Source: a virus
IMG/VR virus record: IMGVR_UViG_3300046323_000360
Location: 32,192-96,191 of that record
DNA length: 64,000 nt
Direction: 5' to 3' (one strand)
Part shown: positions 1 through 64,000 of the stretch, piece after piece
Layout of the letters: each line of letters starts with the position of its first letter
Position numbering within the stretch: the first letter of the stretch is position 1
Notes under the pieces: generated by a model
Databases searched by the model: none
What the model saw: the letters and a program-made list of their open reading frames with translations, nothing else
Told to the model about the DNA's origin: nothing
Made by a program: the position numbers and the translations under genes

Positions 1-760
1 TTATAACGTCCCGATTGTGGGTATCTATTTCTAGGGTTCCAGTAAAATTCTTATTTATACCGGTTATTGTTTCAGTAGTATATCCGGTAGCAGTTTTAGT
101 AATAGTTGCAGTACCAGAAGAGTAAGTACCTGATATTTCAAAGATAATTGGGGTTCTCACATTGCCAGAATTAGTTACAGTTACTCCGCTACTAATCACA
201 TTAGCGGTCTTATAGCCGCCATCGGTAGCTACATACTCGTATTTAATGGGGTCAGCTGCACGAAGTCCGATAGAGAACTCTGTTCTACCTCTAGCAGTGA
301 CAGTTGCAATATCTGGACGACCGTTTAGCCGCACAAAGGTAGTTTTAGGGGTAGATTCATTTACAGTAAGCCAATCACCCTCATATACAAGGCTAGTTGC
401 TGATATAAGTGTATTCCTAGCTGCCTCAACCTTAGACGGGTCAGGTGTTAAAAATACACCACTAAGCGTGATATCACGAGCTGCCCAGCGACCTCTGGCA
501 TCATATGATCCATCACCCCACCCGCGAGCTAGTTCTGGCATCTGAGGGTCTGGATGCTCCCACCAGCCCTGTATGTCTGTACAAACCCATACAACGCCAT
601 TGGCATCCACCGTATTGAGAGTTAAACTACCTAGAGATATGTCAGCATTGAGCTGCATACCGGTAACGTATGGATACGGATACTTAGTAAGAGCAATATT
701 TACTTGCTTATTTTCAGCAGCCTGAGTACCCGGATTAGTAGTTAAGCTTGGATCTACCAT
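1..760 (-). CDS. distal tail (Dit)-like minor tail protein, runs off the left window edge
   Basis: Not in the ORF track. ATG at 758-760 overlaps the tape measure stop (TAATG). My translation reads MVDPSLTTNP...VWVCTDIQGWW...GDGSYDARGRWAARDITLSG...FSIGLRAADPIKY. Position directly after the TMP fits Dit. Confidence 0.75.
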   Translation of the reverse strand, partial: MVDPSLTTNPGTQAAENKQVNIALTKYPYPYVTGMQLNADISLGSLTLNTVDANGVVWVCTDIQGWWEHPDPQMPELARGWGDGSYDARGRWAARDITLSGVFLTPDPSKVEAARNTLISATSLVYEGDWLTVNESTPKTTFVRLNGRPDIATVTARGRTEFSIGLRAADPIKYEYVATDGGYKTANVISSGVTVTNSGNVRTPIIFEISGTYSSGTATITKTATGYTTETITGINKNFTGTLEIDTHNRDVI

Positions 761-3700
761 TAGATTGTTCCCTTACGAATCTCGAATGCAATTCTTCTAG
801 ATACCATTTCTGCTAGTGAACGTTCATCCATACCAGGAGATGGATTTATGACCATGTTTATGGTAGGGGCTGTTTTAACTGATTGGTTGTTATTAATTCT
901 ATCTAGTAGCTCCCTATTCTCAGAGGTTGCCCTAGCATTGATTATATATTCACCATTTGAAAGCATCGCTGGTATCGAGTCAGAGCGGGATGTTCCAGCA
1001 CCAGATACATAACCACCAGGAGCTAGACGCTTAACATATCCACCATTGGCAAATCCGACAAATCCACCATCTTTTTTCTTAGGACCTGTAAGCCATCCAA
1101 AGATGTTATCCCAAAAACCAGAACCCTTACCGTAATTCTTTTTTATACTCTCTAGTTTTTCAGTAGCTTTACCAGTATTCGCATCTACAGAAATTTGAAT
1201 ATCTTTAGGGGTACCTAGAAGTGTATCTGCTAAAGTTTTTGCTTTATCTTTTGTTAGTCCCATTTTTTCGGCTGCCTTGACAAGGGATTCTCTACCCTTA
1301 TCCATTGATTTGGTGAGCTCATCGGTATTTCCAGTAGCCTTATAGATAGCAGTAGCTTGGTTAACTGCTGATCTAGCTAGGTCATCAAGTGCTGACTGGT
1401 TACTTCTACCAGCAGCTGTAGTGATATCTAGATTTTTACCATTAGTTTTTACTGACTCAGTTACGCTATCTACTGCAGCTTCAAATCTTCTGACTGCATC
1501 TCTAGTGTCAAGATTGGTCTTACCAAATCCTAAAATCTTGTCAGAAAGCCACTGAACTTTTTTAGATGCATTATCTGCAGCAGTATCGACGCCACCTAAA
1601 CCACTAGCCATAATATTTGAATAATCACCACCGCGCTGCATAGCAATATTTAGAAGCGTAGTATCATCTGTAGCCATTCCTGCATTTCTAGCAGTCTCCG
1701 CCAACTGGGTCTTCAGTTCTGGCATAGCTTCTAAGAATCGACGTGCATCAGCGTCAGTCATCTGGTATGCCTTGGTAAGCTCTAAAAATTTAGAAGAAGC
1801 ATCAGGAATAGAGCTACCAGCAAGCTGAGCCAGTGCAGATCCAGTATTTCCAATAGCGGTCTCAACTTTTGTCCAGTCAGACTCTTTATCAAACCAGTCC
1901 TGAGTACCACCTATACTCTTACCAAATCCAGTATTTTCTTTACTTAGTGCAGCCAATACTAGTTTCATTTTATCGCCACTAGTAGCTAAGTCATCCATAC
2001 TGGTTATATAGGTATTTAGATGTACAATTGGGGTATCTCCAATCATACCGCTTATCTCTCTCTTAACATACATGATGTTTCCACCAGTATCTTTGAGAGC
2101 CTCTTTCATGACATCTACACCAGATTTACCTGATAAAAATGCATTTCTAATTTTTTCGCCTGAAGTTACAGAATCTTTTTTAGCCTGCTCTAGTTGGTCA
2201 TTTAGAGCTATAACTCCAGCAACAACAGCGCCAATAATGCCTACTACACCAAAAGCACCTTTAAGGACCACACCAAACTTACCAACAGCAGTGGTTGCGG
2301 TGGTAAAAGCACCTGGAAGCCCCTTAATCATATTGTAGGGGCCTAGTATGACACCAGCAATAATCTTAAATCCAAAGCTAAATGCTTTGTGTAGAGTACC
2401 AACTGCTAGAGCTACACCTGAAATCTGAGTAACTATATTGACTAAACTCTTGAAAGTCTCATTATTAAGCGCATCCGCTGCAAATTTAGCGACATTTCTA
2501 AGAGTGCCAAAGTATACATTTATTTGCCCACTATCTGCAAAAATAGAAGCAATTTTAGTAATTTGAACTATCAAATCAGCAAGGATAGGTCCTGCTTTGG
2601 CTCCCTCGCGCAACATGCTACCTAGGTAAGGAGCACCTAGAGCTAAGGTATCAAAAGTTTTTTTAATTTCTGGCATATCAGCAAGCTTGCCAATTTCAGA
2701 AACTAAAGAACCAACTGACTGAAGAATAGCTTTAGAGTTTTTAGAGGCACCTAGAAAATAACCCTGAAGGTTTGCTTTGCCCATGTTCTCTGAGAGTTCT
2801 GCCCACTTTTTAGTGGCACCCTTAAGCCAGTTAAGCATATACTGACCACCACCAACAGTACCAAAGTTGGCTTTTATAATGTCACCTAAGAAGTTGAAAC
2901 TATTGCCAAAAACCTTGCCAAAATCAGCAGCTAGTTCTCCAGATCTATTAAAGAACTTTTCCAACTCCCCGGATGCTGCTTTAGTATCTAAGAAGTTACT
3001 GAAGGTTTCGCTTTGCTTCTCTAGATAGCCTACAAAACGACGAGTCAAGGGGTCAGCAGCTTTGATTATTGTTAGTAGACTGCTATAAACATTTCCTGCA
3101 ATATTCCCAAAAGAAGGTAGCAATCTTGCCATATTATCTAGAACATCTTGTAGATTAGCTAGATTCTTTGGAGATAGTAGTTTATCCGTGAAGTTGGCAG
3201 CAGCTAGTCCCATTGCCTGACCTATCCTATAAAATCCAGTCTGTAGGATTTTAGGGAGCGGAGATGCAACAATTCTTTCTAGCTGATCCTGCAAGATAGG
3301 TAGAAATCCTTTAGCAGCTGCTTCTTTTAGATCATCTAGGAGCGGTTTGAGACTAGCTAAATACTGCGCAAACTTTTTTTGACTAGGTGTTAGACCTGCA
3401 TAAGGGTCTGCACCACCACCTGAAGCATCTTTATTAGCATCTTTAGCTGATTTAGCTTTACGAAGTGCTAGTTCTGCTTCATTGTATGCTAGCTGCGCTT
3501 CCCTACGAGCTACGCTATTCCCAGGTAGATCCTGGGTCCTTAGCAGTGCCTCTCTAGCTTTTTCTAAATTAAGTGCAGCCCTGTCAACAGTGAGCGCTGC
3601 CTCTTCTGCATCAAATCCTATTTGCTTTAGTGATTTGCCGTACCCACCGTTGGCTTTAGTAGCAGCTTGCACTGCTTTCATTATACCACCTAGTGCTAGC

Positions 3701-4056
3701 TTTGCAACTCCAAAGCCAACTTTCAAGGTAATCATTGCACTACCTAAAGCTGCTATAGACCCAGCGGCCCCTCCAGCAGCTCCAACTATAGCACCTAGAC
3801 CTCCGACTAGGTCAGATACTCCAGCAGCTAAAGTTCCTACAGCTGTCTGAAGTTTGAAACTTGCTTTAGCTAGAGATGTCCATTTATCTTTAGCTGCCTC
3901 AGCCTCTCTTGCAAAGTCAGACTTAAAAGTCTTAGCTATACTTTGACCAGTTTTTTTAATGGTATCTTCGGCACCATCAAAACCACGCCTAATGTCATCT
4001 TTAACACTAGTAGTTATAGCACGAACGACAATATGAGCCTCGCCTACTACAGCCAT
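760..4056 (-). CDS. tape measure protein
   Basis: 1098 aa, Ala/Gly-rich helical repeats, hydrophobic central segment, C-terminal GG..GAGTSRSDSIPAMLSNGEYII motif typical of actinophage TMPs; follows the chaperone pair. Confidence 0.92.
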   Translation of the reverse strand: MAVVGEAHIVVRAITTSVKDDIRRGFDGAEDTIKKTGQSIAKTFKSDFAREAEAAKDKWTSLAKASFKLQTAVGTLAAGVSDLVGGLGAIVGAAGGAAGSIAALGSAMITLKVGFGVAKLALGGIMKAVQAATKANGGYGKSLKQIGFDAEEAALTVDRAALNLEKAREALLRTQDLPGNSVARREAQLAYNEAELALRKAKSAKDANKDASGGGADPYAGLTPSQKKFAQYLASLKPLLDDLKEAAAKGFLPILQDQLERIVASPLPKILQTGFYRIGQAMGLAAANFTDKLLSPKNLANLQDVLDNMARLLPSFGNIAGNVYSSLLTIIKAADPLTRRFVGYLEKQSETFSNFLDTKAASGELEKFFNRSGELAADFGKVFGNSFNFLGDIIKANFGTVGGGQYMLNWLKGATKKWAELSENMGKANLQGYFLGASKNSKAILQSVGSLVSEIGKLADMPEIKKTFDTLALGAPYLGSMLREGAKAGPILADLIVQITKIASIFADSGQINVYFGTLRNVAKFAADALNNETFKSLVNIVTQISGVALAVGTLHKAFSFGFKIIAGVILGPYNMIKGLPGAFTTATTAVGKFGVVLKGAFGVVGIIGAVVAGVIALNDQLEQAKKDSVTSGEKIRNAFLSGKSGVDVMKEALKDTGGNIMYVKREISGMIGDTPIVHLNTYITSMDDLATSGDKMKLVLAALSKENTGFGKSIGGTQDWFDKESDWTKVETAIGNTGSALAQLAGSSIPDASSKFLELTKAYQMTDADARRFLEAMPELKTQLAETARNAGMATDDTTLLNIAMQRGGDYSNIMASGLGGVDTAADNASKKVQWLSDKILGFGKTNLDTRDAVRRFEAAVDSVTESVKTNGKNLDITTAAGRSNQSALDDLARSAVNQATAIYKATGNTDELTKSMDKGRESLVKAAEKMGLTKDKAKTLADTLLGTPKDIQISVDANTGKATEKLESIKKNYGKGSGFWDNIFGWLTGPKKKDGGFVGFANGGYVKRLAPGGYVSGAGTSRSDSIPAMLSNGEYIINARATSENRELLDRINNNQSVKTAPTINMVINPSPGMDERSLAEMVSRRIAFEIRKGTI

Positions 4057-4089
4057 TTAACTACTCCTACTCTCTATTAAAGACGGCAA

Positions 4090-4452
4090 CTATCCAATTG
4101 GTGCGTCTAGAACATCTCCAAATGGATTCATAGAATCTGGATTGAATTCCGTTGGTTCTATATATGGTTTTAGTTCAATACCATCTTCTGATTTTGTAGG
4201 TTCAGGTTTCTCTATTACTGCATATGCATAATCTTTTTCATACATTGCTTTATATAGCCTGATTCTACGTCTTTCAGTTATGATGGCATGTTCCTGGGAG
4301 ATAAAACTATTGTCTTCTTCAAAGAAATAATGAATAACATCTAACATGTCTGATGCTTCCATCTGTAGTAGATGTATATCGTTCACTATTGCCTTTCCGT
4401 TAACGTAGTGCCAGAGGTCTATTGCCCAGTCGATTAGTCCTCTGGCTGCTGA
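4090..4452 (-). CDS. tail assembly chaperone, -1 frameshift extension (gpGT-like)
   Basis: The frame of ORF 4090..4386 stays open up to the slippery CCCAAAT at 4452-4458 (PKSAARGLIDWAIDLWHYVNGKAIVNDIH...). Confidence 0.85.
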   Translation of the reverse strand, partial: SAARGLIDWAIDLWHYVNGKAIVNDIHLLQMEASDMLDVIHYFFEEDNSFISQEHAIITERRRIRLYKAMYEKDYAYAVIEKPEPTKSEDGIELKPYIEPTEFNPDSMNPFGDVLDAPIG

Positions 4453-4772
4453 TTTGGGCGGTTAGTATACTCTGACATTAGCCACGATACAATCTCGCTT
4501 AGGGTCTCAACAGGAACTACTTTGTCCTTATCTTTAACTAGAGCATCAAAACGCTCGAAGCTCTCATTAATAAGTACATGAGAGAAAAAATCATTGATCA
4601 TGCGCAAAGATCCGACGGAATCACTCTCATCATTTGCAGCCGAGATAAGTTCAATAAGGAATCTGCCTTGAATAGCCTTTACACAAAAAAACTCTTCACC
4701 ATGTATCTTGAAGGAGATAGGCTCTACGTTTTCTTGATCTGGTCCAGAACCAAAGTCTTTGAATCTAGTCAT
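4434..4772 (-). CDS. tail assembly chaperone (gpG-like)
   Basis: 112 aa, lies between tail completion genes and TMP, in-frame C CCA AAT heptamer near its 3' end. Confidence 0.85.
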   Translation of the reverse strand: MTRFKDFGSGPDQENVEPISFKIHGEEFFCVKAIQGRFLIELISAANDESDSVGSLRMINDFFSHVLINESFERFDALVKDKDKVVPVETLSEIVSWLMSEYTNRPNQQPED

Positions 4773-4848
4773 TTTTTTCTTTCTTGTTATTTGTATTTGT
4801 ATTTAGGTATTTACCTGATATAAGTTTATCAAAATAAAAAACTGTCTA

Positions 4849-5391
4849 TTAGTACTTAAAGTGTCTAAGTTGACGGCTTAGGTATGGATTAGGTCTAGTT
4901 CCAGGGTGTAAAACTCTCTGACTTCTAATAATTTTAGATCCAGATCTAAATACCAAAACTCCACCTTCATCCTTAGGAGCGATAAAATGAGGTTTAGATC
5001 CGTTATGATGTAGCAGGGCATAACTCAGGTTGGATCCCATTATTACGGTCTGCCCCCTGGAGTCAGCAGTGTGAGTTTTATATAAAGACTTTCTAAGTGC
5101 TCCAGTTCTAACACCAACTTGAGCCTTAGCACCATACATAGCCATAGTGCTACGTCGCTCTAGGTCTTTCCAAAGCCCTCCGGCTGGAGTATGTAGTTCC
5201 AGATTTAGTGCCCATTCGTAGAACTTAATATCCTTATAACTCAGTGTCATAGTTATGTTTGTAGTTCTAAAAGCTACACCAGTTGCTTGTCTAGTTGATC
5301 TTCCAGATCTTCTAGATCTAGTAGATTTTCTAAGTGCCTTACCTACATAGTAGCCACCTATGCTATCTCCGATTAGCCCGTATGCTGGCAT
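4849..5391 (-). CDS. tail completion / HK97 gp10-like neck protein
   Basis: VRTGALRKS...SNLSYALLHHNG...HPGTRPNPYL motifs; position in head-tail module. Confidence 0.7.
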   Translation of the reverse strand: MPAYGLIGDSIGGYYVGKALRKSTRSRRSGRSTRQATGVAFRTTNITMTLSYKDIKFYEWALNLELHTPAGGLWKDLERRSTMAMYGAKAQVGVRTGALRKSLYKTHTADSRGQTVIMGSNLSYALLHHNGSKPHFIAPKDEGGVLVFRSGSKIIRSQRVLHPGTRPNPYLSRQLRHFKY

Positions 5392-5392
5392 T

Positions 5393-5899
5393 TTATGGTA
5401 CCGCCATGGTTATAGTCATATTGGTAGTTTGGAATCCACCCTCGGGACCAGAAGTCTCTAGAGTAGCTATCACACCTATTCCATAACCAGTTTCATCCCA
5501 TTGGTCAAGTAGGTTTATAGATTCCATCAAAATCCAAGAATCTATAGCCACCATCTCAGAGGCTATCTGTATTTTTTCTGGAGAAGGTGGTCTACCATTT
5601 TGACCAACTATGGGAGTTGCTCTAGATATAGAAATATTCAAAGTAGCACTACGAGGGACATGGCAACGCTGTGGCTCATTTACCTGAGCTCCAGGGGTAC
5701 CTAAAAACATCTGAGCAAATGAGACAACCAACTGCTCGCAGTCGATAGCTGGTTGACCCATCGTCCAGTAGCAACGGTTAGGGAGACTAACGTTATAAGA
5801 CTGGAATACTGTCTGGATGCGCTCTAAGACGCCTTCCATCATATCTCTTAGATTTGTGGCGTCTTCTGCAGCACCGCTTATATCAATAGCGGTTGCCAT
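5393..5899 (-). CDS. tail terminator-like protein
   Basis: 168 aa, PAIDCEQLVV / GPEGG motifs as in cluster-B-type neck genes; synteny. Confidence 0.6.
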   Translation of the reverse strand: MATAIDISGAAEDATNLRDMMEGVLERIQTVFQSYNVSLPNRCYWTMGQPAIDCEQLVVSFAQMFLGTPGAQVNEPQRCHVPRSATLNISISRATPIVGQNGRPPSPEKIQIASEMVAIDSWILMESINLLDQWDETGYGIGVIATLETSGPEGGFQTTNMTITMAVP

Positions 5900-5902
5900 T
5901 TA

Positions 5903-6115
5903 TTAGCCCTCTACTACTGGCTCTTCAGCTGCAACAACTACTTCTTCAATTACGGCAACTACCTCTTCAACTACAGCAACTGGCTCTTCTACAACTGGAG
6001 CAGCCTTAGCAGCTTTGGTACCCTTCAGAGCTGGAGCTGGCTTAGCAACTACTACCTCTGGCTTAGCGGTACCGAGCATGTCTTCCGCACGGAAGTTTGT
6101 CTGGATTCCTGACAT
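5903..6115 (-). CDS. small Ala/Val/Glu-rich hypothetical protein
   Basis: 70-aa ORF tightly packed between neck genes. Confidence 0.55.
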   Translation of the reverse strand: MSGIQTNFRAEDMLGTAKPEVVVAKPAPALKGTKAAKAAPVVEEPVAVVEEVVAVIEEVVVAAEEPVVEG

Positions 6116-6123
6116 TTTTATTC

Positions 6124-7242
6124 CTAACTATACATCTTGATCTGGAGGTTTCCAGATGCTACTGTTACAATATTTTCCACGCCATCGATTGTTTTGGTGG
6201 CATATAGAGTCCATGTACCCGGATCTATCATACCTAGAGCTGAAACAGCCTTACTGTAAGGTACAGTAAATGAAACTGTATCAGTTCCCTGATCGACAGT
6301 GATGCTACTTGAATCTAAATCAACAGATACAGATTCACCGTAGTTTTGTAGTGTAACTTCTGCAGCCCATCCGTCTTCAGGGAAGAAGTTACTCAAATCT
6401 AGTCCAAGGCCAGTTGATGACCACCCAGCTGAGTCATCACTAGTAGGCTGTACAACTATGTCATAGTCGACACCAGAAGCAAGTTTAAGTGGTTTTGGCG
6501 AGTAGCGACGTGCTCTAGGAGTGTCCACAGAGAATACTTTTGCCTTTTTACGAGCATTATCTGGGTTTACTGTCTTAAGGAAAAGGTCAACAACTAGAAG
6601 ACCAGTACGAAGTTCAGCAATAAATTCTTGATTGTCTAGGATTGTATATGAAACACCCTGACGAGAAACCGAAGTAACACGCTGTGGCAGCTGGCATGTG
6701 TCATCATCTGACCAGAGTTTAATAAATTCTGTAGCTAGAGTTCTGGCAGCCATTTTTCCTGCTACTGGAACAGGAGTACCGTAGGAATAAGTAACTTCGG
6801 TATTACAAGGTGTCCAAGCAGTTCCAGCTTTAACGTGAATAGTTGAGTGATCAACTAGGTAATAGTTACTAGGGTTGATAATCGCACCAACACGGTTGCG
6901 CATCGAGTGAATCTTAGTTACTGGACGCCCGCGCAATTTAATGCGAGAGTCAGGAGACATACCGTCAGCAGTTAGCTCTGAGTATTCATCGTAATCCCCC
7001 GAAGGAATATTGTAGACGTCTCCACCAAAAAGGATTGGGCTGGTGGTCTTTCTAGATGGACCTAATCTATTGTTTCTCAAGGTACATGTGTAACGCTCGG
7101 TTACAGTAGTCTCACCAGTATATTTTCTACCTGACATAGCCCAGAGTAGGTACGAAGCCATCTTAATTGCTTCAGTAGTGAACTCGGTATAGGCGTAGTT
7201 ATCTCCCAGCTCTTCGGCTGTGATCCATAGATTGTTACCCAT
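6124..7242 (-). CDS. head-to-tail adaptor with C-terminal extension
   Basis: ASYLLWAMSGRKY and CQLPQRVTSVSRQGVSY...TGLLVVDLFLKTVNP motifs typical of actinophage adaptors. Confidence 0.75.
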   Translation of the reverse strand: MGNNLWITAEELGDNYAYTEFTTEAIKMASYLLWAMSGRKYTGETTVTERYTCTLRNNRLGPSRKTTSPILFGGDVYNIPSGDYDEYSELTADGMSPDSRIKLRGRPVTKIHSMRNRVGAIINPSNYYLVDHSTIHVKAGTAWTPCNTEVTYSYGTPVPVAGKMAARTLATEFIKLWSDDDTCQLPQRVTSVSRQGVSYTILDNQEFIAELRTGLLVVDLFLKTVNPDNARKKAKVFSVDTPRARRYSPKPLKLASGVDYDIVVQPTSDDSAGWSSTGLGLDLSNFFPEDGWAAEVTLQNYGESVSVDLDSSSITVDQGTDTVSFTVPYSKAVSALGMIDPGTWTLYATKTIDGVENIVTVASGNLQIKMYS

Positions 7243-7265
7243 AATATACCTCTTATATAAGTTTA

Positions 7266-7307
7266 AACGGGTGACAGACTAGTGATTAGACCAGTCCGCC
7301 ACCCGTT
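7266..7307 (-). terminator. stem-loop after major tail gene
   Basis: AACGGGTG...CACCCGTT inverted repeat directly after the stop codon; no strong U-tract. Confidence 0.45.
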
Positions 7308-7319
7308 AACTGTTATGAC

Positions 7320-8444
7320 TTACGCGCCGGTTTCGTTACCGATGATGATGCGGTCTACAGTAGCATCAGCGTTGTAGTTGATGTTACCTGGAACGTTATA
7401 TGCACCAGCAGCCACTGGGTCAGTAAGTGTAGTAACTGCAATAGGAGCTGGGTGGCTCTCGGTAGTAGCATTGGTTACAGTTACACGAGCACCAGAGGTT
7501 ACTATGAACGAAGCAACGTTAGCTGTAATCGAGCTGTTAACAAAGTTAACTGTGTTAGCGACAACGTTAGCAACTGTACGAGTACCGTTGAATAGTTCTC
7601 CAACATTCTGAATGTATAGAGTGTCGCCAGCTTCAATTGCAGGAGCAGCACTAAATACAAGGCTAGCAACAGTGTTAGCAAGTGCAGCAGATGCACTGTT
7701 AATCGAAATCGTGTTAGCGACGTAGTTAGTTGCTGTGTTAGCGAGGAATACGACCTGGTCAGTCGAGTTATCGGTCCAGGTGTAGAAGCCCTTAAGACCA
7801 GTAGGTGCCCATGAAGTACGTGCATATGCGTATGGACGCTCTGCAGCAACTGGGAACTCCCAGCGACCATCAATTCCACCCTGGAAGCTAGCATTCCCAA
7901 GACCGAAGCCTTCGAAGGTGTTAGCCATCAGACCGTTTTCAATAACGCGGTCACCAGACTGACGCATCTTCACGTATGGGAATACCCAGTGGTAGTAAGG
8001 AAGAGTGCTTGAGCGCTTTCCATCCTTTACAGCATATGACCAAGCTTCGATTGAAACACCGTTACCAGCAGGGTCATCGCCAACACCAGGAGAAGCCCAA
8101 CCAACAGATTTAGTGTTTGGGTCTTCGGCTGATCCAATGTTCTTGCGAAGAAGGAGACCACCAGAGATTAGAGCTGAAAGCTCAGGATCTGGCTCACAAA
8201 TAGCGAGCTCCATGGTGATTCTCTTAAGAGTGTCCGGGGCTTTGTATGTCACACATACAACACCATTTGCACCCTTTTCAGTGATCTCGTCGCCCTCTTC
8301 ATATTCAGGGGTAAACGAAATACGCATGAAGGCAGAAGTGGTGTACGAGTCACCAGGTCCTGTCAACAGGTTTCCTGCAGCATCCAAGCGGGTGACACGG
8401 ATTGACACACCCTGGATGCTAGCAGCATATTCTTGAGTAGCCAT
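7320..8444 (-). CDS. major tail protein with C-terminal beta-rich extension
   Basis: SIRVTRLDAAG...PEYEEGDEITEKGANGVVC...LAICEPDPEL, typical of actinophage tail tube proteins. Confidence 0.85.
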   Translation of the reverse strand: MATQEYAASIQGVSIRVTRLDAAGNLLTGPGDSYTTSAFMRISFTPEYEEGDEITEKGANGVVCVTYKAPDTLKRITMELAICEPDPELSALISGGLLLRKNIGSAEDPNTKSVGWASPGVGDDPAGNGVSIEAWSYAVKDGKRSSTLPYYHWVFPYVKMRQSGDRVIENGLMANTFEGFGLGNASFQGGIDGRWEFPVAAERPYAYARTSWAPTGLKGFYTWTDNSTDQVVFLANTATNYVANTISINSASAALANTVASLVFSAAPAIEAGDTLYIQNVGELFNGTRTVANVVANTVNFVNSSITANVASFIVTSGARVTVTNATTESHPAPIAVTTLTDPVAAGAYNVPGNINYNADATVDRIIIGNETGA

Positions 8445-8470
8445 AAGCTATTTCTCCTTGGTTATCTTGT

Positions 8471-9349
8471 TTAAGCTGCGGTCAGGTCGACGCGAACAGC
8501 TAGGTGTATCGAGGTGTCAAAGTAAACCGCAGCTGGGCGGATTGCCTTGAGTCTCATGTCATTCTGGTTTCCTGCGACATCATAGGCTTGACCTAGATTA
8601 TCGTTTACGACATCGACATCTCCGATATACACTCGGACAGTTCCTGTTCCGTAAATCCATTTATTAGATACAGAAGCAGTAGCCCCTGTAGCACCATCAG
8701 GACCAGTTCCTGTATATCCTGATCCGGTCACAACTGGAGTACCGCCCATCGTCTGTAGGTGGTCTTTCTCCTTGTTGTGGAAAAGCATTTGGCTATTACT
8801 TGAAAGAATAGCAACAACATCGCGAGTGGCGTGAATAATTCCTTGCTCACCGGCATGAGAAGCTTCAGCAATTCCCTGCTCTAAAATAGATAAAGCACGT
8901 TTGGCAGAAACAGCAGTTCCACCATTAAGAACTACAACTCCAGTAGAGGTAAGAGCTTTATTAGGGTGACTAGTAGCTTTACGAATAGCTCCATCCCAGA
9001 GCTCTTGCTCGATGGCACGCTGAGTAGTGGCTTCAAGCTGACGCTTAATACGAGCAACCCGGTCAATTCCTCTAAAACCTAGAGCTGAGCGGTCTTCCTG
9101 AACTTCGATGAAGAAAGGTTTGATTTCATCATAATAATTTACTGATCCAGCGCCAGCAATTTGAGTCTCATTAGCATTGGTGTCATCTACGTTGTAGAGA
9201 GCATAAAGGTCGGTTTCCCACTCCTGTGAAAATCCACGTACCCAGTGGTCTTCGTTAGGGTCAGTGACAGCATCTACTACAGCAAGTAGGCCAAAAGCGG
9301 AGGGCACAATCTTTGGTGCCTCTACAACGCCATTCTTTGGGAAAGCCAT
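8471..9349 (-). CDS. second capsid protein (Rosebush-type pentamer/minor capsid protein)
   Basis: 292 aa immediately after the major capsid gene; AIEQELWDG and GTPVVTGSGY motifs; cluster-B-like synteny. Confidence 0.6.
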   Translation of the reverse strand: MAFPKNGVVEAPKIVPSAFGLLAVVDAVTDPNEDHWVRGFSQEWETDLYALYNVDDTNANETQIAGAGSVNYYDEIKPFFIEVQEDRSALGFRGIDRVARIKRQLEATTQRAIEQELWDGAIRKATSHPNKALTSTGVVVLNGGTAVSAKRALSILEQGIAEASHAGEQGIIHATRDVVAILSSNSQMLFHNKEKDHLQTMGGTPVVTGSGYTGTGPDGATGATASVSNKWIYGTGTVRVYIGDVDVVNDNLGQAYDVAGNQNDMRLKAIRPAAVYFDTSIHLAVRVDLTAA

Positions 9350-9435
9350 TTCAATCCTTAATATAAATCTGTTTGTGTTTTGTATCGGGGGAGCCAGTTT
9401 CCTGGCTCCCCTTCAACATTTACTTCAATCGAGTA

Positions 9436-11409
9436 TTAGAGCTCGATGGTTGCAGCAGCGGTGCCACCAGTGGTGTCGCGTAGTGCAGCAGCTACACCGT
9501 TGATGCTGATGGTCGAGGTGATCTTAAGAGCCTCAACACCAACCTTGGCTACGTTCTCGAAGGTTTCAACGAACATCTTGTAGTCGTTAGTACCAACAAG
9601 TGACGAGTCACGGATGATACCAAGGTCAAGAGTTCCACCATCAAGGAACAAGAAGGTTCCTTCAGCAAACAAGAACCAGTCGAAGCTGTCTGGGAACTCA
9701 AGAAGTGCAGCTGAGCCACTCTGAGTACCGAATACAGTTGCATCGAGCGAAGCTACTAGGTCAACGTTAGCGGTTGCTAGGTAGCCATCGATCTCTGACT
9801 TCGATAGTGATAGGGTTCCATCACCAGGCATCGACAAGGTTAGGTCTGCAGCCATAGCGTCATATACCCAAGCTGGGATGATTGCCTTCAGAGTGGTCTG
9901 AGGGTCAATGCGGTGACGTGAACGGTAAGCAGTAGCCGCACGACGGATCTGAACTAGGAAGTCGCGACCAAAACCAATTAGGTTAGTGGTAGTAACAGCA
10001 GTCGAAAGTGATCCGATGTTGGTAAGCAAGTTCTGCTCAGCCTCACGAGCGTGCTGTACAAGAGCAAGCTCGTTGTGACGAGCGATTAGCTCTGGGTAAG
10101 CGCGGCTCATTAGGTTACCAAACTGTAGCTGTAGAGTTACGGCGTCAGTCGAAACAGTGGTTTCGGTTGCAGCTGAAACAGACAAGCTAGTCTTGGTTGC
10201 GGTACCTGGAGAAGCATCTACAGCATTGGTCCATACACCAACAGCATTGGCATAGTCGCCAGTGTGGAAGGTAGGTGGAACGATGAAGCGGATACCGCCA
10301 CGGTCAGCCTGGAAGCGAGGCAATGCATCGCGAACTGGGCGAACTGAGGTAGCTCCCTGAGAGAAGATGTCGTACTTAACCTCGAATGGAGCCGAGTGAC
10401 CACCAGAAGCGGTAATCGCCTCAGGGCCTGAAACAGCCTGAATCTTGGTCCAGTTTGACTCTGCGTCTGTGGTTAGAACGCGCTCTTCTGGGAATGAAGT
10501 GGTTACAGAGGCAACAATGTGCTGCTCTCCATCTCCACCGTTTACACGGCGAAGAGAGTGAATTCTCTTCTCCATTGCCTGAGCTACTTCGCTCATGCTG
10601 TTGATTGTGCTTCCGGCTGTGTAACCAGGGATGTCAGCGCCCGCAGTGATTGCCACTGGAGCTGCTTCCGATACCTCGATTACAGGGAGACGGTCAGCTG
10701 GAGCCTCAAAGGTTCCTTCTGCTGCGGCGGTCACGGTTGCCTGCTCTTCCTGCTCTTCTGGAGCAATAGGTGTTGTTTCTTCTGATGTTGCTGGGGTTTC
10801 ATCTGTTGACGCTTCAGAGCCTTCAACTGCTTCAATAGCAGTGTCAGATACTTCTTCGGTGTCTTCAGGTTCGCTGGTCGAAAGTTCCGATCCATCTTCT
10901 GAGATTGTTGACGCTTCAGAGTCAATGTCAGCAGAAGCCTTTACAGGCTCCTTCTTCTCTTCCTCTTCAGTTTCCTTGGCTTCTTCTTCAGCGGTTCCTT
11001 CTTCAACCTGTCCAGGCTCCTCTTCAGGAGTTGGAGCAGTCTCTGTTGGTTCCTCTGCAGCTGGAGTTTCCTCCACTGGAGCTTCCTCTGCTGGGACTAC
11101 GTCCTCAACTGGGGCATCTTCATTCATAGCCATTTCTTCTCCCGACATCTCTGCCTCTCCCTTAACGCGCGAGGTTGCTTCCGCAGCCTTAGCAGCAAGC
11201 TCTTCAGCCTGTGCCTCTCGGCGAGAAAGCTCACCGCGAACGATGTCAAGTGAGTCAGCAAGTGACGTCATAGCATCAACTATCTCAGGAGTAGGGTCTG
11301 ATCCCTCAACCGATTCAAACTGCGAGACGATCTCACCCTGTAGCTCGGCGACCTGTTCGTCGCTAAGCTCAGCGATGGTGTCTAGCTGAGTTTTAATCTG
11401 GTCGTACAC
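9436..11409 (-). CDS. major capsid (hexamer) protein with N-terminal acidic scaffold/delta region
   Basis: Coiled-coil plus Glu/Pro-rich N-terminus, then ITASGG...RPVRDALPRFQADRGGIRF...GGTLDLGIIRDSSLVGTNDY. Confidence 0.88.
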   Translation of the reverse strand: MYDQIKTQLDTIAELSDEQVAELQGEIVSQFESVEGSDPTPEIVDAMTSLADSLDIVRGELSRREAQAEELAAKAAEATSRVKGEAEMSGEEMAMNEDAPVEDVVPAEEAPVEETPAAEEPTETAPTPEEEPGQVEEGTAEEEAKETEEEEKKEPVKASADIDSEASTISEDGSELSTSEPEDTEEVSDTAIEAVEGSEASTDETPATSEETTPIAPEEQEEQATVTAAAEGTFEAPADRLPVIEVSEAAPVAITAGADIPGYTAGSTINSMSEVAQAMEKRIHSLRRVNGGDGEQHIVASVTTSFPEERVLTTDAESNWTKIQAVSGPEAITASGGHSAPFEVKYDIFSQGATSVRPVRDALPRFQADRGGIRFIVPPTFHTGDYANAVGVWTNAVDASPGTATKTSLSVSAATETTVSTDAVTLQLQFGNLMSRAYPELIARHNELALVQHAREAEQNLLTNIGSLSTAVTTTNLIGFGRDFLVQIRRAATAYRSRHRIDPQTTLKAIIPAWVYDAMAADLTLSMPGDGTLSLSKSEIDGYLATANVDLVASLDATVFGTQSGSAALLEFPDSFDWFLFAEGTFLFLDGGTLDLGIIRDSSLVGTNDYKMFVETFENVAKVGVEALKITSTISINGVAAALRDTTGGTAAATIEL

Positions 11410-11533
11410 TGTACCTCCTAGGCCAGTTTGTTGGATAACTGTTATTTTGACAGTTATGGTGAACAGTCAAGGCCGAGGGACTCTACGCATGATACGCGAG
11501 GCGCTCTACCTATCACTAATTGTACCTTACTTT

Positions 11534-14500
11534 TTAGGTAAGGAGTCGGAGTAGCGTGCTCATCTCAGACTGAACTTCACCCTGAGAGTACACATCTGCA
11601 CCCGACATATAGGACTTAAGACTTGCAGTTGCAATGTCCGCATCCTTTTTACCGATCTTGTCTTCGACTCGGGAAATCATGCCTTTGATGAGATCCTTAA
11701 GTCCAGCAGGAAGATCGCTAAACCTTAGTTTGTCTGCGTCTTTTCCAAATGGAAGAGGCAGGTTAGAGATAACAGTTCCAAGTTCCTTGGCTGTAGCTCT
11801 TACATTTTCTAGAGATCTAGGGTTGAGAGCCTTAGAGTCAAGACGATCAATCATTTCTAGAAGCTTTCCGCTAGCCTTAGCTGAGTCCACGTAGTTACCA
11901 GCAAACTCTAGATTCTCTGCTGTCTGAACTTTATTCAGTGCATCCTGAAGACCTGCAACACCTAGATCTTGTCTTAGGCGAGCAAGAACCTTACGGTATT
12001 TACCGCGAGCATCACGAGGCTGAGTTACAGGTGTGTACTTAGTACGACCATTCTTATCATAAGCATCCTGAGCAGTAGTCTTACCAGCTTTGATATCTTC
12101 AGCTAGCTTAATCTCGTCTGCGGTCTGCTTATCTGCCTCAGCCTTAGCGTCTGCAAGTTTCTTTAGTTCTTCCTCAGAAATGGTCCCCTTAGCATCAGCA
12201 GAGTTGGCGAATTCACTGATTGATGCAATAATTGCACGCATCTCGTCTAGTGCAGAAGAAGCTTCCATAGATGAAGCAGACTTCCATTCTTCAGGAACTA
12301 GTACAGCAAGCTTTAGTGCACGAGCACGCTTACGTATGTGAGCGCGAACCTTTGCACGATCTTTAGGGTTAGAACGTCCATATGCCTTAATAGCATTCTT
12401 CAAGTCCTTCTCGTTACGGATTGGGTAAGAGCCATCTGGAAGCGCCGCACCTTCCTCGGCAAGAGCTTTACGCTCTTGCTCGGAGATAGTAGCTAGTTCA
12501 GCAATAGCTGATGCAACTAGAGCACGCTCACGAAGAGACTCTACCTGAGCAGATGCAGCAACAGTCTTTGGCTTCTTCCACTCTTCTGGAATTAAGTCAG
12601 CAACTTTGAGGGCACGAGCACGCTTTACAATGTGCTTACGAGCAGCTTCTTTATCCTTTGCACGTCCATAAGCGTGGATTGCAGCCTTTATATCATCCTT
12701 GGTCTTAATAGGGAAAGAACCATCTGGAAGAGCCCAGCCCTTAGAGGCATACTCTTCACGCTTTGCACGTGGGATGTAGCCAAACTCGGCTTCTGCACGC
12801 TGTAGAGCAGCTTCGGTAATTGCACCGAGTTCACTCATTTTCTGAGCCTTTAGAGATAGAGACATAACTGCTTCGCTCTTAAGAACTGCCATATCGTAGG
12901 CACCAGCTGCAACAAGAGCCATAACCTTACCAGAAGCTACCATTGCACGGGCAATCGGGAATCCTGGAACGTTAACCTGGCAAACTGCAACTAGCTCGAG
13001 TGAGCCACCGATTGGACGCCAGTCACCTGAAGGAGCAGATGCACGAAGTGCACGAATCTGAGCCTCAGTTACGTCTGGGCGTAGCGAGCCTGCTACCCAA
13101 ATACCGTAGTCATCTTCACCAGCGTGAACATCAGCAATTGCAGATGCGGTATCGTCGTAGTGCTTTGCTGCCTGCTCGGCTGAAGCGTGTAGGGAAGCGT
13201 GACCACCAGCAAGAGTCAGCTGACCTACTGGAACATCCTTACCTTCTGCAGTACGAACAACACCAGTGTGGAAGTAAGCGTACTTGCTCTTTGAGCGAGG
13301 TGGGCGGGTTGCACGAGGCATACCAATGTGGTTAACGTGCCAAGCAGCAATGTGACCAAAGATGTATCCATTAGTGTCAATGGTTAGCGGGGTAGCCTTG
13401 GTTAAAGCTGGCTTCTGGAACCACTCGCTAGGAGGAGTTACAGGGATTTCTGACTCTAAAAATCCAGAAGCAGTTAGAGCTTCGGCTGCTACGAACGAGT
13501 CAACAGACTCTTCGTAAATTCCATCTTGCGGAATCAATTCTTCCTCCTGATTAGCCGACTCCCCGTCGATAAAAATAGTGCATTCCTGGAATGCAGGCTT
13601 AGCTACAATTGTAGCAGCCATTACACGGGCATGATTTATGATGAGCTTCTGTTTACTGATTTCATCAGACTTTTCAGATGCTTCTGGTTCATATTCTTTG
13701 GCTTCAAACTGATCTAGGTCAGCAGATACTCCACGAATAAACCCGTTTCGTACTAGACGCTCTGCCTCTCGACCGTAAGGTCCAGTATCAAATACACCAT
13801 AAGCATTTCCGATACCATCTTCAGTACGCTCCATGTGGTCAATTCGACCAACAACTACAGAACCATTGTGACCTTCACCAGTTTTGATCTGCCATAGCAG
13901 AGGAAGTGGTAGATCACGAACTTCAATAGCATCCTTCTTGAACTTACGTCCATCCCCAGATTCCATTGTCTCGGGTATTAGAAGAGGAATTTTGAAACTA
14001 GCTCCATTAGAGTTTCCAGATGCTACTATTCCTAGTACACGCTCGCGTGCAAAATCTGCCTTAGCAGTAAGTGCTGCTGCAGCAATCATTGCAGTATCCA
14101 TCTCTTCTTCAGAGTTAAATAGGGAGAAGTATGCTTTGTTATTGTTTTTCCCCGGGTTAAATTTACTACCAGTGTAGACACCAGTAACTTCTTTATGGCG
14201 CAACTGACAATATCCCTTAGCGCGAACTCCCATGTATTTCGTTAGGTGTCGCACGCAACGAGTCCAATCTCCTGGAGTGCCCCAGCGGATCTTTAGTGCG
14301 CCTTCGCCTCTAGTCCAGTAGTGGCGAAGCTCTTCAGCATTACCCTTGTTACGATCTAAACCACCAGCAGCAATGAGTGCAATGAACTCATCATCCGCGC
14401 ACTGAGAGATTTCTTCCATTGCTTCGATAATCTCAAAGTCTGGCTCCCACTCGTTATCGTAGATATCATCGTGCTCTGCTTGAATATCTTCTACAGGAGT

Positions 14501-16708
14501 AAGTAGATGCTTGTCCTCTATGTAGCCAGGAACTCCAGTATCTTCTGCCCATACTTCTTCCATGATGTATTCATCATTAGAGAAGTTACCGCGGTCGCGC
14601 TTTGCGTGAGTAGCAGTGTAGTAGCCGAGAGCATCCTTGTGGCGAAGCTGGCAATATCCCTTGGCACGTGGGCCCATATATTTGGCTAGGTGCTTAACGC
14701 AACGCTTCCAGTCGCCAGGGGTTCCCCAGCGAATCTTAGCAGCTCCCTCTCCACGTACCCAGTAGCGGCGAAGTTTCTCTGCATTTCCACGGTTACGGTC
14801 TAGACCACCGGCAGCTGTTAAAGCTTCGATAGGGTCTACCTCTAGAAATGAAAGGAATACCTGAGCAAACAGACTTGCAGCGATAGGGGTCTTAATTCCA
14901 TCTACCTGCTTCAGTATGTCGTCAAGAATCTCATTAGTAATCATGACTACAGGAGGTGGAGTGGCAGACTGCATATCTCTAGCAATCTGAGGATCCTCTA
15001 CCCATTTCTTATCTTGTCTCTTGAAAGTTGCAGGAGCAGTGCTGGTAGCACTAGCAGGAATAAGAGCGACCAAATCCATAACTGCAGCAGGGTCTTCAGG
15101 AGATACGATAGCAAAATACTTTGGCGGGACATCAGTAGTTTCTGGGGTCAGAGCAGTATCTGACCCGGCAGCAATAATTGAAAAATTACCTTTAAACTTG
15201 GTAATTCCCCAGCGAGAAGTAGCTTTAGCAGCATCGGCGGCACTACTAGGCTTATAAGACTTACGCATGTCTGAAACATACTTAGTCCAGTCGGTAAGCA
15301 TGGTATGAATTTGCTTAGCATCCATCGGAGGAAGAGTTCCAGGAATATGTGCTTTTGGCTGATTAATTGGAGTGCGAGGTTCTCCAATAATTCCAGAAAG
15401 ATCTATAACGTTTGGCTCATTAGACACCTGAGTAGCATTGGGTCTAGATGCATTGGTATTTCCCTCTGGATAAAGAAATTTACCATCAACATTGACTTCA
15501 TTACCAGAATCTAGTTTTACCTTTACGGTCCCATCTGGATTGGTGCCTACTACAGTACCCTTGCCTTTAGTTTGGTCGTTTCCAACAGCAACTCGATCGT
15601 TACTCTTGATCCACCAGCCTTTAGCATTTCTAGACTGCTTCTGTACGTTCTGAGATCTCTCGTCTGGCGTGTAGCCATCAGACGGAGCAGCATTAGGGTC
15701 GGAACCAGTAGAAGTAGGGTTAGCAAACTCGTTTGCCGATGCCATAAGAACTAGGTCTAGGATATCTATATCTTCAGAGATAATCCCCTGAGCCATAAGC
15801 TCGGCTTCATCAGCATCAATGGTGTCGATGCTTACAGCCGAGTAAGGGTCTGAAGCAAGTCTTCCAGCAATGATTACAGCAGATTCAGGGTCAATGATGA
15901 AATAGTCATAATCTATCTGCTGATCTGAGTCAGCATCAAGAGCAGCATCTAGTGACCAGATATTGGAGTCAATGTCACCTAGGTTGTCCCAGGCATTGTC
16001 ATCCCAAAGGGCAACAGCTCCGTTTATGTCTACCTTATATAGTCGATCAATTCGACCATCGTTAAGTCTAACTCTGGCTACAAACTCTGGACCGTAGGTC
16101 TCATCAAGTTCATATGCCTCATCAAATGCTCTAAGTGCATCTATGTTAGGTCCGCTAGCATCGGCAGTTAGTGCGTTCTCACGCTCTACTATCTTCTTAG
16201 CCCAACGCCATCCAGCATCTCCACCCCAAAGTGCCCAAGCGATACGCCCGTTAGATGGGAAGTTATCTTCTCCAGGCTCCCAGCCTTTACCCTTCTTGTC
16301 AACTTCGTGACGAGGGAAATACTTAGCAACATGTCTAAGCTTTTCAATACCAATCTGCCCGCCTTTAGCAAGAGTGCGAGCAGTATTCATACCTACCGGG
16401 GTTCCGCCGCGGTGGTGCTCCTTGTGCCACTCCAAAGCCTTCTTTGCTTCAGCCTGGACGCCACTAGGAATGGTATACATTCTGCTACCAGAAGCAGAAA
16501 TAGGAGTGAGAGCATTGAATGATTTCTCGACTAGCTCCATAGTAGAGGTAGAGAACTCGATTGCAGCCTGAGACCATGTTCTCTTGCTAGAAAGGTGCTC
16601 TAGGTCACCAGTCTCGACTATTAGGTTGAGATTGATGTCTACAACAATCCCCTGACCGTCTAGCCCAAAAAGGGCAAGGTTGCTGGAGTGTCCAGAGTAT
16701 TCAAACAT
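11534..16708 (-). CDS. capsid maturation protease polyprotein (1724 aa)
   Basis: Protease-like segments (ESGDGRKF..LPLPLLWQ..GHNGSVVVGRID..GVSADLD and GGHA..HYDDT..SGDWR..LELVAV..VNVPGFP), two RYW.RGEGA.KIRWGTPGDW.RCV repeats, two ALPDGS(F/Y)PI repeats; directly upstream of the capsid gene. Confidence 0.82.
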   Translation of the reverse strand: MFEYSGHSSNLALFGLDGQGIVVDINLNLIVETGDLEHLSSKRTWSQAAIEFSTSTMELVEKSFNALTPISASGSRMYTIPSGVQAEAKKALEWHKEHHRGGTPVGMNTARTLAKGGQIGIEKLRHVAKYFPRHEVDKKGKGWEPGEDNFPSNGRIAWALWGGDAGWRWAKKIVERENALTADASGPNIDALRAFDEAYELDETYGPEFVARVRLNDGRIDRLYKVDINGAVALWDDNAWDNLGDIDSNIWSLDAALDADSDQQIDYDYFIIDPESAVIIAGRLASDPYSAVSIDTIDADEAELMAQGIISEDIDILDLVLMASANEFANPTSTGSDPNAAPSDGYTPDERSQNVQKQSRNAKGWWIKSNDRVAVGNDQTKGKGTVVGTNPDGTVKVKLDSGNEVNVDGKFLYPEGNTNASRPNATQVSNEPNVIDLSGIIGEPRTPINQPKAHIPGTLPPMDAKQIHTMLTDWTKYVSDMRKSYKPSSAADAAKATSRWGITKFKGNFSIIAAGSDTALTPETTDVPPKYFAIVSPEDPAAVMDLVALIPASATSTAPATFKRQDKKWVEDPQIARDMQSATPPPVVMITNEILDDILKQVDGIKTPIAASLFAQVFLSFLEVDPIEALTAAGGLDRNRGNAEKLRRYWVRGEGAAKIRWGTPGDWKRCVKHLAKYMGPRAKGYCQLRHKDALGYYTATHAKRDRGNFSNDEYIMEEVWAEDTGVPGYIEDKHLLTPVEDIQAEHDDIYDNEWEPDFEIIEAMEEISQCADDEFIALIAAGGLDRNKGNAEELRHYWTRGEGALKIRWGTPGDWTRCVRHLTKYMGVRAKGYCQLRHKEVTGVYTGSKFNPGKNNNKAYFSLFNSEEEMDTAMIAAAALTAKADFARERVLGIVASGNSNGASFKIPLLIPETMESGDGRKFKKDAIEVRDLPLPLLWQIKTGEGHNGSVVVGRIDHMERTEDGIGNAYGVFDTGPYGREAERLVRNGFIRGVSADLDQFEAKEYEPEASEKSDEISKQKLIINHARVMAATIVAKPAFQECTIFIDGESANQEEELIPQDGIYEESVDSFVAAEALTASGFLESEIPVTPPSEWFQKPALTKATPLTIDTNGYIFGHIAAWHVNHIGMPRATRPPRSKSKYAYFHTGVVRTAEGKDVPVGQLTLAGGHASLHASAEQAAKHYDDTASAIADVHAGEDDYGIWVAGSLRPDVTEAQIRALRASAPSGDWRPIGGSLELVAVCQVNVPGFPIARAMVASGKVMALVAAGAYDMAVLKSEAVMSLSLKAQKMSELGAITEAALQRAEAEFGYIPRAKREEYASKGWALPDGSFPIKTKDDIKAAIHAYGRAKDKEAARKHIVKRARALKVADLIPEEWKKPKTVAASAQVESLRERALVASAIAELATISEQERKALAEEGAALPDGSYPIRNEKDLKNAIKAYGRSNPKDRAKVRAHIRKRARALKLAVLVPEEWKSASSMEASSALDEMRAIIASISEFANSADAKGTISEEELKKLADAKAEADKQTADEIKLAEDIKAGKTTAQDAYDKNGRTKYTPVTQPRDARGKYRKVLARLRQDLGVAGLQDALNKVQTAENLEFAGNYVDSAKASGKLLEMIDRLDSKALNPRSLENVRATAKELGTVISNLPLPFGKDADKLRFSDLPAGLKDLIKGMISRVEDKIGKKDADIATASLKSYMSGADVYSQGEVQSEMSTLLRLLT

Positions 16709-16716
16709 AAGTGGGG

Positions 16717-17082
16717 TTACTCCTGGGTAGGAACGCTAATGATGTCCTTGTGGTCAATAATCTTGACTGCATACTTCTCTAGCTCACTGACATCTAGCTC
16801 GCCATTGTCGTACATTTTTACAGCAACGTGGTCACCATCAAAATCTTCAGATAGGAGAGAATCATCAACTACACCATTATCCTCGTCCGAGGACCAGTCG
16901 AGCTGATAGATATCATCCTGAGCTAGGTCAGTATCGATACGACTTTCTTCGCGAGTGACAAGATCCCAGGTACCGCCAGTGCGAATGAACATACCCATAG
17001 GAAAGAAGGCAAATAAGCCCTCAATGGAATCATCCTGAGGGTTCACATAGAACCAAACTGTTACTATATCGTCCATTGCCAT
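16717..17082 (-). CDS. acidic hypothetical protein
   Basis: 121-aa ORF with RBS-like AGAGAG; in head module. Confidence 0.65.
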   Translation of the reverse strand: MAMDDIVTVWFYVNPQDDSIEGLFAFFPMGMFIRTGGTWDLVTREESRIDTDLAQDDIYQLDWSSDEDNGVVDDSLLSEDFDGDHVAVKMYDNGELDVSELEKYAVKIIDHKDIISVPTQE

Positions 17083-17150
17083 TGGCTTAACTCTCTCTGT
17101 TGCTGAGGGAAATATCTCTATACATAGAGTATAGTCTTATTTTACCATCA

Positions 17151-17627
17151 TTATTGATTATTGTTATTATTGACAGTTATATTATTGATATCCCTAAAAA
17201 CAATTTCTTTGGCAGCCTCTGGGACCGTTCCAAGCATTAGTTTTAGATCAGAATCAGATGCTGTCTTTAGATCTAGATATTTCTTTATATGCTTACCAGA
17301 CTCTAAATCATCATATGAATATGAAATCATAGTCTTATAGCTACGAATATTTCGATTAGCTACCCTAGCTTTTAGTCGATCTTCTATTCTAGATATGAAT
17401 TTAATAAACTCGTCTGAAAACTGCAGCTCTTCAGCAGAATTCTTAAATTCTATTTGCTTTGCTTCATCTGTAATTAAGTCTTTAAACTTATCTGATGTGC
17501 CATAGAAGTAGAAATTGTCTGCATGCTTGTCCCAGGTTGCGCCGTCAGAGCTGTAGTAGTCAGACTGGTCAGCATTTAGCAGGGCACTACTGACTCTGGC
17601 TACGCTTATTACTTTTGATGTGCTCAT
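17151..17627 (-). CDS. hypothetical protein coupled to the polyvalent effector gene (possible partner/immunity)
   Basis: Starts 1 nt after the stop of 17629..20418. Confidence 0.6.
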   Translation of the reverse strand: MSTSKVISVARVSSALLNADQSDYYSSDGATWDKHADNFYFYGTSDKFKDLITDEAKQIEFKNSAEELQFSDEFIKFISRIEDRLKARVANRNIRSYKTMISYSYDDLESGKHIKKYLDLKTASDSDLKLMLGTVPEAAKEIVFRDINNITVNNNNNQ

Positions 17628-17628
17628 G

Positions 17629-20550
17629 TTATAAGATGTCTTTCTTTCTAACTTGAAGAATACCTCTATTTAATACTACAAAATAGCTTACTCCACCGCT
17701 GCCGCCATCTACTTCTATTGCATCGTATCCGGCTAGTGCATAGTAACTAGATGCTTTATTTATAGGTAGATCCGAGACTAACCCTCTAGCTCTGGAAATA
17801 ACATCTGAACTAGCTTCATCCGTGCCTGGATCTAATTCATTAGCGATCAATGATCGCATCATCTGATCTAGGGCATCCCTAAGTACAGATTCATTAGGCA
17901 TATTTGAATCTTTAGAAAACCCTAATCTTCCTCTACCTAGAACTGCGACTTTAGCCTTAGGATCTATTGCCATCTCTAGTATTACGCTTCCGTATCCTCT
18001 AGCTTCTGCAGATGTGCCGGCAGTATAAGTACCATCACCGTACGCAGTGGTAGTCGAGTAGTATGATGGAGTTGATCCAGTTGCAAATGCCCTGTGTAGA
18101 TCTTTCCCGGAATAGTGAGTACCGTCAGTTGTAGCTGCATTTACTCCACGGAATACCGTAGACCATCCTGGAGTAAAATCATCCACTAGCTGAGGCTTAT
18201 TACTACCAAATCCAAGAATTCTTCCGAGCCTTTGAGCTGTTCTAGATCCGAATATAGTGCCTGGTCCATATTTAGTTCTATCCATTTCAGGATAGTTAGC
18301 CGAGTTATTCTCTGCTAGAACTGTGTCTATCAATGACAATGCAGCTTGACCAAAGGCATCCTTGAACTTCTGTCTCCAAGCAGTACTTTTCTTACCCTTA
18401 GCATATCCATAAGACTCTAGTAGATTCTCAAACCAAGCTGCTCCATTTCCGGATGCAACCATCTGAGCAAATAACTCCGCAAAATTCTCTGCAGGGCTAG
18501 CTGCTCCTCTAGTGCTTACATCTGGAACAGGATTATCAGTTGCTGATTTATCACTAGAGGTACTAGCCTTGGCCTGCACCTGATCACCTGTTAGACCGTA
18601 TCTTCCAAGAATATAATCTCTTCTTTTTTGAAGAGTACCCTTTAGAGAACTAGCTACTGTAGGGTCAGTAATTATCGAGTCAACTATTGTAGAGATATCA
18701 GAATCAGCTAGTTTTAGAAGACGCTTAGCACTGTCAGTCTGGTCCTGCTGAGACATCGAGCTAAATAAGCGTACTGCGCCAGAGTTTGTACCGCCGCTAG
18801 TGAATGTACCTAGCTCGGTTACTGAGTCTCCAAAACTACTACCCTTTGCATCTCCCCTAGCTCGGTAGAGTAGTGCTCCTCCAACATCAATTCTAACAGG
18901 GTTTCCATTTGCGTCGGTGACAATATTATTGTTATACGGAGCGTCCCAGTTGCCTAGGAATGCATCTACAGCAAAACCCTCCTGAACTTTCTTCAGGTAG
19001 GCTGCATCATTATTTACCTTGGCATCAAAGTTTTCTTGGACTCCTGCAACATACTCTGCATATGTTGCAGCTCTTCCATTTATATTTGCAGGAAGTATAT
19101 CTGCAGTATCTATACCAAGAAACTTATATAGAGCTGATGCAAGTCTCTCATTTTGACCATGAAGCTCTGTCTTTTGGAATTTTGCATATACTTTAGTTCC
19201 AGTAGTAGGGTCTTGCCATGTTCCACCTGGGTTTGATCCCTGAGCACCTCCAACATTATTCCATGAAGATAGGTCAGTCGGTGTTGACTGGGCAGCCGCT
19301 ATATTATTAGCATCATCACTAGGTCCAGCTGTATTTAGAGTAGAGTCTGCTACAGATGTAGATGAAGATTCTGGTGCAGCATTGTAGAATTTGTGAAGAT
19401 CTGAACCAATCCTCTTTGAATTCTGAGAGCCATAGAGCTTCTCGGATAGTTGATGACCTACCTCGTGAGCTATGAAATGTTTATAAGCCTCTTGCTTATT
19501 GCTAAAGGATGTAGACCAATATCCAGGATGCCCCTTTGCAATTGATATCTGGTCAGATACCTTATCCACATATATGTGAATTGCATCTGCGTTATCGTAG
19601 GTGAATCCAATGGTATTGCCATCTACACCAGAAATTCCAGCAGGTAAGGCGCTACTATTGTCGAGAAGGTGTACTCGTACTTTTTCTTTGTAAAGCCCGC
19701 CTTCTCTTAGAGCGCCAAGAGCAGCAGAGGTGGCAGCAAAGTCTTCATGAGAAGCTTTAGGACTTAGTTTTCCAGTTCCATCTACAGCCATATGAACAAC
19801 AACAATGTTGCCCGTATTTGCATCAGTTACTTCGATGTGAGCCGTTTTTTGGTCTGATACTTTACTCTTAAGGCTATCTATAGTGGTTAGCTGAGCTTTA
19901 TATAAGGCTTCTGGGCGTGATACACCATTATTTGTGAAAGCATCGAATATGTCATTCTTTATGGAATCAGCATGAGCCTTAGCACCCTTAATATCCCATG
20001 ATCCGGAAACTCCAGCATAGAGAGGTCTAAGATCGGGAAGAGCATCTCTGTAGTCTATAATAGCAGCGTCATATGATTGAGATATATTTACTGGGGTAGT
20101 TCCAGTTCTAGCCTTATTACGGAACCTAGCGTTAATCATAGCTACACTCTTAGGATCTAGAAATCCATCTGAAACGTAGTTATGAGGTGTATAAGAATTA
20201 GCTGGATCCAAACTATCTAGCTGGAAATTCATCAAATCAATGATGGCATTCTTATATGCTTCGGTATCGTTATTTTGTCTAGCAAGGCGGGTAGCCTGTA
20301 TTAGTTCACTTAGCTTAGCGCTATCGTGCCCTGCAGGAATATTACTGTATACATTATCTTCTAAATCAGACAAAGATTTCCAAGAAGAATCTAGCTCAAC
20401 TCTAGATGGGGCTGACACAGTAGTTGCACTAGAGCCGTCAGATCCCTTAACCTTGAGCTGACGCAGTCCAGATAAGTCGAACTGTCTTCCAGGTGGCGTG
20501 CTCGGGGCTGGAGACCCTGGGGTAGCCCCAGGACCCGCAGCCCTATTTAT
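17629..20550 (-). CDS. polyvalent effector: zincin metallopeptidase + PI3K/HipA-like kinase + ADP-ribosyltransferase-like domain, probably made as the -1 frameshift extension of 20547..23459
   Basis: HEVGH and ENFAELFA; GSNPGG..YAK..NERLASALY..DAFLGNWD..NI..RIDVGG; FRG..YGDGTY..GYDAI..YFVVLNR. The frame is open from 20550 and no RBS precedes the GTG at 20418. Confidence 0.72.
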   Translation of the reverse strand: MNRAAGPGATPGSPAPSTPPGRQFDLSGLRQLKVKGSDGSSATTVSAPSRVELDSSWKSLSDLEDNVYSNIPAGHDSAKLSELIQATRLARQNNDTEAYKNAIIDLMNFQLDSLDPANSYTPHNYVSDGFLDPKSVAMINARFRNKARTGTTPVNISQSYDAAIIDYRDALPDLRPLYAGVSGSWDIKGAKAHADSIKNDIFDAFTNNGVSRPEALYKAQLTTIDSLKSKVSDQKTAHIEVTDANTGNIVVVHMAVDGTGKLSPKASHEDFAATSAALGALREGGLYKEKVRVHLLDNSSALPAGISGVDGNTIGFTYDNADAIHIYVDKVSDQISIAKGHPGYWSTSFSNKQEAYKHFIAHEVGHQLSEKLYGSQNSKRIGSDLHKFYNAAPESSSTSVADSTLNTAGPSDDANNIAAAQSTPTDLSSWNNVGGAQGSNPGGTWQDPTTGTKVYAKFQKTELHGQNERLASALYKFLGIDTADILPANINGRAATYAEYVAGVQENFDAKVNNDAAYLKKVQEGFAVDAFLGNWDAPYNNNIVTDANGNPVRIDVGGALLYRARGDAKGSSFGDSVTELGTFTSGGTNSGAVRLFSSMSQQDQTDSAKRLLKLADSDISTIVDSIITDPTVASSLKGTLQKRRDYILGRYGLTGDQVQAKASTSSDKSATDNPVPDVSTRGAASPAENFAELFAQMVASGNGAAWFENLLESYGYAKGKKSTAWRQKFKDAFGQAALSLIDTVLAENNSANYPEMDRTKYGPGTIFGSRTAQRLGRILGFGSNKPQLVDDFTPGWSTVFRGVNAATTDGTHYSGKDLHRAFATGSTPSYYSTTTAYGDGTYTAGTSAEARGYGSVILEMAIDPKAKVAVLGRGRLGFSKDSNMPNESVLRDALDQMMRSLIANELDPGTDEASSDVISRARGLVSDLPINKASSYYALAGYDAIEVDGGSGGVSYFVVLNRGILQVRKKDIL

Positions 20551-20556
20551 TTTGGG
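20505..20556 (-). promoter_or_regulatory. programmed -1 ribosomal frameshift signal
   Basis: C CCA AAA heptamer (20550-20556) right before TAA, 6-nt spacer, then GGGCTG-CGGGT-CCTGGGG-CTA-CCCCAGG-GTCTC-CAGCCC hairpin (20505-20543). Confidence 0.82.
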
Positions 20557-23459
20557 CTGCGGTTCTCGCTCTTCTCTACAACTTCAACCTGCTCATTACC
20601 ATTTTCATCGATATAGAAGACAGCTAATCCAGGGGCTCCACCATCAGCAGCAGGCACCTCTTGAGTCTCAACTACGACTCCTAGGTAGTCTCCATTTGAG
20701 CCATAAAAACTATCATTAGGCTGCAACTGGGTAACGTTTCCATCTACAGGAGCTGCTGGAGTAGCATCTGCAGCAGGAGTATTATCCACTGCTGGAGTAG
20801 CATCTGCAGCAGGGGTACCTGTATTTACTACAGGAGTTGCAGTGCTGCTATCACTAGTCTGAGTGCCACTAGAGTTAGCTGGCTTACCATTGCTTCCAAG
20901 GTATGGCTGGCTAGCATTAGGGTTAGCTGCATTAGGGTCAATAGGAGTGGTATCAGATGGCTTCTGCTCAGCAGGGGTTTCACCAGAACGCTTCTGGTTG
21001 AAGACATCTAGTGCTGGACCTAGCAGTGCTTTTCTTAGGGCTAGCTTCTCGTCCAGTTTTGCATTTGCAGTGTAGTTAGTTAGGTCTGGATTCCCGAACT
21101 CTGAGGTTGGACCAGCAGGGAACATATTACGAGTCTGTAGTAGATCTACAGAAGTACCATCAGCAAACTGCACACGAACTGTGTCGTGATACTGACCATT
21201 CTTACCGCTACCAGCATTGAATGCAATAATCTGACCTACAGAGTGGTCTTTCTCATTAGGGAAGTAGACTACCTTATCGCCAAGCTTGGCAACAGTATTT
21301 CCATCTCCATAGACATACGGGGTTCTGTTCACATCGCGAAGATCAACTTTGTTGCTCTTCATATACATGTCTAGAAGGTTTGCATAGGTGTGGAATCCCT
21401 TAGCATTACTCTGACCAGCAAATCTAGATACAATACCCTTACGTAAGGTGTCAGTCAGAAGTTTACGTGAATCAGGGCTATCTGGCATTCTTCCAAGCAG
21501 CTGAGTAATTCGCCACTTCATATCTTCGTAGTTCTTAGACTCTAGAGCATCCCAGAATGGTGATACCTGACCACGAAGTACGTTACCGAACTGGTAGCGT
21601 GGCTCACCGTCTGGACCAATACCAGTCTGCACCATGCTCATGTTAAGCTTACGGTCTGTTCCTTCTAGGAACTTACTAATATTTTCTTCAGGTGTTAGGA
21701 ATGCCCAACCGAACTTGTCGCTTCCCTTGCGGAAATACTTTAGACGTTGATTTAGGTCTTTATTAGGGCCAAAGTAAGTAGAGATTTCACGAGTAATCTT
21801 AGTTCCAGGTCTAGTCTCACCTAGAAGATGACCGCGCATCGTAAGAAGACCATTTCTCTTAGCAAAGATGCCAGCAAATGAGTCCTTATAGTCAGCTAGT
21901 TGGAAGTCCTTAACTTCACCAGTGGCTGCATCAGTAAATTTGTAGTGCTGTACAAACTGGTTTCCGTAAGTCCTAGATAGTCCCATCTCGAAGGCATACT
22001 TCTTACCAGTTACAGGGTCAGTCCACTCACTGCGCTCAAGGATGATCTTGTTGTTATCTCCCTGAACCTTAGCATCAGGGAACTTCTCTAGAATTGCGTT
22101 TACAATCGCATTAGGATCCTGAATAATCTTCTTAGGGTTATTAGGGTCGCGAACTGGTTTACCGTTCTCGTCTAGTAGGGGGGTGTTTAGTTCTAGGTCG
22201 CGGAGAGCATTATCATCTAGACCATTGGTGTTTAGGGCTACATCTCCACCGTCATCAATGCGACCCTTAGCCTTAGCAATCTCTGCTGCACTCTTCTTCT
22301 CTACTGGAGGGATAGTAGGGGCGGCCTTCTTAGGTGCAACAACAGTAGGGGTCTTCTTAGGGCTAGTTGACTTACCAAAGTGAGCCTTAACCTGGTCAAG
22401 AACTGCCTTAGCGTCATCTGAAGAAACATCTTCACCGTTGTCTAGTCTAGAGACTAGATCATCGAAGCTCTGCTTAACAGCAGGGTCAATGTTAGGGTCA
22501 TTTGCAACCTGGTCAGCAAAGTTGTCAATCTGATCAACCTGAACCTTAGTAACTGACTTGGCTGCAGGAGTTGAAGCTGGAGCAGGAGCAGCCTTCTTAG
22601 GAGCAACATTAAAGTTAGTGTTTGATGCAGCAATAGTCTTTGCTGTTGTACCATCTGCCTTAGTGAAGGTGATCTCAGAGCGACCGTTTCCTGCATCTTT
22701 GCTGGTTACATAAGTAACTATGTTGCCATTCTTGTCAACAATCTGGTCACCAGGATTAAGGTCAATAAGCTTCTTTGTCTTGGCTCCGCCATCGCTCGGC
22801 CCCTGCGCTGCATTGATTACTATATCAACGGTAGGAGTTCCACCGTTCATAGCGTCGTTCCATGCATTGGCTATTGCCTGATCATGGGAGTCACCTGGTG
22901 CAGCTGGTGTAGCTGGTGCAGGAGAACCATTAGCATCTGCAGCATCTCTAGCTTTACCTTCTGCAGAGTCTTTGTACTGAGACATCTCTTTACCCTCAGG
23001 GGTAGCAGTCCCGCCATCAGCTAGGTTTAGGTCACCAGGTGTGATGTCAGCAGTCTCTGTAGTTGCAAGATCCTGAGGCACAAGACCTCCAACATCATTA
23101 CCAAACTTATCTGCATTAGGGTCAATACCCTGAGACTTTAGATATTCAGCCGATAGCTGAGCCTTGATGGATTCCAAGCTATCAGAGTTAACGGCATAGA
23201 CGCCATCTTTGAGATTAGGATTACCCTTAATGAGGATACGAGCCTGGTCTGCGCTACCAGTTGAACCAACAACCTTACCAATCGCGCTGAACTCTTCAAC
23301 GGTTCCATCGGCACGGAGCTTCTTGAATAGAGCACGGGCTTCGGCACCCATCTCCATCCAACGCTTCTTGTGGTCACGAGGCTGGTGACGCCAGAAGCCC
23401 TTGTTAGCACCATCGTTAAATCCGATACCCGCTACGATTGGGTCAAGTTCGTTGGACAT
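20547..23459 (-). CDS. large putative virion/internal head protein (970 aa), Pro/Ala-rich linkers
   Basis: Between portal/Dps and protease; N-terminal FWRHQPRDHKKRWMEMG motif; PAADATPA repeats. Confidence 0.65.
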   Translation of the reverse strand: MSNELDPIVAGIGFNDGANKGFWRHQPRDHKKRWMEMGAEARALFKKLRADGTVEEFSAIGKVVGSTGSADQARILIKGNPNLKDGVYAVNSDSLESIKAQLSAEYLKSQGIDPNADKFGNDVGGLVPQDLATTETADITPGDLNLADGGTATPEGKEMSQYKDSAEGKARDAADANGSPAPATPAAPGDSHDQAIANAWNDAMNGGTPTVDIVINAAQGPSDGGAKTKKLIDLNPGDQIVDKNGNIVTYVTSKDAGNGRSEITFTKADGTTAKTIAASNTNFNVAPKKAAPAPASTPAAKSVTKVQVDQIDNFADQVANDPNIDPAVKQSFDDLVSRLDNGEDVSSDDAKAVLDQVKAHFGKSTSPKKTPTVVAPKKAAPTIPPVEKKSAAEIAKAKGRIDDGGDVALNTNGLDDNALRDLELNTPLLDENGKPVRDPNNPKKIIQDPNAIVNAILEKFPDAKVQGDNNKIILERSEWTDPVTGKKYAFEMGLSRTYGNQFVQHYKFTDAATGEVKDFQLADYKDSFAGIFAKRNGLLTMRGHLLGETRPGTKITREISTYFGPNKDLNQRLKYFRKGSDKFGWAFLTPEENISKFLEGTDRKLNMSMVQTGIGPDGEPRYQFGNVLRGQVSPFWDALESKNYEDMKWRITQLLGRMPDSPDSRKLLTDTLRKGIVSRFAGQSNAKGFHTYANLLDMYMKSNKVDLRDVNRTPYVYGDGNTVAKLGDKVVYFPNEKDHSVGQIIAFNAGSGKNGQYHDTVRVQFADGTSVDLLQTRNMFPAGPTSEFGNPDLTNYTANAKLDEKLALRKALLGPALDVFNQKRSGETPAEQKPSDTTPIDPNAANPNASQPYLGSNGKPANSSGTQTSDSSTATPVVNTGTPAADATPAVDNTPAADATPAAPVDGNVTQLQPNDSFYGSNGDYLGVVVETQEVPAADGGAPGLAVFYIDENGNEQVEVVEKSENRSPK

Positions 23460-23551
23460 ATGTATCCTCTACGTGATAATAGTAAATGAGTGCTAATAAA
23501 GCACTATCTCAATTTTATAGAATAATTTGAATGTTGATTTGAGTGAAGCAG

Positions 23552-23586
23552 AAAAAACTGCCCTGCTTGGTGTAAACAGGGCAGTT
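23552..23586 (-). terminator. intrinsic terminator after dps
   Basis: AACTGCCCTG-loop-CAGGGCAGTT followed by a T-run on the minus strand. Confidence 0.75.
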
Positions 23587-23593
23587 AATTTAA

Positions 23594-24130
23594 CTACTTA
23601 AGACCTAGCGTAGCCTTTAGCTGCCAGTTCCACTTTTGGTGCATGTCGATGCGCTCTGCAAGGAAATTTGCAATACCCTGCTCATTGATTCCGTTAGCTA
23701 CACTGAATGCGCTCTTTGCACAGCCAATTAGGTGACCATTCAGTTCGAATAATGACTCAATCATTTCCTTGGCGTAGCCGTCTTCAATACGTGCAATATC
23801 CTTGATACAGCTTAGAGCTTCAAAATCTCCTAGGAAATATGGAGCGTCATATCCGAGCTTAACTATGTTTTCTGCTAGAGGGTCAATAGCACCGTCCAGG
23901 TCTCCATAGATCTCTGAGAAGAAAGCGTGCATCTCCTTGAAGTCTGGTCCAGTGACATTCCAGTGGTATCCCTGCGCAATGTGGCTGAGGGCTACAGTGT
24001 CAGCCAGTAGGTGCGCAAGACTTTCTGCAAGCTCAGCTTTAGGGCTAACCTCTGGAACAACTGATTCTTCTGTTTCATACTCCTGAATAGCATCTATATC
24101 AAACTCTGGAGCGTTTACTTCTTCATACAT
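23594..24130 (-). CDS. dps: Dps-family ferritin (DNA protection during starvation)
   Basis: HWNVTGPDFKEMHAFFSEIY...IDPLAE ferroxidase signature and HQKWNWQL C-terminus. Confidence 0.92.
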   Translation of the reverse strand: MYEEVNAPEFDIDAIQEYETEESVVPEVSPKAELAESLAHLLADTVALSHIAQGYHWNVTGPDFKEMHAFFSEIYGDLDGAIDPLAENIVKLGYDAPYFLGDFEALSCIKDIARIEDGYAKEMIESLFELNGHLIGCAKSAFSVANGINEQGIANFLAERIDMHQKWNWQLKATLGLK

Positions 24131-24131
24131 A

Positions 24132-25901
24132 TTATGCCTTTGGTTCTGCTAGAGCAGGGGCTTGCCCTGCGGGTGGGGTTGTGGATTGTCCTTCTGGAGC
24201 AGCAGCTGGCTGACCTTGTAGAGCCTGTGCAAGCTCTGGTGGAATCGGCGCTACTGAGTTCTGTTGCTGAATACTCTTAGTCATGTCCATAATCTCTGGA
24301 GCCACGGCGCTAAGCATTGCTTCTGTTAGGTCCGGGGTAATTGTCCCCTTATTGATAATCAAACGAAGAGCCAGTTCCTGAGGGGTTGGGGCATCTTGGT
24401 CTGAGAATCCGTGAGCACGTCTCCAGGTCTCGTAACTGACTGCAAGCTTGTCAAATCCAGCATCTGCATCAGCAGCGCGGTCATTACGAGTTGCTACAAG
24501 GCTTGGGTCATACCAGATGTGGAGGCGGTTTACGCTCTCCTCTGGGTATCCGAGAGACTTAAGATATGGACGCAGGTATACAACTGTTAGAGCGTCAACA
24601 ATCAAAAGCATTAGAGGCTCGATGTGAGCCTTGTATAGACTCTCGTCAATCTGCATAGCATTTGAGTACTTAACATTGGCAAGTCCAGTAACGATGTCTT
24701 TTGGAACATCAAGACCCTGCATAATGCGCTCAAGAACTCGATCAGCACGAGCAACTAGGTTCTCATCGAATGAACGCTCGAACTTGAACTGCTTAATCTT
24801 GTCACCAAGTTCTGCAGGTCCACGAATAATAAGTGGAACTACGGCGCTTGCTGAGTCTTCATCCTTAATCGGAGTGGTCATTGCATCGATAAGCTGGTCT
24901 TCAAAGTCATCAGCGGCTTCTTCAGTATTGTAGACCTCGTTGTAATTACCCTCTTCATCGTAAGGGTAGTCAGGGTCAGGAGAAGATGCAACGCTTAGAC
25001 CGTCCGGAAGGTAAAGAGCTCCAGCGTTGAGGCGTGAACGTGCAGTGGCACGGAAGGTGCGGTTAAGTAGAAGTAGTTCAGCGCAGAGGTCTAGTAGACC
25101 GCGTAGCGAGCTGTCAGCCTCCTGGCTGTAGCGTGGGTGCGCCTTCCAGACGCGACCAATAAATGCGTCTTTAGGGAGTCGAATTGATCCAATAGATCCA
25201 CTTCCCAGACCGGAAGTTCCAGAAGATACTTCACGGCGAGGAACAATAACATAGTTACCTTTAGAGTCGATCTGAAGTTCATCAGTTGATCTCATGTCCC
25301 AGGTTTCTGGGAGCTGAGAGCCAATACGCTCTGGAATCTGAACTAGGTAGCATTCACCAGTAACCTGCAGGTTTAGTGCAGCATCCTTAAGAAGACCTGG
25401 CTGACCACCGTAAGCACTGCTAAGACGGTTTAGTGCACGCTCTGCAGCAGCTCCTAGGTCTGAATCAATAACTGTTGACTTATCAACTGGAATAGGTGCT
25501 TCAGCTGAACTCTCTACAACAGCAGTGTAAAGACGAATGCGTGAGACAACGCTGGCAACTAGGTTGAAGGCGTATTTGATTTCACCAATTGCGTCGTAGT
25601 ATTCCCACGCCTCTGACTGCCAGCTAGATGCAGCTGACTGACGACGTGCCTTGAAAAGCTGAGCTTCCTGAGGGTCACCAATTTTAATTTGAACTGCAGC
25701 AGCTGTCAGTGGACGTGGTGCGTTAAAAGCTTGAGGTTCTGCATATACGATTCCGAAAGAATCTACAGATACACCAGGAGCAACCTGAGTGCGGTTAGTT
25801 CCAGCAGATGCAGCACTGGCACGGAGTCTACCGTTTCCGTTAGAAACGTTACGGTTGTTGTTACCGTTTCCGTTATTAGAGTTACGTCTAAAGATACCCA
25901 A
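24132..25901 (-). CDS. portal protein
   Basis: WQSEAWEYYDAIGEIKY...SRIRLY and SAVVPLIIRGP motifs of cluster-B-type portals; downstream of TerL. Confidence 0.85.
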   Translation of the reverse strand: MGIFRRNSNNGNGNNNRNVSNGNGRLRASAASAGTNRTQVAPGVSVDSFGIVYAEPQAFNAPRPLTAAAVQIKIGDPQEAQLFKARRQSAASSWQSEAWEYYDAIGEIKYAFNLVASVVSRIRLYTAVVESSAEAPIPVDKSTVIDSDLGAAAERALNRLSSAYGGQPGLLKDAALNLQVTGECYLVQIPERIGSQLPETWDMRSTDELQIDSKGNYVIVPRREVSSGTSGLGSGSIGSIRLPKDAFIGRVWKAHPRYSQEADSSLRGLLDLCAELLLLNRTFRATARSRLNAGALYLPDGLSVASSPDPDYPYDEEGNYNEVYNTEEAADDFEDQLIDAMTTPIKDEDSASAVVPLIIRGPAELGDKIKQFKFERSFDENLVARADRVLERIMQGLDVPKDIVTGLANVKYSNAMQIDESLYKAHIEPLMLLIVDALTVVYLRPYLKSLGYPEESVNRLHIWYDPSLVATRNDRAADADAGFDKLAVSYETWRRAHGFSDQDAPTPQELALRLIINKGTITPDLTEAMLSAVAPEIMDMTKSIQQQNSVAPIPPELAQALQGQPAAAPEGQSTTPPAGQAPALAEPKA

Positions 25902-25932
25902 GGGTATTCGTTCTCCCTGCTTGCGAGGCGGG

Positions 25933-26226
25933 CTAGTCTAACTTATTAGAAATTAGCCCTATAACCGCTGATATGGACAGTACTAATGATACCACATACA
26001 TTACTGCTGGTACTAAGAAATACCCTACAGCAAACAATATGGATACATACATTCCAAAGCACCAGTTACAGGTAATCAGATAGCCGAGGAAGGTATTTGG
26101 AGGGAACTTAGACCAGATCTTCTGGCGTAGAGGTTCTGTAATAGCGTCGGTTGTTATTAAACGCGTTAGTCTAAACGCCCCTAAGGATAGAAGCAGAAAA
26201 AGAAAAGGGTCTATTACGGGAAGCAT
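25933..26226 (-). CDS. DUF1360-like membrane protein
   Basis: FRLTRLITTDAITEPLR...GYLITCNWCFGMY signature. Confidence 0.75.
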   Translation of the reverse strand: MLPVIDPFLFLLLSLGAFRLTRLITTDAITEPLRQKIWSKFPPNTFLGYLITCNWCFGMYVSILFAVGYFLVPAVMYVVSLVLSISAVIGLISNKLD

Positions 26227-26235
26227 CTTTACAGT

Positions 26236-26601
26236 CTACCCCTTTATGGAGGTTACAGTCTTGTATGGATTCCATCCGCGTAGACGTGAACCGCAACCGC
26301 AGTTTTCATCTTTTTTGAAAGCTACCATTTTTCCAGTGTCCGTAATGACTCGGTGGTCATCTGCCTTTGAGACTGGCTGGTAATAGTTCTCTCTTGTGTA
26401 AGTTTCCATGAACGCAATTACTGGACCTTGAGGACTATCGATAGCAATGAAGATATCTGTTTCGGTCATAACAACGCGAGCTGTTTGAACGTAGGTTGCA
26501 CCTTTAGTAGGTGGGTCGGATTTGAGTAGGTCAATAGTCTCTAGTTCTCCGGGAGCAATGATTGCAACGTGTGCAGGGAAAACATCTACAGTGATTCGCA
26601 T
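26236..26601 (-). CDS. hypothetical protein (CGCG motif)
   Basis: Start overlaps the TerL stop; C-terminal NCGCGSRLRGWNP. Confidence 0.65.
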   Translation of the reverse strand: MRITVDVFPAHVAIIAPGELETIDLLKSDPPTKGATYVQTARVVMTETDIFIAIDSPQGPVIAFMETYTRENYYQPVSKADDHRVITDTGKMVAFKKDENCGCGSRLRGWNPYKTVTSIKG

Positions 26602-29048
26602 TATCGTACTCGGAAGATTCCGCCACCGCGGTTTGGATTCTGAATTCCAATCTTGCGGTCTGACATAGACTTGGCTCTTATTTTTCCTCCGCTAAATCCG
26701 GCAGGTGGTTTGATGAGCAGAGCTGTGAGTGCGTGAACAAGTGCATCAACTCGGTCAGGAGATTTTCCTTCTCCTGGAACCCAGCTGATCATCTGAGACT
26801 CTAGATCAGCAATGTGTCCAACATGGTGAACGCGTCCCTGCTCGTAGGCAAGAGTGATAGGTTCTGCACGCAGTGCCTTACCTTGCTTTGAGTGGACTTC
26901 AAGAACCTTAATGGTCGGGTCAATAGTGTTGATTGCATTGCGAACCAGGGCTCCACCCTGGTTAACCTCGGCAACAACCGGGCAGCCCCACTTGCGTGCC
27001 ATCTTTACAACCTGCTCTGCCCAGACAGTCGGGGAGCCTAGAATCGACGCGTCTTCTAGCACCCAGGCGTTTCGCTTATATAAGTCGTGCTCTGCGGTAG
27101 ACGCAACTACAACAATTCCGCATTCGTCACGTGGGTTTTCAGCAACCGAAGGGTCAACGCCGATAACTCGTAGAGGTGTGGAGAATGGGTACATAGACTC
27201 TCGTCCAGCTTCAATCATCTCTTCAGTCCAGAGAGCGCCTTCCATGGCTTCAAGCATTTCTCCGTAGAGCTCCTGGCGAGCTAGAGAGGTTCCTTGGTAG
27301 ACACCAAGCATGGTATCCATATAGGCACCAGATAGGTTACCTGCGTTGTCCATCGTAGAACCGCGAGTAATAACAACTCGGTCTGTGCGGGACTCTTCAA
27401 TAAGTTTGTAGAGAAGCGGAGTACGCTTCGGGGTAGTAGTTACCAGAATCTTTGGGTGAGCTCCAAGACGAGTACCAACACGCAAGTTATCAAATGCGGT
27501 CATACCTGCGGCATCAGGGGTCTGACGCCAGGCTGCAATTTCGTCCCCCCATGCGTGGGTGTTAGATGTAGGAATCATACCTTCACCTGCTAAGTATAGG
27601 TGGCTCTCGGAGTCAACGGTGATACAGCGCATAAGAACTGGAGAGATAGGATCAATTGAAATAATCGAGTGCTCAGTCGCTTGATAAGTCCAAGTATATC
27701 TAGCCTTAGCAACCTTACGTGGATTCCTAGCAAGCGGAATAGTAGAATTTACCTGAACATACCAAGACTGCTTATCATCTTGGACTCCACGTCGGCTACG
27801 AGGTTTTCTCTTATAAATCTTAGGAACCAGACCGAGACTTCTAGCTATCTCAGCGTAGCCGTCGATAAGATTTTTATTAGTGTTATAGAACCTAAATGCC
27901 CCGCTAGGCTCGACTCCGCCATCTGAATCTGTCATACCTTGCAGCAATGCAAGTCTTTCTTCTGGTGTTGATTTTAGGTATAAGTCAGGGATGTGCTTAT
28001 TACCGTAGAGTCCCATCTTGCGCCACGCGCCGATAAGCCCTGGTGCCCAGACATGGTCTTTATTCTTATCCTCGCCAGAAATACCAGCGGCTGCTAATTC
28101 AGAGAATAACCACTCTTTATCTTCAGAACTAGTTGCAATATAGCTAGGGGCCTTGCTTGCACCGTCGCCTAGAATGATTCCAAGAACCCAAGGGTCAATT
28201 GGTAGAGGGACGTCATTTGGTGAATATTGAATAGCCCCTGTTGAAGGAATGTAAAGGCGTCTACCTAGATTTGCTAATAGTTGATTTGTATCTTTAACCT
28301 GGTGATTCTTAGACTCTCTACCGAAAGGCTGCGTGGCCCAAGTGTCGGGAATGTTTCCGCCAAAGTGAGTAGTCACATAACGAAGGTCAGTCTGTGTAAG
28401 GACCTTCCAGCGATGCTTGCCATCAGCATCAATGTGAGTCCCATTTGAAAAGTTAAGTCGGTAGCTATCAACTGCAAGGTCAATCTCATGCACCGCTGTT
28501 ACTGTGCAAGGATTTCCAAGTTCATCAAAAACTTTATCGCCAACCTTTAAATCGCCCATGGTAGTCCAACCCGAGGGGGTAGGGATAGGAGTTGCAATAT
28601 CTAAACGAAACTGCGGACCACGGAGCGAGTCTGGCTCGTCAGCAGTGAATAGGGTGGCAGTATTTCCATTAGGCCAGGTTAGACGTCTCTTAGAGGGCTC
28701 GTATAGAGGTTTCTCTGATGGAGGCGTGACATTCATAATGCCAGATTCACCTTCAACGATAACGTCACGGACGTCTGCAGCAGTACGGGCAACAAGTGCG
28801 AAACGGCGTTGGCCCGTATTGGTGTACTTAGCCTGCTCTCTAACCCATTCCGAGGCTAGACGAGTTTTACCAAAACCACGTCCCGCAAGGACGAGCCAGA
28901 TATTCCAGTCGCCTGCAGGAGCTTGCTGCTCTGGACGCCCCCAGATACTCCAGTCCCAGAGTAGATGTTCTGGATCCATTTCAGAAAGAGCAATAGCCCG
29001 CTCCTCCGGTGAGAGAAGAGCGAGTTGCTCCATAATACTTTTTCCCAT
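26601..29048 (-). CDS. terL: terminase large subunit containing an intein
   Basis: Walker A AGRGFGKT, LRGPQF|THAWGDE Walker B after intein removal, TTTP motif, RNase-H nuclease GVDPS...SPDRVDA. Confidence 0.95.
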   Translation of the reverse strand: MGKSIMEQLALLSPEERAIALSEMDPEHLLWDWSIWGRPEQQAPAGDWNIWLVLAGRGFGKTRLASEWVREQAKYTNTGQRRFALVARTAADVRDVIVEGESGIMNVTPPSEKPLYEPSKRRLTWPNGNTATLFTADEPDSLRGPQFRLDIATPIPTPSGWTTMGDLKVGDKVFDELGNPCTVTAVHEIDLAVDSYRLNFSNGTHIDADGKHRWKVLTQTDLRYVTTHFGGNIPDTWATQPFGRESKNHQVKDTNQLLANLGRRLYIPSTGAIQYSPNDVPLPIDPWVLGIILGDGASKAPSYIATSSEDKEWLFSELAAAGISGEDKNKDHVWAPGLIGAWRKMGLYGNKHIPDLYLKSTPEERLALLQGMTDSDGGVEPSGAFRFYNTNKNLIDGYAEIARSLGLVPKIYKRKPRSRRGVQDDKQSWYVQVNSTIPLARNPRKVAKARYTWTYQATEHSIISIDPISPVLMRCITVDSESHLYLAGEGMIPTSNTHAWGDEIAAWRQTPDAAGMTAFDNLRVGTRLGAHPKILVTTTPKRTPLLYKLIEESRTDRVVITRGSTMDNAGNLSGAYMDTMLGVYQGTSLARQELYGEMLEAMEGALWTEEMIEAGRESMYPFSTPLRVIGVDPSVAENPRDECGIVVVASTAEHDLYKRNAWVLEDASILGSPTVWAEQVVKMARKWGCPVVAEVNQGGALVRNAINTIDPTIKVLEVHSKQGKALRAEPITLAYEQGRVHHVGHIADLESQMISWVPGEGKSPDRVDALVHALTALLIKPPAGFSGGKIRAKSMSDRKIGIQNPNRGGGIFRVR
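27561..28607 (-). mobile_element. class 3 intein with LAGLIDADG homing endonuclease (349 aa)
   Basis: RLDIATPIPTPSGWTTMGDLKVGD N-terminus, block B HRW, block F MRCITVD, block G IPTSN|T; endonuclease motifs LGIILGDG and LQGMTDSDG. Confidence 0.9.
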
Positions 29049-29236
29049 ATAACTATTCTACCTCTTGCTCTTGGAGAGCTCATAAATTTTGGTTCCCGCG
29101 TAGAGGTCTATGGTAGTGGTGCCGTTTGCTTTATTATTCAGCACCACTCCATATCGACTCATACCTTGAAAACTGGATATACGTCCGTAGGGGAACTTAA
29201 CTAGCGTGATCCCTACGCAACGTAATAAACGCCGCA

Positions 29237-29821
29237 TTATTTAGTGGCGCGGTTCTCTGGGTTGATAGGTGTGTAAACCTTCGAGGTTGCAGTTAGAGGT
29301 TGCTTGTAGCCGTAGCGTACAAGACGGAAGCGTAGTGCTCCGTGGGTAACGCCAAGGCGCTTTGCTAAACGGTAAAGCGTGACGCCTTCAACAACGTGAG
29401 CGTGATTTAGCAGTGCTGTATATTCTTCCGCCTCTTCGCGGTACTTGGCTCCGTTTGAACGCACCTGCTGAGCATAAGGCTGAAGTTCCAGTAGACGTGC
29501 AAGGGTTTCTGGAGTTGGCTCGATATAAGAAGGAGCAGCCTTTACTGGCTTTAGAGGTGGGCTTGGAAGTTCAACCTTGATTTCGATTGGAAACGGAGCT
29601 TCCTTAAGTGAAATTTGACGGACGCGCTCGCGGGTTAGATCTGTAGCCGAGGCAATGGACTCTAGCGTCCAGCCATTGGTACGGAGCTGACGAATGAGCT
29701 GGTCTCGAATCTCTGAATCAACAATGTGATCGAACTCGTCTTTGATGTATTCGGGAAGCTGCTGGTTCTTTTTGATGTAATCGGTTGGCATTTCTGTTCT
29801 CCTGTTTTCTGTATGCGTCAC
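29237..29821 (-). CDS. HTH DNA-binding protein (sigma-70 region-4-like plus second HTH)
   Basis: WTLESIASATDLTRERVRQI and TLYRLAKRLGVTHGALRFRL. Confidence 0.75.
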   Translation of the reverse strand: MTHTENRRTEMPTDYIKKNQQLPEYIKDEFDHIVDSEIRDQLIRQLRTNGWTLESIASATDLTRERVRQISLKEAPFPIEIKVELPSPPLKPVKAAPSYIEPTPETLARLLELQPYAQQVRSNGAKYREEAEEYTALLNHAHVVEGVTLYRLAKRLGVTHGALRFRLVRYGYKQPLTATSKVYTPINPENRATK

Positions 29822-29854
29822 TTTGTTACGGTACTACGTTGTGTTGTAAGTTTA

Positions 29855-30118
29855 CTACTTTACTCGGCCTTCTGCAACCTGCAGAGGAACATCTTCAATC
29901 TTAACATGAAAGAAGGAGATGTCAATAATGAATGTAACCGTGATGTTGGTTACGTTAATAATCGAGTTGATCATCGTAATCATTTTTTCGATATCAGCTT
30001 CATCTGCATCGCCTGGAGCATCAATCTGAACTTTACAATCTGTCATTTCAAAGACGCCTGATTGTGGAAGTGCATCTCGTAATTCGTCTGGACTACTTAC
30101 CTGCAGTTTTACGCTCAT
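29855..30118 (-). CDS. hypothetical protein
   Basis: 87-aa ORF overlapping upstream gene. Confidence 0.55.
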   Translation of the reverse strand: MSVKLQVSSPDELRDALPQSGVFEMTDCKVQIDAPGDADEADIEKMITMINSIINVTNITVTFIIDISFFHVKIEDVPLQVAEGRVK

Positions 30119-30275
30119 TTAGGTGGTTCTCCTCTTCTGGCTCGAAATAGTAATCGAGTCGGTCTGGTGCATTTAGCACAATAGTAATGAAAGTGTAAGC
30201 GATTAGCAAAAACGCCCCTATTGATAGCAACAGAAGAAACGCCGCTATGGCTAGAAAGATTACTAGAGGTGTCAT
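30093..30275 (-). CDS. small membrane protein
   Basis: One long hydrophobic helix. Confidence 0.55.
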   Translation of the reverse strand: MTPLVIFLAIAAFLLLLSIGAFLLIAYTFITIVLNAPDRLDYYFEPEEENHLNERKTAGK

Positions 30276-30524
30276 CTATCCGAGCTTTGAGTTGATGGAG
30301 AGGACTGCAAGGGTAATTGAGGCGGTAGAGAGGGAGAGAATGGTTGGGAGCCCTTCTAGACCCGTAAAGATAGAGAGAATGGTCGCTGCAAGGGCAGTAA
30401 GGACTGCAAATACCGGCGTCCACGCAATTTGACTGAGAAACAGTAGGAAGTTGGTCATTATTGTGTCTTTCTGGGTGGGTGGTTGTACAACTCCGAGTAG
30501 GGGAGCTGGGGATTTCTTTGTCAT
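30276..30524 (-). CDS. small two-helix membrane protein
   Basis: Hydrophobic segments; TACTAT-N6-ATG leaderless-type start. Confidence 0.55.
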   Translation of the reverse strand: MTKKSPAPLLGVVQPPTQKDTIMTNFLLFLSQIAWTPVFAVLTALAATILSIFTGLEGLPTILSLSTASITLAVLSINSKLG

Positions 30525-30595
30525 GTTGCTATAGTAGCACAGAAAAAATTAAATGGAGCAGTTTTTAGTCATGCTCCAGGACTTGTTTTTGTAAC

Positions 30596-31237
30596 TTATT
30601 GGGTAAGAACCCGAGTGTATGTTACTTTACTGTATTTTCCGCCAAACTTACTGATGGAAACAATCGAGGTTTGGAATCCTCGTCGATTTCCAGCATGAAT
30701 CATTTTGTCGGGGCCAAGGTAAATCCCAACATGATATGCCGAGTTAGTACCTTTGTAGGTAAAAGCAACAATGTCTCCTAGTTTTGGGTTCTTAACTAGA
30801 ATTCCTGAATGCTTTTGAATAGACGCCCTGTGCTCAAGGGTGACGCCCATTTGCTCGTAGGCCCAGCGAACTAGACCTGAGCAGTCCCAGCCTGAGGGGC
30901 TGGCACCAGAAAATACGTACCAAGTGTGGTTCACATATTTCTTGAGCGTGTGAACCGTGGTGTGGATTTTCTTTGTATTGCTTAATTTCAGTTTAACAAG
31001 GGCATCGTGCTTCGCAATAGTTGCCGGACTGGCAACTCCTGGACGCATTAGCTTACTTGTTACGTCTGTATGTGTCTCACTCTGGATAGTAAGGGCGTCT
31101 ACTACTTTTAGTTGAGCCTTAGCTGGTCCAGCATATACAAACTGTGCAGATCCTGCTGCGTTAGCCTCAGAGGATGTGATGCATCCAGTGATTCCTAGCA
31201 ACGTTACTGCAGTGACTATTCCAATTAGCCATTTCAT
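30596..31237 (-). CDS. secreted NlpC/P60 cell-wall peptidase
   Basis: Signal peptide; GWDCSGLV (Cys), YHVGIY (His), MIHAG. Confidence 0.9.
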   Translation of the reverse strand: MKWLIGIVTAVTLLGITGCITSSEANAAGSAQFVYAGPAKAQLKVVDALTIQSETHTDVTSKLMRPGVASPATIAKHDALVKLKLSNTKKIHTTVHTLKKYVNHTWYVFSGASPSGWDCSGLVRWAYEQMGVTLEHRASIQKHSGILVKNPKLGDIVAFTYKGTNSAYHVGIYLGPDKMIHAGNRRGFQTSIVSISKFGGKYSKVTYTRVLTQ

Positions 31238-31944
31238 TTAGCGACCTACCTTTCTATGGGTTAGTTCAGTCGTTTATTGTCTTGGGGTTTTAGACATTAT
31301 CCTTTTCAGTTGTATTGTTTCTTTGGTGCCGAGTGTACAAAAGAGCACTCCCTACTTTTATTGTAAGAAGCGCTCTCCGTACATCAATATTATCACTGCA
31401 TGAAGCGGGGGATGTCAAATCGGGAAATAGGGGCGTCTATTTGAACGTATTTTTTGAAAATTTGTGGAGCGGGATTTTAAAAAGAGGGGGTCAAAAGGTA
31501 CAGAAGTTTTTGACGAATTGGACGAATACCGTATACTAGACGATGAACTGCTTTTGGGATGCGAGAGGGCAGTTGTTGTTTTTCGGGCAATTCAAAATCG
31601 TTTCCGGGCGGGTCGGGATTGACCAGTAAAGCCCCCCTTTACAGGCATAGTGCCCTCATTATTTTTCTGATGAGTCAGGTGATAACACTTGTTCAAAAGT
31701 ATTTTGAAAATCTATAAGAAAATCTCTGAAGCCTATTTAATTGTGCCTAGAACCCGTCAAACCCCGCCTAGCGAGTTATTGCCTATAGAGCTATAGAAAG
31801 CGTCAAAATAAAGGGTCTAATACTTCATACACAAACTAAATGATGAGCGATAGATCGTCAGCTAGTCGGTAGGCGTAGTAAGTATGTAGAGCAACACTAT
31901 GCAGACACTAGCTAAGCTATAGTCACTTAGGGGTAGCCACCTAT

Positions 31945-32178
31945 CTAGCTCTGGCGATTGTTAGAAGGATAGTCACTATCAAGCTCTGAATCAATCTCAT
32001 CGAGAATAGCCAAGACCCTAGCAAAGATTAATGAAGCTAGTCCAAGTAAGCCTAGGACTACAGTCGGCAATAAATCAGGCACGGCATAGCCTAGTAAGTT
32101 AGCCACGGCACAACCACAGAGGGCTATGCCTAGTCCACGGCATACTATCCGCAAGCCTTCGGCGTCAGACTTACTCAT
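31945..32178 (-). CDS. small membrane protein
   Basis: Two hydrophobic helices. Confidence 0.55.
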   Translation of the reverse strand: MSKSDAEGLRIVCRGLGIALCGCAVANLLGYAVPDLLPTVVLGLLGLASLIFARVLAILDEIDSELDSDYPSNNRQS

Positions 32179-32338
32179 TGCGGTAGACCTTATTGACGGT
32201 CAAGACACTAGTGTCGGGGTTATAGGTTGCGTCAATCAAGTAGTCGGTATTGTTCTCCAACTTATGTAGTCGGTTCTTGACTGACTTGCGCCCAGCAATG
32301 AACGCGCAGACCATAGCAACGGCAATGAAAAGTTCCAT
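32171..32338 (-). CDS. small membrane-anchored protein (paralog of 36473..36640)
   Basis: TATGGT-N6-ATG leaderless start at 32338; GRKSVKN..ENNT..VLTV resembles GRLSVGN..ENAT..VLTI. Confidence 0.6.
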   Translation of the reverse strand: MELFIAVAMVCAFIAGRKSVKNRLHKLENNTDYLIDATYNPDTSVLTVNKVYRNE

Positions 32339-32422
32339 ACCTACACCATACACCAACTGGCTCTAAGTATTTATTTTTTCTGAGCAGGTCGGCAGGGCAA
32401 GTCGGCGAGCGCCAGACTCAAT

Positions 32423-32650
32423 GCTAGGCAGGGTTACGGCAGGGGCTAGGGTTTAGGGCTTCTAGGGGCTAGTCGGCAAAGGGCTAGGGGCTAGGCAGGG
32501 CTAGGCAGAGTCTTCTAGGGGCTAGGCAGGGCTAGGCGAGTAAATACCTAGTCTGAGCCGTGTAGGGCTTCTAGGGGCTTCTAGGGGCTTCTACGGCAAT
32601 AACCCTAGTGAATGGCTATTGGCAGGGCTAGGCAGGGCTAGGCAGGGTAA
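32423..32650 (+). repeat. degenerate G-rich tandem repeats (GGCAGGGCTA / CTTCTAGGGG units)
   Basis: Many consecutive ~10-bp units in a gene-free stretch. Confidence 0.8.
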
Positions 32651-32702
32651 AAGAAAACCGCCTAACCCCAAAGGGCTAGGCGGTCTCGAGAGCCGTGTAG
32701 GG

Positions 32703-32969
32703 CTAGCAGTCCAAGTCTTGAAGACTTGCCAACTTCATACCAATAAGGTCTAGGAAGTCCGCATACTTCGCAGTGTGTGGGGCTTGACGAACAGCGTCAG
32801 CACGGTCACGCAGAGCGTAGCGGATAGCCGAAACTTCATCATCGCTGAAGTGGTTCAGCAAGTCTGAAGTCGCATCGGCAACAACCATAACGGTTCCGAA
32901 GTCATTAGTAACAACTGGAATAGGCACGATAAATCCCCTTTCAGGATTATGAAGTCCGATTGACTTCAT
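32703..32969 (-). CDS. hypothetical cassette protein (leaderless)
   Basis: TTGCGA-N17-TATGAT-N6-ATG at 32969. Confidence 0.7.
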   Translation of the reverse strand: MKSIGLHNPERGFIVPIPVVTNDFGTVMVVADATSDLLNHFSDDEVSAIRYALRDRADAVRQAPHTAKYADFLDLIGMKLASLQDLDC

Positions 32970-32975
32970 ACCTAA

Positions 32976-33004
32976 ATCATACAGCAACTAATCAGCAATC
33001 GCAA
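32976..33004 (-). promoter_or_regulatory. sigma-A-type promoter, example of the cassette promoter class
   Basis: TTGCGA-17 nt-TATGAT with extended TG; the same layout (TTGCG(A/C), often TGTCG in the spacer, TAnnnT) recurs ~18-30 nt downstream of the 17-bp motif. Confidence 0.75.
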
Positions 33005-33115
33005 ATCGAGCGAATAGGGTCAGGGCCATTTGCCAGAAAAAATAAATACATCAACCGGCGAGCGCCGGCAAGCGCACAAACTTGAGCCGTGTGCCAGTCC
33101 ACGCCAGCGGAAACG

Positions 33116-33146
33116 CAAAAAGCCCCCTGCCTTTCGGCAAGGGGCT
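33116..33146 (-). terminator. intrinsic terminator, example of the cassette terminators
   Basis: AGCCCC-TGCC-TTTC-GGCA-AGGGGCT hairpin with an A-run on +, i.e. U-tract on -; similar hairpins follow nearly every cassette gene. Confidence 0.75.
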
Positions 33147-33160
33147 TCGGGGGTTTGTGT

Positions 33161-33511
33161 CTAGCGGAACAAGTTCACAATCACCGAAAAGCGAGTGCGC
33201 TTCTTGCTCTGGTCAATCAGCGGAACAATCGCCGACACAAGGTCAGGGTAGGTTGCGGTTAGGGCTTCAACGAAATCGGCTTCGTTGAATGTGGCACGCT
33301 CACGCCAGTCACGGCGAGCAACTTCAACATTGTGGTGAACCAGCAAATCGCTGTCACCAAAAGCCGTGTTGATGGCCTTGTCCAACTGCTTCTTTTCGGC
33401 TTCAAGGTCAGCAATCTGCTTCTTGACTTCGGCGAAACGCTTGACGGTTTCGACAATCTCACGGCTTGCCTTGCTTGCTACTGCGGTTGTTACTGCGGTC
33501 ATTGTGACCAC
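33161..33511 (-). CDS. coiled-coil hypothetical protein, paralog family A
   Basis: LLVHHNVEVARRDWRERATFN shared with 38410 and 45800 ORFs. Confidence 0.75.
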   Translation of the reverse strand: MVTMTAVTTAVASKASREIVETVKRFAEVKKQIADLEAEKKQLDKAINTAFGDSDLLVHHNVEVARRDWRERATFNEADFVEALTATYPDLVSAIVPLIDQSKKRTRFSVIVNLFR

Positions 33512-33722
33512 CCCTTTCGGGCTACTTATGTTTCACCCTTGCTTGATACTTCAAGCATACAGGGTTTCAACCAGAAGCGCAAATCGAAATGCCACGCAGG
33601 GGAAACTTCCAGAAAAAATAAATACATCAGCCCTGCCCGCCAACTCGCCTGCGAGAAGTGAGCCGTGTAGGGTAAAAGAAAACCCCCTAGCCTTTCGGCT
33701 AAGGGGTTACTGGGGGCTACAC

Positions 33723-33911
33723 CTATTCGGCGTAGTTGAAGCGCTTGTCCAGCAACTCTGGAGCAAACGCCTCAAGAATGTTGGCAATCTCGCTAATGCG
33801 AGTTAGGCGAGCGTCAGGGCGCTCGTCATCGCTAGAGCCGTTGAAGCCTTCGGCTTCGACAGCGTCCATTAGCGTCGAACACTCGACGGCTAGAGCCTTT
33901 AGGTTAGACAT
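33723..33911 (-). CDS. hypothetical cassette protein
   Basis: GAAAGGGG RBS, own promoter and terminator. Confidence 0.7.
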   Translation of the reverse strand: MSNLKALAVECSTLMDAVEAEGFNGSSDDERPDARLTRISEIANILEAFAPELLDKRFNYAE

Positions 33912-34126
33912 TTGAAACCCCTTTCGCCAGAACCTTTCTGGCTTGATAAATCAAGCATAGCACTATCGGCAAACTCTCGCAACACGCACGCACCGACGCG
34001 GATCGTTTTTCAGAAAAAATAAATACATCATCTTCCCCGAACTTTGAAGTTGTTCAGAAGTGAGCCGTGTTACGCAGAGCAAAGAAAAACCCCCAGCCTA
34101 ACGGCTAGGGGTCAAACTTTCTTGGG

Positions 34127-34306
34127 CTAGAACTCTACGCCCTCAGCGCCATAACGAACACGATAGGCGTGGATAGTCTCAGCGTTACGGCGAGCCTGAG
34201 CCTTGAACTCTTTAGCCTCTTGGAACTTATAGACGGCAATCAAGATACCAAAGGCTAGAACATTAGCCCCCACGATAAAGGCGATAACGGATACAAAAGT
34301 TAGCAT
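34127..34306 (-). CDS. small membrane protein (59 aa, below ORF-track cutoff)
   Basis: MLTFVSVIAFIVGANVLAFGILIAVYKF...; start overlaps previous stop. Confidence 0.6.
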   Translation of the reverse strand: MLTFVSVIAFIVGANVLAFGILIAVYKFQEAKEFKAQARRNAETIHAYRVRYGAEGVEF

Positions 34307-34503
34307 TACTTTTCACCCCCATTGCCATAGGCAAATAAGCCAACTAGAAAACCAACAAAACCTAATGACGCAAAGAACGCAGGAACAAATAGCAACTCGA
34401 AAGTCTGCACTGAGCCGTGTTTGATTGCGTCACCTAGCCAGATAAGTATTGCCCCAAAAAACATTACGGCTACGAAGTTCGCAACCTTTACCTTGAAGTT
34501 CAT
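34306..34503 (-). CDS. small two-helix membrane protein
   Basis: Likely start MNFKVKV after GAAAGGGAG RBS. Confidence 0.65.
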   Translation of the reverse strand: MNFKVKVANFVAVMFFGAILIWLGDAIKHGSVQTFELLFVPAFFASLGFVGFLVGLFAYGNGGEK

Positions 34504-34697
34504 TACTCCCTTTCCCTCAAGCAACTCTTGCTTGATACATCTAGCATACACCTTGCCTACGACAAAAGCAAACTCTGAAGTAAGCCGTGTATAGGGTTTT
34601 ACATAAAAAATAAATACACTCGGGCGACCTGCGATTTCGCCAAACTCGGCAAACAAAAAACCCGCCACTAGGGCGGGTTAGTTGTTGAGTTGTTGGG

Positions 34698-34904
34698 TTA
34701 GAAAAGTTTGCCTTTTCCAGTGAAGAAAGTGAATACGACTGCGCCAGCGATACCGAAAGTGAATCCATTATTCCACGCTTCGGCAATACCGAAACTAGCA
34801 CCAGCACCAAGTCCGATTAGCAATGCACAAAGAACTACATAAGCAAGAGCAATGGCAGGAACTAGAACAATACTTGCTACTGCTCGGCGGATTACATACT
34901 TCAT
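34698..34904 (-). CDS. small membrane protein
   Basis: Likely start MKYVIRR after AAAAGAGGG RBS. Confidence 0.65.
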   Translation of the reverse strand: MKYVIRRAVASIVLVPAIALAYVVLCALLIGLGAGASFGIAEAWNNGFTFGIAGAVVFTFFTGKGKLF

Positions 34905-35121
34905 TTTTTCCCTCTTTTCAGTTGGAACTTTTCCAACTAACTCAATGCTACACCAACTGAAAAACTTTCGCAACTTCAAGTGAGCCGTGTAGTAGTAGTT
35001 GGCGGAAAAAATAAATACACGAACAACAAAAGAAAAAACTGAAGTCACTCGCGGCGACTCCAGCCCAGACAAAAGAAAAGAGGGCTAATCAGTTTCCTGA
35101 CTAACCCTCTCGCCTCACGAA

Positions 35122-35352
35122 CTAGTGGCTCTTGCTGAACCCTAGGCAATCCTCGTTACCGCACTCGCACTGCTCGACTCCGTGTAACTGCTCTGAGCAA
35201 CCCTCGGCAGAACATACCTGCCCGAAGTCCAACTCTACGCACCCATACCAGCCTGCGTAACTTGCGTGGCTCTTTGCGTGAAAGTCTGAACAAAAGTATT
35301 CAGCCTCGACTACATCGCCCTTAGTGTCCTCGATAAGAACTGCGTTAGCCAT
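35122..35352 (-). CDS. Cys-rich hypothetical protein
   Basis: GAGGGGAG RBS; several CxxxxC/CxC motifs. Confidence 0.6.
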   Translation of the reverse strand: MANAVLIEDTKGDVVEAEYFCSDFHAKSHASYAGWYGCVELDFGQVCSAEGCSEQLHGVEQCECGNEDCLGFSKSH

Positions 35353-35566
35353 AATGACCAACTCCCCTCTATTTAGTTTCCAACTCAAGCCCCTCGGCTT
35401 GATACATCTAGCCTAACACGACCCTCTGACTTTTCGCTTGACTCTCGCCGTGTCCTAGTCCAACTTGCAGAAAAAATAAATACAGCCGCCGGCGACAACT
35501 TTGAAATAAAAATAAGAAAAAGAAAACCCCCGCCTTTCGACGGGGGTTCGCTGGTTTATTTGTTTG

Positions 35567-35836
35567 TTAGCGGTTTAGGTTTGAGAGGTTGAAGTGTTCA
35601 ACCATAGAGAGTTCATACTCTGCCCATTCTTTGGCTTCGGCTTCGGCTTGCTCGATAGTTGTCACGCCATACACCGTGCGAATGTCCACTACATCAAAGA
35701 AGATACCTGCGTAGTGCGCTGGCTTGAACCACTGAAAAGTTGCTGACCCGTTCCAAGTAATGAAAAACTCGTTCTCGCTGTCTGCGTAAATAATCGCCCC
35801 GTTGTCCTTGACGATGTCATAAATCTTATTGCTCAC
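35567..35836 (-). CDS. hypothetical cassette protein
   Basis: GAAAGGGG RBS, promoter and terminator. Confidence 0.7.
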   Translation of the reverse strand: MSNKIYDIVKDNGAIIYADSENEFFITWNGSATFQWFKPAHYAGIFFDVVDIRTVYGVTTIEQAEAEAKEWAEYELSMVEHFNLSNLNR

Positions 35837-36021
35837 TTGTTGCCCCTTTCAACCAGACTTTCTGGCTATGTCTATAGCCTACCCTACTCCCACGACATTT
35901 GCCACCCCACCCCGGCGCGGTTACCAGAAAAAATAAATACACTAACCACCATCAAGAAAAACCAAACAAGCAAAAAGAAACCCCGTGTTTCCACGGGGTA
36001 TCTCCGAATACTTTTTAGTTG

Positions 36022-36279
36022 TTAGAAAACCAACTCTGGCAACTCAAACACTTCACGCAACTTTGCTTCCAACTTGTTTAGGTTGCTCTCGGCTTTCTCG
36101 AATGAACCCCAAACATAGTTTGTAGTTAGACGCTGGATTTCTGCGTTGCGAGCGCACTCTGCCCAAACCATAGCGATAGTCATTTCACTCTGGTAATAGG
36201 CTTTCAAGTCGCCACCAACCAACTTGCGAACGATAGCAAACGCCGTGTCTTGGTTTTGCTTGATAGTCAAATCAGTCAT
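36022..36279 (-). CDS. hypothetical cassette protein
   Basis: GAAAGGG RBS, promoter and terminator. Confidence 0.7.
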   Translation of the reverse strand: MTDLTIKQNQDTAFAIVRKLVGGDLKAYYQSEMTIAMVWAECARNAEIQRLTTNYVWGSFEKAESNLNKLEAKLREVFELPELVF

Positions 36280-36472
36280 TTGTCTTTCCCTTTCTCAAGC
36301 CCCTTGCTTGATAGTTCAAGCATACACCACCCCTTCGACAAAACAAGTATTCTTATTGCGTTGTTGCGTCACCTGGCAGAAAAAATAAATACAGATAGAC
36401 ACAACAAAAAAGCAAAGATAAACGGGCAAAGAAAAAACCCCGTGTTATCCACGGGGCTTCAACTTCAAACTA

Positions 36473-36640
36473 TTAGCGAATAGTCAATACGCCCTTGCTA
36501 TCAAGTTCAACTTCCAAGTCAAAGTGCGTTGCGTTTTCAACGACCTTGATTTGGTTGCCAACTGATAAGCGACCTACCAAGATACCTGCTCCCAAAATAC
36601 CGAAACAAATAATGGCAAAAGCCAATCCTGCGTAATCCAT
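36473..36640 (-). CDS. small membrane-anchored protein (55 aa)
   Basis: MDYAGLAFAIICFGILGAGILVGRLSVGN...; start overlaps upstream stop. Confidence 0.6.
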   Translation of the reverse strand: MDYAGLAFAIICFGILGAGILVGRLSVGNQIKVVENATHFDLEVELDSKGVLTIR

Positions 36641-36807
36641 TATGCCCACTCCCTTAGTGCGTTAGTCTTGCGAGCCAATCGAGTATTGGCACGCTTTGTT
36701 GCTTTGTTGCCGTGAACGCCACTTGCGTTCGAGCGTGAACGCTCACGCAAGATTACGGCGAGCGCCTTGCTCTCTGCCTTGCGTCTTGCTTCGTTAGCCT
36801 TGTTCAT
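36640..36807 (-). CDS. small basic protein (55 aa)
   Basis: MNKANEARRK...RSRSNASGVHGNKATKRANTR; GAAAGGGG RBS. Confidence 0.6.
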   Translation of the reverse strand: MNKANEARRKAESKALAVILRERSRSNASGVHGNKATKRANTRLARKTNALREWA

Positions 36808-36977
36808 CTTGAACCCCTTTCATCTGGCTTATTCCAAGCCTACCACACCCCTACGACAAAGCAACTTATGACTGCACCGTGTGTAGGGTTATTGACAGAA
36901 AAAATAAATACACCAAACCCCTACAACTTTCGGGCAAAAGAAAACCCCCGCCGAAGCGGGGGCTTGCTTGCTGGGGG

Positions 36978-37145
36978 CTAGAGCCGAGGGTCGTGTTCGC
37001 TCATCTCTGACGGCTTTGGATAATAACCCTCGGTAACCTCCCAAGGGAAGTCTGGCGTTGGGTCGTAGCAGCTCTCGCAAACGCTATCGCTTTCGCTAAT
37101 CTCGGCTTTGCAGTATCGGCAAATCTCTGTTTCGTTGTTTGACAT
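36978..37145 (-). CDS. small Zn-ribbon acidic protein (55 aa)
   Basis: CRYC...CESC; GAAAGGTAGGG RBS. Confidence 0.55.
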   Translation of the reverse strand: MSNNETEICRYCKAEISESDSVCESCYDPTPDFPWEVTEGYYPKPSEMSEHDPRL

Positions 37146-37289
37146 TTCCCTACCTTTCTTTCTTGGTTACTACCAAGTTACACCATCTGACCAACAAAGT
37201 CAAATCGAAGTTCCGTGTTGGGGTTTATTGGCAGAAAAAATAAATACATACAGGGGTCGAGAAAAAAGGCGGGTTTCCCCGCCCTTTCC

Positions 37290-37652
37290 CTAGTTGCTTG
37301 CGTAAGCCAACACTGCTTGCTCTGTCGCCTTGAGAAACGCTTCAACATCAGACTCGCTGAGTGGAAGTTCATTGCCCTCGTCATCTGTCTTGTTCGATAC
37401 CAAAACAACATCGCCCAAGATAACATCTGTCTTGCCGTATGACGCTTCCCAAATAGCGGTGGCAATGTCGTTGAATGGGAGTCCAATCAACTTGCCCTCG
37501 TCGTGAATGTAAAGTGCCAAGCCCTTAAACGCTCCACGCAACGCAATGTGCTGGATAGTTCCGCCTACTGCTTCACGAATGTCCTTGTAAGCAATCTCTG
37601 GCATCTCTACCAAGTCCAAGTCCGTTGTGATACGAACACCTGCTACAGCCAT
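37290..37652 (-). CDS. DUF3846-like protein
   Basis: AVGGTIQ...YIHDEGKLIGLPFNDIAT...DVILGDVVL. Confidence 0.8.
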   Translation of the reverse strand: MAVAGVRITTDLDLVEMPEIAYKDIREAVGGTIQHIALRGAFKGLALYIHDEGKLIGLPFNDIATAIWEASYGKTDVILGDVVLVSNKTDDEGNELPLSESDVEAFLKATEQAVLAYASN

Positions 37653-37850
37653 TTCTGACCCCTCTCGTAGCCCTCCGCAACTTGCTTCCTGACTACATAA
37701 GTAGTCTACTCAATCCCTACGACTTTCGCTTGACTCGACTACCCGTGTGTGCGTTAGTTACATAAAAAATAAATACATAAGATAGCCCGTAACTTTCAGA
37801 CAAAAAGAAACGCCCTGCCTTTCGGCAGAGCGTCCTTTGGTGGTTGAGGT

Positions 37851-38216
37851 TTATTCGTCCTCGTCCTCGTCGTCGTCGTCGTTACAGACACCAGCGCAAC
37901 CAGCCTCACCGCAGTCCTCGCACTCGTCCTCGTCAAACTGTCCGATTAGAGTGGTGAAGCCGTCGTTAGGGTCAGCCAAGTTTGTAGCCACGGCACTCAC
38001 GAAACGAAGTGAGCAAGACTGGTCAAACCATTTCTTGACAGTTTCAAGCATTTCGATCGACGACATCTCACTAGCCGTGATGATTGGGTCATACTCATAC
38101 TTACGCATAAGTTCAACTTGCTCGTCATCCATAAGAACATAAATCTTGTGGCAAGTGTCCCAGGTGATTGCCTTAGCGTCCTCTAGGTATTCCTCTACCT
38201 TGTCGAAGTTAGCCAT
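37851..38216 (-). CDS. acidic hypothetical protein
   Basis: Likely start MANFDKV; WDTCHKIY...WFDQSCSLRFV; Asp/Glu tail. Confidence 0.7.
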   Translation of the reverse strand: MANFDKVEEYLEDAKAITWDTCHKIYVLMDDEQVELMRKYEYDPIITASEMSSIEMLETVKKWFDQSCSLRFVSAVATNLADPNDGFTTLIGQFDEDECEDCGEAGCAGVCNDDDDEDEDE

Positions 38217-38409
38217 TTCATTTCCCTTTCCTTGTATCAACTTTTGTTGATAACTCAATCTTACTCGTCTGCTATGACTTTCGCAAATCGTCGCCAACTG
38301 AGAGCCGTGTTTACAGAAAAAATAAATACACCTCCGGCACGCAACTTTTTTCATTTCCGGCAAACGCAAAAAACCCCGCCAACTTAGGCGGGGTATCTGC
38401 GACTAACTC

Positions 38410-38805
38410 TTACTTGTAGAGAGTTGTCAAGGTTGTGTAGATAGTCTGGCTCTGGGCTTCGGCAGTTGCCTCGGCAAGCATAGTGTCTAGGCTATCTGCC
38501 AACTCTGGGTGAGTGGCAACAACTAGGTTGGTGAACGCTACCTTGAAAGCGTCAAGGTTGAAGTTGGTGCGACTACGCCAATCCAAGCGAGCGACCTCGA
38601 TGTTGTGATGAATAAGAGTGTCGAACGCTGAAGTCTTAGCCGTGTCGTCTTTCTCAAACTCTTTCTCCAAGACAGCAACAACTTTCTTAGCCTGACCCTC
38701 TAGAGCCTTGACCTCGGCACGAATGTTTACAAGTTCCTTAACTTGCTCAACAACTACCTTGCTGACTTTCTTAGTGCGAACCTCGGTTGCGGTTGCGATA
38801 GACAT
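38410..38805 (-). CDS. coiled-coil hypothetical protein, paralog family A
   Basis: TLIHHNIEVARLDWRSRTNFN. Confidence 0.75.
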   Translation of the reverse strand: MSIATATEVRTKKVSKVVVEQVKELVNIRAEVKALEGQAKKVVAVLEKEFEKDDTAKTSAFDTLIHHNIEVARLDWRSRTNFNLDAFKVAFTNLVVATHPELADSLDTMLAEATAEAQSQTIYTTLTTLYK

Positions 38806-39017
38806 TTGTTCCCTTTCTATAATCTCTGGCATTTCCTTCGACTACCTAAGTAGTCTATACCCTATTTACGACATTTGCCAAACTCTGAGCCGTGTCGAGG
38901 GTAATACGCAGAAAAAATAAATACACTAACCGGCTGCCACCTTCAGCAAACTTTTGAATAAGAAAAAACCGCCTTAGTCGAAACTAAGACGGATTATCTT
39001 TTTGCTTGTGAGTTTGG

Positions 39018-39296
39018 TTACTGCCAGCGAACAACACGCTTACGGCTATTGCTAGGCGTAATGTGCCAAATAGCCTGCCTTGCCCAATGACCATTCGCAT
39101 AACGCATAGCGGTTGCGAAGTTGTCATAAGTCTTAGACGAACGCCCATTATCCCAAGCGAGTGTCAAGACAAACTTTCCCTTGACCTCACCCGTGTATGA
39201 ACGAACATCAACAATGTTTCCGCTGTAATCTTTTTCTTCGATTACTAATGCGCCCTCGACCTCACCTTTGGTGAAGTAATCTTTGTTGTAAATCAT
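39018..39296 (-). CDS. hypothetical cassette protein
   Basis: Likely start MIYNKD after GAAAGGG. Confidence 0.65.
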   Translation of the reverse strand: MIYNKDYFTKGEVEGALVIEEKDYSGNIVDVRSYTGEVKGKFVLTLAWDNGRSSKTYDNFATAMRYANGHWARQAIWHITPSNSRKRVVRWQ

Positions 39297-39480
39297 TTGT
39301 TTCCCTTTCTTATTGTCCCTTTCGGGCTTACCTAATAAGCCTAACATACTCTACGGCAAAGTCAAGTTCAGCCAGAGATAGTGGCAAAACTAGCAGAAAA
39401 AATAAATACACGCAGGTCGAAATAAAAAAATCAGCAAAAGAAAAACCCCTGCCAAAAGGCAGGGGCTTGTCCGTGTCTGA

Positions 39481-39669
39481 TTACCAGACACGAACTCCGT
39501 GAACGCTACCGCACTTACAGTGTGCCTGAGCGATACCGCCGTCAATCATCGCTGGGTCAATCTCTACATCAGCAGAGCAGACTGGGCAGGTGAAGAACTC
39601 TACAGTCTCGACTACACCGCCTAGGTAAGTTACCTCGCGAGTGCTTACTACTACATTTAGAAGTGCCAT
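39481..39669 (-). CDS. small Zn-ribbon protein
   Basis: CPVC...CKC; GAAAGGG RBS. Confidence 0.6.
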   Translation of the reverse strand: MALLNVVVSTREVTYLGGVVETVEFFTCPVCSADVEIDPAMIDGGIAQAHCKCGSVHGVRVW

Positions 39670-39841
39670 TTCTTTTCCCTTTCGTTGGCTTATGTAATAA
39701 GCATAGCATTGTTTTAGACTTTTTCAACTTTTATTATTTTCTTCTTTTTGATTAGCAGAAAAAATAAATACAAAAAAAAAAAAAAAAAAAAAAAAAGGCA
39801 AAAGAAAAACCTCGGGTTTCCCCGAGGCTTCCTTTCTGCCC

Positions 39842-40060
39842 TTAGGCTACTGACTTCTCCGTGTCAGCAATGGCTTCCTTTAGCCAAGCCAATGCTTCCT
39901 GACGACCCTTGACTCCGCGACCAAAAGTCTTATAAGCGTCAATACCCATTAGACGACCTAGTGACTTCATTGCTGGCTCGCGGGTCATTTGAAACTTACC
40001 CTCCGACTTAATCTCGGCTTCTAGTCCAATGACTAGCAACTTCGCCTGTAGTAGGTTCAC
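39842..40060 (-). CDS. hypothetical cassette protein
   Basis: GAAAGGGGTAGG RBS. Confidence 0.65.
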   Translation of the reverse strand: MNLLQAKLLVIGLEAEIKSEGKFQMTREPAMKSLGRLMGIDAYKTFGRGVKGRQEALAWLKEAIADTEKSVA

Positions 40061-40253
40061 GACCTACCCCTTTCACTTTTGTAACCCTGGTTGGTTACAT
40101 ACCAACTATACACCTTTCCAAAGACTTTTTCAACTTCTTTTATTTTTTCTTTGGCCACCATAAAAAATAAATACAGCTCAGCCGTGTTAGTTATTTCGGG
40201 CAAAAAGAAAACCGGCTGAACATTTCTGTTCAACCGGCTGACTTCGGATTAGG

Positions 40254-40457
40254 CTACTTGACAGTAACCCAAGCCATCGCAGTTTGTAGCAAGTGGTTGT
40301 AGTCGCCACTCATTGAGTCTTTTAGGTAAGCGTCAATCTCTTCTTTTGAAACGCCGTGTTTCTTGAGCGCTGACTTGACAGCCCCCATAATCGCAAAAGC
40401 ATTTCCGTCTTGACCAACTAACTTGACCTTGATTGCTGGATACTTTACATCTGACAT
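40254..40457 (-). CDS. conserved phage hypothetical protein
   Basis: VKLVGQDGNAFAIMGAV...SGDYNHLL motif, recognisable as widespread in phages. Confidence 0.7.
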   Translation of the reverse strand: MSDVKYPAIKVKLVGQDGNAFAIMGAVKSALKKHGVSKEEIDAYLKDSMSGDYNHLLQTAMAWVTVK

Positions 40458-40711
40458 TTGTTTCCCCTTTTTGGTGGGCTTCCAAGTCGGTGGTTGGGAA
40501 GAACTCTCCATTGCCACTCTTATCTAGTCCTAGGCTGGAAGCGTTAGGTTTTTTACCTAACACTCTTATAGTAGCACTTCGCACAGACAAAATGTGATTA
40601 CTATTTTGAAGTTGCTCCCGCCGCCAGAAAAAATAAATACACGCAAACAAAAGCAAAAACAAAAAAAAAAACCAGCCAACCTTTCGGCTGACTGGCTCTT
40701 TATTTTTTCGG

Positions 40712-40942
40712 CTATTCGGCAGAAACCGCAGCGAAATCTGCGCCACTGGCAAAGGTATCCGAAATGTATTCGATAGCGATACCTACAGGGTCGTCGCAAT
40801 CAGACTCCATACACTTCAACTGATAATCCAAAACTACTCCCGTGAGAGAGTCCGTGTAACGAACAATCTCAACTTTGTGTCCATAGTGAGCAGACAACTG
40901 CTCATTGAACCACTGCTCGCCCTTTACGAGTTTTTTACTCAT
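40712..40942 (-). CDS. hypothetical cassette protein
   Basis: GAAAGGGG RBS; HYGHKVEIVRY. Confidence 0.65.
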   Translation of the reverse strand: MSKKLVKGEQWFNEQLSAHYGHKVEIVRYTDSLTGVVLDYQLKCMESDCDDPVGIAIEYISDTFASGADFAAVSAE

Positions 40943-41085
40943 TTGTTTCCCCTTTCTAGGTATCTATAGACTACAGCACACCTACGACAAAAACTCTGAA
41001 CATTATTTAGAACTTACCACGCAGCCATAAAAAATAAATACACTTTACGATTCGAAGAAAGTGAAAACATTTGGGCAAAGAAAAA

Positions 41086-41183
41086 GGGCTAGAGAGTTGG
41101 GGGGAACTCTCTAGCCCGTGTTGCCTAGTGAAAGGGGGATAAAACTAGGCAACCTTTTACCTAGCGAGGGGGGTGCTAGGTAA
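41086..41183 (-). ncRNA. candidate 3'-UTR RNA: three perfect hairpins with C-rich (anti-SD) loops ending in a terminator
   Basis: Stems of 13, 10 and 9 bp; minus-strand loops CCCCCC, TTTATCCCCCTTTC, ACCCCCCTC. Confidence 0.5.
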
Positions 41184-41192
41184 GTCTAAAAA

Positions 41193-41345
41193 CTAACTAC
41201 GCCAATACTCGTGCCAAAAGTTTTTCTTGCCTTTTAGCATACGAATAAGACTTGGCTTCCAAAAACAATACCACCTATTGCGTAACCAAAACATCTCACG
41301 CTTGAGTTGTGTCCTGATGTCACGCTTCTCTTTGTGCTTTGCCAT
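41193..41345 (-). CDS. small basic Trp-rich protein (50 aa)
   Basis: MAKHKEKRDIRTQLKREMFWLRNRWWYCFWKP...; GAAAGGGAG RBS. Confidence 0.55.
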   Translation of the reverse strand: MAKHKEKRDIRTQLKREMFWLRNRWYCFWKPSLIRMLKGKKNFWHEYWRS

Positions 41346-41523
41346 TTCTTTCTCCCTTTCTCTGGCAACAAGATAACTCTACTACAACTGAGCCGTGTTC
41401 GCAACAACAACACGACGCGACTTCAAACTAACAGAAAAAATAAATACAGCTTCCGGATAACAAACAAATAAGCAAGGCAATAAAAAAGCCCCGCCTTTCG
41501 GCAGGGCTTTCTTGTTTTGTTGT

Positions 41524-41682
41524 TTAGTAGTTTTCGTTCACAAACTCTAGGGCTTGCTCTTGCGAAACACTTGCGTCACGAAGCAAAGTAATCAACTGCT
41601 CGTCTTCTGACAACAACTGAACTGGAACTGTGCTTTCGCCCGAAAGCATTAGCAACTTCTCGAATAGGCTTGGGGTTGTCAT
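41524..41682 (-). CDS. small acidic protein (52 aa)
   Basis: MTTPSLFEKLL...; GAAAGAGGG RBS. Confidence 0.55.
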   Translation of the reverse strand: MTTPSLFEKLLMLSGESTVPVQLLSEDEQLITLLRDASVSQEQALEFVNENY

Positions 41683-41881
41683 TTGTCCCTCTTTCTAGTT
41701 GGTTTTCCAACTAATCCAATACTACACCTTTGATACGACATTTTCAACTCCCGTGTTTAGCCCGCGTGCTATTTCGCAGAAAAAATAAATACACCTATCT
41801 TCGGCAGCGCTACCACGCAACTTCTAAATAAGGTAAAAAGAAAACCTGCCCGAAGGCAGGTTTCCCGTGAGAGCCTAAGCC

Positions 41882-42322
41882 CTAGAAACGCTTGGCACAG
41901 ACTGGACCAATGCCATTAGCCACGCTCTTAGCGTCAGTAAGAAACGCGCCACAGACACAGCACAAACCTGTTTCAACGCCAAACGCCTTAGCCTCGTCAA
42001 GGGTCATCTTGTCCGTGTGACGCAACTTGCGGATAGCACCAGACTCATAGTCAAAACCGCCCTGAATGTTTAGGCGCTTGGCGTAAAGGTTGCCTGTTTC
42101 ACGCGAAGCCTGAACGCGGTAAATCGCGTAGTCAGCGGTGCGATACATACCAACCTCAACGGCAGGTGCGGAAGTGATTGGCATTTTTAGCAAATCACCA
42201 ATGAGGCGACTAGCCTCGCTAACGCCTAGAGTGGCGTAGTCAATCGGCTGAGCGTAGTTGCGCTCGCCAGTGAGCGACTTGATAAAAGCAACTTGCTTTT
42301 CGGTCGCGCGTAGTGTGGTCAT
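41882..42322 (-). CDS. DUF6011-like Zn-finger protein
   Basis: ATEKQVAFI N-terminus; CCVCGAFLTDAKSVANGIGPVC C-terminus. Confidence 0.75.
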   Translation of the reverse strand: MTTLRATEKQVAFIKSLTGERNYAQPIDYATLGVSEASRLIGDLLKMPITSAPAVEVGMYRTADYAIYRVQASRETGNLYAKRLNIQGGFDYESGAIRKLRHTDKMTLDEAKAFGVETGLCCVCGAFLTDAKSVANGIGPVCAKRF

Positions 42323-42579
42323 TTTTCCCTCCTCTGCCAGCCCCTTGCTGGACTATTCCAGCATACACCTATCTACGGACATTCGCAAAACGAAATACCA
42401 CCGGCTACGGCGAGCGCCAGAAAAAATAAATACGCTACTCGCCAATGGAAAATCTCGGGCAAAGAAAAAACTAGGCAGATAGCGAGGGGGGTGCTATCTG
42501 CCTAGTCCGTGTCCGAAGTGTTTGTCTGTTCAGTTAGAAAGGGGGGTTTTTACTGAATGAAATACACTCCGAAGTCTAT

Positions 42580-42801
42580 TTAGTCTGTGCCAAACTTTTG
42601 GTCAAAAGCCGCACGATAACGCTCTGACATACGATAAGCCATTACGACTTTCTCCCGATAGTCAAGCATTTCTTGCTCCGTGTCAAAGGTCATAGCAAGA
42701 CCCTCGCTGTCACGAAGTTCCCACTCGCCATTTACACGAGGCCAGTTCTTTACCCAGTAGCCACCAAGAAAAGTTTCTTCTTGAAGAAGTGAGCCTGCCA
42801 T
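42580..42801 (-). CDS. hypothetical cassette protein
   Basis: GAAAGGG RBS. Confidence 0.65.
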   Translation of the reverse strand: MAGSLLQEETFLGGYWVKNWPRVNGEWELRDSEGLAMTFDTEQEMLDYREKVVMAYRMSERYRAAFDQKFGTD

Positions 42802-42990
42802 TTTGTTTCCCTTTCGTTTTGTTGATAGTTCTATCTTATAGCCTGTCTATGACATTTCGCAAATCTTGTTTCGAAGTTTGTGCCGTGTCCCAGAAAAAAT
42901 AAATACAGCCACTTCTCGCAGGGTAAAAGAAAATCCCCAATCCAAACTCTCGGCTTGGTTTATTGGGGATTATCTTTTTTGGCTAGGCTA

Positions 42991-43509
42991 CTAGCAAATC
43001 TCGAAGCCACCACAGTTCTCTAGAAAGTCGGCAAACTCTGCCAAAACCTCTAGGTCAAAGTTATAGTTGGTTTCCCAAGCGTCTACCTTGCCCTCGCCAG
43101 AGCAACCATTACACCAGCCGTGTGTCCTGCCAGTAATCGAAGCAATCTCTGGTGAGAGTTCCTTAGTGGTCATTCCGTGTTCTACACCGATAGCGTCAGA
43201 GCGGATACCAGTTCCCTCGCAATGCTTACACGCAGGGCGTTCCAACTCTGCCAGCATAGCGTTACGCTCACTTGCGTATTGAGTTGCCACGCCATTAGCG
43301 ATAGTGCCACGAATAGCCATAGCCAGTTTTAGGCTATCCCGACCATTCAAGCCATCGCCATCGTTAGAGTGTCCGTGCTTGACCTTGCCAGCCAACTCTG
43401 GAAAGTTTACCTCGCAGTATTCCCAGAGCGGATGCCAATACCAAACATTCGAACGAAAGTATTCGCCCACCTCACTAGACGGATTCTTTCCGTATACATC
43501 CATTCCCAT
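42991..43509 (-). CDS. hypothetical protein with DnaJ-type CxxCxGxG Zn finger
   Basis: MGMDVYG..YFRSNVWYWHPLW; CKHCEGTG and CNGCSGEG. Confidence 0.7.
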   Translation of the reverse strand: MGMDVYGKNPSSEVGEYFRSNVWYWHPLWEYCEVNFPELAGKVKHGHSNDGDGLNGRDSLKLAMAIRGTIANGVATQYASERNAMLAELERPACKHCEGTGIRSDAIGVEHGMTTKELSPEIASITGRTHGWCNGCSGEGKVDAWETNYNFDLEVLAEFADFLENCGGFEIC

Positions 43510-43702
43510 TTGAATCACCTTTCTTTTGGACACTTCTAACTTACACCAGCCCAGCGACATTCGCAACTCTTTCGCCGGCGTGCGAGGGGTAGCAGAAAAA
43601 ATAAATACAACCCCTGAAAGTTTGGCGAGCCAGTTTAGCGACTTGGCTCTAGGTCGGGCTGACTAAAGACAGCGAGGTCGCCAATCCTCGCTTGCCTATT
43701 CT

Positions 43703-44086
43703 TTAGTCGTCTGTGTCTGACCTGACTAAAACATTGCGAGTAAAAGTTGCGCTACCCCACGACAAGTCGTGTCCAATAGCCTTAGCCTCAACCTCGACTG
43801 AAGTTCCTGAACGCTCTCCATTATCCCAGTCACGAACGCGCAGAGTTCCATAGAGAAAAATGCGGTCGCCTTTATTTACAGACGAAGCCGTGTTCACGGC
43901 GAGGTCGCGGAATGAGGTAATGGTATACCAGTTGGTTTCACCATCTACCCACTTGCTACTTGACCTATCGAACCTACGCTGACTTGAAGCCAAACGGAAT
44001 GAAGTGATAGGCAAGCCATCCTGCGTGACTAGGTGACGTGGGTTTGTTGCTACTAAACCAGTAATAGTGATGTTTTCGGTAATCAT
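43703..44086 (-). CDS. ssb: single-stranded DNA-binding protein (actinobacterial type, no acidic PF tail)
   Basis: ITITGLVATNP..ITSFRLASSQRRFD..WVDGETNWY..KGDRI..GTLRVRDW..VEVEAKAIGHDL. Confidence 0.9.
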   Translation of the reverse strand: MITENITITGLVATNPRHLVTQDGLPITSFRLASSQRRFDRSSSKWVDGETNWYTITSFRDLAVNTASSVNKGDRIFLYGTLRVRDWDNGERSGTSVEVEAKAIGHDLSWGSATFTRNVLVRSDTDD

Positions 44087-44252
44087 TTTTCCCTTTCTTG
44101 TTACCTCTACTCTACCCTATCTATACGACAAATCGCAACTATCCCGTGTTCACCACAGAAAAAATAAATACAGATCGACTGATGAGCCAACTTTCAAATA
44201 AGGCAAAAGAAAAACCGCCACCTTTCGGTGACGGCTTGTCTTGAAGTTTTGG

Positions 44253-44657
44253 TTACTCGCCCTCGTAAACCTCGCCCTTGCTAAAGGTGAACAATGCACC
44301 AAACTCATCGTGACTTGAACGCACGCAAGTCAAGTCTTTGCCATCCAACTTGTAACGAAGTGTAAAGTCGCCATTCAAGGTTAGACAATCAACAACTTGA
44401 TTAGCGTAAATGTTTGTCCAGCCAGCAACTTGATTCCAGTTCATGTTGCCACTGAAAACATAAACCAGAGATTCCGTGTTCCAGCCATTAGCCTCAAGCC
44501 ACGGATTCAAAACCTCATACTTGAAGTTGTCTTTATCTTCTTCGAAGCAACCAAAACATTCGTTGCTAGGCGTTGAAGTATCGGTATCTTCGTCATAAGC
44601 CTCGCACGAACAATCGCTTGATAACTCAAACTCGATAACTGTCTTTGTGTCGCTCAT
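44253..44657 (-). CDS. acidic hypothetical protein
   Basis: GAAAGGG RBS; CSC..CFGC; RSSHDE. Confidence 0.7.
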   Translation of the reverse strand: MSDTKTVIEFELSSDCSCEAYDEDTDTSTPSNECFGCFEEDKDNFKYEVLNPWLEANGWNTESLVYVFSGNMNWNQVAGWTNIYANQVVDCLTLNGDFTLRYKLDGKDLTCVRSSHDEFGALFTFSKGEVYEGE

Positions 44658-44842
44658 CGTATTCCCTTTCGTTGTTTGACTTGCTTGCTATTAGTTTACC
44701 CTAATGCCACGACAAAAACCAAACACTAATGCGAAGTTGTAGCCCCCTTCAGAAAAAATAAATACAACGCGGCGAGCGCAACTTTCCAGACAAAGAAATA
44801 AGGGTTGAACCGAAGTCCAACCCTTACAAAGTTTCCGTGTTG

Positions 44843-45091
44843 CTAGTCCATTTGACTTTCACGCCAAGCGTCATAGTCAGCGTCCTCGTCACGCTCGTCA
44901 CGACTAGGCAACTCAATCTCAAGTTGCTGTCCACACTTAGGGCAATCAGCATAAGCGTTGCTCTGCCAATCGTCAGTTGAGCCGTCCAACTCAAACTCGT
45001 CCTCGCAAGTGTCGCAGTAGAAAACTCCCGTGTAGTCCTGAGCGTAGATACCAGAGCCACGCATTGAACCCTCTGGATAGTTGCTTGACAT
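44843..45091 (-). CDS. very acidic Zn-ribbon protein
   Basis: Likely start MSSNYPEG; CDTC...CPKC. Confidence 0.65.
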   Translation of the reverse strand: MSSNYPEGSMRGSGIYAQDYTGVFYCDTCEDEFELDGSTDDWQSNAYADCPKCGQQLEIELPSRDERDEDADYDAWRESQMD

Positions 45092-45289
45092 TTCTTTCCT
45101 TTCTAGCCAGCCCCTCTGGCTATGTAAATAGCCTATACCCAACCAACGACATTTCGCTAGTGAGTTTTCCGTGTTAGTTCCGTGCAGCAGAAAAAATAAA
45201 TACACTAATGCGAAGTTGCGAAAAGTATAATCTTCCAGACAAAAAGAAAACCCCGAACCTAAGTTCGGGGCTTCCGTGTTTGGTGCTTG

Positions 45290-45607
45290 CTAGTAGTAAA
45301 GCCTAGCCATACGCTCAATGCGCTTTTTGTCATAGTGGCTAGACTTAGCCATTAGGTCGAACACTACGCTTTTAGGTAAAGCACGAATGATACGCCCTAG
45401 CAAGGTGCTAGTGGTTTGTGAAATGTAACCAAGTGCTAGTGAGTCAATGGTTTGTGTTTCAATGTTGTAGTCCAGAATAACCGTGTTCCAGTGGACAACT
45501 GAATAACGCTCGCCCGAACGAATGGCGTGGATACTGCTGTTGTAGTTTTCAAAACTTTCCCAGTTGGCAAGTTTCTCGTCAATCTTGTGGTTCGCGATGC
45601 GTGCCAT
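45290..45607 (-). CDS. hypothetical cassette protein
   Basis: GAAAGGG RBS. Confidence 0.7.
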   Translation of the reverse strand: MARIANHKIDEKLANWESFENYNSSIHAIRSGERYSVVHWNTVILDYNIETQTIDSLALGYISQTTSTLLGRIIRALPKSVVFDLMAKSSHYDKKRIERMARLYY

Positions 45608-45799
45608 TAGATACCCTTTCTATTTCTATCTGTTGTTTTCCAGATACTCCAACTATACCCTAACCACTAGACTTTTTGCCCCGTGTTATTTGGAAGTTGC
45701 AGAAAAAATAAATACAAGCCGGGAGCAAAAAAAAATCGCCAAATACGGCGAGCGCGGAAACGGGCTGAACCGAAGTCCAGCCCGTTCGCGGTGTGCCGC

Positions 45800-46141
45800 C
45801 TAGCGCGGGATAATGTCCACTACGCGACTAACGCCGTGCTTGACAACCAGCGCGTGAATCTCTGGAAACTCGGTGGCGAGTTTCTTGCTGTCCACGCGAG
45901 TGGTGTCGCGCAAGGCGATACGAACAACATCTAGCCCGTGGTGAACTAGGGTGGTGGCGGTTCCAGCCTCAACTAGAATCTCCTCGCGCAAAGCGTCAGC
46001 CTCAGCCTCAGCCTCGCGAATGAGCGCACGCAAGTCTGCCAAGCGTTGCGCCTTAGCGACCATTACCTTGGAAATCTTCTTGACTTCCGTGGTAGTGGTG
46101 GTGGTTGCCTTAGCAACCGAAGCGGTGGTGGCGGTAGCCAT
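45800..46141 (-). CDS. coiled-coil hypothetical protein, paralog family A
   Basis: TLVHHGLDVVRIALRDTTRVDSKKLATEFPEI. Confidence 0.75.
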   Translation of the reverse strand: MATATTASVAKATTTTTTEVKKISKVMVAKAQRLADLRALIREAEAEADALREEILVEAGTATTLVHHGLDVVRIALRDTTRVDSKKLATEFPEIHALVVKHGVSRVVDIIPR

Positions 46142-46332
46142 CTCTGCCCCTCTCTATAAGTCTTACTTCTGTTTCTGACTTATGTAGTAAGTCTATACCC
46201 TAACTACGACTTTTGCGCAAATCGTTTGCTGAAAAATCCCGTGTCGTCAGAAAAAATAAATACACTCCCGGGTTGAAAAAATCGGGCAAGAAAAAACCCT
46301 CTCTTGCGAGAGGGCATTTCCCGTGTCGCTCG

Positions 46333-46539
46333 CTAGTTGCGAACATCAAGTCCACGGCGACGCAAGTCTTGAAGTATGTTTTTCAAGGCTCGATTGTCGC
46401 TTGGGGTGCTTGCTGAAAAGAAGAAGTCCCGTGCGTTAGGTGCTATCCACTTGTAGTGTCCACCCTTAGTGAGTTCGACTCTCCAGCCAGCCTTGATAGC
46501 GAGTTTTATCAAGTTGCCTAGTTCCTTTTTGTTAGCCAT
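46333..46539 (-). CDS. HicA-like protein
   Basis: AGWRVELTKGGHYKW...STPSDNRALKN...DLRR, HicA-like pattern common in actinophages. Confidence 0.7.
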   Translation of the reverse strand: MANKKELGNLIKLAIKAGWRVELTKGGHYKWIAPNARDFFFSASTPSDNRALKNILQDLRRRGLDVRN

Positions 46540-46773
46540 TTGTGTTTCCCCTTTCTTTGGCTATACTCATAGCCTACACCTTGCCAGCGACATTTGCACA
46601 AAAAACTTTTTGTTTGGCGTGTCAAGTTCAGAAAAAATAAATACACTTGCCCCCGTGACAAAAAAAAAAAGAGAGCCACAACCGAAAGGGGGTAAGGTTG
46701 TGACTCTCTAGGCGGAGTAATCTCACGCCTTTGTTGGCAGGGGAAAGGGGGGTTTACCCTGCCAAGTTTGTGC

Positions 46774-47109
46774 CTAGACTTTTGTCTTGGCAAACTCCGT
46801 GATAGTTTCGCCCTCGTATTCGTATTCACCCGTGTCGGCGTTTACGATTACAGTTGGGTTATCCATCCAAACATCGTCATTGTCTGCGTAGTTGTCAATC
46901 CCGAAACTCAACTCGCCATCGTAGTTGCCTAGTTTGGCGAACTCAAAGAATAGTTGAGCCGTGAGATAGGTAACATCTCCAATGCGCCCCGTGCGAGCCA
47001 AAACATTACGCACGGCAGTTAGGTTGTCGTCACCTGACCAGTGACCATAAAAAGTTATCGGTGTTGGAAAAGCCTCTGCCTTTACAACAATCATACTGCG
47101 GTCGCCCAT
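46774..47109 (-). CDS. conserved phage hypothetical protein
   Basis: MGDRSMI...YGHWSG motif. Confidence 0.7.
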   Translation of the reverse strand: MGDRSMIVVKAEAFPTPITFYGHWSGDDNLTAVRNVLARTGRIGDVTYLTAQLFFEFAKLGNYDGELSFGIDNYADNDDVWMDNPTVIVNADTGEYEYEGETITEFAKTKV

Positions 47110-47274
47110 TTCAAATCCCTTTCATCTGGCTACTGCGCTTCACCTGATACTTCAACATTACCAGCATTTACACTCCAGCGCAACATCTGGCAAATCCCGT
47201 GTCTAGTGTCAGAAAAAATAAATACAAATCCCGTATAAGAAAAAACGCTGGCGACTTCTCACCAGCGTTATTCC

Positions 47275-47568
47275 TTAGTTGATTAGGTTGTCAATGTCGA
47301 AGTGAAACTTTTCTGGCAGGTTCTCTTTTGTCCAAGCAGAAAACTCTTTGTATTCTGCCAAGATTGCGTGTCCCTTTGCCATAATGTCTGACATTTCGGT
47401 AATGATGTAGCCAATAATCTCTGGCGTTAGTTCAATGTCCTTATGTCCAATGTATGCCTGTAGCCCCTCAATGCGAGCGTCAAGACCCATTTTGCGTTTG
47501 CTGATAATGTCGCCTGTAATCTTGGCGACCTGTAAGTTCAGCATTAGGTTTTTTTCGTTTTTACTCAT
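47275..47568 (-). CDS. hypothetical protein (leaderless)
   Basis: TAGAGT-N6-ATG at 47568. Confidence 0.65.
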   Translation of the reverse strand: MSKNEKNLMLNLQVAKITGDIISKRKMGLDARIEGLQAYIGHKDIELTPEIIGYIITEMSDIMAKGHAILAEYKEFSAWTKENLPEKFHFDIDNLIN

Positions 47569-47678
47569 ACTCAAACTCTATCCCAACCCTGTGACATTTT
47601 GCTAGAACCTTTTGGCAAGTGTCAGAAAAAATAAATACAACCTCGGCAAAAAAGAAAAAGTGCCTTTCGGCACTTTCA

Positions 47679-47912
47679 CTACTTGCGGTTTAGCAACTCC
47701 GCTTTTTCGTTGTGGTTGCGAACGAATACAGACTCCACCGCTACGGCTTCGTGTCCGCGCAACTGCTGAACCTGACCAGCCGTCAAAAAGTAGAACCTGC
47801 GAACGAGTCCGTCTTTGTATTCGGCGAGCGCGGTTGTCGCAAGCGTTTGAGTGCGAAAGGTAGCAACTAGGCTATCCGCGCCGTCATACAGAGCGTAGGC
47901 TTTAGGCTTCAT
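47679..47912 (-). CDS. hypothetical protein
   Basis: Likely start MKPKAY overlapping upstream gene end. Confidence 0.55.
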   Translation of the reverse strand: MKPKAYALYDGADSLVATFRTQTLATTALAEYKDGLVRRFYFLTAGQVQQLRGHEAVAVESVFVRNHNEKAELLNRK

Positions 47913-48267
47913 CGTCCTCGCCGTCCTCGTCAATGAACACAATCTCAAGTTTGGTAACGCGCTCGCCCCAGCCGTCAATCTCGCGCAAGGTAGCATACAC
48001 AGGATAGTATCCGTCACCCAAGCCTGTCCGTGAAACTACACCCGCGCCTGCCGTTCCACCGTCAAACTCCAACTGACCGATAGGGTGCTTGTGCTCCGCT
48101 AATGTAGTAGCGCACGCCCCGCCGTATGAGTAGTGTCCAATGTAACCCTCGCCGTAGCCCTCTTTGCCCCAGCCGTCGAGGTAGCCAGGGTCGGTAATCA
48201 AAATCTGTCCGCTATCAACCGCGCAATAGCCGATACAAACTGTCCGTTCCGTGTATGTGTTAGCCAC
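47902..48267 (-). CDS. DUF4241-like protein
   Basis: IGYCAVDSGQILITDP...TGLGDGYYPVYA. Confidence 0.7.
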   Translation of the reverse strand: MANTYTERTVCIGYCAVDSGQILITDPGYLDGWGKEGYGEGYIGHYSYGGACATTLAEHKHPIGQLEFDGGTAGAGVVSRTGLGDGYYPVYATLREIDGWGERVTKLEIVFIDEDGEDDEA

Positions 48268-48269
48268 GC

Positions 48270-48401
48270 CTACGCCTTTCCTTGTAGTGCTAGTGCGAAC
48301 CAATCTTCGAACGCCGTGTCGCAATCCTCGCATAAAGGGTGAACCGCGCCGACAGGTGCTTCAATCTCCGTGTCGCACTTATAGCAAGTTGTCTGTTCCA
48401 T
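48270..48401 (-). CDS. small Zn-ribbon protein (43 aa)
   Basis: CYKC...CEDC; fills the gap in a short operon. Confidence 0.5.
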   Translation of the reverse strand: MEQTTCYKCDTEIEAPVGAVHPLCEDCDTAFEDWFALALQGKA

Positions 48402-48405
48402 AGTT

Positions 48406-48690
48406 CTAACTTACCACTAAGTCGGCGTATTCGTCAAGTGCTTCTGGCGTGTCTGGAATGGTGTGTCCAGCCATACGAAATCCAGCCTCGATGATTAGGC
48501 TGTGTGGTTCAAAACCTAAGGCGTGTGCCACAATCTCAAGAAACTCTGACGAGATTTCCTTTTTGCCACGCTCAACTTCTGACAGATAGCCAAGAGCAAT
48601 AAAGCCTTTGTCTGACAAGTCGCGCAACACCATTCCACGACTTAGGCGTGTTTCGCGTAGCACTTCGCCAAGAGCGTCTTTGAATAGCAT
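48406..48690 (-). CDS. ClgR-like XRE-family transcription regulator
   Basis: LGEVLRETR...LRDLS...LGYLSEVERGKKEISSEFL closely follows the actinobacterial ClgR pattern. Confidence 0.82.
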   Translation of the reverse strand: MLFKDALGEVLRETRLSRGMVLRDLSDKGFIALGYLSEVERGKKEISSEFLEIVAHALGFEPHSLIIEAGFRMAGHTIPDTPEALDEYADLVVS

Positions 48691-48885
48691 TTAGTGTTCC
48701 TCTCCTTTTCGTGTTTCGTATCAAAACTCTACCAGCAACCTATGACATTCTCCAACTTCGTATTAGCGTGTTCAAAAGTTAGCAGAAAAAATAAATACAT
48801 TCGTGTTCCCCTGAAAATAGAGAAGTCGCCAACGAACCCGAGGGGGGGGGTTCGCTGACGACCTCGTGTGTCTGACCTCTGGGGG

Positions 48886-49275
48886 TTAGATAGTCAGAAC
48901 CTTAGGTGACACCTTGCTTGGTGGTAGCAAGAATGTAGCAAGCATTTCTGGGTGGTTCTTGGTGATGAAGTCCAGCATAGCCTTAGCGTCATACTTAGGC
49001 GTGTCAGAGGGCTTATCGTAACGAACCTTGACAAGACGCTTGCCCCTTGCGTCTGTGCCAATGACAGTAACGCCAAAGTCAAGTTCGCCCAGAACAATCT
49101 CACGAGCAGACTTGATGTTAGCGTCAATCTCTTTTTCGAGTAGGTGTGCCTGTGCCAAAGCCTTTACAGCCTTTTGCGCCTTAGGCGTGATTACGACCAG
49201 AGTTTCCTCGGTGGTCGCAGTGAGGTCGCTAGTAGCAACCTTAGCGGTGGTGCTTGGTTTTGTTTTAGTAGCCAT
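48886..49275 (-). CDS. hypothetical protein, distant member of family A (leaderless)
   Basis: TTGCGA-N17-TAAGGT-N7-ATG at 49275; Thr/Ala-rich N-terminus, YDAKAML..NHPEM tail. Confidence 0.65.
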   Translation of the reverse strand: MATKTKPSTTAKVATSDLTATTEETLVVITPKAQKAVKALAQAHLLEKEIDANIKSAREIVLGELDFGVTVIGTDARGKRLVKVRYDKPSDTPKYDAKAMLDFITKNHPEMLATFLLPPSKVSPKVLTI

Positions 49276-49388
49276 ACCTAAAACCTTAGCAGGTTGTTTC
49301 GACATTCGCAACTCCTCGCAGAAAAAAGTCAGAAAAAATAAATACACGCTGGGGGAAAAGAAAACCCAGACTTTCGTCTGGGCGTTTC

Positions 49389-49601
49389 TTACCAGAAAAC
49401 TGGAATAGGTTTTTTCTCTGTGTCAATGGATAGGACTTTCCAAGAGTCCACTCCCCAGAGCAATCCGAGTTCTGAACCGTTGTCCCACTTGACGCGTAGA
49501 ACGCGTCCCCAAATGTCATTGGTTTCGCTGACAACAGTTCCCAAATCACCGGGCTTCAAATCCGTGTGCTTGTCCGTTGTGTGTAGTAGTTGGATACGCA
49601 T
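49389..49601 (-). CDS. DUF4314-like protein
   Basis: LKPGDLGTV...VKWDNGSELGLLWGVDSW. Confidence 0.75.
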   Translation of the reverse strand: MRIQLLHTTDKHTDLKPGDLGTVVSETNDIWGRVLRVKWDNGSELGLLWGVDSWKVLSIDTEKKPIPVFW

Positions 49602-49605
49602 TGCT

Positions 49606-49869
49606 CTACTCCTCTTCGTCTGTGTAGTGTGCGTCAATCTCTGTAAGCGAGCCGAGTTCATAACTGTCGCAGTAGTAGCACTCGCCGTCACTATCCGCTG
49701 GCATTGGGTGGTTGTTATCTACGAACCACGCCGCCCACTCTGATAGGTCATACTCACGCACCGATTCAATGTATTCATCAAAGTGGTCGTCCAAGCCAGC
49801 CGTGTCAATAATGGTAATACCCTCGGCACTGCCCCACGAGCCGTCCTCGGCAAAAAACATCTTAGCCAT
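49606..49869 (-). CDS. acidic hypothetical protein
   Basis: FFAEDGSWGSAEG.. motif; GGAGGAG RBS. Confidence 0.65.
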   Translation of the reverse strand: MAKMFFAEDGSWGSAEGITIIDTAGLDDHFDEYIESVREYDLSEWAAWFVDNNHPMPADSDGECYYCDSYELGSLTEIDAHYTDEEE

Positions 49870-49978
49870 TAGTGGTTCTCCTCCGCATCGCAACCTTGGT
49901 CAAAGCACTCTTCGCAATAGCCGTTTCCCAGCAAGCCGTCCGTAACCGAACAGGCTTGGCACTTACATTCTTTTTCCA

Positions 49979-50203
49979 TTAGAAAACCATTTCTCCTAGA
50001 ACCTTGCCGATACGAATGCGAGCCTCGTTGAGAATGGCATACTCGTCACTGTCCTCGCCAATGATGTCAGCGACAATCGGCATAGCCTGTTCAATCGCAT
50101 ACTCGGCTGTTTCAGTTGGCACTTCTAGGTCTGACTCGGCTTCAGCAATCTTGGCAATCAAGCCAGACAGAAGCAAAACATCTTCTTTCAAATCCCGTTC
50201 CAT
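49979..50203 (-). CDS. acidic helical hypothetical protein
   Basis: GAAAGGA RBS. Confidence 0.65.
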   Translation of the reverse strand: MERDLKEDVLLLSGLIAKIAEAESDLEVPTETAEYAIEQAMPIVADIIGEDSDEYAILNEARIRIGKVLGEMVF

Positions 50204-50544
50204 TTGTGTCCTTTCTTTGGGGTCTTATCAAGTTAGCAGTTTATTGAGTTGTTGTCAAATCATTAGTCATAATCATCATAAAAAATAAATACATAGTCAT
50301 AAGGTGGAAAAGCCACAGGGAAGTTTTCTGGTTAGCGTTCGCGCTTTGGACAAGTCCAGTCGGCTACTGACATTCAGGTTATCCCTGTGGCTGTTCCGTG
50401 TTTAGCGACACTGCTGTCGGTTTTCCTAGCAAAATGGTCAGTTTCTAAGCATAGTAGCGGAGTCTAGAACACTCCTACACCGCAACTGATTTACAGCGTC
50501 CCTCGGGGCAATCCGTGCTAGGGAAGTCTTTATTTAGTTCTAGG

Positions 50545-51537
50545 TTACACGCTTGCCGTTTCTGTGTCAAGTGGCTTCTCCTCATTACAGAATACGCAGG
50601 AGAACCCGACCTGCTGGGTCGTGCCGTCCACTAGTTTGCTTAGAGGCACAAACTTGTGTTCGCAGACTTTGACTTTAGGCTCGCCGTCATTCAGCGTAGG
50701 GAACAAACGCTCGCCGTTTTCATTGGTAACAAAAATCGCCGTGTTGTCCTCTTGTAGTTCCATTTGCTCGTCAGGGTCATTGTCCTGTGCGAGTTCCCAA
50801 GCGTTCTCTGCCGTGTTGGTGCGAACCTTGTAGGTCTTGGTGACAACTACATAGAAGTCCTGCTCTGGGCGTGGGCAGTCCTCATACCAGTCGTCTTGGT
50901 CGTCAGAGTGTTCGCAGGGACACTCGCGGTCACGCGCAACATAGTCGGCGTGGCAATCAGGAATGTCCCACTCCTCCGTGGTAATCAGAGAACGCTCGCC
51001 CTCGTCGCCGTCAGACGAAGTAAACTTCACGCCCCAGCCCTGTTCCTCCTCGCACTCAAAGTCGAAGTCCAGAGTCGGGTGCTGTTCGACCATAGCCACG
51101 AAGACAGGTTCAGGAACAGACCACGCAGTTTCAAAAGTAATGTTGGCAGAGGCGTTGCCCTTGTCGTCCTTACTGATTTCGACATTCGGGCTACCAGCGT
51201 CCCACTTAGTTCCCCACTCACGAATGTTCCAGTCATACCAGCCATTGCCAGTAAACTTCAGGTCAAACGCAAACTGCTCCTCTTTAGTCCAGCCCTCGTA
51301 TTCATCTGGCTTCTTGCCGTGTGCGTCTGCGAAGTAGGCTTCCTTGTCCTCTGGCTCAATGAAGTTCCAGAATGAGAATGGGCTTTCGTTCATAGCGTCC
51401 TTGGTTTCATTCTCCTTGGTTTCGGAGTTCCAAGTGGTGTGCTTGGTTGGGTATTGCTTCCCAGCCTTTTCCACGAACGCAGTAATGTCTGCTTCTGTTC
51501 CAGACACTCCTACATAGTTGTAAACCCAGTTTGGCAT
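50545..51537 (-). CDS. DUF1281/Api92-like ferredoxin-fold protein
   Basis: MPNWVYN...WYDWNIREWGTKWDA...FETAWSVP. Confidence 0.75.
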   Translation of the reverse strand: MPNWVYNYVGVSGTEADITAFVEKAGKQYPTKHTTWNSETKENETKDAMNESPFSFWNFIEPEDKEAYFADAHGKKPDEYEGWTKEEQFAFDLKFTGNGWYDWNIREWGTKWDAGSPNVEISKDDKGNASANITFETAWSVPEPVFVAMVEQHPTLDFDFECEEEQGWGVKFTSSDGDEGERSLITTEEWDIPDCHADYVARDRECPCEHSDDQDDWYEDCPRPEQDFYVVVTKTYKVRTNTAENAWELAQDNDPDEQMELQEDNTAIFVTNENGERLFPTLNDGEPKVKVCEHKFVPLSKLVDGTTQQVGFSCVFCNEEKPLDTETASV

Positions 51538-51796
51538 TTGATTTCCTTTCGTTGCCTTAGTTCAGGATAGCATACCTTCAATCAACAAGCAACTACTAAT
51601 CAAAAGTTTTCTCTTTCTTTTTTTCAGAAAAAATAAATACTCCCCTCGAAAATACCGGGCGAAGCGAAACCCCCGACCAGTGAAAGGAGTTGGTCAGGGG
51701 TTTCTAATCTGGTGGTCAGTAGCACTTCATTGGGCTATGCGCGGAGAAAGGAACGGAACAACACCGCGCCCTGACCACCAGACTTCTTGGGGCTAG

Positions 51797-53659
51797 TTAG
51801 AAACCAGCCGTTGCTTTTTCCAGAGCCTCGCTCGCTGACTTTCCAATCAGGGTCGCAATGTTGCTTGGCTCTAGTCCGTCAAGCAGAACCGCGTGAGTTC
51901 CCTTGATAATCTCACGAGCGTTCCAACGCTCGCCGTGAACCTTGTCTGGGCTAATCCAGAGAACAGCCACGCCGTTCTTTTCGCAAGCCTTGACAGCCTG
52001 ACGCGCGTTCTCGGTTTCAACATCTGTATAACAGCCGTCCGATACGACAACCAACATACGCGCACCGCGTCCGTAGAGCAGGTCAAGTGTGCCGTCCAGA
52101 GCCGAGAAACCCTTGCCAAACTTTTCTGTGCCGTCCGTTGCCGAATAGACGCGAACCTCGTCCAACTTCTGTCCGACCTTTAGAGTGGCGAACACATCAT
52201 TGCCGTAATAGACCATAGCGGTCTTGGCTTGAATACGCTTGCCAGCCTCACCAAGAACCCACGCCGTAGTTGCCATAGGGTTCATAGCCGAACCCATAGA
52301 ACCGCTAATGTCCACCATTACGCCGATAGACAGAGTTGGCTCGTCCGTGTGCTTGCGAACCTTGTGTTCCCACGCAGGGTTCTTGCTCATAATGCCCTTG
52401 CTCTCTAATGCCTTGTTCTGAACAAGAGCGCGAGAACGCAGACGACCTGCTGGCAGTTCCGAGCGAATAATCGTCAAGTCGCGCTCGCGGTATTTTGCCT
52501 TGTCCAACATCTGCGCGACTTTGACAGAGGCAATGCGCTCTGCCGAAGTTGGCTTGCGAACCTCGACCAAGCGAGAGCCAGAGCGAGAGGAGGGCATAGT
52601 GGTCGTGCCTTTGCTATCGCCATTGCTCTGCTCAAAAACTTCTTGGGCAGTTGCCTTGTTAGAACGAATAATCTTTTGGGTCTTGGCGCGTTCTTTGGTT
52701 TCCTTATCCCAATCCTCTTGGGTCTGCTGGTCGCCCAGAGCGTTGCCAGTTGCGATAGCAGTTTCCATTGCGTCCTCTGCCAGAGCCTCAATGAGTTCGA
52801 CAATAAAGTTGCCCTCGCCCTCGCCCTCGCCCTCGCCAGAACCAGAGCCAGCGATAACAAAGCCACCCTCGCCCTCGCCAGTTTCCTCGCCCTGTTCCTC
52901 GGCGCGTTCCTTTAGCAGTTCGACCCACTTGGTAGCCAGCGCAATGCCAGCCTCTAGGTCGCCTGTCTTGTGGCAAACGAGAGCCTGAAAGTCAATCCAG
53001 ATTTCGCGCAACTTGGCAACTAGGTCTGGGCTAAGAACCTCAAGAACCTTTTGCTCAACAAGCAGAATGTCGCTTGTTTCAAGAACGCCAGCGTCCACGC
53101 GAGCCAAAGACAATCCTGCTAGGTGAGCAGTTGCGAAAGTCTTGGTCATTTTTTCAAGGTCGCCCTCGCTAAGGTCGCCCAGAGCAAGTTGTAGAGCAGA
53201 GGCGCGTAGGAACAACTTGTTCTCTGGCATACCCTTTGCCCCTAGACCCTCAATGCGACTTTCCTCCAAGAGCATAAAAGCGTCAATGACCTGCTTGTCT
53301 TGAGTCAGAGTTTCAAGATACTCAATGTTCCAAGTGGTGTGCTTGGCGTGTAGTGCCTCGTGATAGATAACCCCTGTTGCTTGTGGAAACTCAAACTGCT
53401 GGTCGCGCTCGCGGAGGTCGCCAACCATTGTTGGCGTAGTTGCCTTGCCAAAGGCAATAGGCAAGTTGATTTCGATTTCGGCGGTATCGCGGTAAAATGC
53501 GGCGAGTGCCTCTCCATTTACAGCGTCAATGCCAGCGTAAACAACTAGGTCAGTTCGACCTGCCCAATCGTTTGCGACCTGTCCAATCTGGGCGCAGGTG
53601 TGTAACCATTCGCGCGGAGTTTCGCTTTTGCGTTCCGCAATCCTTGAGTAGTGAGCCAT
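51797..53659 (-). CDS. vWA-domain protein with N-terminal HExxH domain (CobT/MoxR-partner type)
   Basis: YHEALH...LEESRIE; MIDAS VDISGSM and VVSDG. Confidence 0.85.
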   Translation of the reverse strand: MAHYSRIAERKSETPREWLHTCAQIGQVANDWAGRTDLVVYAGIDAVNGEALAAFYRDTAEIEINLPIAFGKATTPTMVGDLRERDQQFEFPQATGVIYHEALHAKHTTWNIEYLETLTQDKQVIDAFMLLEESRIEGLGAKGMPENKLFLRASALQLALGDLSEGDLEKMTKTFATAHLAGLSLARVDAGVLETSDILLVEQKVLEVLSPDLVAKLREIWIDFQALVCHKTGDLEAGIALATKWVELLKERAEEQGEETGEGEGGFVIAGSGSGEGEGEGEGNFIVELIEALAEDAMETAIATGNALGDQQTQEDWDKETKERAKTQKIIRSNKATAQEVFEQSNGDSKGTTTMPSSRSGSRLVEVRKPTSAERIASVKVAQMLDKAKYRERDLTIIRSELPAGRLRSRALVQNKALESKGIMSKNPAWEHKVRKHTDEPTLSIGVMVDISGSMGSAMNPMATTAWVLGEAGKRIQAKTAMVYYGNDVFATLKVGQKLDEVRVYSATDGTEKFGKGFSALDGTLDLLYGRGARMLVVVSDGCYTDVETENARQAVKACEKNGVAVLWISPDKVHGERWNAREIIKGTHAVLLDGLEPSNIATLIGKSASEALEKATAGF

Positions 53660-53791
53660 TTCCGTTCCTTTCGTTTATGGCTTGTATTTTGTTGTAGTCC
53701 TAGTAAAGCAGTTTTTGGAGAGCGTGTCAAGTTGATTTTGAAAAAAGTTTTTTGACACGCTCTCCCTGCTTTAGCGAAAGGACGAGAAACG

Positions 53792-54808
53792 CTAAATCTT
53801 TGCTGGCTTGACTTCCTCACCAAAGACGCGAGTGAAAACATCTGCCACTACTGGGCGGTCATTTTCAGGCGCACCTGCGAGCAAGTTAGCAACAGCCCAC
53901 TTAGTTCCAAAGGTCTTGGAAAGGTCGCGGAAAGCAAGTAGTTCGCGCATTTGTGGCGACCAAGAAACCTCACCCGAAACCTGCTTCTTAGACAAGTTCT
54001 GGCTGGCAGTAATCATTGGGGCAGATACACCCAACTTCTTAGCCAATCCCCAATCAGTAGTCATTTCGACCTGAATGGTGAAACGCGATAGCAGAGCCTC
54101 TGACAAGCGAACCCCAGGTGCGTTTGGGTTAGTTGCGCCAACAACATAAAAGCCCTCTTTGGCTTTGATAGTTCCGCGCTCTGGGTTCTGGGTAATGGTC
54201 AGTTCACCGCGTCCGTCCATAAGACCATAGACAGCAGACATAACCTTTGGGTCAATCAGACCAACCTCGTCAATCAAGAGAGGACGACCCTGCTCAACAG
54301 CGCGAACCAATGCGCCGTCAATCCACTCAAAGCCACCAGACGGAGTTTGAACATAGCCACCAATGAAGTCTGAAAGTTCGGTGTCGCCAGAGCCAATAAT
54401 GGTTTCTAGTTCGTCACCAAAAGCACCCTCAACGAGAGCAGTTTTTCCACAGCCCGGTGCGCCATAGAGCAAAACAAACTGGTGAGCCTCACGCGCTTTG
54501 CGTAGAACCTCAATGTCGGTGTGTTCGCCCCAACCACGCGAGTAGTAGTCGTGACCATTCGGGCGAGCATACTTCTCTGCGCCCTTGAGTGCGTCTGTTT
54601 CCACTTTTGCCTTGTCTGCTTGTTTGTGGGTCGTTGGCTCTCCACCCCTATTACGAAGTGTAGCACGACCAGCAGTAGGCATAAGGCTGTCAAGTCCAGC
54701 AGGAACAGCAGTAGGGTCAAGTTGCTGAATAGCAACTCCATAGACCAGAGCCGAAAGGTCTGGGTAGAGAGCGTCAATGTCGTTCTCGACAGGGGCAATA
54801 CTTGTCAT
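53792..54808 (-). CDS. MoxR/CbbQ-family AAA+ ATPase
   Basis: GAPGCGKT, LLIDEV, ATNP, LSEALLSRF. Confidence 0.9.
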   Translation of the reverse strand: MTSIAPVENDIDALYPDLSALVYGVAIQQLDPTAVPAGLDSLMPTAGRATLRNRGGEPTTHKQADKAKVETDALKGAEKYARPNGHDYYSRGWGEHTDIEVLRKAREAHQFVLLYGAPGCGKTALVEGAFGDELETIIGSGDTELSDFIGGYVQTPSGGFEWIDGALVRAVEQGRPLLIDEVGLIDPKVMSAVYGLMDGRGELTITQNPERGTIKAKEGFYVVGATNPNAPGVRLSEALLSRFTIQVEMTTDWGLAKKLGVSAPMITASQNLSKKQVSGEVSWSPQMRELLAFRDLSKTFGTKWAVANLLAGAPENDRPVVADVFTRVFGEEVKPAKI

Positions 54809-54850
54809 TTTGTTTTCGTCCTTAGTTAGTTGGTTTGTTGCTATAAGTGA

Positions 54851-55312
54851 TTATAGCACTTTTTCTGGAAAGTTCAAAGCGACACGCGCTTTCTGGATAC
54901 GGCGTAGCAGAGCAGACGGAGTTTTCCAATCCTTGACTTCTGCTAGGTCAATGGTGCTTACCTCGGCAACAATAGGTGTCTTGCGAAGTTCCATTTCGTA
55001 GGCAATCTGACGCTTGATAACGCTCTCAATCTGGGCAACCATTTCGACAGCCTTTTCCTGTGCTGTGGTCTGCGCGATAGGCGTTCCAAAAAGTTCCTTG
55101 TTGTTCACGCGAGAAAGCGAGATACGCCATTGCTTACGAGGCGACCAATCGCTCACGGTGCGAGAGTGAACAGCCATTGGAACATAGTTGGCACTCTCGT
55201 CAAAACCCTCTGGTGTTACGAGGATTTGGGTAACAACATTCTGACCTGCCTCTTTGGTGGTCTTTGGCACTAACTCAATGTAGATAGCCTTGCCAACAAT
55301 CTTGTCTGTCAT
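54851..55312 (-). CDS. hypothetical protein
   Basis: 153-aa ORF with AAGGA RBS, heads the MoxR operon. Confidence 0.7.
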   Translation of the reverse strand: MTDKIVGKAIYIELVPKTTKEAGQNVVTQILVTPEGFDESANYVPMAVHSRTVSDWSPRKQWRISLSRVNNKELFGTPIAQTTAQEKAVEMVAQIESVIKRQIAYEMELRKTPIVAEVSTIDLAEVKDWKTPSALLRRIQKARVALNFPEKVL

Positions 55313-55433
55313 TTCTTTTCGTCCTTAGTTCGATTTGTTTGTTTTGGTATTCAGTTGTAGTTATGACTTTACTCGCTTATTTTGAAGTTGTCAAGTCTTA
55401 TTACGAAGTTTTTTATAACGAAATGGTAACGCT

Positions 55434-55964
55434 CTAATAGTGTAGGTCTACGGGAATGAGATACTGCTTTGCTGGGTTGGTCTTTACACGCTCAACGAAA
55501 GAGCGTAGGTTCGCTGTCCAATCAGTTAGGTCATAGATAGCAGTATCTGGTGTCCACTCATCATCAAGTAGTTGTGCCAACTTCTTAGTTCCATACAAGT
55601 CCATGTCCCAAGTTTTCGTGTATGGGTCATAGGCGTATGTAGATAGGTCAATCGCTTTTGACTTGTAGTTGCGAATCTCATCTAGGCGTTGCTGGAGAAA
55701 CTTCTCAATAACAAGTTCGGCGAGCGCAGGCTCGTCTGCGTAGCAGAGGTGGTTAGCAATCTCTGCGTCTGGGTCTGGCTCGCCATTTTTGTTAGGAGTA
55801 AAGAACACAGCGTTAGACCAGCGACCTGCAAAGTCTTTCGTGTGTGCGCCAGAGGCTTCGTGCCAATCTGACCAACTAGGGCTTTCAGACAGTGCGCCCT
55901 CTACTGCGTCAAATGCTTCCTCTGGGCTATCTGCCTCAACGAGCATAATCTGACATACGTGCAT
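55434..55964 (-). CDS. conserved phage hypothetical protein
   Basis: MH..ILVEA...WSDW...GRW...YLIPVDLHY pattern. Confidence 0.7.
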   Translation of the reverse strand: MHVCQIMLVEADSPEEAFDAVEGALSESPSWSDWHEASGAHTKDFAGRWSNAVFFTPNKNGEPDPDAEIANHLCYADEPALAELVIEKFLQQRLDEIRNYKSKAIDLSTYAYDPYTKTWDMDLYGTKKLAQLLDDEWTPDTAIYDLTDWTANLRSFVERVKTNPAKQYLIPVDLHY

Positions 55965-56083
55965 TTGGGTCGTCCTTTCGTATTTGGATACAACAAGAAC
56001 ATTACCCTATTTAGTTGTTCAATGCAACTCGTGTTGCGGTGTGTCAGAAAAAATAAATACAGTATTGGCTCGTATTTATTTTT

Positions 56084-56323
56084 TCAGAGTTCATCAACCT
56101 CAGGTTCGATGACTGGAGCTGAGCATTCAATACATACTGAATACCCGTCGTCCTTATAGGTAAGTGTGATTACGTAAGGCTCGAATGTTCCATCTTCGAG
56201 TGCTCCTATAGCTTCCCAGCAATTGGCGCATTCGTAAGTGTCGATACCATCCGTTAATCCAGCAAGGTCCGCTAGTTCGATGTCGGACTCAGTCTCGATG
56301 AGGTGTACTTCATAACTCTTCAT
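56084..56323 (-). CDS. acidic Zn-ribbon protein
   Basis: CANC...CIEC. Confidence 0.6.
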   Translation of the reverse strand: MKSYEVHLIETESDIELADLAGLTDGIDTYECANCWEAIGALEDGTFEPYVITLTYKDDGYSVCIECSAPVIEPEVDEL

Positions 56324-56459
56324 AGCAGTAGCTTACCCGTTACACAAACTAGTGATTTGTGGGGTACCCGCTAAGCGCTTGCCGCTAGTTCCTTCGCAAC
56401 TTCGCACTAAGGTAAAGCGCTCGCCGCGGATGAGCTGGCCGGTTAAGCACGCCGTCTTC

Positions 56460-56756
56460 TTATTTAGAAGTTGCCATCCGCTGCTGAAGGCGGGCCGACT
56501 GCGGATAGATACCGTGATTGATTGGAGCATCCGTGAAGTCATCCGCGGTTAACCTATCTCCGAGCCGCGCCTCGAGGCATCCGATGCATAGCATGCCGTC
56601 CCCGCCGAAGTCTTCAGTGGCAACTTCCCACACACCGTCATTAACCATGTAGTACTCATCGGTGTGTAGCGTATTTACATTACAGTCCCAGCAATTGAAT
56701 CCGTAGCAGTACTCGCCGTTGCATTCAGTGTCATTGCACTTGTTATGTGTAGTCAT
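56460..56756 (-). CDS. Cys-rich conserved hypothetical protein (leaderless)
   Basis: CWDC..EYYMV..LCIGCLEARLG..LTADDF; TTGACA-N17-TAACCT-N6-ATG. Confidence 0.7.
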   Translation of the reverse strand: MTTHNKCNDTECNGEYCYGFNCWDCNVNTLHTDEYYMVNDGVWEVATEDFGGDGMLCIGCLEARLGDRLTADDFTDAPINHGIYPQSARLQQRMATSK

Positions 56757-56923
56757 GAGTCCAGGTTACTGCAGCACCGTTAATTTGTCAAGCTACGCGG
56801 CGGGCCAGCTTTTAATTAGTAATTATTTGTAGCTCCGGATCGGAAGACCTTCTGATGCATTCCGTTAACTTCTTATTTAGAAGTTCAAGCTGCGGGCCCT
56901 GGATCTGATCTAGCAACTAACCG

Positions 56924-57196
56924 TTAATGTGAAGTTGGTAGCTGCAGCTCAGATCCGGATCCGTAACGTCGCACTAACTTGAGCAGGCCCGTTACTAGTA
57001 GGACATCGTCGAGCTGGCCTAGTACAGGAATGAAATCCGGGATGAGGTCGATGGGGCTCAGTAGGTACAGCAGGCCGACCGTTACTAAAACCTTCACGTA
57101 CCATGGCGCATGCCGCAGTCCGTCGCGAATCTCGCGAGCCGTCTCCTTAAGCTTGCCGCTACTTTTCCCAGACACTGTGGTCACCCGTAAACCCAT
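56924..57196 (-). CDS. YkvA/DUF1232 membrane protein
   Basis: LLYLLSPIDLIPDFIPVLGQLDD. Confidence 0.85.
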   Translation of the reverse strand: MGLRVTTVSGKSSGKLKETAREIRDGLRHAPWYVKVLVTVGLLYLLSPIDLIPDFIPVLGQLDDVLLVTGLLKLVRRYGSGSELQLPTSH

Positions 57197-57353
57197 CCGA
57201 CTCTAAGTCGTAATCGCGTGCCGCTTCTTCCTCAGGAGTCATTCCGTCACGTAGTAGTTGGTACCCCGTCTCCAGGGCTTCTTCCTCGCTTGCCGCCTCA
57301 ACAACAAATGTGTGGAAGAACCGTTCATCAATCTTTACCAGGTATTCAGTCAT
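57159..57353 (-). CDS. small acidic protein (leaderless)
   Basis: VEAASEEEA motif; TTGCAA-N17-TACAGT-N6-ATG. Confidence 0.65.
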   Translation of the reverse strand: MTEYLVKIDERFFHTFVVEAASEEEALETGYQLLRDGMTPEEEAARDYDLESDGFTGDHSVWEK

Positions 57354-57554
57354 AGATCTACTGTAACACTCCGTGCCGTTATTTGCAAGCTTACCTGGGA
57401 CGGGCCGCTGCGTACAACTTCATATTAATGATGTCCGCTGCAGATCGATGAGCTCGCCGCCGGTTAACTTTTAATTAGTTGTTTGAAGACCAGGCCGCGG
57501 TCTTCCGGCTACCTTCGCTGCGCACTTCTTATTTGGAAGTTTGAACCGGTCGAG

Positions 57555-58412
57555 CTATTCAGTTACCTGGAAGAGTCCAGTGTCTGAAGCTAGCCGCTTT
57601 AAAGTTGGAAGATCTGGATCTGAAGCTGAAGCTGCACTTCCCACTATTCCGATGTTGCGTCGGAACCTGGCGAATGCAGCTGCAGTCTGTCCGTCCCACT
57701 TCCCACGTTCAACATCTTTGATGTCCGTTACCTGGGACAGTGCAAGCTGCACCGTTGCTATTTGCTTGTTGCGAGTGTTAGCACGCAGTGCACGTAGGCT
57801 CACCGTTTCTTGGATGCGGGCCGCTTTTTGAATCTCCTGGAGCTCTAGCTTATCCGGGCCGGATCCGGTTAACTTCTTAACAAGCTTAATCAGAAGATGA
57901 GGAATGCGGGCCGCCGCTGAACTTTTCGCGACCGGGCGGCAGAACAAAACAACATCCGTTAAATGTCGACTCTTAGGATGCACGCCGTCAAATTGCTTAT
58001 ACTGGCCCGTGCCTGCTACATTTCCTTCGATCGTCATGAAGACACCCGTCGTGTTGACGTACCTGGTATCCGTAACAATTGCACAGTGGGGTGATGAGAA
58101 GGCGCTCGCCGCTGGTCCGCTATTTGATGCGAAGTTGAAGATGGCAATATCTCCTGGCTGAGGGGTCCGTGAGATCTTACCCTGGCGAATGAATTCCGCG
58201 AGCGCCGCTGGAGTATAAGTAAAAGATGGAAGATGCAAGCCGCTCTCTCGGGCGACGACGTCAATAAATGCTCCAGCCCATGGGGCGGTTAGATATCCAA
58301 CGCGCTCGCCGAAGATGTTGCGACCCAGGTTTTCGGACTGGTACCCGACGTACTTGTTAGCTGTCTCGATGAACTTCTTAATTTGTTCTGCAGCTGCTGA
58401 GCTCTTCTTCAT
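57555..58412 (-). CDS. CHAP-like domain plus peptidoglycan-binding-like domain, catalytic Cys apparently absent
   Basis: ANKYVGY..PWAGAFID..PQPGDIAIFNF..HCAIV..TIEGN; VQLAL..GKWDGQTAAA. Confidence 0.7.
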   Translation of the reverse strand: MKKSSAAAEQIKKFIETANKYVGYQSENLGRNIFGERVGYLTAPWAGAFIDVVARESGLHLPSFTYTPAALAEFIRQGKISRTPQPGDIAIFNFASNSGPAASAFSSPHCAIVTDTRYVNTTGVFMTIEGNVAGTGQYKQFDGVHPKSRHLTDVVLFCRPVAKSSAAARIPHLLIKLVKKLTGSGPDKLELQEIQKAARIQETVSLRALRANTRNKQIATVQLALSQVTDIKDVERGKWDGQTAAAFARFRRNIGIVGSAASASDPDLPTLKRLASDTGLFQVTE

Positions 58413-58506
58413 GATTTTGATCTTATCACATTATGTCAAGTTACGTAGGTAGTACTAGTTCCAGGCCGCTGCGTGCAGCTAGCTGTACGTACAAAACAAT
58501 TAACTC

Positions 58507-58698
58507 TTATTTAGAAGTTGATGCGGATCCGTCTTCCGGGATGTTCAAGATCTCAATAACTAGATTCTCCGCTTGTTGAGCTAGAGCTGTGAGTCTGACA
58601 TGTTCAAATCTAGTTGTTGCATTGTTGATGTCCGATTGAAGGTTTCTAAACAATGCAGTAGCTGCATCCGTTAACTTTGACTTAGCATCTTTATTCAT
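58507..58698 (-). CDS. hypothetical protein
   Basis: 63-aa helical ORF overlapping upstream stop. Confidence 0.55.
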   Translation of the reverse strand: MNKDAKSKLTDAATALFRNLQSDINNATTRFEHVRLTALAQQAENLVIEILNIPEDGSASTSK

Positions 58699-59656
58699 TT
58701 GATGAGCTCTCTTCTAGATCTGGGCCGTTACCGTTATCTTCATCACTAACTATAACTGCATCTTCGATCTGATCCGGGCCGTTATTAACATGTAGTCCCG
58801 CTTCAGCTAAGCGGGCCGCAGTCTGAATTGCACCTTGGGCTAGACGCTCTAGACGCTCCGCGATTACTTGAGCAGCAGGCCGCGCATCAATATTAACCGT
58901 TGTATCAATCTCAACACCACCGCGAATACCGGCGCGGTCCAAGATCTCAGTAGCGGCTTTTAGCTTAACCGGTTCTGACTCCGCGTTCTCCATCAAGTTC
59001 TCAAGCATGTCTACCGCATATGGTGCAGCTTGAGTTAGTTTAGCGCGGGCCCGTTCGATGTCATCCGACGTCTTGTGTTTAGTTGAACGTAAGTGGATCC
59101 GGCAGAGTCCGTCATCATGTGGACGTCCACTGGACCATAGCATACAACGAATACCGTCATCTTTGATTTGATTACAACGATGAGGTAAGGCAAGCGGTTG
59201 ACGTTTTTCACTGCGCGGGCCGCCCGCTTCTTGTTCCTTAATCCAAAGTCGAGTAGCACCGATCACCCACGGCGGAACTAAATAGTCGGAAGCTTCCTCC
59301 GCTATCAGATCCAGGCCGGTTAAGAAATCTGAGTTCCGGTTATTAGGTTCTACTAGTAGCGGCTTCTTCTCCGCAAGAGAGAGGATCCGTCTTTCAATAG
59401 TTGTTTGTTTGGAGCGGGCCTTAATCAAACCTGTAGGCACGCCGTTAGTTGAATAAACAGGATCCCAGTTGAGATGCGCTCGCCGCAAGATTTGGCGGTT
59501 CTCGTATGTGTCTTCGCAGACGCCCTTATCGACTTCTTCTATTCCGATCTCTGTTAGATCGGGCCGGAGGTCGAGTGCTTCGTCTATTTGATATTCGGCA
59601 ACATCGTCTTTGGGTGCGTCGAATAAAGATGATGGGAGTTTATTTAGATCCGTCAA
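58691..59656 (-). CDS. Zn-finger plus helical protein, possibly terminase-small-subunit-like
   Basis: RCNQIKDDGIRC...LCRIH and AVDMLENLM..VKLKAATEILDRAG. Confidence 0.45.
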   Translation of the reverse strand: MTDLNKLPSSLFDAPKDDVAEYQIDEALDLRPDLTEIGIEEVDKGVCEDTYENRQILRRAHLNWDPVYSTNGVPTGLIKARSKQTTIERRILSLAEKKPLLVEPNNRNSDFLTGLDLIAEEASDYLVPPWVIGATRLWIKEQEAGGPRSEKRQPLALPHRCNQIKDDGIRCMLWSSGRPHDDGLCRIHLRSTKHKTSDDIERARAKLTQAAPYAVDMLENLMENAESEPVKLKAATEILDRAGIRGGVEIDTTVNIDARPAAQVIAERLERLAQGAIQTAARLAEAGLHVNNGPDQIEDAVIVSDEDNGNGPDLEESSSNE

Positions 59657-59943
59657 CTTTGTACCAACTTCTTAATAAGCCTGTGTATAACTTCTTAATA
59701 AGGAACTTATAAGTTTTATTATAGTTTCTTATTTAATAAATTTTATTAAGACGTCGGCCTACCTGGTAGGGGAGAGGACTTGCAAGTAGACCGACGCCGT
59801 TATTAATTTTATCCGAAGTCAAGCTGTTCGATTATTGTCGGACGAATTTTTTGCGCGTGGATGGGGAGAGAGTTACTTTTTCGCCCCTCATAAACAACTT
59901 TTTATCTAGAGTCGTGCTTGCCGCTTTTTAAAAATATGGTAAG

Positions 59944-60195
59944 TTACCGAACGGTTTTATCATCAAGGAACACAAAACGCCCTCGTTCATCTCGTGGAAT
60001 GTTTAGCAGTCTCATCTGTGACGAGGCTACTTTCTGATGCTCAGCTATCGCTTTTGCTTTCTTAGCAGCAGATAGCATTACATAGCCAGGAGAGGTAGTA
60101 GCTAGTAACTCATTAGCTATCCAGTTATAGATAGTCTTTGGAGTTACATCAAGTTTCTCAGCAGCGAGTGCAATCTTGATTGGTGTCTCTTTCAT
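59944..60195 (-). CDS. excisionase/MerR-like HTH protein
   Basis: IALAAEKLDVTPKTIYNWI; GAAGGAGA RBS before MKETPIK. Confidence 0.65.
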   Translation of the reverse strand: MKETPIKIALAAEKLDVTPKTIYNWIANELLATTSPGYVMLSAAKKAKAIAEHQKVASSQMRLLNIPRDERGRFVFLDDKTVR

Positions 60196-60281
60196 AATCT
60201 CTCCTTCAAAGCCTAAGACCATAGTAACAGAAAACGAGCCGTTAGCCAACGCTAACGACCCGTTCTCTTTTTAACTAAAAA

Positions 60282-60605
60282 TTACTTCTTAGTAGTTGGT
60301 GGTGTCTTCTTAGCAGCTGGCTTTGCAGCTGGCTTTGGCTTTGCAACGCGAGCAGCTTTGGCCTCATCGATAAGGATATCAATTGCCTTTTCGGTGAGAG
60401 ACTTTTCCTCAGCAAACTCAGGAAGTTCTACAGAATCTTCCAGAGTAATCTCGCCGTTGTTTAGTCCGATGCGAAGAACCAAAGTTCCACCATCACGAGC
60501 AACCTTTTCGAGGTTACTCAATACATCATCTAGCTTCAGTACGAATACCGAAGATAGCTTGCTCTTGGCCGAGAGCAACTTAATAAGAACGCTAATTAGC
60601 TTCAT
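60282..60605 (-). CDS. hypothetical protein with Lys/Pro/Ala-rich tail
   Basis: KPKPAAKPAAKK tail. Confidence 0.6.
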   Translation of the reverse strand: MKLISVLIKLLSAKSKLSSVFVLKLDDVLSNLEKVARDGGTLVLRIGLNNGEITLEDSVELPEFAEEKSLTEKAIDILIDEAKAARVAKPKPAAKPAAKKTPPTTKK

Positions 60606-60772
60606 GTTCTACTTTCTTCTTTTTATTTTTTATTCTCTCAAGTCAATCTACTCGACTTGAAACCTTATTGACGCAACAACCTTCACCACAGCACGCTTCA
60701 TTTTGCTTTAGCAGAATGCGTGGTCCGTGCTCATTAGGAAGTGCCTTCCCTTTGCGCAGCCAGCGACGAAAC

Positions 60773-60997
60773 TTATTCAGAATCTTCTTCATCTTCAGAA
60801 TCCTCTTCTTCCACACTATCCAAGTTATGTACAAGATGTAGCCAAGACTTATCTACATCAATAATCGGATCGATCTCTCCGATGATACTCCAAACATACT
60901 CGGTGAGAGTATCCGCTACTTGAGCATCTAGTACATCATAGTCTACCAAAACTTGCAGGTGCTCTTCAATCTTTCGAGCAGCTTCTTCTTTCATCAT
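60773..60997 (-). CDS. acidic hypothetical protein
   Basis: 74-aa ORF. Confidence 0.55.
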   Translation of the reverse strand: MMKEEAARKIEEHLQVLVDYDVLDAQVADTLTEYVWSIIGEIDPIIDVDKSWLHLVHNLDSVEEEDSEDEEDSE

Positions 60998-61166
60998 TCT
61001 GTAGAACCGCTTTCTTCTGATTATTCCGATTTTTCTGATTCCTTAGACTTAACATTACAGGAACACTTGCAAATCCACAACTTATCAAAGTACTGGATTT
61101 CTTTTCGACATCCGTCATGATGACCAGACATACACCAGCCACATAACATTCCGCCAGCTTCTTTAC

Positions 61167-61466
61167 TCATAAAACTTCCTCGTCATCGATATTAAACTCT
61201 GAAATCATTTGCTCCAACAACCTACCAAATTCGTCTACTGTAAGTTCTTTAATGAATTCAGCATCTTCAGGATTAACCAAACAACACTGAAAAATATAGA
61301 ACGCCTGGTTAGCGACACTAGAACTTAATCCTAAGTACTCGTAATTTTCAACTTGCTCTACAGTCATTGACCTTGGATTACGAACTTCTAAGAAGTGACC
61401 ATCATCAGTTATTAAAGTGGTTTTCTCTTTAAACACTATGAACGATTCTCTCGACATTCCATACAA
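61167..61466 (-). CDS. acidic hypothetical protein
   Basis: 99-aa ORF overlapping upstream gene. Confidence 0.55.
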   Translation of the reverse strand: MYGMSRESFIVFKEKTTLITDDGHFLEVRNPRSMTVEQVENYEYLGLSSSVANQAFYIFQCCLVNPEDAEFIKELTVDEFGRLLEQMISEFNIDDEEVL

Positions 61467-61960
61467 AGCAACTTGTCATAGCCAGTTGCCTCACTAACGA
61501 TAACCCCACGCTGAGTAACTGGAACTGGACTTAACTGTTTTGTCTTTTCACACAGGTCACATTTTTGCGCAATCAACCATTCAATCTTCTGTCCATCTTT
61601 ATGAGCAGCCAACAATCCTTGGCTCAAAGCGTGCAAGGCTCCTCCACCTTTTGTCCTACGCAAAAAAATACGTGCGTTTTCAACTTTGACTACTGCACGA
61701 ACATTCTTACAAGGGCAAGTAGATTTTCCTGCACTACACATTACCAATCCAGAAACATTGTCATGCCTTCCAACAGGATGTCCACAAATGCAAATCACTC
61801 CACGAACATCCTCTTTCAACTCGACCTCTGCAATCTGCTTCTCCGCTTCACTTACCGTAAAATCAAAAAAGCCAAAAGCGTCTTTGTCTTCCATTATTTC
61901 CTCCAGTCTAATTCCAATTCCAATTTTTCCTGACTTCAATATGGTATCACATAAATCCAC
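61436..61960 (-). CDS. Cys/His-rich Zn-binding protein
   Basis: CICGH..H..C..CPC and CDLC..CMEC; true start probably MEDKD after GGAGG. Confidence 0.65.
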   Translation of the reverse strand: MDLCDTILKSGKIGIGIRLEEIMEDKDAFGFFDFTVSEAEKQIAEVELKEDVRGVICICGHPVGRHDNVSGLVMCSAGKSTCPCKNVRAVVKVENARIFLRRTKGGGALHALSQGLLAAHKDGQKIEWLIAQKCDLCEKTKQLSPVPVTQRGVIVSEATGYDKLLCMECRENRS

Positions 61961-62106
61961 TTAAACATACTTAAATCATTCTTAAATACTCTTAACAATA
62001 TTAAACGATCAAACTCGCTTTACTTTCGGCTAGCCCGGATACTAAGAATATACGCGCGTAGTAAATTTAAAGCTAGTTTGATCATTTAACTAGTTTAAGT
62101 TATATC

Positions 62107-62277
62107 TATTAGCAGAAAAATAAAGTACAACACATTCATTTCTTGCTAATATCTACCCCTACTTATTAGCAAAAAACAAAAGTACTACCATTTCATTTTC
62201 TGCTAATACTAAGGGCGTCTATTCCATCCCACTAAAACGTATTAGCAAAAAATTACCGCTCTTTTTTCTTGCTAATA
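62107..62277. repeat. three inverted-repeat units TATTAGCA(G/A)AAAA...TT(T/C)TGCTAATA in the divergent intergenic region
   Basis: 62107-62151, 62164-62208, 62240-62277. Confidence 0.75.
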
Positions 62278-62342
62278 CACCCCTCTAAAACTCCGCCAGC
62301 ACCACCCAACTACCCCTCCAAAGACCCCCTTATACTATTTTT

Positions 62343-62600
62343 ATGGCATACGAAGCACCTAAATATATCTCTCCGCCGAAGGATAGAGATTCACTTAAAC
62401 GCGCTCTAGATAGACTTCAGCTATGCTCCTTTACTATCCAAGAAGCACACTATGAAATCGAAGCTCCGGCAAATCCAGAGCATAAAGCAGACCTACTACT
62501 CGCTGCAGAGAACCTCGCTTACGAGGCAGTAGACCTACTAAACACAGTCAAGTTATACGTGTGGGGGCCAGAACCCGAAGAAGACCCCGAAGACGATTAG
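62343..62600 (+). CDS. hypothetical protein (leaderless)
   Basis: TATACT-N6-ATG; first plus-strand gene. Confidence 0.7.
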   Translation: MAYEAPKYISPPKDRDSLKRALDRLQLCSFTIQEAHYEIEAPANPEHKADLLLAAENLAYEAVDLLNTVKLYVWGPEPEEDPEDD

Positions 62601-62652
62601 CCTTATAATTATATAAGGGAGAGATACACCTACCAACCAGGAAGTATCTCAA

Positions 62653-64000
62653 GTGAAAAACCAATACCAATACACAAACAAAAATAAAAAAGGGTCACAT
62701 CCTGCTGTAAAAGCAGTTGCAACCCTTTTAATAGCGTACCCTACGTCGCTAGTTGTATTTACCTCCGCTTACGCGTTTTCAGGCTCTGGAAAATACCTAC
62801 CACCAACACAATCACAACAGGTACAAATAGCCCTAATACAAAGCTACCTAAGTCAAACAATTCAAACGATACAGTCATATCTAGCTACAACTCCTTCAAG
62901 TCTTACAGCATATACATTAGATACTATAGATTCTATACTACTAAACCTACAGAGTCAAGGCTATCTCAATACCAACATAGCAGCCAAGCAAGTAGCCTAC
63001 CTACGTACTCAGCTTAGTGATCTCCAGACTCTATACTCAAATAAGAGCCAAGCTTCCGCAACGCTTAGCCAGTATGACGCACAGCTACAAGCAGTCCAAG
63101 ATGCTTTAACGATTTTAAACTCTGCTGATGCATCGATGCTTAATCAAACTCAAATCACAGACCAATCACTCTTAACATTAACTGCAAACCAAGATGCTCT
63201 CAGCACAGCAACATCAAATTATGATGCAGCTCTTCTTTTATTTAACAGCTACTCAGACCCAGCAGGTTCTCCACAACTACTTCCCATCTCCGTTCAACTA
63301 GAGACTGGTGAAGGTGGCGTTATTACAGCAGTAACCCCAGACGGTTACAAAGTCAATGCAGTCATGTTTGCATCATACGGAACCCCAAACAACTATCAAA
63401 TAGATATCACCTGCCATGCAGATAGTTCCTACCAGATAGTCCAGAACGCATTCATTCAGAACCCAGATTCAGTAACTATCTACACAAACAACTCAGTGTT
63501 TGGCGACCCCTGTGTTGGAACATACAAAAGACTTCAGATAGTTATTAGCTATGACCCACTGACAACCGTAACCCCAACCGCTAACCCATATACACAGCAA
63601 CTAGACCAAGCAAAGCAAGATCTAACTACTGCAACTTCTAATTACAATGCAGCAGTAGATTTATATAATACTGAACTCGCTACCTTAGAAGCCCTTAAGG
63701 CTGAATACCAGTTAGCACTAAGTTCTTATGAAGGTATTAAATTAACTGCGCCAACTTCTGAACAGTATTCACTAGTTGCTAATAATATAACTACACTTAC
63801 TTCAGACATCTCGACTCAAGAGTCCAGCATGACTACAACAATGTCAGACATATCTAATTCATTGTCTAGCATTTATCTTCCTACACCCCCTCCAACCCCA
63901 ACCCCCACTCCAACACCAACTCCGACACCTATACCTACAACCACACCAACTGTTGTTCCGACCCCCACTCCGACAATAACCCTAACCCCAGAACCAACCC
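62653..64000 (+). CDS. secreted coiled-coil protein with SUEL-type (Gal/Rha) lectin domain and Pro/Thr linker, runs off the right edge
   Basis: Not in the ORF track. GTG after AGGAAG; signal peptide ending SAYA; FASYGTP..CHADSS..NNSVFGDPCVGTYKRL at about 63360-63540; PTPTPT repeats. Confidence 0.8.
   Translation, partial: MKNQYQYTNKNKKGSHPAVKAVATLLIAYPTSLVVFTSAYAFSGSGKYLPPTQSQQVQIALIQSYLSQTIQTIQSYLATTPSSLTAYTLDTIDSILLNLQSQGYLNTNIAAKQVAYLRTQLSDLQTLYSNKSQASATLSQYDAQLQAVQDALTILNSADASMLNQTQITDQSLLTLTANQDALSTATSNYDAALLLFNSYSDPAGSPQLLPISVQLETGEGGVITAVTPDGYKVNAVMFASYGTPNNYQIDITCHADSSYQIVQNAFIQNPDSVTIYTNNSVFGDPCVGTYKRLQIVISYDPLTTVTPTANPYTQQLDQAKQDLTTATSNYNAAVDLYNTELATLEALKAEYQLALSSYEGIKLTAPTSEQYSLVANNITTLTSDISTQESSMTTTMSDISNSLSSIYLPTPPPTPTPTPTPTPTPIPTTTPTVVPTPTPTITLTPEPT

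Follow-up and report, generated by a model that had tools for sequence, protein, structure and literature searches.

A predicted programmed -1 frameshift between a portal-adjacent phage protein and a large multi-enzyme reading frame

The locus described here raises the question of how a phage translates a long reading frame that opens across the end of another gene and lacks an evident start of its own. The window, that is, the whole stretch of DNA that was analysed, comprises 64,000 nt (positions 32,192 to 96,191 of IMGVR_UViG_3300046323_000360) and originates from an uncultured actinobacterial phage. All positions are those of the window, and gene A, the presumed slip site and frame B lie on its minus strand. 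The 3´ end of gene A reads AGC CCA AAA TAA, with the following features at the junction:

20547..23459, minus strand: gene A, zero frame, 970 aa; ATG start with a GAGGA Shine-Dalgarno sequence; ends ...NRSPK-TAA
20556-20550, minus strand: slippery heptamer C_CCA_AAA (X_XXY_YYZ), in phase with gene A
20549-20547, minus strand: zero-frame stop TAA, directly 3´ of the heptamer
20543-20505, minus strand: predicted stimulatory hairpin, separated from the heptamer by the 6-nt spacer TAAATA
20535..20562, minus strand: alternative 9-bp helix, CCGCAGCCC (20562-20554) with GGGCUGCGG (20543-20535), enclosing heptamer and stop
17629..20550, minus strand: -1 frame reading B, 973 codons from ATA 20550, with its stop at 17629-17631

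Reading frames at the junction

If the ribosome slips by -1 on the heptamer, the next codon would be ATA (20550-20548), from where the frame reads INRAAGPGATPGSP...TTVSAPSR and stays free of stops to 17629. The 970 residues of A and 973 residues of B would then form a fusion of 1943 aa, with ...ENRSPK-INRAAGPGATPGSPAPSTPPGR as the predicted junction peptide. A sequence-only reading of the same DNA had claimed precisely this stop-free 970+973 aa frame, and our check on the minus strand agrees with it. The same reading described a GC-rich hairpin 6 nt 3´ of the slip site, which we found at 20543-20505, and a perfect 9-bp stem around slip site and stop that shares its GGGCTG strand with the hairpin; both sequence and folding bear this out.

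The -1 frame is open from just 9 codons 5´ of CCC, and the chance expectation for an in-phase X_XXY_YYZ heptamer inside so short an overlap is only a few percent. The earliest ATG, GTG or TTG in the -1 frame is GTG 20418, at codon 45 past the slip. We looked for Shine-Dalgarno sequences at GTG 20418 and at TTG 20373 and found none, whereas they are present on neighbouring genes. Judged from the reading frames of the window, B is reachable only via a shift or via weak internal starts.

We suggest that the junction is very probably a programmed -1 ribosomal frameshift site, by which a single start codon would serve two proteins. The majority of ribosomes on gene A would terminate at TAA 20549-20547 and release the free 970-aa protein. 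A fraction of the ribosomes, with tRNA-Pro on CCA and tRNA-Lys on AAA, would move back by one nucleotide at C_CCA_AAA. The stable hairpin, lying 6 nt downstream where the mRNA enters the ribosome, would promote this step, possibly together with the adjacent stop codon. Slipped ribosomes would continue in the -1 frame through a flexible linker of about 50 residues into B, resulting in an A-B fusion of about 1943 aa.

Conservation of the slip site and competing explanations

The decisive case against chance comes from conservation in relatives. Against 50,697 phage records, neither megablast with the region nor tblastn with A or with the protein P0016 gave a match. Viral and metagenome contigs, when first scanned with A alone or with alignment A1 as a query, yielded at most one locus. 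A junction scan of metagenomes with a 19-mer gave 37 matches, among which one (L106) is a true relative; the rest proved to be chance palindromes. The related loci considered here were gathered by pattern scans and profile scans of contigs.

At least 16 lineages of frameshift type were recognized, a number that is our own tally of distinct junction sequences, many of them from metagenome assemblies. All 16 carry an in-phase CCCAAAA (AAAAAAA in two of them) and a zero-frame stop 0-1 codons past the heptamer; the hairpin follows at 5-7 nt in most, and the -1 ORFs range from 386 to 1638 aa. Conservation of the slip site in related phages, proposed earlier as a check of this reading, is thus found in every one of these lineages.

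Five independent loci (the window, L002, L005, L007/L160 and L106) share the string AAC/GAC CGC [A/G]GC CCA AAA TAA AT[A/C] GGGCTG, while their B products are only 33-47% identical. Codons of invariant residues are identical in all five loci at 6 of 8 positions of the junction, as opposed to 43 of 331 elsewhere (Fisher p = 1.5e-4).

A complementary picture is offered by relatives that are naturally fused in one frame (P0010 and P0024; loci L130, L147, L136 and L154). Their single frame runs past ...R[GA]PK into a zincin module. In four in-frame fused relatives the Pro-Lys pair is retained but encoded by CCT AAG or CCT AAA, codons that abolish the heptamer, so that the slippery sequence is missing in just those relatives that have no need of it. 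The heptamer is present in 16/16 relatives of frameshift type and in 0/4 in-frame ones (p = 2e-4). By these codon comparisons, the slip signal is more conserved than the encoded protein alone would demand, and it is lost where the frames are already joined. Fused A-B forms longer than 1699 aa were also sought in the protein database and none were found, which is weak evidence against the frameshift. One protein of 1959 aa (P0057) had been suggested as an A-B fusion by its length and shows no similarity to A.

Could A and B instead be separate genes, B starting at GTG 20418, TTG 20373 or a later ATG, and the open frame upstream being due to chance? GTG 20418 does exist, and gene callers present B homologues as stand-alone ORFs of 826-970 aa. 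Their starts are, however, scattered. The first ATG, GTG or TTG of the -1 frame lies at codon 45 in the window, at codon 107 in L002 (which has no canonical start for 106 codons) and as far as codon 126 elsewhere. The -1 peptide (INRA..., [GT]RxF[DN]...LR) is nevertheless kept from the slip site onwards, 5´ of any of these codons, and its own codons change synonymously. The candidate starts of B lack Shine-Dalgarno sequences, nothing would account for the conservation of heptamer, spacer and hairpin, and the in-frame fused relatives speak against two independent genes. We regard this explanation as very improbable.

Equally improbable, in our opinion, is that the polymerase rather than the ribosome changes frame on the A run. 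Slippage of polymerase is known at runs of 7 A, and such a run occupies the slip site in two lineages (L140 and L148). The other 14 lineages, however, have only AAAA, which is shorter than the runs at which productive transcriptional slippage is known. Moreover, what is conserved is the full X_XXY_YYZ phase together with a hairpin at 5-7 nt, which is a ribosomal signature.

A third possibility is that ribosomes stop at TAA and then re-initiate on a codon of the -1 frame that is not a canonical start, for instance AUA 20550, producing free B and no fusion. The stop indeed overlaps AUA (AAAUAAAUA) and the INRA peptide is conserved from there on, but AUA is a very poor start codon in bacteria and the strong hairpin 3 nt past it would hinder initiation. 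Lineages with the stop one codon later (PKA-stop) have no such overlap and still keep the heptamer, and the in-frame relatives make a covalent fusion. Re-initiation is therefore, in our view, less probable still.

Homopolymer runs are error-prone, and a single 1943-aa gene might have been split by an indel that arose in the A run during sequencing or assembly. We give this practically no credence, since 16 lineages, from samples unrelated to each other, show the frame broken at an identical position, and truly continuous relatives use other, non-slippery codons there.

The comparative data strongly support the original proposal of a hairpin-stimulated, programmed -1 shift at C_CCA_AAA that would yield the fusion of about 1943 aa beside free A.

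RNA structures around the slip site

The downstream hairpin consists of a basal stem GGGCUG/CAGCCC and an inner stem CCUGGGG/CCCCAGG, with dG of about -32 kcal/mol and z of about -3 relative to shuffled sequences. Its basal stem is invariant in 7 related loci. The inner helices vary in both sequence and length; being of unequal lengths they are unalignable, so column-wise covariation gives no score.

The second structure, CCGCAGCCC (20562-20554) / GGGCTGCGG (20543-20535), is perfectly paired. As its GGGCTG strand is common to the downstream hairpin, the enclosing helix competes with the basal stem of the presumed stimulator. It belongs to the minimum-energy fold of the naked RNA (dG -20.5, against -6.6 +/- 2.3 for shuffles). 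By the time a ribosome reaches the slip site it has melted this stem, and the stimulator, whose refolding is local, should form again quickly.

The enclosing stem is strong in the window's own clade and in L125, the loci with a strong stem being the window itself, L005, L106 and L125. It is weaker in L002, L141, L145 and L135, in the last of these by means of a different sequence. Three lineages outside that clade have a stem graded as moderate, and it is missing in about 7 lineages. Compensatory changes in the stem were not seen within the window's clade. Because the stem is kept only in some lineages, its role as a switch is speculative. Attenuator hairpins upstream of -1 frameshift sites occur, for example, in coronaviruses. 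They resemble the present structure in that bases 5´ of the slippery sequence take part in a helix, which could reduce the shift or control its timing. The difference is that here the upstream strand pairs with the stimulator's own 5´ arm, and that its conservation is patchy.

Putative carrier and cargo, and comparable systems

Gene A adjoins the portal gene. It is distinct from the major head protein, which is encoded at 9436-11409, and from a separate 1724-aa protein (11534-16708) that matches PHROG families annotated as portal protein and head maturation protease. From this gene position we infer that A might be a multi-copy, virion-internal (head) protein acting as a carrier. Homologues of A (26-67% identity) have in common an N-terminal motif GFNDGANKGFWRxQPR and a C-terminal ...R[GS]PK end, and 7/7 close homologues terminate exactly at ...R[SNG]PK. 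Searches with A gave no Pfam, PHROG or fold match (for Pfam, none even at E <= 10), and its AlphaFold model is poor (pLDDT 51); the matches of this model in BFVD and Atlas, with TM of about 0.05-0.16, are meaningless. A QPRD loading tag common to A and the 1724-aa protein was considered and discarded, the BLASTP similarity being not significant (E 0.49).

Frame B would be divided as follows:

20404..20550, minus strand: disordered linker rich in Pro/Ser/Gly/Ala, B residues 1-49 (pLDDT about 29)
18400..20055, minus strand: zincin-like metallopeptidase domain, B residues about 165-717, split by an insert
18556..19293, minus strand: atypical protein-kinase-like domain, B residues about 420-665, inserted in the zincin
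17632..18213, minus strand: C-terminal domain, B residues about 780-973, ADP-ribosyltransferase candidate

The linker contains the motif GRQFDLSGLR (20461-20490). In the general form [GT]RxF[DN]xxxLR it is kept, with synonymous codon changes and 5´ of any start codon, in the five loci and in the homologues P0028, P0053 and P0059. Possibly, the zincin cuts the fusion at or near this conserved FDLSGLR motif.

Searches with the B sequence against PDB sequences, NCBIfam and Pfam gave nothing, and its domains emerged only by fold comparison. The zincin carries the motifs HEVGH (19453-19467) and ENFAE (18475-18489), its residues H362, E363 and H366 are invariant, and VIA matches it to anthrax lethal factor (Z 9.8) and PPEP-3 (Z 8.8). 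A zincin domain like that of B occurs without the insert in P0059. The kinase-like insert matches CtkA (Foldseek E 2e-5; VIA Z 15.2), PI4KII (Z 12.7), CotH (Z 12.6) and HipA (Z 11.7), and it has 3630 homologues, mostly within proteins of 1000-7000 aa. For the C-terminal domain, Atlas features point weakly to PF18760 ART-PolyVal (score 0.93), while B itself has no Pfam match and the domain no match to a solved structure; a weak match to a PARP catalytic domain (E 5e-4) appears in 2/16 homologues. By its modelled fold, B is a polyvalent-type protein, namely a lethal-factor-like zincin split by an atypical kinase, and its C-terminal domain is probably an ADP-ribosyltransferase (ART), although the signs of this are weak. 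The earlier description of B as a multi-enzyme effector hence holds for the zincin and kinase parts by their fold matches and only weakly for the ART.

Cargo varies by lineage. The -1 ORFs of other lineages encode ADPrib_exo_Tox (2e-43), RNase_T and Peptidase_Mx1/ATLF, i.e. an ART exoenzyme, an RNase T-like exonuclease and a metallopeptidase. Across the family, the slip site would mark the junction of a conserved carrier and a swappable cargo. The shift may set the ratio of carrier to cargo, and, by analogy with what was proposed for polyvalent proteins, the cargo may enter the virion and reach the host together with the DNA. As the sequence-only reading supposed, this payload may be toxic. 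In the broadest form of the model, which we find as easy to doubt as to believe, portal-adjacent carriers receive interchangeable enzymes (zincin-kinase-ART, ART exoenzyme, exonuclease or peptidase) via one conserved -1 site. Recoding and not gene fusion would set the number of armed copies per virion, and the alternative helix would tune the shift in some lineages by sequestering the 5´ arm of the stimulator.

Programmed frameshifting is textbook knowledge in tailed phages, where it serves to make the tail chaperone and small decorations of the capsid. In structural genes of Lactobacillus phage A2, -1 shifts are reportedly driven by CCCAAAA plus a stem-loop; our text search of the literature for CCCAAAA as a phage slippery sequence returned nothing relevant. 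A review confirms the occurrence of -1 shifts in virion genes: in the major head and major tail proteins of A2, the T3 capsid and the tail assembly chaperone G/GT, a -1 shift extends the C-terminus of a fixed minority (PMC5009743). These systems share with the one proposed here a ribosomal -1 shift near the end of a gene in the late structural module, and a heptamer with a downstream stem-loop. Their extensions are short (Ig-like decoration domains or, in the chaperone, the T part), whereas that predicted in the window would be a 973-aa module of three enzymes; the extension differs between lineages, and the shifted gene is neither the capsid protein nor the chaperone.

Packaging and delivery along with the DNA have been predicted for the polyvalent proteins that occur in phages and conjugative elements (Iyer et al. 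2017, PMC5512222). B resembles them in its zincin-like metallopeptidase and protein-modifying domains (the kinase and the candidate ART), and thousands of giant multi-domain proteins contain a kinase-like domain of its type. Polyvalent proteins are, however, described as single one-frame polypeptides, and frameshifting is absent from that paper (PMC5512222); in the window, recoding alone would connect the enzyme block with its N-terminal partner. MuF-anchored polymorphic toxins of temperate phages (Jamet et al. 2017, PMC5576092) likewise combine a conserved head-associated, portal-adjacent N-terminal module with variable C-terminal enzyme or toxin domains, the head location of A being suggested by gene position only. 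They differ in that A has no MuF domain (PF04233 is absent from its N-terminus in Pfam at E <= 10) and that the coupling would be achieved by frameshift. The nearest published hint are MuF-like/VIP2 ART gene pairs among the unconfirmed predictions of PRFect (PMC10885494); we found no published description of such a carrier-enzyme frameshift.

Here, frameshifting would add about 1000 residues of enzymes to a conserved protein, with cargos that vary among the many lineages. If confirmed, this would reveal how phages set the dose of the large effector proteins that they deliver. It would also explain why cargo ORFs look devoid of start codons in metagenome annotation, their N-termini being miscalled (826-970 aa against the 973-aa reading), and provide a rule for finding and joining such genes: a carrier C-terminus ...RxPK, then CCCAAAA, a stop and a hairpin. 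Frameshifted and in-frame relatives would then constitute a natural system for asking what control of stoichiometry buys the phage. In cultured relatives, the gene slot between portal and capsid is occupied by single-frame giant proteins.

The probable slip site in the window

The putative carrier protein A (P0001) and the enzyme-bearing reading B (P0002) meet on the minus strand, where the following features lie:

20547-23459, minus strand: ORF A, 970 aa, ending AGC CCA AAA TAA
20556-20550, minus strand: slippery heptamer CCCAAAA in X_XXY_YYZ phase, with the zero-frame stop immediately after it
20543-20505, minus strand: downstream hairpin, 6 nt past the heptamer, with basal stem GGGCUG/CAGCCC and inner stem CCUGGGG/CCCCAGG
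20562-20554 with 20543-20535, minus strand: enclosing 9-bp helix CCGCAGCCC/GGGCUGCGG, surrounding heptamer and stop

Both coordinate arithmetic and three-frame translation place B in the -1 frame relative to A. Translated in that frame from 20550, B starts with INRAAGPGATPGSP and continues without stop for 973 residues until 17629; upstream, the frame opens just 9 codons before CCC. The downstream hairpin is stable (dG about -32 kcal/mol, z about -3), and the lowest-energy fold of the RNA by itself includes the enclosing helix. Because the checks of ORF, heptamer, hairpin and helix agree, what the sequence-only reading had stated about the sequence (the slip site, a stop-free join of 970+973 aa, a hairpin 6 nt downstream, a 9-bp stem) is correct throughout.

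In the window, the first ATG, GTG or TTG of the -1 frame is GTG 20418, at codon 45 counted from the slip. Neither this GTG nor TTG 20373 has a Shine-Dalgarno sequence; neighbouring genes have ones of GAGG- or AGGA-type.

Conservation of the junction and its in-frame counterparts

All seven homologues of A with 53-67% identity terminate exactly at ...R[S/N/G]PK. Four further loci (L002, L005, L007/L160 and L106) carry the junction of the window, with B identity to it of only 33-47%. Common to the five loci is AAC/GAC CGC [A/G]GC CCA AAA TAA AT[A/C] GGGCTG; in the four further loci the -1 frame then stays open for 978-1002 codons. Where the amino acid is invariant over the five, the codon is identical in only 49 of 339 columns, versus 6 of 8 at the junction (Fisher p = 1.5e-4). 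The hairpin stands exactly 6 nt past the heptamer in each of them (dG -23 to -32, z -3 to -4), sharing the basal stem GGGCUG(A)/(U)CAGCCC, while its inner helices vary in sequence and length.

The -1 peptide of these loci is kept from the first post-slip codon: INRA, a variable Pro/Ser/Thr-rich run, then [GT]RxF[DN]xxxLR. Since its codons vary synonymously (Arg AGA/CGA/CGT, Leu CTG/CTA/CTT) while the peptide is conserved, the region upstream of every canonical start is under selection at the protein level. The first ATG, GTG or TTG after the slip varies in position (codon 45 in the window, 107 in L002, 56 in L005, 79 in L106, 26 in L160), hence the starts assigned to B homologues by gene callers are scattered and their lengths range over 826-970 aa.

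A profile scan of IMG/VR yielded 43 loci. Lineages were counted by distinct junction sequence. Sixteen lineages (the window, L002, L005, L106, L160, L124, L145, L125, L129, L134, L135, L140, L141, L143, L146 and L148) have an in-phase CCCAAAA, or AAAAAAA in L140 and L148, with the zero-frame stop 0-1 codons on and, in most of them, a hairpin 5-7 nt downstream. Their -1 ORFs span 386-1638 aa, with the first canonical start as late as codon 126. The broader set of A homologues has the N-terminal motif GFNDGANKGFWRxQPR in common and ends mostly in ...PK, ...PKA, ...PKL or ...PKKA.

Other relatives are continuous ORFs (proteins P0010 and P0024; loci L130, L147, L136 and L154), which continue beyond ...R[GA]PK without any frame change, through a linker to a zincin module. 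Pro-Lys is spelled CCT AAG or CCT AAA in all four in-frame loci, and for this reason the heptamer is gone: it is found in 16/16 frameshift-type lineages versus 0/4 in-frame loci (p = 2e-4). These in-frame forms serve as natural controls: they show that carrier and cargo function as one covalently joined protein, and that only those relatives which need a change of frame retain CCCAAAA.

We therefore hold it very probable that the junction is a programmed -1 ribosomal frameshift; the family-wide pattern of heptamer, stop and hairpin, together with heptamer loss in in-frame relatives, supports this claim of the sequence-only reading. The same pattern contradicts the alternatives. Transcriptional slippage as the cause of the frame change is the sole one that could contribute; its share would be minor and confined to L140 and L148, whose A run is seven long. 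Independent initiation of B and its synthesis by termination-reinitiation both run against the comparison, as does an assembly error splitting one gene.

Frameshifts of the -1 type are known in phage virion genes, as in phage A2, T3 and the tail chaperone (PMC5009743), and PRFect lists MuF-like/VIP2 ART gene pairs as unconfirmed predictions (PMC10885494). Our literature search found no account of a conserved frameshift by which polyvalent enzymes become the cargo of a carrier family.

The enclosing helix

The proposal of two mutually exclusive hairpins holds in part. The enclosing helix is real, and formally it cannot coexist with the basal stem of the downstream hairpin; its conservation is patchy. 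It clearly exceeds shuffled sequences in the window, L005, L106, L002 and L125, is moderate in L141, L145 and L135, and does not rise above background in L124, L129, L134, L140, L143, L146 and L148. Within the clade of the window there are no compensatory pairs, just one A-U to G-U change plus unpaired substitutions. The Arg-Gly/Ser-Pro codons, the heptamer and the basal stem place constraints of their own on the nucleotides of the helix. Further, a ribosome on the heptamer necessarily contains the upstream arm, and local hairpin refolding would be fast relative to the several remaining codons of translation. A regulatory role seems to us possible but less likely than not.

In one lineage the competing layout is recreated with unrelated sequence, using the 5' arm of its own stimulatory hairpin:

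L135:9700-9760: competing helix of 9 bp, 2 of them G-U, pairing upstream coding sequence UGGCUCGGA with the 5' arm UCCGAGUCG of the downstream hairpin

Cargo domains and genomic setting

The -1 ORFs of different lineages encode real and varied domains:

L134, 12308-17221: ADP-ribosyltransferase exoenzyme (ADPrib_exo_Tox, 2e-43) plus RNase T-type exonuclease
L125, 11438-12355: RNase T-type exonuclease
L143, 12221-15508: RNase T-type exonuclease
L140, 10618-11775: Peptidase_Mx1 / lethal-factor-like peptidase
L148, 11084-13234: Peptidase_Mx1 / lethal-factor-like peptidase

Different enzymes behind one slip site, and cargos of 1096 versus 508 aa at the same junction sequence in L143 and L146, suggest cargo exchange downstream of it. 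A short F/I-D-L/F motif, often in acidic surroundings, recurs 20-60 residues past the junction across almost every cargo class (FDLSGLR, NFDLSKLR, DFDFDD, DFDLD, IDLS), in-frame fusions included; it may signal docking or cleavage.

Window 20461-20490, minus strand: F/I-D-L/F motif, also in L124, L129, L134, L135, L140, L141, L146, L148 and P0024

The AlphaFold model of B (mean pLDDT 73) has residues 1-49 disordered, fitting a linker. Residues 420-665 adopt an atypical protein-kinase fold (Foldseek, CtkA 2e-5; VIA, CtkA Z 15.2, PI4KII-alpha Z 12.7, CotH Z 12.6, HipA Z 11.7) whose invariant residues include GSNxGG, Lys, Glu, NWD...N and IDxGG. Residues ~165-717 minus the kinase match zincin peptidases (VIA; anthrax lethal factor Z 9.8, PPEP-3 Z 8.8, lugdulysin Z 8.1), HExxH being invariant and ENFAE nearly invariant in B homologues. 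Some B homologues, such as P0059 (689 aa), have the same peptidase and C-terminal domains but no kinase (versus window 18556-19293), so the kinase is a separate module inserted after HExxH and before the ENFAE segment. For the C-terminal 190 residues, weak evidence points to a probable ADP-ribosyltransferase. The 3630 homologues of the kinase-like domain are mostly inside proteins of 1000-7000 aa, an arrangement that fits the polyvalent proteins described by Iyer et al. (PMC5512222), where frameshifting goes unmentioned.

A itself matches no family in Pfam, PHROG or NCBIfam, and its predicted model is poor (pLDDT 51), with fold matches that carry no meaning. Indirect points (portal adjacency, nature of the cargo, same-slot occupants in relatives) make it a putative head protein. 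In the 96-kb IMG/VR virus record to which the window belongs, the genes considered are all on the minus strand, in the order terminase, portal, ferritin/Dps-like, A, B, two small ORFs, 1724-aa protein, major head protein, head-tail adaptor, tape measure protein:

26601-29048, minus strand: large terminase with LAGLIDADG-type intein or homing endonuclease (PF14528, residues ~360-424)
24132-25901, minus strand: portal
23594-24130, minus strand: ferritin/Dps-like gene (PF00210, 1e-16), between portal and A within the head module
11534-16708, minus strand: 1724-aa protein whose residues ~910-1310 match PHROG families with the annotations portal protein and head maturation protease
9436-11409, minus strand: major head protein
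760-4056, minus strand: tape measure protein

The 1724-aa protein, a second giant of the head module, has long flanks with little or no annotation. BLASTP gave no significant similarity between it and the A N-terminus, though the tetrapeptide QPRD is common to both.

Portal identity of 70% to Actinomycetia phage DSL-LC01 and 65% to Microbacterium phage Pumpernickel marks the virus as an actinobacterial siphovirus. In these cultured relatives the portal-capsid slot is occupied by single-frame giants:

OQ999401.1 52800-62669 (L167, DSL-LC01): 3289 aa, after the portal
NC_073468.1 33383-40090 (L168, Pumpernickel): 2235 aa, after the portal

The DSL-LC01 protein includes the kinase-like domain of B (42% identity).

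Follow-up and report, generated by a model that had tools for sequence, protein, structure and literature searches.

A near-invariant upstream word set whole helical turns from the promoters of a 36-cassette array in an uncultured lake phage of Actinobacteria

Organization of the cassette array

The window, a 64,000-nucleotide stretch of a 96-kb contig (IMG/VR record IMGVR_UViG_3300046323_000360), comes from an uncultured lake phage of Actinobacteria with a genome of about 150 kb; among named phages, those nearest to it are actinophages that have a long tape measure protein. Directly upstream of the packaging genes lies a hypervariable accessory region: an array of 36 promoter–gene–terminator cassettes on the minus strand (positions 32367–56087), closed by inverted copies of a short upstream word. 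On the coding strand, a unit opens with a terminator and the word, in many cases followed by an ACACGG box. Next come a sigma-A-type promoter (TTGnnAAATGTC...TAnnnT), either a 5′ hairpin or a leaderless start, a ribosome-binding site (RBS) and a small gene. The regulatory module is composite and spans about 100 bp, and each of the 36 modules has its own tiny transcription unit.

An earlier note, made from the letters of this DNA, had proposed this terminator–motif–promoter–gene anatomy, and the counts bear it out. Terminator-like hairpins number 67, versus 21 ± 4 in shuffled sequences; the strong ones lie nearly all on the minus strand, with about one terminator per cassette, 12–98 nt before the word. 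A promoter block follows every copy of the word, with TAnnnT at the modelled −10 position in 36 of 36 cases, and high-scoring promoter blocks are nearly restricted to arrays, where the word lies upstream every time. A scanner for E. coli-type promoters detected no enrichment in the array (15 versus 16.7), because the promoters follow the actinobacterial TAnnnT pattern and the pattern scanned was that of E. coli. ATGs of the leaderless type are found exactly 6 nt past the TAnnnT box, as in the cassette headed by the word copy at 33034–33049 (−35 at 32999–33004, −10 at 32976–32981). The word copy at 38909–38924 heads a typical cassette, with an ACACGG box, a −35 at 38875–38880, a −10 at 38852–38857 and a palindrome, GACTAC-ttag-GTAGTC. 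Many array promoters already have a good −35 and a good −10, and the need for an activator docked upstream is not obvious there.

The array encodes small ORFans, a single-stranded DNA-binding protein (SSB; 43703–44086, headed by the word copy at 44156–44171), a HicA-like protein (46333–46539, headed by 46629–46644), an XRE-type helix-turn-helix (HTH) protein (48406–48690, headed by 48783–48798) and a 330-residue protein (50545–51537, headed by 51625–51640). Most units contain a single gene. The first unit (56045 to 51797), headed by the word copy at 56045–56060, is a conserved four-gene operon (55964–51797) for proteins of 176 and 153 residues, an AAA ATPase and a vWA protein, in line with the one to four small genes per unit given previously. 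Judging from the small ORFans, the SSB, the XRE HTH protein and the HicA-like protein, the array may represent an early host-takeover domain.

Sequence and distribution of the upstream word

The word reads (T)GTATTTATTTTTT(C/A)TG on the coding strand of the array, is 16–17 bp long and has six T's, as in GTATTTATTTTTTMTG. The earlier note had spelled it with five, one T short, and that spelling has no match even at two mismatches. With the spelling corrected, its description of a nearly invariant, oriented motif heading about 36 units holds: there are 38 matches where 0.08 would be expected by chance, 36 of them on the minus strand (33034 to 56060) and two on the plus strand (32367 and 56072). 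A scan of the whole contig found none in the remaining 32 kb, and the word is therefore confined to the array.

The tail is exactly CTG in 30 copies, ATG in five (34602–34617, 37761–37776, 40159–40174, 41026–41041 and 50277–50292), CCG in one (35003–35018, one mismatch) and CAG in one end copy. A run of about 25 T's precedes the copy at 39756–39771 on the coding strand. Further minus-strand copies are located at 33610–33625, 34011–34026, 35468–35483, 36377–36392, 36896–36911, 37232–37247, 38314–38329, 39394–39409, 40625–40640, 41432–41447, 41777–41792, 42418–42433, 42891–42906, 43593–43608, 44750–44765, 45188–45203, 46248–46263 and 47210–47225. The start-to-start spacing is mostly 336–702 nt, which agrees with the unit size of mostly 350–700 bp given in the earlier note.

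Conservation covers all 16–17 positions, including the G/C flanks, and falls to zero just outside, while the spacers and promoters diverge around the word. The word is asymmetric, mostly found in a single orientation relative to transcription, and intergenic: no gene called from an RBS or a leaderless start is overlapped by a copy, as had been claimed for coding DNA.

Both array ends carry the inverted copies that had been reported for them. The copy at the downstream end (32367–32382, plus strand) is separated from the last cassette by GGGCTAGG-type short tandem repeats (32441–32647), and an inverted copy is present at this end in four of six genomes. The other (56072–56087, plus strand, CAG tail) is located 11 nt upstream of the first copy of the array. 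Neither has a same-strand promoter.

Megablast of the array against cultured phages gave no match, and no Rfam family matched. The 17-mer was also searched for in 185,579 genomes of bacteria and archaea; this gave only single chance matches in AT-rich, non-actinobacterial taxa and hence no host lead.

Helical phasing between word and promoter

In a model built from the window only, the distance between the end of the word and the promoter block is 16–29 nt in 35 of the 36 cassettes, close to the 18–30 nt estimated previously, and 40 nt in one; in a model built from six genomes, all 36 fall within 16–29 nt. The distance is 26–29 nt in 23 of the 36 cassettes and 16–19 nt in eight. Members of this short class include the copies at 35925–35940 (19 nt), 45700–45715 (18 nt) and 47623–47638 (18 nt, leaderless-type start), as well as those at 44156–44171, 49330–49345 (leaderless-type start) and 50277–50292 (17 nt each).

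A new finding, drawn from 116 units of six related phages, is that whole helical turns separate the word from the promoter. In these 116 cassettes, the distances form classes at about 17 (16–19), 27–28 (24–29), 37 (36–38), 47 (44–50) and 58 (57–59) nt, and their best-fitting period is 10.3 bp (Rayleigh R 0.60). When the main peak is removed, 73% of the remaining 63 distances lie within 2 nt of the phase, versus 39% expected, and 0 of 20,000 permutations reached this value. No two of the 116 cassettes resemble each other in the spacer between word and promoter. The distance from terminator to word, used as a control, varies over 12–98 nt and is aperiodic (R 0.12).

Judged by the leaderless cassettes, transcription starts 7 nt past the −10, and with this inferred start the word is centred near −62, −72 (about −72.5), −82 or −92 across the six phages. 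Of these positions, −62 and about −72.5 are used in the window, and −82.5 and −92.5 in relatives. The word accordingly spans about −80 to −65 in the major class or about −70 to −55 in the minor class. This places it further upstream than a classical UP element (−60 to −40), as the earlier note had it.

Lineage-specific spelling and cassette reshuffling

The spelling of the word is uniform within each genome and differs between lineages, with CTG, GTC, ATC or CCT as the tail and TA, CA or CG in the core; in relative G003, the CG lies inside the A/T run. In each of 24 comparisons, homologous cassette genes were spelled like the genome in which they reside. Genomes G000 and G001 have an identical word at only about 55% protein identity, which a slow-evolving reader, for example the host polymerase, fits at least as well as a phage protein does. 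G004 and G005 also have a word in common. The close relative G006 lacks the word altogether and retains this type of promoter, which identifies the word as a separable module. In G003, eight copies occupy the same slot in reverse orientation at roughly the same phase; a contact between an asymmetric docked protein and the polymerase would not obviously tolerate such a reversal.

For most cassette genes, five relatives offer no homologue, and the order of the cassettes is scrambled from one relative to the next. Of the earlier suggestion that shuffling is seeded at the motif, the scrambled order stands. The breakpoints, in contrast, resolve only to the gap between terminator and promoter and could not be mapped at the level of the word, because the relatives are too divergent (67–75% nucleotide identity).

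Candidate proteins for reading the word

No reader of the word was identified among the candidates in the 96-kb contig and the relatives. The only candidate with a matching phyletic distribution is a tandem MerR/HTH_17 protein, which is present in G001–G005 and G012 and absent from G006. It was not found in the 96 kb (of about 150 kb) available for the window phage or at the syntenic slot, and neither its profile nor a shorter G010 protein has a counterpart in the contig; the copies of G004 and G005 are only about 33% identical despite the common word. Among orthologues common to G000, G001 and G002, none groups by word class.

Three other proteins were rejected as readers. The small HTH_17-like gene at 59944–60195 has a recognition helix that is invariant across spellings; it places G001 with G002, in conflict with the word classes, and the word-less G006 has it as well. 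The XRE HTH protein of the array is missing in G001, whose word is the same. A long WhiB plus four-cysteine protein is conserved. G006 lacks five core proteins, but this is not one of them; it is not word-specific, since it is apparently present in G006 too.

Possible functions of the word

Because the word is set whole DNA turns upstream of the promoter of each unit, it is most likely the docking site of a putative regulator that recognizes this sequence and, from one helix face, acts on RNA polymerase, a reading that we regard as probable on balance. The word would then be a promoter element far upstream, held in one helical phase, on which a DNA-binding protein docks, probably as a monomer or otherwise asymmetrically. 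This protein would most likely be phage-encoded and lineage-specific, and might govern the whole array as a single regulon, turning it on or, later, off. The repeated modules would probably also provide, as a by-product, homology for cassette exchange. We infer protein binding to the word, the contact with polymerase, and the sign and timing of the effect. The dedicated binding factor of the earlier note thus receives indirect support from the phasing, the sharp edges, the lineage-specific and genome-uniform spellings and the promoters of G006 that lack the word; no factor was identified, and the tandem-HTH candidate is not in the contig of this phage.

The phasing would also be expected if there were no dedicated factor and the word were a strong, displaced UP-like element or bent T-tract, read by the α C-terminal domains of the host polymerase or through DNA curvature and boosting the promoters. 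The inner ATTTATTTTTT fits an upstream consensus, AWWWWWTTTTT (PMC5658200), and the 10.3-bp period obeys the same-face rule for UP elements (PMC4132738). The reversed G003 copies keep the phase, as expected of a minor-groove or curvature effect, and the word shared at 55% protein identity suggests a conserved reader. However, 16–17 invariant positions, including a 5′ GTA and a 3′ CTG, go far beyond the known needs of the α C-terminal domain, and the major position (−80 to −65) lies two turns past the classical distal subsite (−57 to −47). The CG within the A/T run of one lineage, the spellings that shift in concert between lineages and the promoters that G006 retains without the word also argue against such an element, which we consider unlikely, if still the leading alternative to a docked regulator.

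A more specific form of the docking model holds that each lineage uses a private dialect: a fast-evolving two-HTH phage protein would read the word as a monomer and serve as a Class-I-type master switch of the array. This is a tentative proposal that we rate as doubtful. If it were true, imported cassettes would need rewriting to the resident spelling to be expressed, co-infecting relatives would be insulated from one another, and the array would be a plug-in expression platform for new genes.

It is less probable still that the word is a repressor or shut-off site like the stoperators of Cluster A phages, at which a phage protein silences the array or blocks read-through between units, late or in a carrier state. 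The copies resemble stoperators in being asymmetric, numerous, intergenic, in one orientation and lineage-variable, and the two-domain HTH protein of the relatives could read an asymmetric site as a monomer, as is known of the Cluster A repressor (PMC9283540). Yet the copies follow the terminator and precede the next start by 60–80 nt, in untranscribed DNA where a roadblock would affect read-through only, and their position is tied to the phase of the promoter, not to the terminator. No integrase or immunity cassette was seen in the 96-kb contig, from which the candidate two-HTH protein is also missing.

Were the word mainly a recombination site, at which cassettes cross over or are inserted, deleted and reordered by a site-specific enzyme, its link to the promoter would be secondary. 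Hypervariable content and scrambled order fit this idea, as do the inverted copies at both array ends (downstream in four of six genomes), and the resident spelling on every cassette could result from gene conversion or site-specific insertion; PeSL elements have been proposed to work in this way (PMC4122927). A recombination site, however, needs no helical register with a −35 box, the breakpoints resolve no further than the terminator-to-promoter gap, and no recombinase was seen next to the array, which makes this role very improbable. Finally, palindromes starting inside the −10 hexamer would be transcribed only from upstream starts, as if the word served as promoter for an RNA polymerase that the phage encodes or injects and the sigma-A-like boxes belonged to a conserved 5′ leader, but this is scarcely credible: leaderless ATGs lie exactly 6 nt after TAnnnT, helical-turn steps in the distance to the gene make no sense for a start site, no T7-type or other single-subunit polymerase gene was found in five genomes (where family controls were equally silent), and the sole sigma-like match, to region 4, falls on an ORF that occupies the small-terminase position.

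Large phages keep most of their unknown biology in arrays of small genes with fast turnover, whose control in phages of Actinobacteria is poorly understood. Here, sequence alone yields a precise rule: an invariant word, placed whole turns from a sigma-A promoter and spelled by lineage, is imposed on each entering gene. Such modules could explain how cassettes are exchanged without loss of expression. A dedicated reader, if real, would give access to about 36 genes together through one factor and offer a natural orthogonal set of promoters and regulators for actinobacterial genetics.

Comparison with known systems

The stoperators of Cluster A mycobacteriophages are located inside transcription units and stop elongation, and the Cluster A repressor is a monomeric, two-domain protein that reads asymmetric sites (PMC6550527, PMC9283540). 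The likeness lies in many asymmetric, intergenic, lineage-specific sites of one orientation in actinophages, and relatives of the window phage encode a two-HTH protein. In contrast to stoperators, the word copies are all placed after a terminator and ahead of the next promoter, with which they are in phase. No sign of lysogeny was seen in the window phage, whose 96-kb contig (of about 150 kb) lacks the two-HTH gene.

To our knowledge, elements of the UP or Class I type are poorly characterized in Actinobacteria. In E. coli, Class I activation by CRP is allowed at −61.5, −71.5, −82.5 and −92.5, and UP elements are required on the same helix face as the polymerase (PMC4132738). With the start inferred from leaderless cassettes, the word centres agree with the Class I positions; the site here differs in being asymmetric and mostly in one orientation, and its activator is only putative. 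Like UP elements, the word keeps to one helix face with its 10.3-bp period, and the inner sequence of the TA spelling fits the distal subsite consensus, whereas in G003 the A/T run is interrupted by CG. Unlike UP elements, the word lies outside about −60 to −40, too far upstream, and is too invariant.

The marboxes of MarA, SoxS and Rob and the p4 sites of phage phi29 are asymmetric or bent sites that lie a defined number of turns upstream of the promoter; each is bound by one activator molecule or unit, which brings in polymerase via the α C-terminal domain. The array system has no sequence or protein homology to these, and the strict orientation of those sites differs from G003, which tolerates both orientations.

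In architecture, the array resembles the PeSL (promoter-early stem-loop) cassettes found in hyperplastic regions of T4-like phages, for which the earlier note's analogy is a good one. These consist of a terminator stem-loop, an AT-rich stretch, sigma-70-like −35 and −10 boxes, a Shine–Dalgarno sequence and a start codon (PMC2839356, PMC4122927). The array repeats this module order among small ORFan genes of a hypervariable region, with a terminator stem-loop directly upstream of the promoter (67 hairpins versus 21), and between relatives whole units have been gained, lost or reordered. PeSLs feature indel junctions at the element and excision of mini-circles; here, similarity between relatives ends within the terminator-to-promoter gap (at 67–75% identity). 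The array belongs to an unrelated lineage, a siphovirus-like actinophage and not a T4-type myovirus, and its AT-rich part is a sharply bounded, invariant 16–17-mer that is helically phased and lineage-spelled. We conclude that the relation to PeSLs is best described as an analogy of design, not membership.

Genomic setting of the cassette array

The window is the final 64 kb of a 96,191-bp IMG/VR viral contig, estimated by CheckV to be ~57% complete. All genes in the array region lie on the minus strand, and the array leads straight into the genes for the small and large terminase, portal, major head and tape measure proteins. A conserved AAA ATPase/vWA pair (Pfam, minus strand) stands at the head of the array; the only other Pfam matches there were to SSB, XRE HTH, a HicA-like protein and DUF6011, and no Rfam family matched. 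A terminase search returned a large family of uncultured relatives (76–91% identity), three of which are complete genomes of ~153 kb each with terminal repeats. Five terminase-identified relatives (G001–G005) were retrieved; comparisons of six phages refer to these and the phage under study (G000). WhiB-family proteins are encoded in every genome examined, which supports an actinobacterial host. In G000 (G000:C1, contig ~15808–16254, outside the window), G001, G003, G004 and G005, a WhiB domain is joined at its C-terminal side to a four-cysteine domain of high conservation (...RFPLCPYC...C.DC.F.WQSRTSANAVDAYHAQ), and the fusion is better conserved than an average protein of the proteome. A second, short WhiB is encoded in the genomes of greater completeness, G001, G003, G004 and G005.

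An oriented word heads each cassette

The earlier note had described an oriented motif at the head of each cassette but typed it with five T's, a spelling that finds no match even with two mismatches. The true word has six T's and, read along the minus strand, is GTATTTATTTTTT(C/A)TG, in most cases with a T before it; under this spelling, sequence reading and a repeat search confirmed the oriented repeat. Thirty-six minus-strand copies lie within 33034–56060, and the inverted copies claimed for the array ends are indeed present on the plus strand at 32367 and 56072 (36 minus and 2 plus copies versus 0.08 expected by chance). The word is absent from the other 32 kb of the contig. Its conservation is complete across 16–17 positions and gone directly beyond either edge. 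The core GTATTYRTTTTTT is present in all five retrieved relatives, restricted to one 13–29 kb domain directly upstream of terminase.

On the coding strand, each unit opens with a G+C-rich hairpin and T-run, followed by a gap, the word, often the hexamer ACACGG, a sigma-A-type promoter block, a short palindrome or hairpin, and a ribosome-binding site or leaderless ATG; most cassettes hold one small gene. An independent scanner found 67 terminator-like sites versus 21 +/- 4 in shuffled sequences, the strong ones nearly all on the minus strand. One-per-sequence expectation maximization recovered a conserved promoter block, tTTGcaAATGTCGTaG...GtGTAnnnT, with TAnnnT at the modelled −10 in all 36 cassettes. 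Units with a leader have a ribosome-binding site of the type GAAAGGGG. In the few leaderless units the ATG is exactly six nucleotides 3′ of the −10, which sets the transcription start at 7 nt past the −10.

Two further elements accompany these units. ACACGG occurs 58 times forward and never in reverse in the array (32500–56100, minus strand; 2.4 per kb), and once forward and nine times in reverse in the remaining 72 kb of the contig. About half of the copies lie 4–14 nt past the word or 50–80 nt ahead of it, the others in coding or 3′ parts. Since the arrays of G001, G002 and G003 show enrichment of the hexamer and those of G004 and G005 do not, it appears to be a separate, optional element. 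A perfect stem of at least 6 bp directly past the −10 is present in 44% of cassettes from the six phages versus 3.6% in shuffles, and 42 distinct arm sequences occur among the 51. These stems lie ~10–45 nt downstream of the −10 (for example 36280–36325, 38806–38852 and 45092–45135, minus strand), with their 5′ edge within the −10 hexamer or at the predicted transcription start. Often the first arm recurs as a third segment (GCTTGA-acta-TCAAGC-aaggg-GCTTGA), which would place a 5′-terminal hairpin at the start of the RNA; the predicted folds are of modest energy (−6 to −10 kcal/mol).

The word is phased to the promoter

The distance from the word end to the promoter block is 26–29 nt in 23 of the 36 G000 cassettes and 16–19 nt in eight. 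Across the six phages (n = 116 cassettes) the distances fall into classes of 16–19, 24–29, 36–38, 44–50 and 57–59 nt, with a best-fitting period of 10.3 bp (Rayleigh R 0.60). With the dominant peak removed, 73% of the other 63 distances were at most 2 nt from in-phase positions versus 39% expected, an excess reached by none of 20,000 permutations. The cassettes are effectively independent, because no two share similar spacers. Terminator-to-word distances, the negative control, vary in G000 from 12 to 98 nt and are broad and aperiodic (R 0.12). The word is therefore placed relative to the promoter, on one helix face. If the leaderless units are used to set the start, the word is centred at ~−72.5 in the major class and ~−62 in the minor class; relatives also use ~−82.5 and ~−92.5. 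These match the sites from which CRP exerts Class I activation (−61.5, −71.5, −82.5 and −92.5), and UP elements must occupy the polymerase face of the helix (PMC4132738). We regard the word with confidence as an upstream element coupled to the promoter and held in helical phase with it.

Spelling follows the genome

Lineages differ in the last three and two inner positions of the word: TA..CTG in G000 and G001, TA..GTC in G004 and G005, CA..ATC in G002 and CG..CCT in G003. The spelling is uniform across all copies inside each genome. Where homologues of G000 cassette genes head cassettes elsewhere, they stand behind their own genome's spelling in 24 of 24 comparisons: the word tracks the resident genome rather than the gene. 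High-scoring promoter blocks are nearly confined to the arrays and always have the word upstream. In a further relative, G006, whose genome is 80% complete and whose terminase is 91% identical, the promoters are of the same type but the word does not occur; its upstream regions have short words of other kinds, among them GATCGATC and CGCGCTCGCGG. Among named records the closest is Actinomycetia phage DSL-LC01 (OQ999401), assembled from a metagenome, which shares the array gene layout of G000 but differs in its promoter signature, GATTCT-AAAGATGTTATAAT-AGAATC. At 24–44 kb it holds 16 copies of GATTCT-AAAGATGTTATA(A/G)T-(A)GAATC, in which an inverted repeat encloses an extended −10; the record's annotation contains nothing regulatory.

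At 49887–49938 of G003 (L114), the word occurs twice in tandem and in reverse, 35 and 70 nt upstream of a strong opposite-strand promoter block, so that the word-plus-promoter module there would also drive a leftward unit.

Cassettes move as units

For most G000 cassette genes, the five relatives contain no homologue. The first few cassettes are collinear between relatives and the others scrambled (G000 cassettes 9, 10, 12, 16, 21, 24, 26 and 29 correspond to G003 cassettes 13, 30, 8, 24, 26, 17, 16 and 18); thus, cassettes move as units. Nucleotide similarity between homologous cassettes (67–75%) is limited to leader and coding parts, beginning ~75–115 nt past the word and stopping ~70–150 nt ahead of the next. 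The earlier proposal that the motif may seed cassette shuffling fits the scrambled order, but the joints are placed no more finely than the terminator-to-promoter gap in which the word lies.

Directly upstream of the array, 56088–57620 (minus strand) follows another regulatory pattern, with the promoters TTGACA-N17-TAACCT and TTGCAA-N17-TACAGT, leaderless with the ATG 6 nt past the −10, together with AACTTCTAAATAAGAAGTT-type palindromes and GCAGC/GATC words; the 16-mer is absent. From its sequence, this segment may represent an earlier temporal class. The ~1.4 kb (31240–32700) that separate the last cassette from the small terminase gene are mostly non-coding, with GGGCTAGG-type 7- and 10-nt tandem repeats at 32441–32647 and the element CTGCCCTCTCGCATCCCAAAAGC at 31550–31572, conserved in five relatives. 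This stretch is a possible packaging or replication control region. The downstream array border carries an inverted word copy in four of six genomes.

Candidate readers of the word

The sharp edges, the genome-bound spelling, the pairing of word and promoter, the word-less G006 and the different DSL-LC01 signature point to a sequence-specific reader, co-evolved with its sites, that would dock on the word. On balance, we lean towards a dedicated sequence-specific regulator that would read the word and act through the polymerase.

In the main rival, which we regard as unlikely, the alpha subunit of the host polymerase would itself read the word, or DNA curvature would act in its place. Three observations suit this rival: the inner ATTTATTTTTT matches the upstream consensus AWWWWWTTTTT (PMC5658200), G000 and G001 have an identical word despite only ~55% identity of orthologous proteins, and eight reverse-oriented copies in G003 occupy the same slot, still 35–38, 47 or 59 nt from the promoter. 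A generic A/T tract, however, would not show sharp edges, genome-specific spelling or separability of the word.

As to what the regulator might be, a single-subunit polymerase search over five genomes found no phage RNA polymerase (the family controls were silent too), and no true sigma factor was found in the phage genomes searched. A small HTH_17-like gene (59944–60195) was rejected as it fails to track the spellings. The four word-bearing genomes of highest completeness have 54 proteins in common, and G006 lacks only five of these. One of the five, 154 aa long, carries a tandem pair of MerR/HTH_17 domains. By analogy, a two-headed monomer of this type could recognise an asymmetric site, in the way described for the repressor of Cluster A mycobacteriophages (PMC9283540). 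The gene for the tandem protein lies 0.8–8 kb upstream of the array in G001–G005, with the G001 copy at L100:12887–13351 on the minus strand, and is also present in the further relative G012; another, G010, has a one-domain relative only. Neither profile search nor tblastn found it in the 96 kb of G000, whose syntenic slot encodes an unrelated 107-aa protein (60282–60605, minus strand) with no family match and a basic AKPKPAAKPAAKK tail, its AKPKPAAKPAAKKTPPTTKK stretch resembling histone-like DNA-binding tails. G004 and G005 share the word, and their copies of the tandem protein are only ~33% identical. Because of this divergence and its absence from the G000 sequence, the tandem protein remains a candidate, not a finding. 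The interpretation first placed on the motif is partly supported: a promoter-coupled, genome-specific word stands, with a dedicated reader as its proposed partner.

Comparison with known systems

PeSLs combine a terminator stem-loop, an AT-rich region, a sigma-70-like promoter and an SD in hyperplastic regions (PMC4122927), and the cassette architecture fits this definition, bearing out the analogy drawn in the earlier note. The differences are that the phage lineage here is unrelated, and that a phased, invariant word is not among the described PeSL features. Stoperators are similar in copy number, asymmetry, orientation and lineage-specific spelling, but the word described here lies outside transcription units. 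Its helix-face geometry agrees with that of Class I activator sites and UP elements.

Follow-up and report, generated by a model that had tools for sequence, protein, structure and literature searches.

A 24-kb block in the window, i.e. the whole 64,000-nucleotide stretch of viral DNA analysed here, is almost free of ten 4-bp palindromes, and we consider it probable (roughly 0.6) that this purge reflects restriction avoidance limited to an early arm, which would be exposed naked first and would enter the cell from the distal border. The clean interval spans positions 32036–56116 and holds only 29 occurrences of AATT, ACGT, AGCT, ATAT, CATG, GATC, GGCC, GTAC, TGCA and TTAA in total, as counted in the window. 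The flanking DNA carries 30–60 sites of these ten words per kb. Counted per 500 bp, the density is 0–4 sites within the block vs. 12–36 outside, and the range 46596–55601 contains none at all. Across the 96-kb contig, the scan returned a single such block. The by-eye counts of the original prediction for positions 32400–56045 were reproduced exactly (GATC 3, AGCT 3, GGCC 4, CATG 2, ACGT 2, TTAA 3, TGCA 12, CCGG 17, and zero for GTAC, AATT and ATAT), and CTAG (117), TCGA (67), GCGC (81) and CGCG (76) are indeed still common there. The depleted words are plentiful in the flanks and are back soon after the right border, the first site being located at 56117, as had been claimed.

Depletion persists under both corrections that were applied. 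A second-order Markov model predicts 40–105 occurrences of each purged word in 32400–56045, and the ten palindromes display observed/expected ratios of 0–0.13. Ranking of all 256 tetramers returns exactly these palindromes as the ten most depleted words, followed in 11th place by CACA with a ratio of 0.39. Shuffling of synonymous codons in the 42 ORFs of the block yields 470±18 expected sites vs. 15 seen, and the 9.1 kb of non-coding block DNA contain 14 sites. Longer words are depleted as well (observed/expected counts: GGNCC 2/63, GGNNCC 2/63, GCNGC 14/110, CCNGG 12/63, GCWGC 6/47, CCTTC 8/41, GTCTC 3/28, GTCAAC 0/20). Pooled 6-bp palindromes amount to 1.7 per kb vs. 14.5, and known 5–6-bp and Type IIS restriction sites are likewise avoided in the block. 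Nine of the ten purged tetramers are presumably sites of enzymes listed in REBASE, and we take GCWGC, CCWGG, GGWCC, GGNNCC, GTYRAC, GTCTC and CCTTC to be known restriction sites, too. We know of no enzyme for TATA, nor of one for ATAT, which is nevertheless fully purged. The depletion appears specific to palindromes and restriction-type words, across coding and non-coding DNA. An earlier description of such a regional purge was not found in the literature.

About 36 cassettes, each composed of a putative promoter, a gene and a terminator and all pointing the same way, make up the block, which precedes the lysis and terminase genes of a siphoviral actinophage (Table 1). In each cassette the preceding terminator is followed by a 16-mer, an ACACGG box, a −35 element (TTGCGA), 17 nt and a −10 element (TAnnnT), and then by a 5′UTR hairpin, the Shine-Dalgarno sequence GAAAGGG and a small ORF. 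The promoter consensus TTGCGA-N17-TAnnnT was read from an alignment of the cassettes, 36 of 36 of which are co-directional; the same holds for 45 of the 46 ORFs of G000 and for 53 of the 55 of G002. Proteins of the first-gene family (about 100) are conserved and have no Pfam match, and the structural model of the first gene product (pLDDT 92) displays no known fold (best E 1.5 in Foldseek against the PDB, best Z 3.7 in a wide VIA-align search). The vWA protein is 46% identical to the product of a gene of phage DSL-LC01 annotated as "cobalamin biosynthesis protein", and the DUF1281_C protein is the sole block protein with a homologue, albeit a weak one, inside the terminal repeat of Microbacterium phage Pumpernickel. 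No known anti-restriction family was returned when about 40 block proteins were searched against Pfam and PHROGs, and neither these searches nor the fold search with the first gene nor the search with T5 proteins identified a protective gene in the block. Rfam and tRNA scans across the window gave no hits. Among the late genes, the HTH (Sigma70_r4) protein may be the small terminase. The large terminase (TerL) carries an insertion of about 345 aa, and the packaging class based on TerL is uninformative, as its many distant matches fall on residues 149–498, overlapping the region of this insertion, and have mixed annotations.

Table 1. Features of the purged block and its borders (positions in the window).
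Feature	Position	Strand	Remarks
Late genes after the block	26601–31237	−	NlpC/P60 peptidase, HTH (Sigma70_r4) protein, large terminase; normal site density
Two small membrane-protein ORFs, candidate holins	31945–32356	−	Purge stops in the second, at 32036
Inverted 16-mer copy close to the proximal border	32367–32383	+	
CTAG-rich non-coding tandem repeats	32400–32700	.	Units GGGCTAGGCA and GGGCTTCTAG; just within the proximal border
Minus-strand copies of GTATTTATTTTTTC (35 of 36)	33034–51640	−	Each opens a cassette; 36th copy at 56047–56060
SSB gene	43703–44086	−	Inside the block
HTH_3 (Xre-type) regulator	48406–48690	−	Inside the block
Very acidic 330-aa protein	50545–51537	−	DUF1281_C domain; net charge −45
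vWA-domain partner of the ATPase	51797–53659	−	Weak VWA_CoxE match
MoxR-like AAA+ ATPase (AAA_5)	53792–54808	−	
First block gene	55434–55964	−	176 aa, pI 4.5
Distal (upstream) border	56045–56085	.	Two 16-mer copies, inverted, 11 nt apart
Zn-ribbon gene	56084–56323	−	79 aa; last gene with normal site density

The purge recurs in related genomes. A megablast search against the phage collection returned no close relatives. Nine related IMG/VR genomes were analysed over their full length, and each of them has a purged block at the corresponding position, with lengths from 13.7 kb (G001) to 31 kb; in about 45 of 70 further loci at least one word is purged. The purged set is lineage-specific and comprises 2–14 of the 16 words, most often ACGT, TTAA and ATAT and never CTAG. 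A second tier of words is absent genome-wide: GATC in G002, G003, G004 and G007, CCGG in G004, G006 and G007, and both ATAT and TTAA in DSL-LC01. The MoxR-like ATPase is a conserved landmark within the distal border, which is fixed at 0.75–2.0 kb upstream of the AAA-vWA operon in 10 of 10 genomes. Block length and distance to TerL vary: the proximal border lies 3–8 kb from TerL, and in G003 1 kb past it. In G003 the purge covers the orthologous TerL, which retains 6 sites vs. a median of 45 (range 30–64) in 77 other orthologues; therefore the purge depends on genome position and not on gene identity. Surviving sites, counted by fifths from distal to proximal, number 24, 19, 50, 56 and 64, a gradient that may just as well stem from a higher rate of gene turnover in the variable part. 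Judging from the relatives, the host is probably a freshwater actinobacterium.

The idea that the block is DNA exposed unprotected is favoured by the specificity of the purge for palindromes in coding and non-coding DNA alike, by its recurrence with lineage-specific words and by its being bound to position. It appears highly improbable that the block is instead a recent foreign import or an assembly chimera, with recombination junctions as borders. Its composition differs somewhat from the rest of the genome (CpG 1.6-fold, AAA 2-fold) and its gene content is hypervariable between relatives, yet the sequence is present in four runs, contigs from three runs bridge the distal (right) border, dozens of independent assemblies show the purge at the syntenic position, each with its own word sets, and the vertically inherited TerL of G003 has been recoded.

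Both borders are sharp, to within about 100–500 bp. They had been placed at inverted copies of the motif, which is true of the right border, located at the inverted pair; the left border lies 330 bp past the inverted copy, inside a small membrane-protein ORF. At the right border, the stop codon of the Zn-ribbon gene abuts the first motif, and homologues of this gene are found directly upstream of the block in at least G003–G008. Repeat-rich non-coding DNA at the proximal border is also present in G004 and G008, and none is evident in G001.

Copies of the 16-mer occur in the block alone, inverted ones being found at both of its borders, and this arrangement may suggest a different scenario: the whole genome enters at once, and the rest is shielded by DNA modification or by a co-injected DNA-binding protein. 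The early arm, for which the 16-mer and the inverted copies at the borders would serve as domain marks, would then stay unmodified or naked for the host RNA polymerase and would have to avoid sites. In the window, surviving sites do cluster beside the 16-mer (9 of 24–29 vs. 1.6–1.9 expected, P<0.0003), and the relative DSL-LC01 is annotated with methyltransferases, glycosyltransferases and a dioxygenase. However, the clustering was not reproduced in G001, G002 and G004, and hence it is not used as evidence here. Furthermore, the scanned ORFs of the contig contain no DNA-modification pathway, only an FkbM-type methyltransferase and a dCMP deaminase; G008 and G009 are purged in the absence of any detected form of the motif, and G006 and G007 have only the copy at the distal border. 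To our knowledge, no system keeps a 24-kb domain unmodified. We regard this scenario as unlikely.

The reading that we prefer is as follows. The block would be the early (host-takeover) arm; it comprises about 45 genes, of which a single one lies on the opposite strand. Single cassettes with putative housekeeping-type promoters, which could be read at once by host RNA polymerase, account for most of these genes. The virion genome is presumed to be linear and its leading end to coincide with the distal border (about 56.1 kb), and DNA would enter from there in the direction of transcription. Entry would halt at or near the proximal repeat-rich non-coding DNA (about 32.0–32.7 kb), as in first-step transfer of T5. 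The block would be scrubbed of recognition sites as the sole part of the genome that is naked in the cytoplasm before phage-made protection is available. Once made, its products may neutralise most nucleases of the host or allow the DNA still outside to enter safely, and sites outside the block would be tolerated for this reason. A few nucleases that cannot be neutralised would explain the words that are absent genome-wide in relatives. Entry order, stop signal and protective function of the block are what we infer from this pattern.

Of the two alternatives originally named, first-injected DNA or a long terminal repeat, the latter does not agree with copy number. Depth was 45–47 in the block vs. 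57 next door, i.e. 0.8-fold and not 2-fold, in contigs of two runs, so that the block is single-copy. Depth and bridging were read from Logan assembled contigs, which display no read starts or ends. Four relatives assemble as circles with k-mer overlaps of 124–127 bp; the "direct terminal repeats" listed in IMG/VR for G001 and G006–G008 are these overlaps. Given the border-bridging contigs and circular assemblies, a fixed genome end is therefore an assumption. Upstream contig ends at 80 AAA-anchored loci did not cluster clearly at the distal border (5 of 39 ends at 0.65–1.15 kb vs. about 2 expected). A physical end is known for Pumpernickel, a cultured relative with 40% identity in TerL and 55% in the capsid protein. 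Its terminal repeat of 19,963 bp is a co-oriented array of 52 small genes, starting at the physical left end, and TerL is located at 27.2 kb; in the window TerL lies 27.0 kb from the distal border. No palindrome purge was found in the Pumpernickel repeat. Together with the fixed distal border and the TerL of G003, the ends of Pumpernickel lend indirect support to a block located at the end that enters first.

The same selection could also act in the opposite geometry, with the genome end in non-coding DNA ahead of the terminase genes, at about 31.3–32.0 kb, and a block that is packaged last, ejected first from its proximal side and halted at the distal border. Cos and pac sites are commonly located just upstream of the small terminase gene. 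A non-coding stretch of 660 bp (31237–31900) lies in this region and includes a segment conserved in relatives (31438–31605), many IMG/VR contigs stop 0–5 kb upstream of TerL, and at the distal border the two 16-mers, a perfect inverted pair, could provide the stop signal. On the other hand, it is the distal border that is the fixed landmark and the proximal one that varies, the block is cleanest distally, and the physical end of Pumpernickel is at the upstream end of the small-gene array. Contig breaks near the proximal border are also expected from a hypervariable, repeat-rich region. This arrangement seems improbable to us.

Finally, the phage may avoid sites of its own enzymes. Early phage nucleases would shred host DNA at short palindromes, and the block, as the only phage DNA present at that time, would have to lack such sites. 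This extends the restriction-enzyme hypothesis of Davison for T5 A1 (bioRxiv 10.1101/866236). Such self-avoidance has been proposed for T5, and most block genes lack an assigned function. But many phage nucleases would be needed to account for as many as 14 purged words that differ between close lineages, and none was recognised; delayed entry of the remaining DNA would still be required, and the absence of GATC or CCGG from whole genomes points to host enzymes. Hence we find self-avoidance quite unlikely.

Extending the preferred reading of an early arm entering from the distal border, we tentatively hypothesize that the purge is a sign of two-step delivery, shared by a large clade of siphoviruses that are uncultured and infect freshwater Actinobacteria. 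The fixed origin would be the leading end, and the length (14–31 kb) the DNA delivered before the stop. The universally conserved first operon (the acidic 176-aa protein, the MoxR-like ATPase and the vWA protein) would correspond in function to T5 A1/A2, in that it either releases the stop or protects the remaining genome, and the word lists would display the restriction repertoire of the hosts, including a nuclease for ATAT. This broader scheme is possible, though rather doubtful in its entirety. If the entry order is true, sequence alone could show where the leading arm of an uncultured phage lies, and perhaps also where its genome ends and where entry stops; block-only vs. genome-wide avoidance could rank host nucleases as neutralised or not; and the purged words could point to restriction specificities of uncultured hosts. 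The conserved first operon would then be a candidate source of the activity that protects the genome or resumes transfer, which even in T5 has not been identified.

The idea that restriction selects mainly on first-injected DNA has so far come from a few laboratory phages (T5 and T7 relatives). In T5 and BF23, sites are subject to restriction only if they lie in the first-step-transfer DNA (PMC10644984); CRISPR and other nucleases also act only there, and the border to the second-step-transfer DNA is a repeat-rich non-coding region (PMC10644984; bioRxiv 10.1101/866236). The block resembles this system as a presumed terminal arm of small early genes, and the tandem repeats at its proximal border resemble the T5 inner border; in T5, unknown early products protect the remaining genome. 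As a precedent, T5 thus holds for where restriction acts, but not for the purge itself, as its first-step-transfer DNA is not purged (68 vs. 63 four-base palindromes per kb). The T5 arm has 8–10 kb in a duplicated terminal repeat with two divergent operons, whereas the block is 24 kb long, single-copy, co-directional and purged of 10 of the 16 tetranucleotide palindromes. A tblastn search of the contig with ten T5 pre-early proteins revealed no homologues of A1, A2 or dmp; the best match (E 0.014) covers 51 aa and lies outside the block.

In Autographiviridae, a study of Murciavirus found that sensitivity depends only on restriction motifs located in the region injected first, as shown for one Type I motif and a few kb of DNA (PMC12455610); the block and its relatives involve about 20 Type II-like specificities over 14–31 kb in siphoviruses of Actinobacteria. 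As in the leading region of T7, early genes would be co-directional with entry, with host polymerase promoters at the leading end. An Ocr-like protein was not recognised in the block, whose first gene product is acidic and conserved. SPO1 carries host-takeover genes in a long terminal repeat, and the related actinophage Pumpernickel has dozens of small genes that are transcribed inward from the physical end, upstream of the terminase. The single-copy block differs in this respect from the terminal repeats of T5, SPO1 and Pumpernickel, the last of which is duplicated and unpurged.

Phages are known to avoid palindromes genome-wide, with Type II palindromes below Markov expectation, and the relatives analysed here display this tier, too; the signal of the block, in contrast, is regional, with sharp borders and a far broader word set. 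The leading regions of conjugative plasmids, as first-entering DNA, are rich in anti-defence genes and SSB, and the block has an SSB gene. However, the leading regions of 1751 conjugative plasmids lack a consistent depletion of 4–8-bp palindromes (PMC13478746), whereas depletion in the block is near total. The footprint is unmistakable, a kilobase-sharp and nearly site-free island that is found clade-wide, with word sets shifting between close lineages, and the block would be an extreme new variant of the known principle that restriction selects on first-entering DNA.

On recount, the tetramer counts made by eye in the original prediction proved exact, and the depleted domain is a single bounded interval, with no second one in the contig. 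Under a second-order Markov expectation, the ten most depleted of the 256 tetramers are exactly ten palindromes, each expected 40–105 times in the block: AATT, ATAT and GTAC are absent, ACGT and CATG occur twice each, AGCT, TTAA and GATC three times each, GGCC 4 times and TGCA 12 times. The next most depleted tetramer is CACA (observed/expected 0.39); CTAG matches its expectation, TCGA, CGCG and GCGC lie at 0.6–0.7, and CCGG and TATA at about 0.45. The depletion thus withstands the proposed Markov check, and it also withstands codon correction, as the 42 credible ORFs of the block hold 15 sites versus 470±18 under synonymous-codon shuffling. The 9.1 kb of non-coding DNA is sparse too (14 sites); the effect is no artefact of codon usage or composition. 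Avoidance extends to GGNCC, GGNNCC, GCNGC, CCNGG, GCWGC, CCWGG and GGWCC, to the asymmetric words CCTTC and GTCTC, to GTCAAC, and to 6-bp palindromes as a class (1.7 per kb in the block vs 14.5). Nearly all of these words correspond to known sites of Type II or IIS enzymes; the exception is the fully purged ATAT, which no enzyme is known to recognise. Restriction avoidance as the cause of the purge is well supported.

The window forms the final 64 kb of a viral contig of 96,191 bp that belongs to a siphovirus; a replication module sits in the preceding part. Its closest named relatives are actinophages: DSL-LC01, a lake metagenome phage (TerL 65%, capsid 73% identity), Microbacterium phages of about 190 kb such as Pumpernickel (40% and 55%), and phages of Gordonia and Mycobacterium. 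Every sequencing run containing at least half of the words of the stretch comes from a freshwater metagenome. Both contig ends fall in coding sequence for collagen-like (G-x-x) and Thr/Pro-rich repeats; as relatives measure 125–154 kb, the genome is probably incomplete. TerL comprises 815 aa, of which the match to 88 orthologues spans just about 1.4 kb, which indicates an insertion of about 345 aa, probably an intein; the inserted sequence also matches HNH, helicase and DarB-annotated genes of unrelated phages.

Features of the window and of the contig ends
Feature	Position (window, unless stated)	Strand
Contig start, repeat coding sequence	contig 1-100	
Tape measure	760-4056	minus
Major capsid	9436-11409	minus
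Portal	24132-25901	minus
Large terminase (TerL)	26601-29048	minus
Conserved segment in block-lysis gap	31438-31605	
Possible 52-aa ORF	31464-31622	plus
Purged block	32036-56116	
All 38 copies of the 16-mer in the contig	32367-56085	36 minus, one plus at each border
Stretch with surviving sites near 16-mer copies	33024-46595	
16-mer copies compared between lineages	33034-56085	
Run of ~25 A	39772-39797	
Cassettes matched by metatranscriptome contigs	46073-46646; 48881-49346	
First block gene	55434-55964	minus
Contig end, repeat coding sequence	63900-64000	

Of the 46 block ORFs, 45 lie on the minus strand. Alignment of the 36 minus-strand copies of the 16-mer GTATTTATTTTTTC defines a cassette unit consisting of the hairpin terminator of the prior gene, the 16-mer, an ACACGG box, TTGCGA, about 17 nt, TAnnnT, a 5′UTR hairpin, GAAAGGG and a small ORF; the TTGCGA–TAnnnT arrangement resembles actinobacterial promoters of the housekeeping type. 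A small Zn-ribbon gene precedes the distal border (the upstream end of transcription), its stop codon directly adjoining the first motif. The distal end holds a longer operon encoding an acidic 176-aa protein, a 153-aa protein, a MoxR-like AAA+ ATPase and a vWA protein, followed by an acidic DUF1281_C protein and, further along, an Xre-type HTH protein, SSB, DUF6011 and DUF3846 proteins and many orphans. The product of the first block gene is one of about 100 uncharacterised proteins that form a family with invariant W, D, R and H residues; its confident predicted model (pLDDT 92) matched no solved fold. Searches of about 40 block proteins against Pfam and PHROGs found no known anti-restriction family. 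Directly inside the proximal border (the TerL side) are 300 bp of CTAG-rich tandem repeats, and past it follow two small membrane proteins, an NlpC/P60 peptidase, an HTH protein and TerL. A segment of the otherwise non-coding block-lysis gap, overlapping a possible small ORF, is 70–88% conserved in several relatives, adjoining their proximal border. The run of A directly follows a 16-mer copy, and contigs from sequencing runs break there. Contigs of a freshwater metatranscriptome (about 93–94% identical) cover two cassettes of a relative, which hints at cassette expression, DNA carry-over being the other possible source.

The observation is confirmed and clade-wide. IMG/VR contains 88 loci with TerL 76–91% identical. 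About 20 of those with sufficient length for a profile become poor in the ten words a few kilobases upstream of the TerL gene, and in about 10 of these the change is sharp. All nine related genomes analysed over their full length (G001–G009, 54–154 kb) carry a purged block of 13.7–31 kb at the equivalent place, with a word set that varies by lineage. In G002 and G005, 14 of the 16 words are nearly absent from the block and CTAG and TATA alone persist; G003 and G007 keep AATT, G001, G006 and G007 keep CATG, and G008 and G009 have mainly lost ACGT, ATAT, CATG, GTAC, TGCA and TTAA. In another set of 70 loci, all AAA-anchored, 45 have 1–14 purged words and 25 have none, the most frequent being ACGT and TTAA (33 each), ATAT (32), GGCC and GTAC (30 each); CTAG is purged in none of the 70. 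A second tier is genome-wide: GATC is entirely missing from G002, G003, G004 and G007 (all 154 kb of the latter), and CCGG from G004, G006 and G007. DSL-LC01 (OQ999401) lacks ATAT and TTAA throughout its 129,469 bp and shows no regional purge.

The distal border lies 0.75–2.0 kb upstream of the AAA gene in 10/10 genomes (0.6–2.2 kb in the purged AAA-anchored loci) and directly after the Zn-ribbon gene in at least six of the ten, while the proximal border is variable in position: in G003 the purge extends across TerL and 1 kb further. At 82% amino-acid identity, this TerL contains 6 sites for the ten words, 3 of them AATT, which is unpurged in that lineage, against a median of 45 (range 30–64) in 77 other orthologues; location has thus led to the recoding of a late gene that is inherited vertically. 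This rules out a foreign origin of the block and explanations tied to early-gene function, and points to a physical domain whose extent is set from the distal border. Import or an assembly chimera is accordingly very improbable, being further contradicted by contigs that bridge the border and by recurrence of the purge with differing word sets. Entry from the proximal end, adjoining a cos site upstream of the terminase genes, is unlikely given the variable proximal border and the passage of the purge through TerL in G003.

The 16-mer is perfectly conserved inside one genome and differs between lineages (the window, G001, G002, G004, G006, G007), taking the forms GTATTTATTTTTTC, GTATTCGTTTTTTC, GTATTCATTTTT.. 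and GTATTTATTTTTTG, with GTATCCACTTTT or TAGTTATTTTTT repeated in others. In G002, 10 of 41 copies occupy the usual place between cassettes in reverse orientation, although 53/55 genes are co-directional; the motif therefore works either way round, resembling a protein-binding site more than a core promoter. Unpurged lineages also carry cassette arrays, with a repeated extended -10 TGATATAAT that contains ATAT, whereas purged lineages use TAnnnT variants free of it, so avoidance has reshaped the promoter consensus. Within the stretch listed in the table, 9 of 24–29 surviving sites lie ≤12 nt from a 16-mer copy (1.6–1.9 expected randomly), a clustering not reproduced in G001, G002 and G004. The whole genome might enter together, with a naked arm and a remainder that is modified or coated; we consider this improbable, as the ORFs scanned include no modification pathway and the motif-adjacent "footprint" is seen in the window's contig only.

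One cut anywhere is lethal to an infecting genome, and hundreds of sites are tolerated outside the block; that DNA must hence be inaccessible while the nucleases are active. The simplest route would be delayed entry of the remaining genome behind a first-expressed arm, possibly by T5-like two-step transfer starting at the distal end. Nucleases escaping the early products would cause genome-wide avoidance and the remaining ones avoidance in the arm only, and the two-tier pattern fits such neutralisation. Sharp borders, co-directional genes and the fixed distal origin fit T5-like transfer from the distal end, as does the repeat-rich non-coding DNA at the inner border of the window's contig, G004 and G008. 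Surviving sites, summed over ten genomes by fifths from distal to proximal (24, 19, 50, 56, 64), agree with distal-first entry; recent gene gain in the variable part would do equally. Avoidance of the phage's own early nucleases is decidedly unlikely, as it requires many nucleases and delayed entry besides. Of the original proposal of unprotected exposure, restriction avoidance holds well, and comparison of the genomes makes a purge confined to first-exposed DNA the best-supported mechanism. The suggested long terminal repeat finds no support in this genome, where depth in assembled contigs is not doubled (45–47 in the block vs 57 in its neighbour). Against a fixed end at the distal border, assembled contigs run across it, and the assemblies of four relatives are circular, their overlaps being k-mer-sized.

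The principle is already known; new are the scale, the sharpness, the lineage-specific word sets and the two-tier structure, and literature searches found no precedent for the magnitude. In T5/BF23, sites in the first-step-transfer DNA are the sole targets of Type I and II systems, CRISPR and others (PMC10644984; bioRxiv 10.1101/866236). The T5 precedent invoked originally holds for confined restriction (PMC10644984) but not for a general palindrome purge, which T5 first-step DNA lacks, unlike the block; tblastn found no homology to T5 pre-early proteins in the contig. Restriction is likewise limited to first-injected DNA in T7-like phages, and that segment is explicitly expected to be a target of selection by restriction (PMC12455610). 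Leading regions of conjugative plasmids, unlike the block, are not consistently depleted (PMC13478746). A parallel that favours distal-first entry is Pumpernickel (NC_073468), with ends according to the linear GenBank record: 52 small genes in one orientation begin at its physical left end and make up a direct terminal repeat of 19,963 bp, perfect in sequence, that includes genes for an endolysin and an Lsr2-like protein. Its TerL starts at 27.2 kb, as compared to 27.0 kb from the distal border in the window.
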